From contig MU005965.1 in assembly GCA_010093745.1 (NCBI GenBank), positions 372,001-419,309 on the forward strand: DNA of 47,309 nucleotides. Direction: 5' to 3'. Under the pieces are notes generated by a model that made no database searches, was not told where the DNA came from, and was given only the letters and a program-made list of their open reading frames with translations. Every line of letters begins with the position of its first letter. Positions within the stretch are counted from its first letter, which is position 1. This DNA comes from Piedraia hortae CBS 480.64. Lineage: Eukaryota. A program made the translations under genes and the position numbers. Below are positions 1 to 47,309 of the stretch, piece by piece.

Positions 1-540
1 CAAGTTACCCTAAAGGATACCATCACTTAGACGACATTGGATGAACAAGAGTATGAAGGCGAGCTTTGCTTGTAGACGACGCAGATTTGGTAGACGTTCT
101 AACTGGATCTACACGCCATTCAGGCGGGCTGCATACGAACCAACAGATATGTGGGACGACCATGGTTTTTCCCCCCCTTCAAAGTCCGACGGACTCAGGG
201 GACGACTTGGAATATAGTGCCCGCAGTTGACCGAGGCGAGCCTCAAAGTGCTGCTTGTTCTTAAACTTGTCGACGAGAGCTGACTACAGGAGAGCCAGCC
301 CTATGTCTCGTCGAACTGTCGCAGCACATGCCGAGCGCGCGCCCGACGTGCACTGGACACAAGTCTGTGATGTTGAAGAGAAGGAGAAATTTGGAAGTCG
401 TGGGGACAAAAGTGTGGAGCATAAGCACGCTAGCCGAAACAGGTAGACTAGCAGTACACTAGCCGAATGGGGAAGACTGCCGACGACAGGGGATTACCAA
501 ACAGTCGGCCAGACAGCGCCCACGCAACGCATCATATACA

Positions 541-2391
541 ATGGATGCAGCTCAGATAGAGGCGATGAATCAGGTCCGTGCCTCTCTTGGCATGGCGCCG
601 CTGCCCGTACCGGGTGTGGGAGCGACACACGAGGCAGACGCAAGCGACGATGATTTCAGCACGCTTGAAAAGCGTGAGGCTGCAGGCGCATCCAACTTCC
701 AGCGGCTGGAGAAGGAAAGACAAGACAAGATCGAGCGCGAGCAGCGGAAGGCGCAGGCAATGAAGGCCCGAGAGATGGCCCAGCGACATGCGAAACTAAA
801 AGGCAAGGGACTGGGGGATGAAGATGAGGAAGGGGACCAGGATACCAGGAGCTGGCTGCTTGGGCAGAAAAAGAGGCAGAAAGAAATCGAAAAAGCCCGT
901 AAAATGGAGGCCGAGCTGGCCGAAAGGTTAAAGGCAGAGGCGGCGGAATACACCTCCAAGGACCTTGCGGGCGCCCTCATTGCGCACGACGTGGCTGACT
1001 TTGACGATGATGCCGAACACATTCTCACACTCAAGGATGCCGTTATTGGCGAAGATAGCGGCGAGGACGAGCTGGAGAGCTCGGTGCTCCGAGCAAAAGA
1101 GAAATTGGAGGAGAATCTGAAACGAAAAAAGAAGCGGCCTGCGTACGATCCAACGGAGCAGAATGAGGATCAGGCGATTCTGTCAAAGTATGATGAGGAA
1201 ATTGAAGGCAAGAAACAGAAACGCTTCGCTCTAGGCGCCCAGGGCCAAGCTGTGGAAGAGACCGTGGAAGCAGAAACCTCGGGGAAGGGAATCAAGATAA
1301 ATCTGGATATGTTGGATGAGACCAAGCCCGTATCAGACTATTTGGAGCCAACCAAGTTCAAGGTTAAAAAGCCGAAGAAGAAGAACATCAAACGAAGGGA
1401 GGAGAGGGACGATGGGCTGGAGACAGGGGATTTGCCCGTGGCAATGGATGTGGACGAGAATGCTGTAGCTAGAAAACGCCCACTCGAGGTTGACGACGAC
1501 GATCTCCAGGATCGATTAGCGCAGCAGCGGCAAAAGACCCTCAAGAAGCGCAAGAAGATGGACGCCGCTGAATTGGCACGACAAATGCGGGATGAAATGC
1601 AAGTCGATGAGCAAAACGATGAAGAAGGCGGCGTCATCGTCGACGAGACCACCGAGTTTATCGCCGGTCTGAGGAAGCCCGAGCTGGACGCCGAGAGGCC
1701 TTTGCACGCCCGGGCTGCGTCTGATGATAAGGACGAGGAAATACAGGACGTGGGAATCAAGCAAGAAACAGCAGCAGCAAAAGCCGGAGAAGGACCGGAG
1801 CTCTCAACAACTGGCCTCGAAGAAGAGACTATGGTTGGAAATCAAGGAATTGGCGCCATGATGTCGATGCTGCGGAAACGTGGCATTGTTGGTGACTCAG
1901 ACTCTGCACTCCAAACCGAAAAGGAACGACAGCGGGCAAGACTGAAGGCGGAGATGGAGCGGTTGGCTCAGGACTACGATGCCAAAGCCCGGGCTCAACG
2001 CGAAGCTGATCGGCGGAATGGTCGATACGCGCGCCTCTCAAACCAGGAGCGTGATGAATACAACAGGAAGCAAAACGAGGCCAGGGAGCTACATTTGGCT
2101 CGGCTCGAAGCAGACTTGTATGCTAGGGAATATCGGCCAGACGTAAGGCTAGAGTATTACGACGAGAACGGGCGAGCAATGACGCCCAAAGAGGCCTTCA
2201 AGCACCTCAGCCATAAATTCCACGGAAAAGGATCAGGCAAGAAGAAAACGGATAAACGATTGAAAAAGATTGCAGACGAGCAAAAGGAGAGGAACAAGAG
2301 CATTTTCCACACTGGGGAGGGAAGTGGGCTCGACATTGGGCAGGAGCGGGAAGGGCGCAAGCAGAATCAAGCTGGTGTGCGGTTGCAATAG
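541..2391 (+). CDS. SNU66: U4/U6.U5 tri-snRNP protein, SART-1/Snu66 family (616 aa)
   Basis: Intronless ORF. N-terminal HIND-like 'IEAMNQVRASLGMAPL', 'ILTLKD', 'ILSKYDEEIEG', and C-terminal 'YYDENGRAMTPKEAFKHLSHKFHGKGSGKKK' typical of SART-1. Confidence 0.93.
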   Translation: MDAAQIEAMNQVRASLGMAPLPVPGVGATHEADASDDDFSTLEKREAAGASNFQRLEKERQDKIEREQRKAQAMKAREMAQRHAKLKGKGLGDEDEEGDQDTRSWLLGQKKRQKEIEKARKMEAELAERLKAEAAEYTSKDLAGALIAHDVADFDDDAEHILTLKDAVIGEDSGEDELESSVLRAKEKLEENLKRKKKRPAYDPTEQNEDQAILSKYDEEIEGKKQKRFALGAQGQAVEETVEAETSGKGIKINLDMLDETKPVSDYLEPTKFKVKKPKKKNIKRREERDDGLETGDLPVAMDVDENAVARKRPLEVDDDDLQDRLAQQRQKTLKKRKKMDAAELARQMRDEMQVDEQNDEEGGVIVDETTEFIAGLRKPELDAERPLHARAASDDKDEEIQDVGIKQETAAAKAGEGPELSTTGLEEETMVGNQGIGAMMSMLRKRGIVGDSDSALQTEKERQRARLKAEMERLAQDYDAKARAQREADRRNGRYARLSNQERDEYNRKQNEARELHLARLEADLYAREYRPDVRLEYYDENGRAMTPKEAFKHLSHKFHGKGSGKKKTDKRLKKIADEQKERNKSIFHTGEGSGLDIGQEREGRKQNQAGVRLQ

Positions 2392-3061
2392 ACGTTAGAT
2401 TGACGTCGACCGGTCAACCGCCTGTCATTAGTGTGACAGAAAACATACGTAATCTCCGCAGAGTTTCACTTCGCCGTTGTAGAGCTTAATGACAGCATCA
2501 ATTAGCCCTCCAGCCACTCTATCTGAAGCCCGGGTGTAGGCAAAAGAAACAAGAGTTCATCTTGTTTCCAACCACCCGTAACCAATAGCAACGTCGGCCA
2601 CGGGCCTTGTCGGGCCGGCCTAACGCGCCCAGCAGGTTTTCGGAAATGACGTCAGCTTGACAGGTGCCTGGGCGCTTCGGCGCAACCAGCTCGGATCGGT
2701 GGGAGGTAGAAGAAAAACGGTAGACAGATAGTGACAGAGCCAGTGCGCAGTGGCGCGGCGGGTGGATTGAGGCAACCACAGTCGCACACGAAGCGTGGAC
2801 GAGCGGGCAAATTGAGGGAAATTTGGGGACATACAGGCTGTGTCACTGTTTTGGTCTGCAGCCTACCGCGCATCGCTGGTCCTAGTCACACGCTAACGCC
2901 CGGGCCCCCGCTGCTTTCGCTCATAAGCGCCTCTCTTCTTCTTTTTTCTTCTCTCACCCACACTCGCACTTCCACACACACACAACATCTTCCCCAAACA
3001 CTCCACATCACCAAGCCTCTTACACCTTCCCAACACACATCCTTCTGCAAACACTCTCAAG

Positions 3062-4067
3062 ATGCGCACCCAGATGATGCTTGGCGCCTTCGCGGCCATG
3101 GTACTTGCTCAGAGCCAGCAGGGTAAGTTGTCGCGCATGGTCGATCGATGTAAATGCTAACAAAGCGGCAGATACGGTTACGGTTACCACCTCCGCTCCC
3201 GCCACCAGCGGTAGCAGTAGCAGTGGCAGTGGCAGTGGCAGTGGAAGTGAAAGTGGCAGCAGCAGTGATGGTCCTGCCTACGGTGTTCTCTCCTGCGCCA
3301 TCTACCCCTGCACCCCTAGTGGTTCGGGTGCTGCGGGATCTACCTCCGGCTCGGGCGAGTCTTCTCAGGCCACAGCTGCGTCTGTCCTCTCCAGCGCTGC
3401 CCAGTCTGCACAGTCTGGCAGTGAGTCCGGCGCCGCCCCGTCGACCATGGTGACGTCTGCCTCGCCTGCAGCGTCTGATGCCTCTCAGTCTGGCTCATCC
3501 AGCGGTGGATCTGGCACCACCGTCGTTCCTGTCGTTGTCCCGGTTCCCGTCGTCACTAGCGCTTCTGGCGCCTCCGGAGCTTCTGATGCTTCCGCTACCT
3601 CTGGCGCTTCTGCCACTTCTGGTGCAACCGACAGCGCTGGCCAGGCCTCTGGTACCGACGCGTCCCAGTCCAGCGGAGGTAGTAATGGCGGCGCTGCCGG
3701 CGGTGTGGTCCCCGCCGCAACTGGCGGATCTGGCGCGTCCACTGATGCTGGAAGCACTGGTGCTCAGGCCACCCCTTCGGGTACCGACGCTAGCGCAACT
3801 GCCGCCGACTCTGGCGCTGCTCAGTCCTCTGGTGCCCAGTCTTCGGACGCTCAGTCGTCCGGCGCGCAGTCATCTGGAGGATCTGAATCGTCTGGTGCCC
3901 AATCATCTGGCGGCGCTTCGGACACTGCCGCTCAGTCTGGTGGTGCTCAGCAGTCTGGTGCCGCCGCTTCATCGTCTGGATCTGGCGGCGGCAACAGTGG
4001 CGCAATGTCACTGACGATCCCGATCGGTGGTGTTATTGCCATGGCTGCAGCTCTGGTTGCCTTTTAA
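3062..4067 (+). CDS. Secreted Ser/Gly/Ala-rich, probably GPI-anchored cell-surface protein; join(3062..3122,3172..4067)
   Basis: ATG 3062 gives signal peptide MRTQMMLGAFAAMVLAQ. 49-nt intron GTAAGT...GCTAAC...CAG (3123-3171) joins it in frame to the long ORF. Low-complexity S/G/A body with GAQSS repeats; C-terminal GPI-like 'GNSGAMSLTIPIGGVIAMAAALVAF'. Confidence 0.85.
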
Positions 4068-4721
4068 ATCATACCCGACCCACTGACGATGGACGACGAT
4101 GTGAGCGCGGGCGTTTTTGGGGTTTATGAGTAGTCGTATGATAATACTGTAATGCTGCCAGATGTGTTGTGTGGTCTCAACTGTTCCTTTCTCCTGAATG
4201 TGCGATGACATTGCCATCTGTAATTGAGGGTGCAACCGTAGATGCAGGGACATTGCATAATGTTTTCTGGAGTGCCTGGTTCCTGGCAGCCTGGCCTCGT
4301 ATTCCCCGCCACTTGGTGCATATTGCTTATTGTTAGATGGTTGGTCAAGTGACTCTAGGAAAGGGAAACGGCTGGGGGGATCCACACCGACTCCACAAAG
4401 TTCACCGGAGCAATTAGTCATGGAGATTGGCGTTCTAAGCACACCTTCCGGAGCGAGCTAGGCAGCTGCAAGTCAAGGTTAAAATGGCCACTTTCTTGGC
4501 TGTTTGGCTTTTTAACAATGCGGAAACTGCATCTTATCATCGCGTTCCTCCTGCAGCTGGCGTCATGCAATGTCAAAAAGCAAGCGTATGCTATGACAGC
4601 CGTCTACGATAAGGACGTCCTCCTTGCAGGGTGCTTACACCGAGGAACCTACTTGGAAATAGTGTATGATATAATATGGCCATGGCTTGTGCCTTGTTCC
4701 CCCTTTCTCACGCTCTTCATC

Positions 4722-6617
4722 ATGTTGTTCCATAGGGCCGTTGCCGTCTTTCTCGCTGCTGCGTGGTCAGTGGAGGCGTTTGGTGGCTCTCGCCAACCCC
4801 TTCTACCCAAGAGACACCAAGACAGGCGGTCTATTGACAATGCTGTAAGGTTGCTGAAGAGGCAATACTATCCTGCCGACGCGACGGACGTCAAGACGAT
4901 AAAGACACCAACAGGTGTGCAAATTCGCTACAAGGAACCCGGCAAGGAGGGTGTGTGTGAGACCACAAAAGGAGTCAATAGCTACTCTGGATACATTGAT
5001 CTCGCTCCAAACGTCCATGTGTTTTTCTGGTTTTTCGAATCGCGTTCAAACCCTGCCAAGGACGACTTTACTCTCTGGCTCAATGGCGGTCCCGGTTCTG
5101 ACAGCTTGATTGGCCTCTTCCAGGAGTTGGGACCTTGCCGTATCACTGAAGAACTGAAGTCGGTTGTGAATCCGTGGAGTTGGAACAAAGTGTCTAACAT
5201 GCTCTTCCTGTCGCAACCGGTGGGTGTGGGCTTCTCGTATCAAGAGGAAGGGATTGGCAGTTTCAATAACGCTACCGGTGCTTTCCTCAACGCTTCTGAG
5301 GCTCCGCCAACGGGAAGATATCCGGTTCTTGACCCGATTGACGAAAACACCATTGATACCACTGACTTGGCTGCAGTCGCTGCTTGGCACATTCTTCAGG
5401 GCTTCCTTTCTGGACTTGGCTCCCTTGATAGCAAAATCGGTACTAAGAAGAACTTCAATCTCTGGACCGAGTCTTACGGTGGTCACTATGGCCCGTCCTT
5501 TTACCATTACTTTTACGACCAAAACAAGTCCATCCAAAACGGCAGCGTCAAAGGCTACCCGATGAACTTTAACTCGCTTGGTGTTGGAAACGGCATCATT
5601 GATGCGCGTATCCAGGCAAGCCATTACTACGAATTCGCGGTGAACAACACGTACGGCATCAAGGCCTACAACGACACGGTCTACAACTATGCCAAGTTTG
5701 CCAATATCATGTACAACGGCTGTCAGGATCAGATCCTCTACTGTCGTGAAGCGGCGCAGGGTCTCAATGGGGGCTACGTTGACGACAGCATCACTACAGT
5801 GGCATCATCCCATCAGGATGTCGATGCCGTTTGTGCCGAAGCACTTGCCATGTGCCGGGACAATGTCGAGGGAGTTTACTACTCTTATGGTGAACGTGGC
5901 GTGTATGATATTCGGCACCCATACGACGATCCCACGCCGCCTTCCTACTTTGAGGACTATCTCAACCAGGGCCATATCCAAAACGCCATTGGGGTCAACC
6001 TCAACTACACCGAGGCCAACAATGACATCTACTGGCGATTTCAAGCTACGGGAGACTTTGTTTACAACAACTACATCCCAGACCTCGAGGAGCTTCTGGA
6101 TCAGGGCGTTCGCGTTAGTCTTTATTACGGTGACGCAGACTACATTTGCAACTGGTTCGGTGGCCAGGCCGTCTCGGAAGCCATTAACTACACGCACGCT
6201 GCACAGTTCAGGGCATCTGGCTATGCCCCGCTTGTATACAACGGCATCGAGTACGGCGAAGTGCGACAATACGGCAACTTCTCGTTCACGCGAGTGTACG
6301 AGGCCGGACACTTTGTACCTTACCACCAACCCCAGGCAGCGTTTGCACTCTTCAACCGTACCATCCACCACGTAGCGTTGGCTGATGGGCTAACGCCGGT
6401 GACGGGGACTTATGGTACAAAGGGCGAGGCCAATGCCACGCATACGGAAAAGTTCCCGCCGCTCCCGCCGACAGACAGCGCAGCTTATGCATCGTACTCG
6501 AAGAGCGTTGCCTCGTACTATGACTCCTTGGACAACACAACGCCCACGGGCAGCGTGAAAGCGTCTGCCACGGTGGTCCCGACTGGATATGGGCCGAAAC
6601 ATAATACTACTGCTTAG
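4722..6617 (+). CDS. Secreted serine carboxypeptidase, peptidase family S10 (carboxypeptidase S1-like)
   Basis: Motifs WLNGGPGSDS, TESYGGHYGP (catalytic Ser), YGDADYICNW (Asp), YEAGHFVP (His). Start placed at ATG 4722 because it gives a signal peptide (MLFHRAVAVFLAAAWSVEA). Confidence 0.92.
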   Translation: MLFHRAVAVFLAAAWSVEAFGGSRQPLLPKRHQDRRSIDNAVRLLKRQYYPADATDVKTIKTPTGVQIRYKEPGKEGVCETTKGVNSYSGYIDLAPNVHVFFWFFESRSNPAKDDFTLWLNGGPGSDSLIGLFQELGPCRITEELKSVVNPWSWNKVSNMLFLSQPVGVGFSYQEEGIGSFNNATGAFLNASEAPPTGRYPVLDPIDENTIDTTDLAAVAAWHILQGFLSGLGSLDSKIGTKKNFNLWTESYGGHYGPSFYHYFYDQNKSIQNGSVKGYPMNFNSLGVGNGIIDARIQASHYYEFAVNNTYGIKAYNDTVYNYAKFANIMYNGCQDQILYCREAAQGLNGGYVDDSITTVASSHQDVDAVCAEALAMCRDNVEGVYYSYGERGVYDIRHPYDDPTPPSYFEDYLNQGHIQNAIGVNLNYTEANNDIYWRFQATGDFVYNNYIPDLEELLDQGVRVSLYYGDADYICNWFGGQAVSEAINYTHAAQFRASGYAPLVYNGIEYGEVRQYGNFSFTRVYEAGHFVPYHQPQAAFALFNRTIHHVALADGLTPVTGTYGTKGEANATHTEKFPPLPPTDSAAYASYSKSVASYYDSLDNTTPTGSVKASATVVPTGYGPKHNTTA

Positions 6618-6788
6618 ATAGCCCAATAATTAATTGATTTATCCATGTGACGAGTCGCAGCAAAGGAAGGGGGTGGTCAAGGGTGGGGGGATGGGGGTAT
6701 GCTAGCGGAAAGGTTCCGCACAAATGCCAAGCCGTGGCAGTCCACACAAAAAACGCAGCACGGCAGGCCACACTCGACGCACACCACC

Positions 6789-7615
6789 ATGAAGCTCAAC
6801 ATCTCCTTCCCGGCCAACGGGACGCAGAAGCTGATTGAAGTCGATGATGAGCGCCGACTACGCGTGTTCATGGACCGCCGTATGGGCCAGGAGGTGCCCG
6901 GCGACAGCGTCGGCGACGAGTTCAAGGGCTACATTTTCCGCATCACGGGCGGTAACGACAAGCAAGGTTTCCCCATGAAGCAGGGTGTTATGACGGCCAC
7001 GCGTGTGCGTCTGCTCCTTAGCGACGGCCACAGCTGCTATCGCCCTCGCCGCACCGGTGAGCGCAAGCGCAAGAGCGTCCGCGGCTGCATTGTTGGCATG
7101 GATCTGTCGGTGCTGGCGCTTGCCATCGTCAAGAAGGGCGACGGAGAGATTCCCGGCCTCACGGACACGGTGCACCCCAAGCGCCTCGGCCCCAAGCGGG
7201 CTACCAAGATCCGCCGCTTCTTTGGTCTCAGCAAGGAGGATGATGTGAGTCGTCTCCTCGCCAACCATTCGTGGTTGAGTCTGAGCGCTAACCCGACCAG
7301 GTGCGCAAATTTGTTATCCGTCGCGAGGTGCAGCCCAAGAAGGAGGGCGCCAAGCCTTACACCAAGGCCCCGCGCATCCAGCGCCTGGTCACGCCGCAGC
7401 GCCTCCAGCACAAACGTCACCGCATTGCCCTCAAGCGCCGCCAAGCTGAGAAGAGCAAGGACGCCGCCGTACGTTTCCACTTCCCTGAGGACTATGGCAG
7501 TCTTAGCTAATGTGTACAGAATGAATACGCGCAAATTATGCACAAGCGTGTTAACGAGGAAAAGGCCAAGCTGGCGGAACTCCGTAAACGACGGGCATCT
7601 AGTATGCACAAGTAG
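6789..7615 (+). CDS. RPS6: 40S ribosomal protein eS6; join(6789..7244,7301..7468,7520..7615), 239 aa
   Basis: [14 protein letters not shown]...[14 protein letters not shown]...RKSVRGCIV. Introns GTGAGT..GCTAAC..CAG (56 nt) and GTACGT..GCTAAT..CAG (51 nt) restore the frame through to the RRASSMHK phosphorylation tail. Confidence 0.97.
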
Positions 7616-7793
7616 GGAGGTAGCGAGCGGCGTTGTTTCTGCGGAGGTGCCAGCCCAGTGTTCGTGTTCCTGTTCGTCTGGAGATGTCGCAGTAGTTTGT
7701 CACGGGACCACCAACAACCGAATCCGTTGTAAGAATCAGCAGGCAACGCATGTAGAAATCAACGTCAGCTACAATCCTACAATCCACTTCACA

Positions 7794-8879
7794 ATGACAG
7801 TCTACCTCCCCGACGAACTAATCCTCGAAATCCTCGGCCACATAACAGCGCAACGCGACCTCTGGTCCTGCAGCCTCATCAATCGGGCGTGGAACTCATG
7901 CACCGTAACACTACTCTACCGCCGACCGGACCTCTACGGTAAGAATCTCGACCCCTTCGTCCGGACAATCTGTCCCAGCATCAACGCGCGCATCCAGCAT
8001 AGCGCGCTCGCGACGCTCGTGCGGGAACTCGACCTCTCAAAGCTAGTCCACCAAGGCAGCAAGAGCGTTACCGCGCGTCTCCTCGGGCGGGTCAAACCCG
8101 AGCTTCAACTCTTCATCGCGCCGCAAGCGACCTTCTCCGTCGCATGTTGGCCGGCTCTCTCCCGCTGTGCAAAACTCCAAGCCCTAGACCTTAGTCTCAT
8201 AAGTGAAGCCCCCGCCACGAATGACCTCCTCCGCACAGTCGCGAAGCTGAACGCTTTGCGTGATCTCCGTCTGCCGAGATCAGCAGTCTCGTGGAGGGGC
8301 AGAGTCGCTACCGCGACGCCCGTCCCCTGGCCGAAAGGGCTGGTCAGGTTGACGATCAGTGGCGGCGTCTTGGGTTCGACGACGACGCTGGCAACCCTGC
8401 CAGGATCACTGAGAGAATTGGAGTTATCGCATTGTCCCCACGCGAGAGCGGGCGACGTCTTGGGATTCCTAAGAGAGAACATCGCCGACGGAGTAGAGAC
8501 CCTCACGGTGAGGGATATGCCTCTCCTCGCGAACAGTGACACTGGACCACTCGACAATCTATTCGCCATCCTCCCCAACCTGCGACGGTTAATTACCAGC
8601 GTGGACTACCTGACCGACAAAATATTCGACACCTCCGCCCCTTTGCTCGAGACCCTAGAACTCAGCCTCGGCGCGGCATCCATCTCGGAAGAAAAACTCC
8701 TACCCATGGACCTGTTGTTAGCCCTCATCGAGAAAAAAACCCTTCCCTCCCTCCGCCTCCTCCGCGCCTCAAAGTCTCTCGCATGGGACTCCCCCTCCGA
8801 CGCCGACGACCTACACCATCTCGTCCAACTCCTCGAATCACGCGATAGCAATCAACCCAAAGGCGTCTGGGTAATTTAA
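7794..8879 (+). CDS. F-box/leucine-rich-repeat protein (361 aa), resembles the yeast YDR306C family
   Basis: N-terminal F-box '[13 protein letters not shown]...[12 protein letters not shown]...LLYRRP' followed by LRR-like [23 protein letters not shown]. Confidence 0.85.
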
Positions 8880-10945
8880 AACTCCACAACATTAGGCGTA
8901 GTAGGATACAGTGCCCCCGTCAACCCACCCATCCTTCGTCCCATCAAATCCTCTGTACTCGCAAGCCTAACCAAACTAGGCCTTTTCCTCCTCCCGCTCA
9001 TCCCCACCGTAGGCTTCCTAACCCGCGTAGCGGCAGTCGTCGAAGCCCTCCTCCTACTCCCACTCCTCCCCGCCACGGGCGTCACAACCCCGCTTCCACT
9101 AGCCGTACTTCCCCTCCTCGACTTCACGATCCTGATCTCCAGCGGTCCAGCACTACCCACCGGCAGGGAGAAGTAATCCTCCCCCCGCAAAGCATCCCTG
9201 CCCCCAACCCCATCCTTCATCCACCTGGCAGCTTGGAAAATATATTTCCACGCATCGGCATACAGCGCGACCATTTGCACGAACCCGTGCGAGATACCCG
9301 GGATGAGGTGCATTTCCACAAACCTTGACTCATCAAACACCTCCTCCGGGGGGATCAACCCCAACTCCTGCCGCTCTTTCCAGGCTATGTGTTTCGCCTG
9401 ACGCAGCCTTCCAGCAAAGATTACGGTATCGTCCACTAGAGGGTCGCGCTCGCCGGTGAGGAGATACGTCTTTGGGAAGCGGGCCAGGAGGGACTCTGGT
9501 GCCAAGAGGGGAGAGAGGAGGAAGTCGGTCGCAAAGTCAGGGCGGTTGAAAGGCCCAATGTACATGATTATCATGGCGCGCAGCATCTCGGGCGTGATGA
9601 TCCGGTCGTTGAAGTAGGAGATTTTGCTGGACATGGCGAGGCGGGTCCGGGTTTTGTTGCCCTTGTTGCCCTTGTTGCCCTTTTTGGTTGGGGGGTTGGG
9701 TGACTCGTCCTCGTCATCGCTGTTCTGGCGGGAATCGGGGGTTAGGCGGTGGTAATCGTCGGTTTTTCTGCGGATGATTGCACGGTTCGCGCGACGGCGT
9801 TCGGGAGCTTTGATGAGTTCCATTTGTTCGTCCGTCATCCAGTTGCTGATGTTCATGTCTAGGGCTGGGTAGATGCATACGAGGGTTTCGGGCAAGGGCA
9901 GGGCCATTTGGTGGCTTCGGGAGCCGGGGTGGTAGGAAGTATGAGGCGATTCCTGGAGGAGCATGAGGATAAGGCCTACGGCCAGGTTGCCGCCCGCGCT
10001 GTCTCCGCTTACGACGATGCGAGGGACCTGGGTCCCGCCTAGGCCGAGACACCGGCCCCGGCTGCTGATGACTGTGTGGTACGCGTCGTAGCATTCGTTT
10101 AGGGCGTAGGGATAGGGGTATTCGGGCGCTTTTTTGTAGTTGAGAGCTAGGACGGGGAGGCCGGTTTTGGCTGCCCACGCCATTAACTTGTCGTCGTGGC
10201 AGCGCGGGTCCATCGCTACGAAACCCCCGCCAGGGATGTCTAGGATGAGGTTCGTGTGTTCGCTCAGGTGTTTGAGGGTTCCGTCAAAGTAGAGCCATGC
10301 CTCGATCGGTTCGCGGTAGCTGCTTCCTGGAGGCCGCGGGATGCGCAGCTGGCGAGGCCGCACGCGCATCCATCGCGGCCTCAACGCTGAAGTCGCCGCC
10401 GCGAGGTACCGCGTCGTGGGCTTGTTCCAGCTCACGCGGAGGTGTTCTAGTGTCAGGCCGCCGCGCACCTTGCGCACCATCTCATCCGCCTGCTCGGCGC
10501 ATACGAGGTAGTAGACGCTGAAGATGAGACTGCAGATATCCCGCAGCCACTGCGGCCGCATGCGCATCGCCGTCCAGAACCCGGCATCCAGCGCTGTTGT
10601 AACCCATGTGGCGCGAAAGTAGCTGCGCGTGTAGAGATTCGCCAGCGGCTCAGGCGACTCCAGCCCGACCAGACGTCCAAAGTTGCGCCCAACGTACAAG
10701 GACAGGCTGAAGATGACAATCGCCCGCCATGTAGTCAGCCGTCGCGAGAGATATCGCGATAGTCGTCGAAAGCCTCGCGGTCCATGGGGATTGGACTTGG
10801 CGAGGTACAGTGACCATACCAGGACGACGCAGAAGACTTGATACTTGCGTAGCTGGACCGATGGTCGGCCGAGGACGTGGTCTGGATCTTAGCAGCTTAT
10901 TTTTTTTTTTTTTATCACTTTTGTTCTCATAACCATACCTATCAT
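8876..10945 (-). CDS. Hormone-sensitive-lipase-like alpha/beta hydrolase; complement(join(8876..10881,10939..10945))
   Basis: PGGGF oxyanion motif, GDSAGGNL nucleophile elbow, GERDPLVDD (Asp), SHGF (His). A 7-nt first exon plus a 57-nt GTATGG..GCTAAG..CAG intron gives the N-terminus [10 protein letters not shown]. Confidence 0.9.
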
Positions 10946-11116
10946 TTCTGTTCGCTTGGGGCATTGTCTGCGGTCATAAGGGTCATCTCATCCTCCTGGA
11001 CATGTGATGCTCATGTGATGCCGACGCCGTTTGGCAACGGCCGGACAAAGGTCCTTCATCATACAAAGGCGGTTGTCTTTTATCTTGAATACTTTTGCTC
11101 TCGTACATTCCAGACA

Positions 11117-13096
11117 TCACCGCTCACCATGCTTCAAAGCCAAAACAACCGCATCCGCTGCGGCTACACGCACGATCCTTTTTAGCGTTGCTTTATGATC
11201 CGCCTCTCTGTACTCGCCCATCCCGTCTACCCTCTCATTAGACTCGATGTTCAGCGTCTCGTAGCCCTGCTTTATAACTGCAATGACGCCCTTGGGGCTG
11301 AGGTGGTCCTGTTTTGCCTTGTGCTCTTCGATCAGCTCGTTGTAGTGGGTTGATACCCCGATCAGAGCCTTGATCCTGCTCTCGCTCTCCGACTTGGAAA
11401 GCTGGTAGCTGTTGCTTAGTTTGGTCAGTGCCTCACCCGACTCTACCAACTTGTACAGCAAATCATCGTATTCCTTTGCCTCGAGGAGGAAGGCCTCTCC
11501 GCTCGTCAGTGCGCGGTGGAGCACTTGGACGAGCAGTTCTACGACTTCCTGCGATCCGGACAGGGTCTTCAAATCGCCGTGGTACTGCTCTAGAAATCGG
11601 GCGAATGAGAGGAGGCTTCGCCATAACTCGGACCAGTGATATGGAAGCTTCGTCCTCGTTTTGGAGAGGTACGAGAGCAGGTGCGACATGGTAGTCAGGA
11701 ACTGCATGTACAGGCCCACGTCTAGCCGTTTCCGGAGGTTGTGGTTGATGCCGTCGACTAGAATGTCCAGAATGGCAGACGCATAGGGCCGATTGTCCCA
11801 TTTGCCCGGCGGAAGATGCGGAGGTCGTTGTCGGCATAACCTGACAGCCCCAGACGTCTCGCAGAGGGCCTTTGCCGTTCCTGAGTCCTGGACCAGAATG
11901 AGGAGGATCAGACAGGTCGTGTAAGAATACAGCACTGCCCTGGCTGAGCGGTGGGCATGTTGACTGAGATATGAGGTTAATGATAAGAATGAGCTGATCG
12001 GGGGCGGCTGTTCCGCTGGAAACGCTGGTGGCTGAGTAGTAAATCGATGGCGAAAGAGTCTATTCGCAAGAACGAAATCATAGAGGGTCAGAAGAATAGC
12101 ACTCTCCGGACCAGGCTGCTCTGAAAAGAGCTCTTTTTGTTGCTCTTCGGCCAAGACCGGAACGGCTGGTGTTCCTGCCAACGCGCCAAGACCTACATAA
12201 CTCAGTGCGCCTGTCAAACTCCACCCCACTGGCGTATCGTCGAGAATGCCAATATATCTCGCGCGTAGCAAGGTACATGTCCATGCCACCGACTCCACAA
12301 CCTCGCCCATGGCGCCATCGTTGACAAAATCCGCAAATCGCACTCTATACTGATTCTGCGCTTCGAATTTGTTGTTGTTTGCAAGTAGTCCCGTTAGCAA
12401 TAAAGGCTCTGCGGCCTGTAGTGGACTGTCAAGCTGCTGGACAAGCTTCATGAGAGCTGGAAAAAAGTCCCGCTGGAAGAAATACGTGATCAGTGCCGTC
12501 TTGTAGCTACCAGAGACCACCGCGATGGCTGTGCGGACGGCTTTCTGCCGCACCGGTAGAGATCGTCCTTTATCGATAACATCGTCCAGGACAGCGACGA
12601 GCTCGTTGAAGACGGAATCCACCTTGTCCAGGCCCGCTAGGACTTCAATCACATCGGAGCTGGGACTGGTGTACTTTTTGCCAAGTACAAGGGCGAAGAA
12701 TACTATGAGCGTCTGTTAACAATCAATAAAAGGGCAAGATCCTGGAAATAGCAAGTGACATACGTCCAATGCATTCTCGTCCGCCGGGGCCTGAGCCGCT
12801 TTGATCGCTTTTACCGCATGCTGAAGCAGCTGTTGTGATTGTTGCTGATTTTGTAAAAGAAAATCTCCGCTTGCTTTGTCCAGAATTTCCCGTAAACGAC
12901 CAAGCTCGGGCTTCAATAGGAGCAATTCTCGCCAGAAACCAGACGGTTTCTCTTCATCGCTGACTTCCTAACTGGAATGAATATACGCTAAACAAGACGG
13001 ATGTACAAAACTTACGCCAAAGAGCTTCTTATACAGATCAATGACTTTGGGCTCAAACACTGGCGGACGCGTCTGCTGCGTCAGAGGACTTTCCAT
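11117..13096 (-). CDS. ARMH3: Armadillo-like helical domain protein 3 (DUF1741/UPF0668); complement(join(11117..12712,12764..12967,13016..13096))
   Basis: Two GT-AG introns (48 and 51 nt) give MESPLTQQ...FEPKVIDLYKKLF...GFWRELLLLKP...KYTSPSSDVIEVLAGLD. C-terminal DUF1741-like 'INHNLRKRLD...YHWSELWRSLL...YDDLLYKLVE'. Confidence 0.85.
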
Positions 13097-13207
13097 CACT
13101 ATTGTCACCAAACATTCATCTGGTGTTGACTGCTGTCACATTTTGTGGGTCCTTGTGTCACGGAGACTTCCGCGCTAACGACGTCATTTGCCATCAGCGT
13201 TCGAACC

Positions 13208-15194
13208 ATGGCTGGCATCCTGTCGTCTGCAAAGGGCGCAGTAAGTAGTGCAATTTCCAAAGATGAGAATAAACAGGGGACTTCAGAGGAGCTGTCCCTC
13301 ACGACCGTTCTCAGCACCGAAGATGATCGTTCCGCGTTGACGATTCTCATTGCCGACGCCACTGAATGCATGCGGAAGAACATTGTTGATGTGTTCGAGG
13401 TGCAGAGTGTTGGAAGTGATGCCAAGGTTGATGCATTCAAAAGCGTGAAAGACGACGACGCTTCGAAAGAGGTGAAAGATGGCAGCTCGCCCAAGGATGA
13501 AACCGTAAAAGAGGTCGAGCAGCCCAAAAGTAAGGCTGCTGAGACCCAACAGCAAGAAAAAGAACTCTCGTCCAAGCAAATGCGGGACCTCAAAGAAGCT
13601 GCACTGAAACACTTTGACGAATGGCGAACAAGCGCCATGCAACGAATTGGCGAGACGGTCAATTCCAAAAAGGCGGCCGAGAAGCAGAAGGAAGCTGCCC
13701 AGCCCAAGCAAAGCGTGAACCCCATGCGGTACCCCGAGTCTTCATATTACGATGCAAACGTCGACAAGACGCTACTCCAGCTCTATCCCCCAGTGGAAAC
13801 CGATCTGACAAAGTTGCCCAAGGAGAGAAGAGCGTTGATTGTGCACTCTGTCCTGCTTCTGCTCCTCAGCTTGGAACACTACCAGTCTTATTCCAGAACA
13901 CTGCTGTTGTATCTGACTACCAGCCTAGGCCTGTCTCTTTCGTTTCTTGCCGAAGACGAAAGCAAGGTCGCCCGCGGCCTGCTCACCGCTGCTAAGAAGA
14001 TGGAAGCGGACGAGGAGATCAAGAAGCAAACCGAAAAGAACTCTGACTCTCGCACCTGGAAGGTTGGTCTTGCCACAGTCGCTGGTGCTGCGCTGATAGG
14101 CGTCACTGGTGGTCTGGCGGCGCCTTTCCTCGCTGCGGGCGTGGGATCTGTGATGGGTGGGCTCGGGCTGGGTGCCACAGCAGCCGCAGGCTATCTAGGA
14201 ACTCTTGCAGGTAGCAGTGTGCTCGTAGGTGGGCTCTTTGGTGCTTACGGCGGGAAAATGACGGGTCAGATGATGGACCAGTATGCCCGCGAAGTCCAGG
14301 ATTTCGGCTTCGTTCCCATTCGCGAGCAGCACAAACCCCGAAAGATCGAATACGAATATCGTCGTCTTCGCGTATCAATCGGCATTTCAGGCTGGCTGAC
14401 CAACCCTGACGAAGTGGTAGACCCATGGAAAGTGATTGGCATGGACATGGAGTCTTTTGCCCTGCGATGGGAAGTCGAAGCTTTGATTAACCTGGGCAAT
14501 AGCATGACCACCATGATCAAAAGCGCAGCCTGGGGCTATGCCAAGACTGAAATCATCAAACGCACCGTCTTTGCTTCTCTCATGGCAGGTCTATGGCCTC
14601 TCGCTTTACTAAAAGTCTCCAGGGTGATTGACAATCCATGGAGTGTCGCCAGCTACCGTGCTCAGAAAGCCGGTGAGGTTCTAGCCGACGCTCTCATCAA
14701 CAGGGCGCAGGGCGAGCGGCCCGTCACGCTGGTCGGATACAGTCTCGGGGCGAGGATAATATACTTCTGCCTCCAACGACTTGCCCAGCGGCGGGCTTTT
14801 GGCATCGTCGAGACCGCCATCCTCATCGGTGCACCAACCCCAAGCGCGGCGAACGAGTGGCGACAGATCCGCACCGTCGTCTCCGGCAGAGTCGTCAATG
14901 TGTTCAGCACAAAGGATTACATCCTCGCATTTCTATACCGAAGCAGTTCCATCCAGTTTGGCATCGCAGGCGTACAAGCCGTGGAGTATGTCAAGGGGGT
15001 GGAGAACGTCGATGTCTCAGACATGGTAGCGGGTCATACCGCCTACCGCTTCCTCACCGGGCCAATCTTACAAAAAATCGGCTTCGAAAACGTCGACACG
15101 CATGAACTTAAAAAGGAAGAGGAGCTTCTTGCAGAAAAGAAGGAAAAAGGTGAGGTCGAGACAGCGAAGCCGGAGCCACCGTCAAAGCTACTAG
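13208..15194 (+). CDS. DUF726 / TMCO4 / Mil1-like alpha/beta hydrolase-fold protein; 3' end lost in the assembly gap
   Basis: Gly/Ala-rich hydrophobic 'GLATVAGAALIGVTGGLAAP', 'IDNPWSVA..RAQKAGEVLADAL', and 'GERPVTLVGYSLGAR' (GxSxG). Confidence 0.88.
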
Positions 15195-15484
15195 NNNNNN
15201 NNNNNNNNNNNNNNNNNNNNNNNNNNNNNNNNNNNNNNNNNNNNNNNNNNNNNNNNNNNNNNNNNNNNNNNNNNNNNNNNNNNNNNNNNNNNNNNNNNNN
15301 NNNNNNNNNNNNNNNNNNNNNNNNNNNNNNNNNNNNNNNNNNNNNNNNNNNNNNNNNNNNNNNNNNNNNNNNNNNNNNNNNNNNNNNNNNNNNNNNNNNN
15401 NNNNNNNNNNNNNNNNNNNNNNNNNNNNNNNNNNNNNNNNNNNNNNNNNNNNNNNNNNNNNNNNNNNNNNNNNNNNNNNNNNNN
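15195..15484. other. Assembly gap (290 N)
   Basis: Run of N characters. Confidence 1.
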
Positions 15485-15502
15485 CCTCCCCCCTCCTGGT
15501 CA

Positions 15503-16128
15503 TCATCTTCCACCCCACCCTCCACCCCGTTCATTCACCGCCCTCCTCTTCACAATCCGTCCCTGCTCCTTCACGCCCATCACGACCTTTTCGATCCCCA
15601 CCTCAACCACCACCCCACCCACAATCATTTCGTTGAGCACAGCATGCAAAACCTCAAAATTAAAAATCAAATCCAACTCACAGACATTCTCGAATAATCT
15701 ATCCAGCGCTTCGACGTAGCATTGGATGAAATCGATTAATGCTAAAGGGGACTCGGTGGATGTGCTGATCAGGATGAAGTAAAGGGTTGCGTATTGGCCG
15801 TAGGTTATGAGGGAGGGGAGGTCGGATGATAGAGATGCTGACGCGGAGGAAGAGTCATCTGATAGGGAGGGGAGATCATTTGATAAGGACGCTCCGCTGG
15901 ATGTGGGGGATAATAAAGGGGGGAGAGGTAAGAATTTGCATGCGCTCGACGGACGGCGCGAGACGAGGGTGAAGATTTCTGAGAGGAGGCGTTGTTGGAC
16001 GGAGGTATCCTAGACCTTTTAGTGGGGTGGTTTGGATGGAAAAAGGGGGGGTTAGGTACGAGGTGGGTGTAGAATTTTGTAAGGCGCGGTTGGCCTTTGT
16101 TGTTGAAGATTAGGACTGCGTTGATCAT
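15503..16128 (-). CDS. APS3: AP-3 adaptor complex sigma subunit; complement(join(15503..16009,16060..16128)), 191 aa
   Basis: MINAVLIFNNKGQPRLTKFY, then a 50-nt GT..TAG intron, then DTSVQQRLLSEIF...YATLYF...ESPLALIDFIQCYVEALDRLFENVCELDLIFNF...EMIVGGVVVE. Confidence 0.92.
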
Positions 16129-16710
16129 CTTATTGTATGGAAATGAGGGGAAGTGGGTTGGGGTTGGAGGACGAGGGGCGGGTCGGGCCGGTGATTTGTT
16201 GCGCTGGTTTTTTCGACGAGGGCTTTGTGCACTGGGGAGAGGGTGCTTTTTGAGGTTCGGAGTTGTTGTTTCCCGCAGATTGCTTACTGCCTGCAGAGAG
16301 ATGGATTGGGATCTGATGAATGGCGCAATTTTGGGGCGAGTATGGGTAACACTGAAGTCGTAATCGACGGCGAAACAGGACGGTTGGAGTACGCGGGGAT
16401 AATTTTGAGAGGACAGCATGATGTGAGGTTGACGAGCGGAATGGGCCGGGCCGGCTTGGCGGGGTTTCTTCGTGGGTTTTCACGCAAAGTAATTTTGTTG
16501 ACATTACTCTGCAAGTTTTACTCACAGTGATTTGGCACAAGAATGCAGTCTTACTTTGATACTTCTTGTGTCATTCTGATGCTGTATCTCTTCCTCAGTT
16601 TGGATGGCCCTCTACGTCATCGATGCCGAGGCAGTCTTTCATGACCGCTGCATTGTCGTTGAATAATGGCCAAGGTTTCCCCACAAGGACTCAGTAACTC
16701 CGTCTCACTT

Positions 16711-16737
16711 TTTCTTTGTTCTGTCTCAGAGTATAAA
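16711..16737 (+). promoter_or_regulatory. TR-box-like HMG binding site (TTTCTTTGTTC, 16711-16721) and TATA box (TATAAA, 16732-16737)
   Basis: Exact match to the S. pombe Ste11 TR-box consensus, next to a TATA box, 171 bp upstream of ATG 16891. Confidence 0.55.
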
Positions 16738-16890
16738 CATCTCGAACTGCCCCCGCTACAATGTCTATTGTAATTTCGGTCAACATTTCCGCAAGAGCAT
16801 ACGAGGATTCATAAGCTGAGCTTGTTCCCTCCTTCGACATCAATCAGCAGCAACTCCCTGGCAGAACTAGATTAGACTTCCGCATTCATC

Positions 16891-18513
16891 ATGTTCTCAA
16901 CAACCCGATTCAAAGCCTCCGGCATCATCAAAGCCAGCAACGGCCATCAACAGAATGACAACTCTCCCATCTTTGGCACAGCCGCCACCGTCCCGAAGAC
17001 AGCCAAACCAACCCGTCGACCGGCAACACCTGGCCTCGGCCGAACAGCCCATACTCCCCAACGACTCCGTTCCAAGGCCAAGGTCGCTATACGATCTGCA
17101 GGACACAAAGCCAAGGCCATGGTATCCAAAGGTCAAGGTATCAGGCTCAGTTCAGAACCAGCCACACATGCCATGCACCAATCTGTCATTTCTTACTCTT
17201 CCCGTCCCACTACCGCTAACAGCAAGCTTACCACTCTGTCCAGCGTTACCCCAACCATCACCCGAACAAGCCCATCTGGTCGAAACTCACAGGTTGTCCA
17301 CCCAGCAAATCACATCCCATCAACACCACCACCCAGAAACAACGTTCGATTTTCCCACCCTGCCGTCACCAACGCCAGAATGTTATCCCCCCAATCAATC
17401 CGGAGCAACGGCCGACAGCTGCCTCCCTCCCCACAGCTCGACTCCATTGACTCCAGTGCCATTCCTGCCGCCGTGCGCGCTTCGGTTACTGACTGGAACA
17501 GGCTCAGCGGCGTCGAAAGAGTGAAAGCCATTAACAAAGTCGATGGCCTCGGATCTCTTGTCCCGCGAAAATTCCTTTGCGCCCTTGACGAGGTAGCCGA
17601 AGATCTAGACGATGAAATCCAAGAGGATCGCGCAGATGCCCTTTCCACTCTCGAAGGCCAGCATGAGATTAACCGCGAAGCTGCCCTCTCCGCCCTCGAG
17701 GGCAAGCCAAACATCCAGCTTGACCTCCCTGTCTTTCCTGCTGATTCCGAAACAGAGTTCAACCGCGTCGACGCCCTGTCTGTCCTCAATGGTGAGCACG
17801 AACTCAACTGCGAAGCTGCCCTCCTCGCCCTCGAGGGAACACCTTTCAATCCCAAAACAACAGCCCTCTCAAACGACGACACGACCTCCTACGAGCTGGG
17901 CTATATTCCCTACTCTGGCGAATTCTCCCCAGACTTCGACAACGGCGTGCCGGTTTTTCCGGTAAAGCACCGCAAGGGGGGGGCTTATGAATCGCAGACC
18001 TATCATCCTGTTAAGCAGGGTGTCGCGAGCGGAACGAGCAGGGTGAACAGGGTAAGCAGACCGAACTTCGCAAACGTTGTGAGTGGGACGGACAGGGAGT
18101 ATAAAGAGGGCGGGTCCCTCCCCCAAACGCGCTATTCTCCCCCAACCGGTAATCGCCAACACTCGATGATCACCCCCCTCCCCCAAACCCACTATATCCC
18201 CCCCACACTCACAACCCAGACCCACCCCACCCAAGGAACCCAACGGGCAGGTCTCCCAACCCAACCACGACCTCCTCAAACCCCACAGGCACTAAAGCGC
18301 AAAGCCGTCGGCTCATCTAACCAGATCCCAGCTCCGTTAGGTTCTCACCCCATGCCAATGTACCCGGATGATTTCAAGCCAAGACCAATAAAGGTGGCGA
18401 AGAGACCGGTGGATGTGAATAAACCTCTCCCGCCCTCGCCTGGACCGAGGTCGCCGAGGAGGTTCACGTACGGGGCGGTGCCGGGTGGGGGGCGTTGTAT
18501 GTTTAGTGTATGA
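16891..18513 (+). CDS. Hypothetical Pro/Ser/Thr-rich protein (540 aa) with an internal 45-aa-period duplication
   Basis: 1623-nt uninterrupted ORF, CATCATG start context, upstream TATA. No domain recognised. Confidence 0.75.
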   Translation: MFSTTRFKASGIIKASNGHQQNDNSPIFGTAATVPKTAKPTRRPATPGLGRTAHTPQRLRSKAKVAIRSAGHKAKAMVSKGQGIRLSSEPATHAMHQSVISYSSRPTTANSKLTTLSSVTPTITRTSPSGRNSQVVHPANHIPSTPPPRNNVRFSHPAVTNARMLSPQSIRSNGRQLPPSPQLDSIDSSAIPAAVRASVTDWNRLSGVERVKAINKVDGLGSLVPRKFLCALDEVAEDLDDEIQEDRADALSTLEGQHEINREAALSALEGKPNIQLDLPVFPADSETEFNRVDALSVLNGEHELNCEAALLALEGTPFNPKTTALSNDDTTSYELGYIPYSGEFSPDFDNGVPVFPVKHRKGGAYESQTYHPVKQGVASGTSRVNRVSRPNFANVVSGTDREYKEGGSLPQTRYSPPTGNRQHSMITPLPQTHYIPPTLTTQTHPTQGTQRAGLPTQPRPPQTPQALKRKAVGSSNQIPAPLGSHPMPMYPDDFKPRPIKVAKRPVDVNKPLPPSPGPRSPRRFTYGAVPGGGRCMFSV

Positions 18514-19305
18514 TATCTTCTATGATGTGCCTCGTTACTCTTTTGGAGGGTGTTGGGGGTTGTTGACTGGGCTTGGGGTATGGAGCAGGTAGGTTTTTCT
18601 TCCTTTTTTTTTGTACTCTCATTGGTGAATGAAGGGTTTGAGAAGGCGTTTGTGTAGCTTTAAAGATGCAATTTAGGTGGAAGAGACTGAGCTTCCAACG
18701 GCCTATATAGCGGTAGGTTTGGTTGACTTTTCATGACAAATTCTGTGCACAATATTGTCGATGTTTCTCCTGGTGGGAGGACGCTTTCTAGATCCAGGCC
18801 GGTGTTGGTCCAATGCTAGACCGAACAACGGCAGGAAATAAATTTCAGAGCCAAAACACATCTGAGCAAGCGTGTGTGTGTCAAGCAACAAAACATCCAG
18901 CCTGCGTCGCGATAGAGACATACAACACCTGGCGCCTTACTCTTACCGACAGCAGAATGCCTCGAGCTTTTTTTGGCCGATTCTTCCGTTTTTGAATGCT
19001 GCGCTCTTTTCAGAACGGTTCGCACCAACCTGCGCCGCCAACCTATCTCGAATGACTGCCTTGTCCTCGCCACTCATCTGCCCTCTCCCTGCGCAACGGC
19101 GTAACGCTCATGTGCATCAGAGATAACACTTGACGGCCTCCTTGTGGATAGACGCAATCCTATCGTCAACTCTCTCGGCCAACAAGTTTTCCCTACCATT
19201 TATCCGAATGATCGTTACCTGCCCATCCAAGTTATCGGCTGTGAAGCTAGAGCTTTGCTCTGGCTCATACGAGGGACTAGTCCGTGTTGCTAGCCAGTTG
19301 TTGCT

Positions 19306-19663
19306 TGTAGACATTTAGCTCCCATGGGTGAGAGTGCGCAGCGACCCAAAGAGGACGGAGCGATAGACGAAATCAGGGACAGTACAGACGTAGATGTATA
19401 TGAGTCAATACCGGTGTCGATATGACAGTGTGAATGACTATTTTATCTCTATGGGACGTCAGAATGAAAATTCTGTACGGGTGGGCCGGTGACGTCACGT
19501 CGCACGCTAGCAGGGCGCATTCACCATATCACATATGACATGACCCTGAGGGAAACCCTCTGTGAGGGGAAAACCTAGGGTGCAGCTGGTGGTGTAGGAG
19601 GTATCGCTGACTTGCTATGCAAGTGCCCCGCATACGCGCTAGTGGCGATGCTTGAATCCAACA
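19306..19663 (-). mobile_element. Solo LTR, family A (358 bp)
   Basis: Reverse complement starts TGTTGGATT and ends TCTACA; closely similar to 26393-26754 and 42340-42702. Flanks TTGCT/TGGCT (4/5 TSD match). Confidence 0.88.
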
Positions 19664-20000
19664 TGGCTCAGGATGATCGCTCGGCGAATCATACACCAAG
19701 CGTAACATGGCCTGACAAAAATAAATTCTCATCGTGTCATGCTGTTATTTGATGTAGCAATGGATGTGTATACGTGGAATGATTATTCCTATTTGAATGG
19801 GGTAACAAATGTCAGGTTTAGTGATGGAATATGGAGGTGGTGATCTAGCGTAGCGTCATGTGCAATATGGATACGGAGAGTGGGAACAAGAACAGCGTCT
19901 GTGGTTATGCTTATGCATTGAGTTGTATTGTCTTATTATCTTTAGGTCTGAAGGACGTGAGAGGCTGACCACAATTGGCCCATATTCCGGCACGGTCCGG

Positions 20001-20304
20001 ACCGCATTCGCTGTGATCACATCATGTGACGTGACCAGGTCCCAGGGGAAACATTCTCTGTGAGATAAAAACCCTGAGAAATTTTATGAGACGGTAAACC
20101 CTCTCATATAGTATACAGCCAGGTTGCAACTGCGAGCTTAGAAGTCGATGTTTTTCAGGGTCTGACCTCCATAGGAGGAGGTTTTTCCCTGGGACGAGGT
20201 ACGGTGCCGTTCATGCTCTGTGCGTGCTCGGTGACGTAGTTTCGGTGAATGCGGCTAGCCCTGGGTTAACGTGAGGTAAAGTTCCGCACTTTACCTCACC
20301 ACAT
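20001..20304. repeat. Two older diverged LTR relics related to families A/B, in opposite orientations (~20001-20085 minus, ~20139-20304 plus)
   Basis: Both retain the CAGGG...hairpin...CCCTGGG core and the GAATGCGG motif of family B. Confidence 0.6.
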
Positions 20305-20319
20305 GACCTCAACACCTAC

Positions 20320-20624
20320 TGTCAGAAGGATGTGGCACCCACCATGACCAGAACTATAGATAAAAGTCGAAACTTCTCAGGGTTTTTACCTCTATAGAGG
20401 AAGTTCCCCCTGAGACGGGTCATTGCCTCTCTCATGCGTAAGGGCATGGTGCGCTGACGTTGTCCTGGCGAATGCGGTTAGACTGAGATAGTGCGAGGAA
20501 GCTTTCGAACCTCACCTCACATAGACATAGACTTCTATGTTCACCTTTTAAGTCAAAGCTGAGTGAACACATTTGTCGTTGATGTCCGCTCCACTTCAGT
20601 CCTCGGAGGTTCACCCCTCCGACA
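20320..20624 (+). mobile_element. LTR, family B (305 bp)
   Basis: TGTCAGAAGG...CCTCCGACA inverted termini; highly similar to 45935-46239 and 26859-27134. No intact TSD (CCTAC vs ATGTT). Confidence 0.85.
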
Positions 20625-22547
20625 ATGTTCGATAGTCTAAACTATAGATTAATCGGCCCAGCAAGCAGAGCTAGCAGACTGAACTAAATTTAGGTCCAAC
20701 TACGGGCCACCGTCAGCATTCAGAACGCCGTCAGAATTTTAACCACAACCCTAAAGAGGAGAGCACCACGGACCTTTCCAAGAAAACCGAATGAAACTCT
20801 GTATACTTACTCAGCGGGTCCGCTGACGGATGAACAATCTGGGAAGATGTCGCGGTCATTTGCCTGAGAGGCAATTGTGTGCAGCGTCGTTTGTGGTATT
20901 TGGCTAGGCTCTTTCTCTAAGAATGTTTGCCGGGCAGGCAAACACTCTTATAGAGGGATCGCCCGCGACCATCTATTTCTTTTGCCCAGCGGCTCTCATC
21001 TGTTGTTTTTACGGAGGCATTATCCACCCACATCCCGGGAGAGAGAGGAGTTTTGTCAAATGCGGCTAGTCTGGACTTTGACCACGAAAGCTTGAGCGGC
21101 TCCTCAACCTCGCCAAGATCCTGGCAAGGAGAGGTATGCGATGAGCGGGATCTCGTAGGGTTTAGCGCTGAAAATCATCCACCACAAACTTTCTCTATGC
21201 CTGTTGCACATGTGAGCTGGTTGAGTTCGCGAGAGCCTGAAATGTATAATCGCTGGGGAGGAAGGTGAACCGGTATAGGATAGCAGATCACTGCTCTATG
21301 ACTTCGAGACTTCGATGACGCCTCTATGACAGAGGGCGCTCATGCCACCCTTCGAGTTCGAAAGACCGTCTTCAGGAGTTGTATTTCGCCTTTTCGGTGG
21401 CTCCTTAGTCATCATCCTTCGGACAAAATTCCAACTTCACATGGGCTACTCAAACAACGAATGCACGAGAAATCTGGATAAAAACTAGGACTCTGACGGG
21501 TCTGTGACCTCATCGTCCTCAAGCGATAGCCGCAGCACCGGTGAGTCTGAGCCAACTCGATATGCTTGTATCAAGGCAAGCGATGTGTGGGCTCAGCTGG
21601 ATGAACTAGATCGCGAGAGGGCTGCTACCGCTGAAGCGATTCTGATAGCAGCGATGAAGTTGAGAGTGCTGGCGAAAGTGGCAACGAGGATGATTAGGAA
21701 ATAGGAGATTCCAAGGGGTATAAGGATGTCGATGTGGGTGGCGAGGAGGACGCGGACGATAGATCGAAAGAGTCTGATGATGAAAATGGAGAGGACGATG
21801 TAAAGAATTTGGACGAATAAATGGTTGACCCTGGCGAGGAGGTTTGTGGCGTGGAAATGAAAGATTATGATGGAGATGATGAAGACGAGGAGATGGGTGG
21901 TATTGATCACCGGCCCAAAGAAGGGATGTAAGCCATTGTGAGCACTACTAGATAGTCGAAATGTGCATGCTATTCGGTCTCAAATTCCCAAGAGCTGCTC
22001 GAAGAGAGAACATTCAAACCAATAACAATTCTCTGGTTTGTTATCTTTTCTAGGTGATTGATCTTTAGATGTTAATGTGCACCAAGATTAGTTTCCTGGA
22101 TGATGCCAGCCCAGTTTGATCTATGTGGGATTACATCCAAAATATAAAGAGGCTCTCAGATGGAACCAAGTACACATTACTGACAATTCAAAATTCGGCC
22201 CATTATGCAGCACTGAGAACCAGACTGTCGCACACATTCCTCCTCCGCTTGCGTGAACAATGTTTCTCTAAGACTCTAATGCCAGGCGCAGCTAATACGG
22301 CAGCTAAAGGTCTTCGCCGCATTCGTGCGTAACAAACATCCCCCTCTCCCCCCCCCCCTCCCCCAACGGGGTTCCATCAACTTAGGCTTGTCATACTACT
22401 TTTATAAGCTCAGTCGCTTGGAAAATTTACCTTTGCGTGGGACCATCATTGTAATCACCGTTTAGGATTGATTGAGACATGAAAGGAGATCCCTACCAAA
22501 TTCTCGGGAGACACAAGAAAAAACCACCTATCTCCCTCATCTAAAAC

Positions 22548-23462
22548 CTAAAACCACCCATCAACCCTCAACTTTTTCATATTCTGTACAAACGCGCCAC
22601 AGGTGCACATCTTCTGATCACCAAACTTCTTCCAATCCACGCCCATCTTATTCTTCTTCGGCTGATACTTGTACCCCGGATTCAGCTTCGCATGACGTTC
22701 TTTTTCTTCCTTTGCACGTTGGTAAAATTCGTCCTTCACCTCCGCTGATGCCTCCTTCCACATCTTTCCCGCGATTGCGGAAATTTGTCCGTTGTCCCCG
22801 CCCACGACGCGCGAAATTGCCTGACTGTGCGCTTTGCGGAAGAGAATGAATGCGTTTGCGGGACGCTTGACGTGCGTAGTGGGCCCAGTGGGGGGTGTGC
22901 AAATGCAGTTTTGCGCAAGGGAGTGTGTGCGCTTGCGCTTCTTGGAGGAGTTCTCATCAAGGGTGGGGATGTCGAGAGTCTCTTCTGGGATAGGATGAAG
23001 GATTGAGCGTGCGGGCCCGGGGGTTGAAATTGAGGTAGTGCTGTTAGATGAATCAGTTGTTATGGATACACCTGTTGTGGTGAGTGTTTCGTACGAGGGC
23101 ATGTTGAAGGTGATGCCATCGTTGGGCATGTAAGGAGTAAAGCCTGGCAGCCCCTGATAGTTGATTGCGGTTCCAAAGTTCTCAAGTCCAGGGTTGGTGA
23201 ATACCTGCTGCTGCTGCTGCTGTCCAAAATCAGGTGTAGAGTTCATGAAAAGTGCTTCGATTTCAGGGTCAATGGGGGCTTGGCTGAACATTGGCTGACT
23301 GATGGCCTGGAAAGTGCCTGCGCCGTTCTTGTTGTAATCGTTGGAAAGAAAGTCCTGGGCGAGGATGGCGTCGAAAGCAACAGGGTCCAGCCCCATGAAA
23401 TCGGTGAAGGAAGTGTTGAAGTTGCCTTGCTGGAAGGGAGTGTTGATGAATGTTGTTGACAT
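22548..23462 (-). CDS. MATA_HMG-class HMG-box transcription factor (304 aa, intronless)
   Basis: HVKRPANAFILFRK...NGQISAIAGKMWKE...EEKERHAKLNPGYKYQPKK. NLS KKRKR; N-terminal Q/F/acidic region resembling an activation domain. Start at ATG 23462 (CATCATG), with TATATA at 23588-23583. Confidence 0.9.
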   Translation of the reverse strand: MSTTFINTPFQQGNFNTSFTDFMGLDPVAFDAILAQDFLSNDYNKNGAGTFQAISQPMFSQAPIDPEIEALFMNSTPDFGQQQQQQVFTNPGLENFGTAINYQGLPGFTPYMPNDGITFNMPSYETLTTTGVSITTDSSNSTTSISTPGPARSILHPIPEETLDIPTLDENSSKKRKRTHSLAQNCICTPPTGPTTHVKRPANAFILFRKAHSQAISRVVGGDNGQISAIAGKMWKEASAEVKDEFYQRAKEEKERHAKLNPGYKYQPKKNKMGVDWKKFGDQKMCTCGAFVQNMKKLRVDGWF

Positions 23463-23582
23463 GATGATGATGATGCTAGAAATGCTGAAATGAAAAAAAG
23501 AAAATTGCTGATGCTGATGCTGTGAGAAACGAAATGAAATGCAAGTGGAAAATTGTTCTGGTTGGAGGAGCTGAGGCTGGAG

Positions 23583-23719
23583 TATATATTCTGCGTAAGT
23601 CGCTTTGTTCAAGAGGACCATTACTCTGAACAATGCTGCGGCTGAAACTGACAGCTTTGTTGAGTTGATATAGCTCTTGTATTTGAACAAAGAAACAAGG
23701 CCGTATGCGCGCCATTGTT
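23583..23719 (-). promoter_or_regulatory. Promoter of the HMG gene: TATA plus five HMG-type sites, including a perfect TR-box
   Basis: Plus-strand CTTTGTT 23603-09, AACAATG 23629-35, CTTTGTT 23655-61, GAACAAAGAAA 23685-95 (TTTCTTTGTTC on the sense strand), CATTGTT 23713-19. Confidence 0.6.
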
Positions 23720-24289
23720 GCTTTAAGATGTCTCATGATGTTCAGCTGCCTTTTCCTGGGGAATTAAATGGGCTAGACCAGTAAGTGATCAAACAGAGAC
23801 TCAGATGAATGGAAAAAAATATTCTGTCTCAACTGCGGCTTGGAAGTAGCATCAACTGACCTTTTCGCGAGTCGGTTCCTATGTAGACTGAGTCACAAGA
23901 GGCCATTTGATCGCTCAAGATACGTTAGTGGTGCGGCCTTGTGGGTAACTTGCGCAGTATCATCCCTCATCGAGCATGCCCGCTCTTCCACGCAGCAACG
24001 GCCAAATATTCAAGGACAAGCAGCGGTAGGGCAACATCAAGATCTTGAAATCGGGGAGCTACCCGATACAGCAGAATAGTTCTAAATTCTGACAAGTGCG
24101 GGTAGAAAAGGGGAGAGTGGTGGTGTTATAATATATGCATCAGAAACTACCTGCCTTATCGATAAACATCGAAAATTCCTCTCACTAGAACTGCTGTGAA
24201 CGTGAAAAAATCTCCAGTTTGTGCCTGCTTACTCTGTTTAAGGTAAGCTCGGGCCAACTGCATGTACATGTCTAGTGTCGTTTTGTGCT

Positions 24290-24960
24290 TCCATCTTTGG
24301 GTCATCTGATACTGCTTTTGCAAGCACTTCCACAGCGGCTCTGACTTTTCCGGCTATTGCTGCTCGTCATAGACAGGGGCTAAAGACTTGATCATTTCAA
24401 TGGTCTCCCTGGACTTAGGCCACTGTAACTTATCATATCCTCGCATGCACTCTTCCAAAAGGAAAAGAAATTTGTCGGTTTCACGTCGAAATGCTATGTA
24501 GAAGTAGACGACCATTCTGAGTGCACAGAGAGTGGAATGGTTCTCTTCTCCCCAGGACCTGTTGAGACCTGCAATCCATTCTTTATACGCATTCCCCGCT
24601 TCGCTGTACCTTTCCAACTTGTAGAAGAAGTGACCCACGTCACCAATGCTTCTCTCGTACCCTCGTAAGGTAGGTCTCCGACCTTTCTTTATCCTTCATA
24701 GGCTCGTTTATACATGGCTAATGACGCTTCCCACTTCTCCTGTAGTTTGTAGAGAGTCCTCAAGCCGTCAAGGTAGTTAAGCGCAGACATATTACCGTAC
24801 CAATTGAGTTTTCGAACCCTTGGAGCGTATGCTACCATAATTGTTCTGCTTCCTTTAGCTTACCCTGCGTAAATAACAGCGCGCGGCTGGAATTGCTCTT
24901 GGCTGTCAGAGTCTCCAGGTGATTGGGGCCTAGAGTCCTCTCCAACTCCGCGATCGAGGC
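24290..24960 (-). pseudogene. Degenerate TPR-repeat gene (kinesin-light-chain/NLR-type TPRs)
   Basis: Fragments 'ELERTLGPNHLETLTAKSN', 'QGKLKEAEQLW*', 'LYKLQEKWEASLAMYKRAYEG*' and 'WGEENHSTL', broken by stops and frameshifts. Boundaries approximate. Confidence 0.7.
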
Positions 24961-25956
24961 TTCCAAGCCGCTCACGCTCAGCGCTGAGTATGGTACTAGT
25001 GCCGTCCATGCTACTATCTATTGGTACATAATTTTGCGGCGGTGGTTGTGGTCTTGTTGAGTTTTACGTCTATCATGTCCTTTTTGAGCGCTGGGCGGGA
25101 AGTGGTGGTGAGTGCCGATAGAGGAAATTTCTGGTGAGTAGTCATCTGTCCGTGCCCCTGATGCACCTTCCAATGCTTGGAAAAAGACAAGAACCTAATA
25201 ATTCGGCCATAAGGGCAGTTTGCTCTTCCCCCCAACAAAATGGATATAATCACAGACTCGCCGTTTGATCCTTCTGTTACAAAGCAAAGGAAGCAAAGTA
25301 TCGATTCAAGACACCGTCTCTTCGCCAAGCAACCTGGGCATACAACTGGTGTATCCATCAGGGCGTACTGCAACCACGCCTTCATCATCCTTTGAAATTC
25401 TCATCTTAGCGTGGGTTGCGACACGAGCATCGGCGATACGCTGATACAAATATCGTTGGCGTAAATGTGGCAAAGTAGCACGAAATGACTACAGACAGCA
25501 TTACCCGGACCCCAACGTCTCGCTGTGCGGACTTAAAGATAGTCGTAAAAGAGCGGAAGGCATTATTGGGATTGTGACGGGTGATGATAGGAGTGTTTCG
25601 TGATAGGCTGGAATTCTATCCTTATACCCATGGTGAGGTATCTACAACCACCGGGGAATTTCATGCAATCGCGCGCGCAACACTTCACCTTTCCAGATCC
25701 CGTCAGACTGAGCTGGTGATAATATATGTCACCACAAGAAGTTTACGCAGTGAGGGGCAGACTTGTTTGCCAAAGCTGCCGACTTGGAACGACCTGGACC
25801 GAAGTCGCCGTGACCGACATGACCCCGCCCCAAAGGAAACGTCATCAACGTAGAACTTTAGAATTCCAGCGCCATATCTATCATACCTCAAGCAGGCTTC
25901 TAACAAACTGAAATGACACATCAAAATAGGGTATTTGCCAGTTTCTCAATAGAAAT

Positions 25957-26057
25957 GGCAACGTAGCAAAGTGGTTAATGCGATTGACTCGAATTTATCT
26001 ACGAGGGTTAGATATCAATTCCCTTCGGGGGCGTAGGTTCGAATCCTGCCGTTGTCG
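25957..26057 (+). tRNA. tRNA-Ser (anticodon CGA) with a 20-nt intron (25994-26013)
   Basis: Acceptor stem GGCAACG/CGTTGTC, discriminator G, D-arm GCA..TGC, anticodon stem ATTGA/TCAAT with loop CT-CGA-A|A, variable arm CCC-TTCG-GGG, T-loop GGTTCGAATCC, and a T6 Pol III terminator at 26063-26068. Confidence 0.95.
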
Positions 26058-26392
26058 TCTACTTTTTTGCTCCTAGTTGTCATGCCACAGGTTCTCTTCT
26101 GCCGCGTCTAGCTCAATATATTGGCTACATGATAGTACAATTCAGATATTTCACGGCTTTAACTTTTGAATTCGTGCCAAATACCTGCCTGAGAGAAGTA
26201 GGCGTTGGAATTTGCAGAGTTTTTATCTCGACGAGGATGCTCCCGCTGAAGCGAGATCACTTATCGTGGTTCACGTCACAGGATGTGGTCTCGTCGAATG
26301 CGGTCAAGGTCGTGCCGGAGTTTGGTATAACTTTGTCAAATAGGTCTAGACACCGCTTTCCTTGTTCTCTAGACATAGAATCACAAACACCA

Positions 26393-26754
26393 TGTTGGAT
26401 TCAAGCATCGCCGCTAGCGCGTATGCGGGGCACTTGCATAGCAAGTCAGCGATACCTCCTACACTACCAGCTGCACCCTAGGTTTTTCCCTCACAGAGGT
26501 TTTCCCTCAGAGTCATGTCATATGTGACATGGTGAATACGCCCCGCTAGTGTACGACATAACGTCACCGGCCCACCGGTACAGAATATTTATTCTGACGT
26601 CCCCTTACATGAAAACAATAGTCATTCACACTACCATGCTGCAACTGGTATTTGACTGACATACATCTACATCTTTCCTGTCCCTGATTCCGTCTATCGC
26701 TCCGTCCTCTTCGGGTCGCTGTGCACTCTCACCCACGAGAGCCAAATCTCTACA
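26393..26754 (+). mobile_element. LTR, family A (362 bp)
   Basis: TGTTGGATT...TCTACA; similar to the other family A copies. TSD not preserved (CACCA vs CATTC). Confidence 0.85.
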
Positions 26755-26858
26755 CATTCAACTCTAGAATCTCGACGAGCAAATTCACGAAGTTTGTCCC
26801 GAAAACATCCGGCCCTCTCCCGGAAGAGCAGCGTGTCATGTCCTTCAAAGTCCAGCCT

Positions 26859-27134
26859 CCAGAATCTTAGGTAGAAGTCGAAACTTCTCAGGGTTTTTGC
26901 CTCTATAGAGGAAGTCTTCCCTGAGACGGATCATTGTCTTGTTCATGCTTAAGGGCATGTTCGCTGACACTGTTCCTGGCGAATGCGGTTAGACTGAGGT
27001 AGTGTGGAGAACGTTTCGAACCTCACCTCACATAGAGATAGACATCTACATTCACCTTTTGGTCAGAGTTGAGTGCACACATTTGTCGTTGATATACATT
27101 CCGCTTTAGTCGTCGGAGGTTTAAACCTCCGACA
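26859..27134 (+). mobile_element. 5'-truncated LTR, family B
   Basis: Aligns to the 20320-20624 copy from CCAGAA onward; ends CCTCCGACA. Confidence 0.82.
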
Positions 27135-28151
27135 GCATCACTACAGGCATCGTTCTGATGGACTAAGTTTGCCGGAGGTCAGCCAAGTGGATGTTTTTCT
27201 TTCAAAAGATGGGACGACATGAAGAGTTTTGGACGACATGTGCCACGATTTACGAGCTTGCCTCGTCGATTTCTCTGTACGCCGTTTTTGGATGCACGAC
27301 TAAAGGCAACTTCGCAACCAAGACACGAAACAAAATTGCAGTTTCTGGTCTCAGAGCTACCGCAAAGCCTCGACAGACAGATTTTGGCTGTGGCTCTTTT
27401 GTCAGCGCATTACTGGGATAGATTGTGGATGTTGGGGTGTGATCAGGGCTCTAACACCAACTGAGATCCTCCACGACGAATGGCTCGAACACCACACCCA
27501 TCCGGTATTCCCAACACATGTGTACACCCTCCCGAGACAGATTTATATCGCTCCGGGAGACTTTTGGTGGAGTTGGCACCGAATATCTAACATGTTTGGA
27601 TCAGGGACGCCGAGAATATAAAGCGCCCCTGGAGGACAATCAAACAAGACTAGTTGCTGGTAACGGTTCAGGAAGCATGGTTTGAGGTGTGATGGGGTTT
27701 CTATGTATGGGTTTTGTACGTCACGGGGTGTGATTGATGCTGTGTGGTGCAGTGGGTTTTGTATGTACGGTTCCCACATCGCGCGGTGGAGTGTAGCAGC
27801 TGTTTAGAAGTCAAGGTAAGCAGGCTTATATACGGTAGTTGTTCCAGTTTGGGATCAAGTTTTGGGGATTTTTACGCTTTAAGCCTGTCCCGAATAAAGT
27901 CGTTTCACGTTGCAGGCAACATCTCTGAAATTCATCCATCGTCACACTTATTGTTGCCAGGCAAAATCATATCGTGAAAACTAAAATTCCAGGTGCAACA
28001 CATCATCCACCCAAACTCGGCACATGCATCTATACGAAACATCAAACTTCATCACACCAAACTAATCACAGGCAAAGAATTCCTTGAAAAGGACAATAAG
28101 GGTATCATCAAACATCTATCCAGCCTCATCAAAAAAAAAAAAAAAAAAAAA

Positions 28152-30464
28152 TCAAACCTTCGGAAAAGGCCTCATCTCCACAAACCCCCTCCTATCTCCC
28201 CCCGTCCGCTGTCTTCCCAACCAATTATACTTCAATGCCTGCGTAAGCCTCTCAATCACACTTTGCCCCGCATCACCTGTATGACAACTCGCGAGAACAT
28301 AGAGACACTGCAGCATCAGCGCGGCGGTTTCCGTGATCTTCGCGGGGTCGGCGAAGAAGGCTGGCGGCTCTGCGGTTTCGGTTAAGGCACCGAGGGGGGG
28401 GTTCGGACTACTGAGATGGTGGGTGCCTGTTCCGAATGAGCCGGCGGATGTGTTTGACGTTGCGCGGCTGCGGCTTGCGAGGCTGGGACCGCCGGAGGAG
28501 GAGCTTGCTGCGTCGAGGAGGGTGGAGGCTTGAGAGTTGAAACTCGCTAAGTGCGGACTTAGACTATCTGCTGTGCCGGGGCGGTCGTGGGTGGATGGTT
28601 TGTGGGGTTTATCTGTGCTGCTGGTTGTGTGAAAGTTTTCGAGGGAGAGTCGGCTGAAGATGGACATGAGGTTTTCGTGCTTGGGGAGGATGACGGAGTC
28701 GCGGAAGGAGACGAGCGCGATGTGGCGGATATCAAAGTCGTCGCTCACGGTGGGTTTGCTTGTAGAGCTGCTTGATGAGGCTGGTCGGTCTTCGTTTTTA
28801 AGGTACTCTGGCACGCTTCGCCAGAATTCTTTTGCTTCGCGGTCGGTTAGGATTGTACCTAGACCTTTGAATTCGAGGTCCAAGGGGAGAAATACGGCTT
28901 GGAGGAAGGGCATAATTGTGCCGTAAACACCGGTCCAGAGTCCCACGAGACGTGTGACGAGTCTGTCGTCTGGAACACCACGCAGGCTTTGGTGGGCTAG
29001 TTGCATGAAGCCAGTTTGGAGCAGTTCTCGTACGTCTTCTACGAGAAGAAGTGGTGCTTTGCGTTGTATGCACCGGCGTATGTGCACGCTGACCAACATG
29101 TTGAAGTCTTCGATGGGTGTCCGTAAATCTTCGGATTGGAACAGCTTCAGTAGGCGAGCTTTGAGCAGTGGCCAAGCATCATCGGGACCCATGCCGGGTA
29201 GACCCATCTGGGCACCTATGTTGCTAAAAGTCTGGGCCGAAGCAGAGGGCACGGCATCAGATGGGAAGATATTGGACGAAGAGCTTGGCAGCGGTGTCAC
29301 CGAATCACTATAATAAGACCCCAGATTCAAATCACCTCCCGTAGCAGATGTGTGGGAGACTATGGGAGTAAGATCGAGCTTTGCAGCTGCCGCTGCCTTT
29401 TCCTCCTTTCTCTTCTCGCTTTTCCTATCACGAAGGGCCTTTGCCCCGTGCCGTAGATCGAAGCCGGACATGGTTTTAGAGAAGCTGCCCGGTCCGGGGG
29501 AGTCTGGAGTGAATGAATAGAGGGGAGCAGGTTTATCAGGATTTGTAGGTTGAGAATTCGAATGAGCGGAGGATAGGGGCAGATGGAGCGGTTCATCCTT
29601 GTGCTTCAGCTTTTGCCGAGAGAGGAAGTGGTGCTTCTTCTCCTTCTCGGCCACAGGAGGCACCAGCGTAGCCGTTGAGGAATTGTCATTAGCAGACAAG
29701 GGCCCGGGCGTAATGTCTATGGGACTAGGAACAGCAGCAGGCACAGTAAGACCGGCCCGTAAAAGGCTGGCACTCTTGTTGGGAGACGGAATTCCGCCCC
29801 CTGCATCCTTTTCCTTTCCGAGGCTGATGTTCTTTGGCTTGAAAAGCTTCATCCTCGACCGCTGCGGCCGGGGGCCCTTCTCCGGTGGCGCTGCAGTCGT
29901 ACTCGTCGTCGGCTTTGGCCCAGGGGACGGCGGCGGCTTCTTCCCGGGAAAGGCCGCACTCGCTGCTGAAGCTGCTACCACGGCGCCCGCCGACAGCGAC
30001 TGCGGGCTCTGAACCTCGCTAGACTGGGCCGTCGTGTTGAGTGGCGCGAGACCAGTATACGACCGCTTTCGCTCGGCGGGCGGTGGGGCGGAGGGCGGAG
30101 GGGGGGGCGACAAGCGGTGCATGGCTGCTTGCGCCGCGCTCTGTGACGCCGTCAGCCCCGCAGCGGGCGTGTGCAGCAGCGATGGCTCAAAGTATCCCTG
30201 GCTGTGTTGGCGCCGGTGCGAGCGGCCGTCGGACGCGTTCCGCTGGTGGGGCGGAACCCCGCTGCCTGTCGAAGGCCGCGCGGTCTGCGACATGGCCGGC
30301 GGCTTAGCCGTCAGCGGTGTAGCTACACTGTTAGAAGATTCAGACGCCGTTGATACGCTGCTTCCACTGCGCTGCGACGCCTGCGACAGCGATGACAATG
30401 ATCCCCGCGCTCGCGGCGTATGTGGGTGCGGCGGCGGCCGGAGAGGAGGTAGCTTATTGCTCAT
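28152..30464 (-). CDS. hbrB: HbrB-domain protein (TORC2-associated Bit61/PRR5 family)
   Basis: Long S/P-rich N-terminus, then 'DDAWPLLKARLLKLF...LRTPIEDFNMLVSVHI...LWTGVYGTIMPFLQAVFLPLDLEF...FRDSVILP' and C-terminal 'LKYNWLGRQRTGGDRRGFV'. First in-frame ATG at 30464. Confidence 0.87.
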   Translation of the reverse strand: MSNKLPPLRPPPHPHTPRARGSLSSLSQASQRSGSSVSTASESSNSVATPLTAKPPAMSQTARPSTGSGVPPHQRNASDGRSHRRQHSQGYFEPSLLHTPAAGLTASQSAAQAAMHRLSPPPPPSAPPPAERKRSYTGLAPLNTTAQSSEVQSPQSLSAGAVVAASAASAAFPGKKPPPSPGPKPTTSTTAAPPEKGPRPQRSRMKLFKPKNISLGKEKDAGGGIPSPNKSASLLRAGLTVPAAVPSPIDITPGPLSANDNSSTATLVPPVAEKEKKHHFLSRQKLKHKDEPLHLPLSSAHSNSQPTNPDKPAPLYSFTPDSPGPGSFSKTMSGFDLRHGAKALRDRKSEKRKEEKAAAAAKLDLTPIVSHTSATGGDLNLGSYYSDSVTPLPSSSSNIFPSDAVPSASAQTFSNIGAQMGLPGMGPDDAWPLLKARLLKLFQSEDLRTPIEDFNMLVSVHIRRCIQRKAPLLLVEDVRELLQTGFMQLAHQSLRGVPDDRLVTRLVGLWTGVYGTIMPFLQAVFLPLDLEFKGLGTILTDREAKEFWRSVPEYLKNEDRPASSSSSTSKPTVSDDFDIRHIALVSFRDSVILPKHENLMSIFSRLSLENFHTTSSTDKPHKPSTHDRPGTADSLSPHLASFNSQASTLLDAASSSSGGPSLASRSRATSNTSAGSFGTGTHHLSSPNPPLGALTETAEPPAFFADPAKITETAALMLQCLYVLASCHTGDAGQSVIERLTQALKYNWLGRQRTGGDRRGFVEMRPFPKV

Positions 30465-31443
30465 CCTGCATTTTGTTTGGTCGGCGCCCTGCTCTGCGTC
30501 GCCGCCCGCGTCCGTCGTTCCGGGATCACGTGATGATGTTGTAGATCTGATAAGATGCGGTAGTGGACGATGTAGCGAATCTTGAGTAGATGAGAATGAA
30601 TAGATGCCACAAATTGTCAGCCGTGTACATTTATACATGCAATAGCTAGCGGGGACGCACCAACCCGACTCCAGCGGAGAGGGATGGCCCGAATCAACCG
30701 CACAAACAGCACATCCGTCTCATAGCTCAGACCCAATGAAGGCCTTTGCAAACGCTCGTTATCCGTCAGCAGCTGAAATCTCCGTGGGCTAATCGCACAG
30801 AGACCAGGCGAATGAGCGACCATACCCAAGTCGGTGCCGGAGCAGCGACTCATACCACACCCCGAATGTGTGGCAACAAGTGTCCGGCTCATTAGCCCCT
30901 CGGCGCTGTGCCTGTCCAGTTCATCTCGATGCCTCGCTGCGATTATTTGGCTAACTGCCCAAGATTCCTTTCTCCTCTAACACGTGGTTCTGCATCTCTC
31001 ACTGAGAGTTCCAGAACCGGTGCTTGGATCAAGAAAAAAAGTACCAGCGCCCAAAAAGGCCGCGAAAGCAGTGAGGTATCTGTACAAGCCGACAGGCATT
31101 GGGGTAGAGGAGCGGGATGGAGGGGGCGACGAGTACCGTGACATTACCCACGAAATACCTATGTGTAGGTGGTCAGCGCAGCCCCATCGACTTCTGTGTG
31201 CACTCACATCGCTATTCTTTCTACTAACTCTGGTTGGATACCGAGCAAAACTTTCCGTACACCCACGGATGATTTGCGTTGGTCTCGGAAGTTCTCTCGC
31301 ATTCCATCCGGGATAGTCTGAAGAGGGTTTCGCAAACGCTTGCAGATAGACAGGAGTCATAACTCTGCCACAAACAAAAAGATATCTTGTCCGTAACATT
31401 GCAGCTCGAAAAGCATTGACAAGGGTTACACCATAAAAACGAA

Positions 31444-33876
31444 TTAGAAATTGACTTGGCGAGGAGAAGCAAAAGGATCATGCCTCCTGTACGTGGGGCT
31501 ATGTCCCCACAGATTCTTGTGTGCTTGTTGCTGTAGTCTATTGGCCGATGGAGATAAGATTGGAGCAGTGTCGTTGTGGTCGGCATAGCTTGAGGTTCTG
31601 AGGTGGGACGGCCGGCGAATCGCCAAATCTAAGGCAGGTCCATTGACGTTCATCGATTCTGCTCGTGGGCTGAAACCGGTGTGCAAGATTGGACTTGTGA
31701 TTTGGAGGTCCGGTGGCGGGTTTTTCCTTAGCGTATACGCCTGTCCGTTGTATCGAGCCTTGAATCCGTTGTCTTGCTCGTGAACGGAGGCTGAGGCGAA
31801 TGTCTTGCCAGAGGTCGCCTGCTCATAGGTGGGCACACTGTGCATCGCAGTATCTTGCAATTCGTAATTCTCCGCAGAAAACGACTTGCGGGGCGATGGG
31901 CGGGATAGGTACAAGTCCTCATCACCCCATTTGAGCATCAGAAACCCTGCTCTAAACAGGCCAATCAAAGCAACAACGAACCAAATCAGCAGTACGCAAG
32001 TCGAGATGATGGCTTCCTGCCGTACGGCCTTGTACAGGGCGTTGGTGACGTGGAATACGGCGTCTGAGATCTCGTTGGCAGCCGAGCCATTTGTACCTGT
32101 GCTGAGGATATCCTCTTTGGAGCCTGAGACCTTCTGAATGGCGCCGAGGCTGAACGTGTCATTGGACACCAAGGGAAAGTCGACGTGGGCATGATCGTGC
32201 ACCCATGTCAAGCCATGCTCGATGCCCTGAATCTTTAGCAATATCAAGCAGTTTAGCACGTCCAGGATGGGGTTGTACAGTATTGTCCCTCCAAAAGTCT
32301 TGTTCAGCGTGCCCACCATCTCATCCACAAACACGTTGAGTGTGTGGTTGACCGCCAACGTGGTAGTGTTGACCCAGCCAAAGACATCGTGGTTTATTCT
32401 AGTATTGGTATCGTTAATCATGCCGTTGACACCGACGGACCACTGCTGGCTAGCGTTGTTCAGCTGGAAAATCACCTTGTCTGTGAAATCAACCACTTGG
32501 TTCTCGAGCACAGGTACCTCCTTGTCTATTGACTTGAGCAGGATATACTGACACAAACAACTCAATAAGCCAGCGACGGCAAGTGATAAGACAAACAGAG
32601 CAGGCACCGTTGTGGCATAGGCGATGCTCCAACGTACAAGGGCCTTTCGCCGGGAAGACTTAAAAGGACGAGAGAGGGTAAGGCCTGCGGAGGACGTGTA
32701 AGGGCGAGAGACGAGGTAAACGGCATCCATAGGATCAACGGTTTCCGTTTGAACCAGCCTTGCCCGCTCTTTCATAAACTTGTACCTCTTGATTTCGCGC
32801 CAAGCCATTGGGACGCATGCAAGGATTGCAAGGGTGATGAGAACTCCGAGAAAAACTTTTTGGGCCAAGTGCTCAATGCTGACCAGTGCATCGAAGAAGT
32901 CGTTGACGCCGTTGTTGTCGGAGCAAAACGTTAACTGCTGCTTGTCCGGAACAGGGAAGACATCCGGATTCATCTTATAATTTGGCAGGCCTTCTCGCAG
33001 CAACTTTTTGACCTCTTCAAATGGCCATTTAATGGCGGTATCTGTGAAATTCTTAACTTCTGCAAATGTTGGAATTGACGAATTGAGCTTCTGGAGGTCG
33101 GCATCGTAGCCAGAAGGTATCTCAAGGTGATCTAGCTTGTCAATCTCGCTGGTCAGGTCAATTGTGGGCGGCTTAATATTCTTGCCGGCGAAAAATGAGG
33201 CTACTTTGTCCAAGTCCTTCAGGAAGTCGTTCATCCCATTCTCAAACACCTGTGCAGCATCACCCAGATCGTTTCCCACCGCTTTGACCGTAGTATTGAG
33301 AAAGTTTCCAACGTCTTCCGCAACGCTTAATGCAACGTGCAGGCTTCCGCTGACGGCGAGCGTGATCAGACAGACGTATGTGTTTGTCAAAAGATTGATG
33401 ATGAAGACGACGATTTCCTCTACCGCGGTGACGGACAAGAGTAGCATCTCTATGAGCCCATTAATTGCCTTCTCAATTCCATTCGCCGTCAGCTGATTCA
33501 CGCCCTGACTCATATAGTGAGGCATGCTCGCCATTGCCGAGCCAACATTCTCCACACTGGTGCACATGCTGAGAGCATGTTTTCTCGCCATGCCCAGATT
33601 ATCGTCCAAAGTAGCAATCGCAATCAAAGTTCTGACCAGAACAAGAAGCAAAAGAACGGTCCAACGATTTATCCACGTTTGTGAAAGCCTCGCTCGAAGT
33701 CCAAGGTGTGGCGTAACGTATAAATCTTGTTGTAAGGGTGGCCGTGATACATCCTGTGCAGCATAGTAGCCACGCTTCTCATGGTCGCCAGCGGAGAGGG
33801 AAGGCGGCGCAGAATTCAGGTTTTGCTGTTGGTACGTCGAGCCCATTGCAGGCAGAGTGGTGGGTACATCTGCCAT
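31444..33876 (-). CDS. PRM1: Plasma membrane fusion protein Prm1 (mating cell fusion)
   Basis: 'TPHLGLRARLSQTWINRWTVLLL', 'CTSVENVGSAMASMPHYM', 'TYVCL', 'DVFGWVNTTT', 'CLILLKIQGIEHGLTWVHDHAHVDFP', with several TM segments. First ATG at 33876. Confidence 0.94.
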   Translation of the reverse strand: MADVPTTLPAMGSTYQQQNLNSAPPSLSAGDHEKRGYYAAQDVSRPPLQQDLYVTPHLGLRARLSQTWINRWTVLLLLVLVRTLIAIATLDDNLGMARKHALSMCTSVENVGSAMASMPHYMSQGVNQLTANGIEKAINGLIEMLLLSVTAVEEIVVFIINLLTNTYVCLITLAVSGSLHVALSVAEDVGNFLNTTVKAVGNDLGDAAQVFENGMNDFLKDLDKVASFFAGKNIKPPTIDLTSEIDKLDHLEIPSGYDADLQKLNSSIPTFAEVKNFTDTAIKWPFEEVKKLLREGLPNYKMNPDVFPVPDKQQLTFCSDNNGVNDFFDALVSIEHLAQKVFLGVLITLAILACVPMAWREIKRYKFMKERARLVQTETVDPMDAVYLVSRPYTSSAGLTLSRPFKSSRRKALVRWSIAYATTVPALFVLSLAVAGLLSCLCQYILLKSIDKEVPVLENQVVDFTDKVIFQLNNASQQWSVGVNGMINDTNTRINHDVFGWVNTTTLAVNHTLNVFVDEMVGTLNKTFGGTILYNPILDVLNCLILLKIQGIEHGLTWVHDHAHVDFPLVSNDTFSLGAIQKVSGSKEDILSTGTNGSAANEISDAVFHVTNALYKAVRQEAIISTCVLLIWFVVALIGLFRAGFLMLKWGDEDLYLSRPSPRKSFSAENYELQDTAMHSVPTYEQATSGKTFASASVHEQDNGFKARYNGQAYTLRKNPPPDLQITSPILHTGFSPRAESMNVNGPALDLAIRRPSHLRTSSYADHNDTAPILSPSANRLQQQAHKNLWGHSPTYRRHDPFASPRQVNF

Positions 33877-34074
33877 GGAAGATTGGAGTATTAGAAACGT
33901 TTCTTCGTTAAGCACATGCCAACCAGCGGCGATAGGTCAGGGTCAATAACGATTTGAACCGTGAACAGAAATAAAAAAACTGCAGGTGAGAGAAAGCATT
34001 ACACGTGCATGTCAAGTTTGACGGAAAAGAAAACCAAAGTGGAAGACAATGAATGGGGAAACTTCAACAGATGC

Positions 34075-34084
34075 ATCAAAGAAA
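34075..34084 (-). promoter_or_regulatory. TR-box-like HMG site TTTCTTTGAT upstream of PRM1
   Basis: ATCAAAGAAA on the plus strand, 199 bp upstream of the PRM1 ATG; 9/10 match to the TR-box. Confidence 0.45.
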
Positions 34085-37000
34085 TAGAACAGCAACACAC
34101 CTTTGTCTGGACATGGCTCATATCCATCTTGACTGAAGGGCGCCTAAACCTTCACTGGCCAATCACAGACGGCCGACGCACGGACCGTCGTTAGGCGCGC
34201 GCAAAGAAACAGCGCGTGTTCTGTGAATCACACATCTTGTGTATAGGTATAGGCGACTGATTATAGCACTGGCGCTTAGCGGATACTTTTTTCGTTGAAC
34301 GGTTCGCAACCGGCCCCGCTGGTCCAAACTTCGTCCACGCCGTCATAGGCCCTTCGGTGTTGTCGCAACCTTACCTGTCGTCGCACGCCGGCTCTTAGAT
34401 GTATTAGTATGGCCATCGGACACGCCTTTCCCTCCCCGACTCGAGTCGAGGAGGGAGGGCGTGTTGTGGTTTTGGGAAGAGATTTTTGCCGCCCAGGGGC
34501 GTTATGGCGCGGCGCCACCACGTGTTGCTGCATGCGCACCTGAGTCGTGTAATGCTGAAAAGGATGTCATTGTGCTTCCTTGCAGCACTTGTCCACCACT
34601 CGCTGACGATGAGCGCCTGATCTGCATACCGATTAATTAAGATCGGCCTTACCGCGGACCTATTTCTGCATGACGACATCGGCTTCACAAATGAGGATCA
34701 GGGACTCACCGCTATGTAGTACAGGCAACCCTCGGTCCAAGACTTCTAAAATGCGCTGCAAATGCACCAGAAATCTTGACCATGCGATTCAATCCCTGCA
34801 AACAGAAGGAACAACCAAACATGGGTATCGAATTGCGCGAATGGGAATGGTAAAGCATCGAAAGTTACTTTCCCCTTTCGACTGAAACTTGATGGAGATG
34901 TCTTAATACACCAAATAATCTCCTGGTCTAGTGAACGAGATGATTCCATGCGTAAAATCAACTTTTGTATCAAAAGCATAATCGAGTTCCCGAAGATTTC
35001 ATACAGTAAGGTTACCGTGAATGTGCAAGTACTGATACTCTACCTGGTTAACTCGTGGCACCATCGCTCGAGACCTTTTAAAGTGGATTGTAAGGGCTAA
35101 CTGTGGGGTGGGACCACCCTTGCACAATGTTTACTGTAGGGCCTTGGCGACTTTCAAGCCAAACTAGGTGATTGACAAACTCGGGAAAGCTGTCTAGCGG
35201 ACTCTTCAGGTGCCCGTATACCCAGCGGTCAACGGTCCCTTTCCAGCTGGTGTTTTTGGCGGTTATCACAACGAGAGTGACGTTCTGATAATCCTTGTTC
35301 AAGCGTGCGGCCAGCGTGAACGTGGAGAATCCCGTCCTTGCGAATGTGCCTATGTGGAAACACCTTGGAAGCTAGACTTGTGTTAGCAGAGCTTCAGTGC
35401 TCAGACGGGTGATTACGTACCTTCTCCGTCACTGAGACCATATAAACAATATCAGAGTGGGCCAGAGGTTGGATTGAAGTTCTGCTGAATAAGAGGTGCC
35501 CCCATGTTGAAGGCGCTGTGTGAGAGGCTATGGCGCACCGGTGTTTCGAGAAGCTACGAGAATTGGAAAAAAACAGGACCCAATAATGATGACATAACGA
35601 TAGCGCAGAGCGCCAGAAATGGAGAGGGCTTCCAATTGCCTGCCGAAAAAACTGCGGACTGCTCATCACAAATTCCTCCGGACCACGGGTACGATCCGGC
35701 AGCTGGGTTGGAAAGGGCGCTCTCCTCTGCGAGATCATGACAGGTTGTTGCTTTCCAAAATGGCAGGTATTGGAAGGAGAATAATTTCGGGAACGCCGAA
35801 AAATGATAGTGGAGTGGGCTAGAGTTTGTGATGAGATCATGCTGGCCGGGGCAAGCCAAAGACGTACGGCTCGGTGTCGTCATGATATCGGTGCTGCCAT
35901 TCGGAAGTCCCATCTGGACGTTCATTCTTGAAGATATCGTTTGAGGTCTAGGGTCGCTGTCATGTATTTAGCAGATCACTCGAAACAGTAATACATCTTC
36001 CCATTACAAGTCGAAGCAGCATACTTTTCCGCCAAACCGTATCTTATTCTCGTTAAAGGCAGCTGTGCGCAAAACGTAGCGCAATTGTACCACAATTGAT
36101 GATCAGGACAATTTATTGCGTTTTAGCAAGATGAGTGCACCACAAGTCCTGCCGCAATTGATTTCCACCAGTGGCATAGTATACGTTGAGCGGTGGACTC
36201 TGATTCAGAGAGCATGCAAATTCAAATTTGAGCCTGACTCTCGTGCGGCCATTTTTCATGACAATTATAACATGGTGTAGCGAATGGCAGATAGAGTATA
36301 CCCTGCGCATTCTTGCGCGAGACACTTGATTGAATCTTCTTATGGTCTGAAGAGACGGCCTAGAGCTGGGAACACATGGGATGATTTAAAGGACCAGGAA
36401 AAATAAACCGCTGACTATCACTTGGCTTAATGATAGGTGTAAACTGATTAGAGAAGACAAGTTGGACAGCAGGGTATAAAGATGCTGCGTAAGGCCACTG
36501 TATGACTCTGGGTGTATCGCATAGGATCGGGCCTATCTGGGATAGTTGTCTGTGACGATGTAAACGATGTATTTTGGTTAATTAACAGTGTCTACTCAAC
36601 CCACCACTGTGAGCCTAGTGAGTCTTCGCAGTGACGAAGCGGGGATATCGGTCTAGTGAACCGGACCCCATTCCCAACCCCGGTTGTCTTGAGTGCACTC
36701 ACCATGCTCATGTTAGAAAATCAGTAGCTGCCGGTTAGGGTCTTGGGAAAGTCACCCTCATCTTCTTTCTCTTGTTATTGATATAACATCCTCCTCGCTA
36801 TAGCATTCTCGTCGATAAAACATCGCTCAACAAGTAAGAAGCTCTCTCGTGCACCTCTCAGCCTAACAACAAGCAGTCACGATGTCCAATTTTCTGGCCC
36901 TTTTTCCCCTTTGTGTACAAGGGCTCGCCAGAGACAGGCCCTCTGGTAATGAGTCTGAAGACAGCGAGTATGAGTGTCGCCGTCGCGATACTCGTCGCCG

Positions 37001-38841
37001 CGAGCTCCGCGAACGGTAACGAAACTCCCTAGGTTGACGATGAGTTGGCTAATACCATTCGCAGGCATCGCTTCCGCGAGTACTAATGGCGACGACACCG
37101 TGGTAGTGAACGCTATTCCATGATGGCCTGGTCGCGTTCTCCAGCTCAAAGCTTGGTCTGACTTCCACGAATAGGTCAATGGTACATTCATCAGTGCCAC
37201 AGTCGTCAGGAGAGTGCCTCCGTCGTGGTAGTCTATTTAAGTACGTGGTATTGTTGTGTCGTGTAGAGTCTGCCCAAGGTAGCCAGTCTTCCTTGCAGCC
37301 ACGAGATCCCTTTCGTAGAATTTCCATCAATCAAACGCCCCACCGTTACTTCCCATTCCCAACTTGAGAATCAGAAAACCCGCATTTCAGGGACCTACCA
37401 GGTGTTGAAATTAAAACAAGTTTTCGCATGTAAATGAGATGTCCTCGCACGACCGTTGATGAAAAACCTGTGACGACGGAGGGTAGACTCTAAACAGAAG
37501 ATTGAAAGGTGACCGAAAGAACTCCCCATATCTAATGCTGGTCCGTCCCTCTACAAGGGAGGGACTGCAAGACCATCAAACACACACAGACAAAAAGGCC
37601 GCGTCAAACAACAGGGCCAAACGAACCACTATAAACCATGCTGAAAAAAACCGCCACTAGGCAATTGTCTGCAACAAATGTCGAACGACAGGGGCAATCA
37701 TTTGAATTCCAGAGGTCAAATGATAGGTGCACACGCGGACAAGCTCTCCGCCCCTGGTGTAGCAGTTTCAGTGCCCCTGACGTCAAAGTCTGATGATACT
37801 GACCAGTCTCGAGTGATCAATACATCGTGCGGTACATCTTAATGCCTTACAGGCCAAGGCCCAGCAACCCAAGGTTGTCAGAGTGTCTAGCCAGCAGTTG
37901 AGTCTGTAAGATGTGGCGTATCTTCCATTATGTTCTAATAAGCAGCGGCACCTCACAGGTATGTCAGTATACACGCGTATCTAGAGCTACAAGAAAATTT
38001 CTGAGTACTCGAACCGTAGTCAGGGATGTGGGTCATCACCCGAGGATTGCTCCGTGGCGAACTGCACAACACATTAGTCAAATAAACTTTAGCCTTGAAA
38101 TGTTGTTCAACCTCGTGCCACAAGCGGAGAAAAAAAATATCTTGTATTGGGCTGCCAACTCTTGAACCACTGGAGCCTCCCTAGTGCCAGTGTGCTCAGC
38201 TAGCTGCCACGTCGCGTGCCCGTAGAGTAACTCTGCTTTTCTTCAGACGCATGGAAGATCTTCTGATTTGAGTCCCCCTTGTCGGCGCTTCTCCATCGAC
38301 GCTGGAGGCGCATGCTTACACGGCCGATTGCGCCAAGGTTTTGGAGGTGACGTACAGTCTTAATCATTCATTCACCGTGTGCCAAAAGGTCGCGTATGAG
38401 GGCACTGACGAGTTGCAGTGCATTCGCACATGAAGAATGACCAGCCACGCTTAAACTATGAATGAGCGATTGGAAAAAAGTCTTGATGGTTCTCAAGAGC
38501 GGCTTCGATGGCTGGAAAGCCAATGAGTCCCTGATTGTTCACTTCTGATGGCTTGCGGTTCCTCCCCCTCTTCCTCATCCCCTTCATCCTCCTCTGCTCC
38601 TCCCTCTGATCCTTGAAAAGCAGATGGTATGTGCGAATGAGAACGATGTATGGAGAGTAGAGATGTGTGTAGAAGTGAATACAAGTGTATTTACGAGGGG
38701 ACATCAGAGAATATGTTCTGGGCTGGAAGGCCCGGTGTAGCCTCGTATGAAGAGTCATCAATCGTATGACCGTAAGCAAGTGGTCACACATGCAGTAAGA
38801 CCGTCAGCATGTAGTCTTACTCCATGACTCACCTCAAACAG

Positions 38842-38940
38842 TAGCAGGGCGCATTCACCATGTCGCATGCGACATGACCCTAAGGGAAACCTCTGTGAGG
38901 ACAAAACCTAGGGTGCAGCTGCTGGTGTAGGAGGTGTCGC
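38842..38940 (-). repeat. Internal fragment of a family A LTR
   Basis: TAGCAGGGCGCATTCACCA...AAAACCTAGGGTGCAGCTG...GTAGGAGGT matches ~19508-19607. Confidence 0.8.
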
Positions 38941-40194
38941 GTAGTGGCATCGTACCCTCATAGCAACGAAGTTTCATGCCAACGCCCCTCCCTCCTCTCC
39001 CATCCTTCCCGCTGTGCCTCCCATTAACCTCCGCCTCCCTCCGCCCAATCTCTCTAACAAATCATTCTCATCCATCCGACGCCAGCACTCGCCATATCCC
39101 ATCCCTCCCAGCGCGAAGGCTGAGATCACTGAAGACCCCACCATGCAATCCTTACATCACTGCGGGCCTTGTAGGTGGGCCGGTAGTGGCAGTCGACGGG
39201 GTTGTGCATCCACTCCACGTTCCCCTCTTCCTCTCCCCGAGCAATGTATCCTACCAGCGGCAATCCTCGCCGCCATATCAGGAGAGTCACACTGCCAGAC
39301 TGTTCGGATGTCATACGATGACTTTCCAGACTCAGAGTCTGTCCTCAAGACCAATCATATGACCTCAATGTGACGTCCAAAATACGTCACTAAATCAAAC
39401 GCCTCAAGGACGTCAGCTTGGACGTCACATGACATCTTCCCAGGCTCAGAATCCGTGTGTCTGACCGATTTTTGGACATCAATTTGACGCCCGAAACGGC
39501 CCTAAACCAGAAATCGTAAGAACGTCAGAATTTTGCATCAAAATGATGCAGAACGGACGTGATAGAAACCCAATGAACGATGTCGAAAGGACGTTCCCTT
39601 TGCTACAGCCGATTTTACCTAATACAACGACTCAGGTCGTCTAATACCTCTTCCCTCCAGCCATCCACATCTTTTCATCCTCACCCTCGTGGGCATCTCC
39701 TTCTTCTGCTCCTCCGTATAGATCCAGTAGCGGGTCGACCGGGACCAGTGCACCACCGGCGTCCTTTACCTTTTCCCACCCCCACTTGTCGATGTCGTCG
39801 TCCAGCATCATAGCTCTTTAACTGTTAGCAAGATAGGAAAATGCCCTGCAATCCATTGCCAGCTTACCGGACGTCCTCTGGCAGGCGCTGGTAGGCTTTG
39901 TGGGCCGCCAAAAAGAAATTTTGCTGCGCACCCTGACAGGCAACACTGGTCGGCTCGACCCCAGAACTGCACGGGCCGGCCCGTTTGTCTGGAGTTGATG
40001 CCTCGGAATCCCCAATAACTCTCCTTGATTACCTTTCTTAACGGCCCTGCCTGTAGCCCCTACTCCGAAAATAACAATTCGAACAGATTGGGCTTCAATA
40101 CGCTCCCGCTACGCAAATAAATTTCCATAGAGCGGAAAAAAACCATTCACTCGTCCTAAATACAATACCTACTATATGTCTGATAACTGTTTAT

Positions 40195-43100
40195 GTTACC
40201 CTGACAGTGATTGCAAAGACATGCGGAATACTAAACTCACCAAGCCTATAATGTCGTTGGCGGATCATTTCAGCTCAAAGCATCATCAAGATCGTAGGAG
40301 AGCATTAGAAGAAGTAGGCAACCCTCGCTTCGAAGCAGTTGTGGCATTTGAGCAAAACATAATGCTCAATCATCTATCGCAAGGCTGCAGTTGCGTCCAA
40401 GGAAGAGAAGAGTAGCCGGGACTGATCTGGAACCACAAATTCCTGATCGTTCCGATGCTGTTGAGCCTCATTATGAGAATGATCCCTTGCCATCACTATA
40501 ATCGGATCCGATCACCACATATACCCCAAGCTCAATCAGCCAAGAAGAAGCAACAGTGGTCGTTGCTGATCAAGCGTCAGAATTGGCTGAATCGTCTGAA
40601 GAAGAGCTTGGTGATGAGCTTCTATTCATGGGTTCAGATTTTGAGCAGAGCGACGATGAGACTGAAAATTAGAGTGAGTGGAGCCAAGAGGCCGAGCAAT
40701 TCGATGCAGAGGACGCCGAAGTTCACCATTCCCAATCTTCTCGTGGCTTAGTCACGCCTCCTGATTTAATGGCAGTTGAGTCTCTGTAAGCCCTTTCAGC
40801 CCCTTCGAATCCAAAGTTGATTTTCTGCTAGACGGCTTATTTCACTCTGGAGAACAGCCTCTAAGTGAGCAATTGATGGAGTCAGTTTTGTTTCTCTGTA
40901 AGGAGTTGCTAGAGAAGCCACGGCCGGTCAAGGTACCAACGCTTGCTAGGCTTAAGAAATACCGGAAGGTGATGCCTCATCCCAAGATGAAGAGACGGGA
41001 GAATCTCAACGGATATCCATTTTACCAGCTGGACACAGCCGATCTTCTCAGAATGGAGGCCTGTAAGCCTGGCTTTGATGTGGTGCAACGTCCTGAAGTG
41101 TTGGTTGACGAACAGACGGCGCCTACTGTTACGGCGAGGCTGTGTGTGCGCGGGACGACCCGCGCCGCCTAAGCGCACAGGGAATTTGATGCACCGACGC
41201 GCACTGCTAGCTATTTATAGCTACGCTCGCTACCACGCGCCGTATGGACGACGCTTCTGGACTGGTTTATGGTATCCTAGCTTCCCAGTAAATAGGAGTT
41301 TGGATTGTCCTCGTTGTTGAGACTTATTGAACCTTTTCCTCTGAGTACCGTAACACCTACCAGGTCCAATGCAATGAGCGAGCTTTGGCATGCTGACAAG
41401 TGGAGATGGGAACTCCACCTCCAACGTCCTATGGAAACGGTTGAAATCAGGGGAATCATCAAAGACATCTGGCTTGGGACGTTCTCCAGCTGGAAGCGCA
41501 ATTATCTCGGCACGCTTTATTTTACGGGAGCGAAGTTCAGACATCTCAAGATGGAAGTAGACAGGTTATCAGAGCGATTCCAACCGCAGGGGGTTGCCAA
41601 GAATCCATCCAGACGGTCCTTTTCCTCGAGCAAAGCGACATAGTGGAGGCCTATCCCGGCAAAGACTTCAAGGAGAGCCTCCCCGTTCGGATTTCGAGAA
41701 TATTCCTGCTCGGCCGCATCCTGTTCGGGATCTGGCTACAAAAGAAATTTGGAGGTCATGCAAGTCGCCATCAACTTTCGGAACGATGGTGTGAAAACAG
41801 TCCAGAGTTCCAAGTGAAACGCCTTGGAGGCTTGGATAATCAATTTGGCCAGGAGACCACGTAAAGTGGGGTGAACCGTTGATCGGATATAGTGAGCCTT
41901 AACTAGGAATCGATAGGAAAACTTAAAAAATCAACGTACCTGTTCCTTGCCGTAGACCACTGCATGCCCACTAAATCTATGATCACGTCTCTTGTCGAAG
42001 AGCTCCGTGGGCTCAAGCAGGGTATCCTTGCATTTGAACCCGAGAACCTCACTAAGCTGATCATCACGGGGGCAGTGAACATGGGTCTTACGGACAACAT
42101 GGCCGCATTAGAGCTTTTCTTCCACTCTTTGAGTGCCAACCACCCATGCCGAGCTTGTTTGTGGCAGTGGCGTAAGACAGAGGTGGCAAGACATAACGGT
42201 CACAACTCATTTGAGGAATTCACAGTACACTAAGGGGTGGGCCGGAACGCTCAATATATACGATCCTCCGACTTCCTTTTACGATCTTAAGGGTTTCAAT
42301 CCTCATCTCGACTTCCCTTACGACACCCTACATGATGCATGTTGGATTCAAGCATCGCCGCTAGCGCGTATGCGGGGCACTTGCATAGCAAGTCAGCAAT
42401 ACCTCCTACACTACCAGCTGCACCCTAGATTTTTCCCTCAAAGAGGTTTTCCCTCAGAGTCATGTCATATGTGACATGGCAAATGCGCCCTGCTAGTGTA
42501 CGACGTGACGTCACCGGCCCACCGGTACAGAATTTTCATTCTGACGTCCCCTTATAGAGATAGATAGTCATTTTTCACACTGTCATATCGACACTGGTAT
42601 TGCTTCAGATACATCTACATCTGTCCTGTCCCTAATTACGTCTATCGCTCCGTCCTCTTTGGATCACTGCGCACTCTCACCCACGGGAGCCAAATTTCTA
42701 CAATGCACACCTTGGCTTTATCAAAAGCCTCTATGATGCAAAAAAGGATCGACAATCCGTCCGGGACGACCTTGAAGATCTTGCCCATCTTCTTCATTTC
42801 CTCAACCAGGATGGTTTTAATACCTTCCTCACAGTGGATCAGATCACCAAGGGAAGCGGAGGCTTCCAAGGAGACGAACATGGACGTCTGGTGCAGCTAT
42901 GGCCTGTCACTCTCGTCTGCTACTACGCCCACAAGATAGCCTTGCCAGACGAGATAGAAAAGCTGTTGCACCTGTGGTGTGCTGCAGCTGGGGTAGCCAA
43001 GCTGCTTTACAGAACTACCATCGATGATGTCTGAAGTGGTGCGAAGAATTGACCTCCGAGAGACAAAAGATGCTTCGACTGTGGGCGGAGATATGGGGCG

Positions 43101-43850
43101 TTGAGAGCTTCCGGAAGGTCAGGCTTCACAACTTTTTACATCTGCCGATGTGGGTGAAACAGTTTGGTCCCTCTATCGGTGGCTCGACGCAAATCCCCGA
43201 CTCGATCAACAAGCACCTGCGACGCCGGATGCAACACACCAATTGGCGTGCGGTTTCACGCGATGTTAATATTTGCACTAACATGAGCTAGGATTTCACC
43301 GCACTTGTTTGGGTGTGTGGTACTGCGTGGAGAACGGTTACATGGCCCACCCAAGAGATGCTCTGGTGGGGGTTATGCCACAGGCCTGAAATCAGAAAAC
43401 TTTTTGGGCTTGAAGACGAGACACTCCGCGTCTCGAGTGGCCTGGCTGAGCGTAAGGGCATTGTTCTCCCCTTGCTACATTCCAGCCTGGTGCAGACTTA
43501 CGCTCTGAGGTGGAATTAAGGCGAATATTCCTCGTACGGTAGACTCAGTGGCCCCATTGCCTGTAAGGTCCAATCTTTCGAGGGCCTCTCGACCTCATAT
43601 GCCATCTACCGATTGAACTTCCTTCTTCGCAAGAATTATCCCAGGCTTAATGTGGCGCTGCTGCAGAAACTGGCCTTTACAGAGCCTCGGACCGTGGGCG
43701 AAGAAGTTTGTCAGGATGCAGGCTTCGATTTACTGGGGGCGACAAATAATCACATCGTCGTGTCAACAGAAGACCTCGAAACTGTGTTCAGCGTACAGCA
43801 TCTGTGTGATCGCGGCAGCGGCATGGTGGAGTCTACCTCGGCACGTTAAA
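40195..43850 (+). pseudogene. Degenerate DDE transposase of the CMC/Plavaka-like type
   Basis: Fragments in order: 'DCKD...LADHFSSKHH' (Zn-finger-like), 'SELWHADKW', 'GLTDNMAALE...HPCRAC', 'DFPYDTLHDA|HLGFIK', 'KVRLHNFLHLPMWVKQFGP...SINKHLR...HTNWRAVSRDV'. Many stops and frameshifts; boundaries approximate. Confidence 0.78.
42340..42702 (+). mobile_element. Solo LTR, family A (363 bp), nested in the transposase gene
   Basis: TG...CA termini with a perfect 5-bp TSD ATGCA (42335-39 / 42703-07). Confidence 0.93.
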
Positions 43851-45934
43851 TGGAACACGAGGCGACCAATGGGCGTGTGTGGCGTCATGCACCGGAAAGC
43901 TCGTCCACCCGTTGGATTTTTAACAACAACATGCTCAGATCACGAAACTGAAACTCCATCGCTCTCGAGTATGATAAAATGCATATAATCCAAACCTGAT
44001 CTGGTCTTGGAAGCACTGCTGGTGATTAAATGTATGGCTTGTGCATGCTACAAAGTGTACTAAGAAATTTTGAATAGTTCGGCGTTTGATTTGCACCGCG
44101 AATTATCAATACAACTCAAATTGAACGTGTTTTCTTAGCTTTTAGTCATAGATGAGCAAGATCCTTCATGTGTCAGAGTGACGTCGGAATCGCATCAAAC
44201 GGAGACTTCATGGTGACATCCAGAGTCTTGACGTCGAAAACACATCGAAAACATGTCAATCTAATACGTCTCAGCGACGTTTCGGATTCTGACGTTCGAA
44301 TGGCATCCTCGGTCCTCCCGCACGGATTTTCTGACGTCATTCTGACAAATCTACTCAGAATGACGTCCGAGGAAGCTGGCTGTGCAAATGCTGACCACCT
44401 AGCGGGTGTTGCAAATCACAAAACCCTCCTACTGCAGTGCGGACTTCGCAATCGCTGGCAGTTTTCCCGCATAAGGCTGTGAGGGAATTCGTCTCCAGCT
44501 GCTCCAGATTGCTTATGAATTGAGTCATATTTTGGTGTGGACAGTTTGATCTTGACGTCTTGACGGCAAATTCACGGGACGTTCCGCGTCCAAGCACAGA
44601 GATCTAACGACTATGGGGGATGATTTGGAATTTGGCGGAATGATGGACTATAATGGGGTTTGCGGGCTATATGTATTGGTGGAGTTGATATACTATATAC
44701 TAGGTTTTGAATATTCGAGCTTGATATGAGGCTGCGAGATTCGTCCAAGAAGTGGCTGTCCCGTCATCTGATTTAGTGTCACCAGAATGATTCAATTATT
44801 CGGACGGCATGCTTCCAATCTGAGACTTGCCAGCCGTGTCTTTATCTGTAGTGATAATCGTAGTTTCTGTGTTCTGCATGCTTGATCGGCCTGATACATG
44901 TTGGTCAATACACGGTCGGTACCGTCATCGTCATGGTTGGCAAATCTCTGGAAGAAATTTTCTGAGCAAAGGGGAATGGAGTGAGACTGGTCATCTGTTT
45001 TTGTAGGATGGATTAGTTACCCTTGGCGGCTTTGCTGGTTTGGTGGGTCTCTTCTTTTGTTTGGATTCAGTATGTCTCTTCCCTTGCTGGTGATCATGTC
45101 TCATTGATGGACACAGACCTTAACGTGAAGTTTGCATTCAATGCGATGGGTTGCTTGTGGGGTCTTCGGGTAGAGACTTTTTCTGGCAGGGCGCAATGCA
45201 AACAGTAATGTGGGCTTTTCTCATTCGGCTACGCCCACTTATGCCGGCAGTTGTGGTACTGGTGTGGCTCGTGGTGGTCTTGTCTCGTCGCGCGCGTTTC
45301 CTCCAGCGGCAGAGGCGATCTATATCGTGACATTGGCTTTTGCATCTTGTTATGGCGTTGGCTCTGAAATCTCTATCATGTCGTTGACTTCGAGGCTAGG
45401 GAGATATATAAGATGCTGGCAATTTTAAATGTTCTCAGTTCGGGCAATTGTTGGTAATTGAGAGTTTTTACTGCGCACCGTTCCTGCGATGGGAAATGTT
45501 AGTTCTTCAGAGCTGATTAAAAGTAAATAGCGAGGCAGAGCATTGTTGTCAGTGTTGAATCCCCTGTCAAGCATAGCGAAGGTCTCCAGTATACACCGTA
45601 GACTGGCGTTCCGTACTTGCTCCAGCTTTTATTTGTGGTTGTTGGCTGAAGCTGGACCTCTGATTTTTTTTTGTAGCACGAATTCTTGAAAACACTTGTA
45701 AGGGTGGATGGCAGGTATATTCTTCCCAGTGATCAACCATTTTTCAAGATTCTCCACAGCTCAAGACTGCGATTCAACAGCGAAGTTAGCACCTCCGTTG
45801 GCGGTGACAGGCCACGCAAAGTTCGAATGTCCGCAAAACTGCTACAAAAGTGCATCGCCTTTGCGTATTAAGCAGCGCTTGTACATTGCGTCAAAAGTTG
45901 CGCCCACGAGCTCTGTCTGATTGCAATCAAACTT

Positions 45935-46239
45935 TGTCAGAAGGATGTGGCACCTAACATGACCATAACTGTAGATAAAGTCGAAGCTTCTCAGGGTTTT
46001 TACCTCTACAAAGGAATTATTCCCTGGGACGGGTCATTGTCTCGTTCATGCTTAAGGGCATGGTTCGCTGACGTTGTCCTGGCAAATGCGGTTAGACTGA
46101 GGTAGTGTGGGGAAGGTTTCGAACCTCACCTTGTATAGATATAGACATCTACATTTCACTTTTTCAGTCAAAGTTGAGTAAAAACTTTTGTCGTCGATAT
46201 CCGCTCCCCTTTAGTCCTCGGAGGTTCACCCCTCCGACA
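45935..46239 (+). mobile_element. Solo LTR, family B (305 bp)
   Basis: TGTCAGAAGG...CCTCCGACA termini; flanks AACTT/AAATT (4/5 TSD match). Confidence 0.88.
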
Positions 46240-46618
46240 AAATTCTTGCAAAGTTTTGGAACTGTCAACCATGGCTGGATAATATACCCCTGGTATCGTG
46301 GAACTTGTCAAGTATCATCAGATGGGGCGATGATACACAGCGGTGCTTATCACAAGCACATCCTTCTGCTGCCATCATTGTCTACGAGCTTTCCTGACGA
46401 TTGCCTCGTTGTACGTTCGACATGGTGCAGCTTCGTTTCGAAAGGAACCATGCTATCCATCGTGCGCTCAAAGCGTTCGACCAGAGATACTTCGACAATG
46501 ATTTTGCTTCTGGTTGAGACTTGAGCTTGAATCCATCAATAAAAGGAAAAAAGAAATGAGCTTCTAGAGTTTCCTGTTGCGAGCGCATATGGCCTATTAT
46601 GAAGCGTCTAATATCCAT

Positions 46619-46819
46619 TGTGAAGTCGAGGTACTGGTGGTGTGTGCACGGACCCAGGTTCGAGCAAGATATTGTCTCGCATGGAAGCTATAGAGGGCCG
46701 GAGGGCCTACTATATACTCATGAGCTCTTGCACAGAAAGCGCGTGCGTACACGGTACGCGCGCGCCTGGTGAACCACACCCATGGAACAACCACGGTACG
46801 AAAGGGCTAGCCCGTAACA
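46619..46819 (-). repeat. Possible short LTR-like element (201 bp)
   Basis: Reverse complement TGTTACG...CTCGACTTCACA with an internal TATATA. Its end CTCGACTTCAC recurs at 47268-47278. No TSD found. Confidence 0.35.
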
Positions 46820-47309
46820 AGATTACAACGTTTAGTTGATTTCATAACGCTCCAGAAAAATGAAGACTTTCAGGCTGTGCGTGACGATGTGTGGCGAGTA
46901 TGGAGTTCGGTTTCCACGCTCCCACACTGGTATGCCACGGCTAATGCCGACAGGGTCCGTGCTCTCTGTAGTAGAGGTAGCGCGCCTGAAGTCATCTCCT
47001 CGCGCGACAACATAGTTCTAACGCGTTCCCTGACACTATCCTGCAATTATGCAGTCACCGGGTTTACACGGGGATTGGGACTGGTACCGTGAACCTTACC
47101 AACACTGTGGTTATACGAGGCCTGTTTTGAAAATCATTACATTGCGATAACACTGATAGCCATGGTCACTCGACGCTGTTTCTATGCATGAACTTTCTCC
47201 TATATGTTCACAATTTGTTGTGAATATGCGGTATATTACGCGCATTATTAGTAACCGTCGCTCGGCTCTCGACTTCACGCGTCAACTAGTTTTCCGTAGA
47301 GATTTGTAT

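What the first reader, a model, noticed from the sequence alone, without database searches (positions are those of the whole stretch)
16711..34084. Candidate linked HMG/TR-box mating regulon: orphan gene, HMG factor and PRM1
Seen: the identical 11-mer TTTCTTTGTTC lies on the sense strand 171 bp upstream of the orphan ATG (16711) and 224 bp upstream of the HMG-gene ATG (23685-95); TTTCTTTGAT lies on the sense strand 199 bp upstream of PRM1 (34075-84). Orientation is the same and spacing similar in all three. Reading by eye I found the full 10-mer nowhere else in the window. Known: TTTCTTTGTT is the TR-box bound by the MATA_HMG factor Ste11 in S. pombe, where prm1 is mating-induced. Inference: three of the four intact protein genes in this island may form a physically linked sexual-development module with its own regulator and an uncharacterised effector.
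Basis: partly seen in the sequence, partly recalled or inferred. Interest (0 to 1): 0.78.

Follow-up and report, generated by a model that had tools for sequence, protein, structure and literature searches.

The report
HMG-factor binding sites before three fungal genes
A short DNA word known to be bound by fungal sex-regulating HMG proteins does sit in front of an HMG-factor gene, an orphan gene and the cell-fusion gene PRM1 of this fungus, but this looks like the ordinary, already described HMG regulatory code rather than a special linked gene module.

Summary
TTTCTTTGTTC occurs twice in the window, sense-oriented before the orphan ORF and the HMG-box gene, and TTCTTTGAT once before PRM1. Two of 12 window genes carry sense TTCTTTGTY within 350 nt of the ATG; composition-matched simulations reach that in 60 of 20,000.

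New evidence:
- The HMG gene's site is one of five HMG core sites in 117 bp, never reached in 1000 simulations.
- The orphan's site lies 10 nt before a TATAAA.
- In 38 distinct PRM1 relatives the TR-box is strongly enriched in the 600 nt before the ATG: 11 sense hits in 20.5 kb against 3 in 156.5 kb elsewhere, and rank 1 of 56 scrambles.

Corrections:
- The linked-module idea is not supported. No relative has the HMG gene or the orphan near PRM1.
- The HMG gene is a short member of a lineage-specific family and sits between high-copy repeats.

HMG sites in HMG-gene promoters are already described in S. pombe and Podospora (PMC3730723). Verdict: a new member of a known kind, of moderate interest.

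The parts
16711..16721 (+). TR-box-type HMG site TTTCTTTGTTC before the orphan gene. It matches TTCTTTGTTY, and RACAAAGAA on the other strand.
   Evidence: consensus from PMC3713066 and PMC3730723
16732..16737 (+). TATAAA, 10 nt after the TR-box and 154 nt before the orphan ATG
   Evidence: read; same layout as reported for the S. pombe map4 TR-II box (PMC3713066, passage)
16891..18513 (+). Orphan ORF of 540 aa: no Pfam family and no homologue found, with coding-like codon usage
   Evidence: X2 contig 16515-19447 covers it.
23603..23719 (-). Cluster of five WWCAAWG HMG core sites before the HMG gene, starting at 23603, 23629, 23655, 23686 (the TR-box 23685-23695) and 23713. A sixth AACAAT lies at 23552-23557.
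   Evidence: Reached in 0 of 1000 block-wise Markov simulations; the maximum was 4, in 28 of 1000.
23583..23588 (-). TATATA between the site cluster and the HMG ATG, followed by a pyrimidine-rich tract
   Evidence: read
22548..23462 (-). HMG-box gene of 304 aa, box at residues 197-270. It is a short member of a family with a QxCxC...HMG...FGxxxCTCGA signature and ends 17 residues after CTCGA.
19020..21011 (.). High-copy repeat on the left of the HMG segment
   Evidence: X1 depth 349-1352 against about 13; repeat pairs
26324..27651 (.). High-copy repeat on the right of the HMG segment, partly inverted and partly direct relative to the left one
   Evidence: X1 depth 277-3692 against about 13. 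Pairs I1, I2 and D1-D3.
34075..34083 (-). TTCTTTGAT variant site, 17 nt inside the PRM1 5'-leader intron. The core ATCAAAG is not RACAAAGAA.
34035..34050 (-). ATTGT, then 6 nt, then CTTTG, inside the same intron. It resembles the ATTGT...CTTTGT pairs seen in relatives.
34202..34208 (-). TTCTTTG heptamer about 100 nt before the intron donor (exon 1 or promoter)
33870..34100 (-). 231-nt GT..AG intron in the PRM1 5' leader. It removes ATG 33876.
   Evidence: X2 joint 33869/34101 (1 contig, short side 25 letters). The same intron is seen in relatives.
31444..33846 (-). PRM1 coding sequence from the likely start ATG 33846
28152..30638 (-). HbrB-domain gene, the conserved neighbour of PRM1, with no HMG site in its 350-nt upstream region

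Best explanation
The two identical 11-mers are most likely real binding sites for MATA-type HMG-box transcription factors, of the Ste11 TR-box / Podospora PaHMG5 type, placed in core-promoter positions. At the orphan gene the site sits 10 nt before a TATAAA. At the HMG gene it is one of five HMG core sites packed into 117 bp just before a TATATA. That suggests the HMG gene is switched on by HMG proteins: itself, the canonical Ste11/PaHMG5 orthologue, or MAT1-2-1.

PRM1 is probably a conserved direct target of such factors across this group of Dothideomycetes. TR-box words recur in its 5' region in many relatives.

The three genes share a widespread regulatory code. They are not a conserved, self-contained linked module. 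Their closeness here is lineage-specific: an orphan gene, a shortened HMG paralogue and repeats lie next to the old PRM1-HbrB pair.

Shown: sequence, positions, statistics, conservation, splicing and family membership. Inferred: binding, the direction of regulation, and the link to sexual development.
For: - Motif identity and uniqueness.
- Promoter-position statistics: 60 of 20,000 simulations reach 2 of 12 genes.
- Five-site cluster at 23603-23719: reached in 0 of 1000 simulations, while the total WWCAAWG count is ordinary, 54 against 56.3 simulated.
- TATA elements directly after the sites: read.
- Published biology (PMC3730723, passages): PaHMG5 binds (A/G)ACAAAGAA in the upstream regions of HMG-box and mating-type genes, including its own, as Ste11 does. 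PMC3713066 (passages): a TR-box next to the TATA box is critical in mat1-Pm.
- PRM1 relatives, 38 distinct 5' regions from 79 loci. In -350..-80, CTTTGT is the most widespread 6-mer (21 of 38; simulated 3.9, sd 1.9, max 10 of 1000) and ATTGTC is second with 19. In the 600 nt before the ATG, TTCTTTGTY occurs 11 times in 20.5 kb against 3 in 156.5 kb elsewhere, and the antisense form 4 against 0. The true word ranks 1 of 56 permutations, found in 12 of 38 on either strand.
- Both ORFs have coding-like GC3 (0.59 and 0.62 against about 0.48 in noncoding DNA) and a positive codon score only in the annotated frame.
Against: - No binding or expression test was possible, and no whole genome is held, so the genome-wide frequency of the site is unknown.
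- The bare count of RACAAAGAA in the window is not significant: 19 of 100 shuffles reach 2. In Podospora about 5% of genes carry the word (PMC3730723).
- The sites lie in transcribed sequence in the available RNA-like data. X2 contig 16515-19447 runs over the orphan's site, the PRM1 site is intronic, and in cDNA-like contigs of relatives the exon-1 site lies 220-275 nt inside leaders of 420-560 nt.
- The sense strand is favoured in PRM1 5' regions (35 CTTTGT against 17 ACAAAG), which a pure DNA site does not require.
- PRM1 5' regions hold several other equally widespread words, for example CTGAAAC in 22 of 38 and GCGACCA in 20. The 38 groups share ancestry, so the counts are not independent.
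- The window's PRM1 site is a variant (A at position 8), and Podospora PaHMG5 bound ATCAAAG-type sites weakly (PMC3730723).
- Orthologous promoters of the HMG gene and the orphan could not be fetched.
Confidence: 0.5

Rival explanations
1. Self-contained linked regulon. The local HMG protein activates itself, the orphan gene and PRM1, and the three genes are kept together as a sexual-development module.
For: The same 11-mer stands before the HMG gene and the orphan. There is an auto-regulation-like site cluster at the HMG gene. All three genes lie within 18 kb. The HMG domain is intact, with the family signature.
Against: No synteny: 0 of 79 PRM1 loci from relatives hold the HMG family or the orphan, 9 of them with about 10 kb downstream. 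PRM1 relatives keep TR-boxes without a linked HMG gene, so another HMG factor must serve there. The local protein lacks the C-terminal half of its family, 304 aa against 527-662. The segment is flanked by high-copy repeats.
Confidence: 0.12
2. Chance plus composition. Pyrimidine-rich sense strands of fungal promoters and leaders throw up TTCTTTG-like words, and the reader picked the ones that resemble a known motif.
For: 10 of the word's 11 letters are pyrimidines. The three upstream regions are the most pyrimidine-rich of the 12 (0.57-0.60). RACAAAGAA count: 19 of 100 shuffles reach 2.
Against: Composition-matched simulations reach 2 of 12 genes in only 60 of 20,000 runs. The cluster of five sites is reached in 0 of 1000. 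The word ranks 1 of 56 same-composition permutations in PRM1 relatives, with a median of 0 for the permutations.
Confidence: 0.13
3. An RNA-level or leader-level element. The conserved UCUUUGU and AUUGUC words in the PRM1 leader and intron act in the transcript, on splicing of the 5'-leader intron, on upstream-ORF control or on stability, and not as DNA sites.
For: The words lie in transcribed leader or intron. There is a sense bias of 35 to 17. The leaders carry 5-15 upstream ATGs and a conserved intron, which suggests post-transcriptional control.
Against: The antisense form is also enriched before PRM1: ACAAAG 0.83 per kb against 0.06-0.42 elsewhere, and RACAAAGAA 4 against 0. The words match a known DNA-binding consensus over 9-10 positions. 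At the orphan and the HMG gene the sites stand just before TATA elements. The position within leader or intron varies between lineages.
Confidence: 0.1
4. A relic. The HMG gene is a shortened, transposon-associated copy of a family member that is decaying or already silent, and its site cluster is inherited from the parent gene's promoter and has no present function.
For: It is about half the family length, with no C-terminal remnant downstream. High-copy repeats lie on both sides. No orthologue was found at this place in relatives.
Against: The ORF is open, with coding-like codon usage in both halves. The HMG box and both CxC motifs are intact. Short members exist elsewhere: Piedraia hortae 178 aa, and an HMG-box protein of Zasmidium cellare 308 aa. 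The promoter looks complete.
Confidence: 0.15

Closest known systems
S. pombe Ste11 and its TR-box TTCTTTGTTY, with auto-activation of ste11 (Sugimoto et al. 1991, as cited in PMC3713066 and PMC3730723)
   Same: There is an exact 10-mer match at two sites. One site is 10 nt before a TATA box, as reported for the map4 TR-II box. An HMG gene carries the site in its own upstream region.
   Different: Orthology of the local HMG protein to Ste11 was not tested. It belongs to a lineage-specific CxC-flanked family and has its box near the C-terminus. No binding data exist. I could not verify that S. pombe prm1 is a Ste11 target.
Podospora anserina HMG-box network: PaHMG5 binds (A/G)ACAAAGAA before KEF1, mtHMG1, PaHMG5, PaHMG8, FMR1 and FPR1 (PMC3730723)
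   Same: It is a filamentous ascomycete. The same 9-mer stands before an HMG-box gene. Weaker ATCAAAG-type sites stand before downstream mating genes, as at PRM1 here. The motif is enriched in the 1 kb before start codons.
   Different: Here five sites are packed into 117 bp. PRM1 is not among the Podospora genes analysed in the passages I read. The fungus is a Dothideomycete. The local factor is a short family member.
PRM1, the plasma-membrane fusion protein of fungal mating (S. cerevisiae Prm1; N. crassa PRM-1, Fleissner et al. 2009, seen only as a cited reference in PMC3125171)
   Same: It is 67% identical over 97-98% of its length to proteins named PRM1 in Teratosphaeriaceae and relatives.
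   Different: In budding yeast PRM1 is pheromone-induced (PMC3718343, passage). That this works through Ste12 is recalled. Here the conserved words are HMG-type, together with a TGAAAC-type word, and they lie in a long, intron-bearing leader rich in upstream ATGs.
MAT1-2-1 mating-type gene and idiomorph
   Same: It has a MATA-like HMG box. It is a unique segment that is gene-poor, flanked by repeats and absent from syntenic places in relatives.
   Different: None of the usual MAT flanking genes (APN2, SLA2, recalled) is among the Pfam hits of the window. No intron interrupts the HMG box. One family member in Friedmanniomyces carries two tandem copies of the module.

Membership tests
TR-box / (A/G)ACAAAGAA HMG-factor binding site | Match to TTCTTTGTTY (PMC3713066) and to RACAAAGAA (PMC3730723) | tested here: met
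   Met at 16712-16721 and 23685-23694. Not met at the PRM1 site, TTCTTTGAT, with core ATCAAAG.
TR-box / (A/G)ACAAAGAA HMG-factor binding site | Lies before the start codon of the regulated gene, near the core promoter | tested here: met
   The sites are 169 and 222 nt before the ATGs. A TATAAA stands 10 nt after the orphan's site and a TATATA follows the HMG cluster. The PRM1 site is inside a 5'-leader intron. True transcription starts are unknown.
TR-box / (A/G)ACAAAGAA HMG-factor binding site | Bound by a MATA-type HMG protein; expression depends on it | not testable with these tools
   Needs EMSA, DAP-seq, ChIP or mutants.
TR-box / (A/G)ACAAAGAA HMG-factor binding site | Conserved before orthologues | tested here: met
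   PRM1 only: TTCTTTGTY in 12 of 38 distinct relatives on either strand, rank 1 of 56 permutations, and 11 against 3 hits by region. For the orphan and the HMG gene no orthologous DNA could be fetched.
MATA-type HMG-box transcription factor (Ste11 / PaHMG5 / MAT1-2-1 group) | HMG box of the sequence-specific class | tested here: met
   Pfam HMG_box 2.4e-14. Best solved relatives are SOX30, SOX9, SRY and capicua. The nearest named relatives outside its family are annotated after S. pombe Mc.
MATA-type HMG-box transcription factor (Ste11 / PaHMG5 / MAT1-2-1 group) | Orthology to Ste11 / PaHMG5 / FMF-1 | not tested
The closest relatives are unnamed 'HMG box domain-containing' proteins of Extremus, Friedmanniomyces and Piedraia.
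PRM1 plasma-membrane fusion protein | Full-length homology to named PRM1 proteins | tested here: met
   67% identity over 97-98% of the query; 1799 hits among 8000 candidates, with PRM1 names on many.
Physically linked co-regulated gene cluster | Gene neighbourhood kept in relatives | tested here: not met
   0 of 79 loci hold the HMG family or the orphan. Only PRM1-HbrB (5 loci) and DUF726-PRM1 (2 loci) are kept.
Physically linked co-regulated gene cluster | Co-expression of the members | not testable with these tools
   Only contigs of one RNA-like run were available, and they cannot rank genes.
MAT1 mating-type locus | Flanked by APN2 / SLA2-type genes; conserved intron in the HMG box (features recalled) | tested here: not met
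   No such Pfam families among 12 long ORFs and 88 ORF pieces. The HMG box is read without interruption.

The most novel reading that the evidence does not exclude
PRM1 of these Dothideomycetes may be run by a two-promoter switch. A long leader with 5-15 upstream ATGs and a conserved intron would be made constitutively and translated poorly. HMG factors bound to TR-box sites inside the leader or intron would fire a downstream start, giving a short, translatable mating-time mRNA. In this window such an mRNA would begin after the intronic sites, so that the in-frame ATG 33876 could be used. Alongside this, a lineage-specific, shortened, CxC-clasped HMG protein with its own five-site promoter may act as a local feedback regulator or competitor on the same sites.
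Probability: 0.12. Interest if true: 0.62.

Novelty: new member of a known kind. Interest (0 to 1): 0.38.

Why it matters
If the sites work, the Ste11/PaHMG5 code known from fission yeast and Podospora extends to Dothideomycetes, a class with many apparently asexual rock-inhabiting and plant-pathogenic fungi. It would also name PRM1 as a conserved direct target. That would give a simple sequence marker for retained sexual or cell-fusion circuitry. The orphan gene would become a candidate lineage-specific mating or fusion gene. The conserved intron-bearing PRM1 leader, rich in upstream ATGs, is a testable case of leader-level control of a cell-fusion gene. None of this overturns current views.

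Tried and rejected
- Whole-genome motif scan: no genome is held for this window.
- Homologues by word-indexed search: none for the HMG protein within 167-532 aa, and none for the orphan within 297-945 aa. The exhaustive search then found the HMG family at 495-662 aa.
- C-terminal remnant of the HMG family downstream of the stop: none by tblastn.
- Pfam on 88 ORF pieces of the gene-less stretches: only a weak Clr2 piece, plus a DotM_C match at E 0.0087, below the curated cut-off.
- RNA evidence: no listed holder is on record as RNA. X2 is called RNA by a guess. It shows three GT..AG joints, so I treat it as RNA-like.
- X2 depth is 0 over 23004-24331 and 0.6-2.1 over the rest of 21012-26323, which includes the HMG gene.
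- X2 contig 16515-19447 covers the orphan and its site, but contigs show neither start nor strand.
- Searching the metagenome records behind the loci for the HMG family: not held.
The stored homologue P0134 gave only generic HMG-box clusters.
- Earlier notes of this scan: nothing near this place, by words, by sequence or in relatives.
- Literature on prm1 as a Ste11 or HMG target: searches found no statement. PMC1592531 is not held. Supplements were not opened.
- MAT1 locus reading: rejected for lack of the flanking genes.
- Shared ancestry of the two 11-mer sites: rejected, because their flanks differ.
- Script slips: a time-out and an N in the window. Both were re-run.
Full report
What the window is. 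The long ORFs encode ordinary fungal proteins: SART-1, an S10 carboxypeptidase, RPS6 with an F-box protein, an alpha/beta hydrolase, ARMH3, DUF726 and an AP sigma fragment. After these come an ORF without any family (16891-18513, +), an HMG-box ORF (22548-23621, -), an HbrB-domain ORF (28152-30638, -) and an 810-aa ORF (31444-33876, -). The last is PRM1. It is 67% identical over 97-98% of its length to proteins named 'plasma membrane fusion protein prm1' in Oleoguttula, Meristemomyces, Friedmanniomyces and other Dothideomycetes. No whole genome is held. The stretches 18.5-22.5, 23.7-28.1 and 34-47.3 kb have no long ORFs. Of their 88 ORF pieces, only a weak Clr2 piece and a below-cut-off DotM_C match gave any Pfam hit.

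The observation. TTTCTTTGTTC stands at 16711-16721 (+) and 23685-23695 (-) and nowhere else; 0.03 matches are expected and 0 of 100 shuffles reach 2. TTCTTTGWT adds 34075-34083 (-), making 3 against 1.04 expected, with 8 of 100 shuffles reaching 3. Each site is in the sense orientation of the gene downstream. The flanks of the two 11-mers differ, so they are not copies of one segment.

Is it more than chance? An identical 11-mer pair is in itself ordinary in 47 kb (my arithmetic). The published 9-mer RACAAAGAA occurs twice against 0.88 expected, and 19 of 100 shuffles reach 2. What is unusual is the position. I simulated the 350-nt sense-strand upstream regions of 12 genes, each with its own first-order composition. 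At least two genes carry TTCTTTGTY in 60 of 20,000 runs, and at least three carry TTCTTTGWT in 0 of 20,000. The second pattern was chosen after the fact. The other nine genes carry none.

The HMG gene's site is part of a cluster. Five matches to the general HMG core WWCAAWG start at 23603, 23629, 23655, 23686 and 23713, spanning 23603-23719 (117 bp), and a sixth AACAAT lies at 23552-23557. The window's total of such cores is ordinary, 54 against 56.3 simulated. Yet five within 120 bp was never reached in 1000 block-wise Markov simulations; four was reached in 28. X1 depth over this stretch is about 13, so it is single-copy.

Promoter anatomy, read from the sequence. At the orphan gene the TR-box (16712-16721) is followed after exactly 10 nt by TATAAA (16732-16737), 154 nt before the ATG. 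At the HMG gene the cluster is followed by TATATA (23588-23583) and a pyrimidine-rich tract before ATG 23462. The in-frame ATG at 23621 lies before this TATA and inside the cluster, and it encodes a low-complexity extension, so 23462 is the likelier start.

What the word is known to be. PMC3713066 (passages read) calls TTCTTTGTTY the TR-box bound by Ste11. It reports that a TR-box immediately before the TATA box is critical in mat1-Pm, and that the proximal TR-box of map4 lies 10 nt before the TATA box, although deleting the map4 boxes did not abolish expression. PMC3730723 (passages read) found (A/G)ACAAAGAA before KEF1, mtHMG1, PaHMG5, PaHMG8, FMR1 and FPR1 of Podospora anserina. It showed by gel shift that PaHMG5, the Ste11 orthologue, binds these sites, including the one before its own gene. 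It also found weaker binding to ATCAAAG-type sites before pheromone genes, and counted the 9-mer before 502 genes (about 5%). The window's 11-mer contains AACAAAGAA. The PRM1 variant has the ATCAAAG core.

The HMG protein. The box (residues 197-270 of 304) matches Pfam HMG_box (2.4e-14) and is closest to SOX30, SOX9, SRY and capicua among solved structures. The word-indexed search found nothing within 167-532 aa. The exhaustive search found 3968 proteins at E up to 0.001. A group of about 30, 495-662 aa long, aligns to residues about 171-302 at 40-50% identity. Named members are 'HMG box domain-containing protein' of Extremus antarcticus and Friedmanniomyces simplex (the latter with two tandem modules) and 'HMG-box' of Piedraia hortae. 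The family shares S-I/L-x-Q-x-C-x-C before the box and F-G-x-x-x-C-T-C-G-A after it, and the window's protein has both. It ends 17 residues after CTCGA and lacks the roughly 250-residue C-terminal half. tblastn finds no remnant of that half downstream. The next-nearest named proteins, from early-diverging fungi, are annotated after S. pombe Mc, which fits a MATA-type box. Orthology to Ste11/PaHMG5 could not be tested. Codon usage supports coding in both halves.

The orphan. It has no Pfam family and no homologue within 297-945 aa or in the 79 loci from relatives. GC3 is 0.59 against about 0.48 in noncoding DNA, and the codon score is positive only in the annotated frame. A 2933-nt contig of run X2 covers 16515-19447.

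Repeats. X1 depth rises from about 13 to 349-1352 over 19020-21011 and to 277-3692 over 26324-27651. These stretches share inverted pairs (19453-19666 with 26390-26603 at 93%; 19306-19408 with 26652-26754) and direct pairs (20348-20624 with 26859-27134). The HMG gene therefore lies in a unique segment between copies of high-copy elements.

PRM1 5' end. Run X2 shows three short GT..AG joints, all fitting the minus-strand genes: 16008/16059, 31156/31206 and 33869/34101. The last skips 33870-34100. This intron removes ATG 33876 and contains both TTCTTTGAT (17 nt after the donor) and ATTGTcttccaCTTTG. That joint rests on one contig with a short side of 25 letters, but relatives confirm it. The 5-kb contig L011 matches the long contig L058 at 100% and 99.8% except for 337 nt that end 33 nt before the ATG. 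The same holds for L004 against L009. An all-against-all comparison gives such a 230-345 nt gap, ending about 30 nt before the ATG, in L009, L019, L058, L024, L029/30/36, L010/35, L050/51 and L078. So some loci are spliced (cDNA-like) and some genomic. The cDNA-like leaders are 420-560 nt long and carry 5-15 upstream ATGs. The likely start codon in the window is 33846.

Conservation of the word before PRM1. Of the 79 loci, 62 gave a start codon and 53 had at least 300 nt upstream. With the window these 54 sequences collapse to 39 distinct groups, 38 of them relatives.
- In -350..-80, the most widespread 6-mer is CTTTGT (21 of 38; simulated 3.9, sd 1.9, max 10 in 1000) and the second is ATTGTC (19). 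The top 7-mers are TCTTTGT (17), CTTTGTT (13) and CTATTGT (12). Antisense ACAAAG occurs in 5.
- By region, sense CTTTGT is 1.71 per kb in the 600 nt before the ATG against 0.32-0.48 elsewhere. TTCTTTGTY occurs 11 times in 20.5 kb against 3 in 156.5 kb, and RACAAAGAA 4 against 0.
- Among the 56 permutations of TTCTTTGT(+Y), the true word ranks first: 9 of 38 sense, 12 of 38 on either strand. Ranks 2 and 3 are shifted versions of it, and the median over permutations is 0.
- The sites sit in exon 1 in some lineages (L001, L002, L003, L007, L011, L049) and inside the intron in others (L024, L029, L050, L078). L050 has TTCTTTGTT about 19 nt after the donor, much as in the window.

Caveats on this conservation. 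The groups share ancestry. Other words are as widespread, for example CTGAAAC in 22 and GCGACCA in 20. The sense strand is favoured.

Linkage. PRM1-HbrB adjacency is kept in L018, L040, L063, L064 and L067, and DUF726 lies before PRM1 in L051 and L052. No locus holds the HMG family or the orphan, including 9 loci with about 10 kb downstream and 10 with about 10 kb upstream. The proximity in this window is therefore lineage-specific.

Reading. The two 11-mers are best read as working sites of the known Ste11/PaHMG5 type. The HMG gene would be auto- or cross-regulated by HMG factors, and PRM1 would be a conserved HMG target in this class. The 'linked regulon with its own regulator' is not supported. 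Binding, the direction of control and the tie to sex remain inferred. The rivals are chance plus composition, an RNA-level leader element, and a relic promoter of a decaying gene copy. Each is weighed in its own section above.

Noticed in passing
window 33870-34100 (-); L058 9613-9949; L009 6290-6612: PRM1 has a conserved 230-345 nt intron in its 5' leader that ends about 30 nt before the start codon. Spliced leaders of relatives are 420-560 nt long and carry 5-15 upstream ATGs. In the window, exon 2 begins with an out-of-frame ATG (33869) whose short ORF overlaps the main start.
   Followed up: partly
window 22548-23000 (-); P0130, P0133-P0137, P0144: A Mycosphaerellales-type HMG family has a QxCxC motif before the box and FGxxxCTCGA after it. 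These four cysteines could clasp the two ends of the HMG fold, perhaps around a metal. The window's member lacks the whole C-terminal half.
   Followed up: partly
window 19020-21011 and 26324-27651: High-copy repeats (DNA-run depth up to 3692 against about 13) flank the HMG segment, partly inverted (93% over 214 nt) and partly direct. Many variant copies exist in both runs.
   Followed up: partly
window 25957-26057 (+): A tRNA gene of 101 nt (Rfam tRNA, 50.3 bits), long enough to hold an intron, lies in the unique segment next to the right-hand repeat.
   Followed up: no
window 147-382 (-): Match to Rfam Afu_309, an Aspergillus fumigatus small RNA (76 bits, full model length).
   Followed up: no
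window 34100-47309: 13 kb before PRM1 has no long ORF and no Pfam hit apart from a weak Clr2_transil piece (35078-35371, -, E 3.6e-05) and a below-cut-off DotM_C match (33958-34194, +, E 0.0087). Several consecutive short minus-strand ORFs at 34276-36581 suggest a broken or intron-rich gene. An X2 contig covers 34127-35600.
   Followed up: no
window 31157-31205 (-): A 49-nt GT..AG joint in X2 lies between the PRM1 stop codon and HbrB. It is an intron in the PRM1 3' region or in an unannotated small gene.
   Followed up: no
L001-L079, 600 nt before PRM1: TGAAAC / CTGAAAC is as widespread as the HMG word (CTGAAAC in 22 of 38; TGAAAC 1.12 per kb against 0.03-0.16 elsewhere). It resembles the yeast Ste12 pheromone-response element (recalled), which suggests combined Ste12 and HMG control of PRM1.
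   Followed up: partly
window 15195-15484: A run of 290 N lies inside the DUF726 gene.
   Followed up: no
window 6699-8879 (+): One 726-aa ORF carries both an RPS6e domain and an F-box-like domain. It is probably two genes read through, or a mis-joined frame.
   Followed up: no
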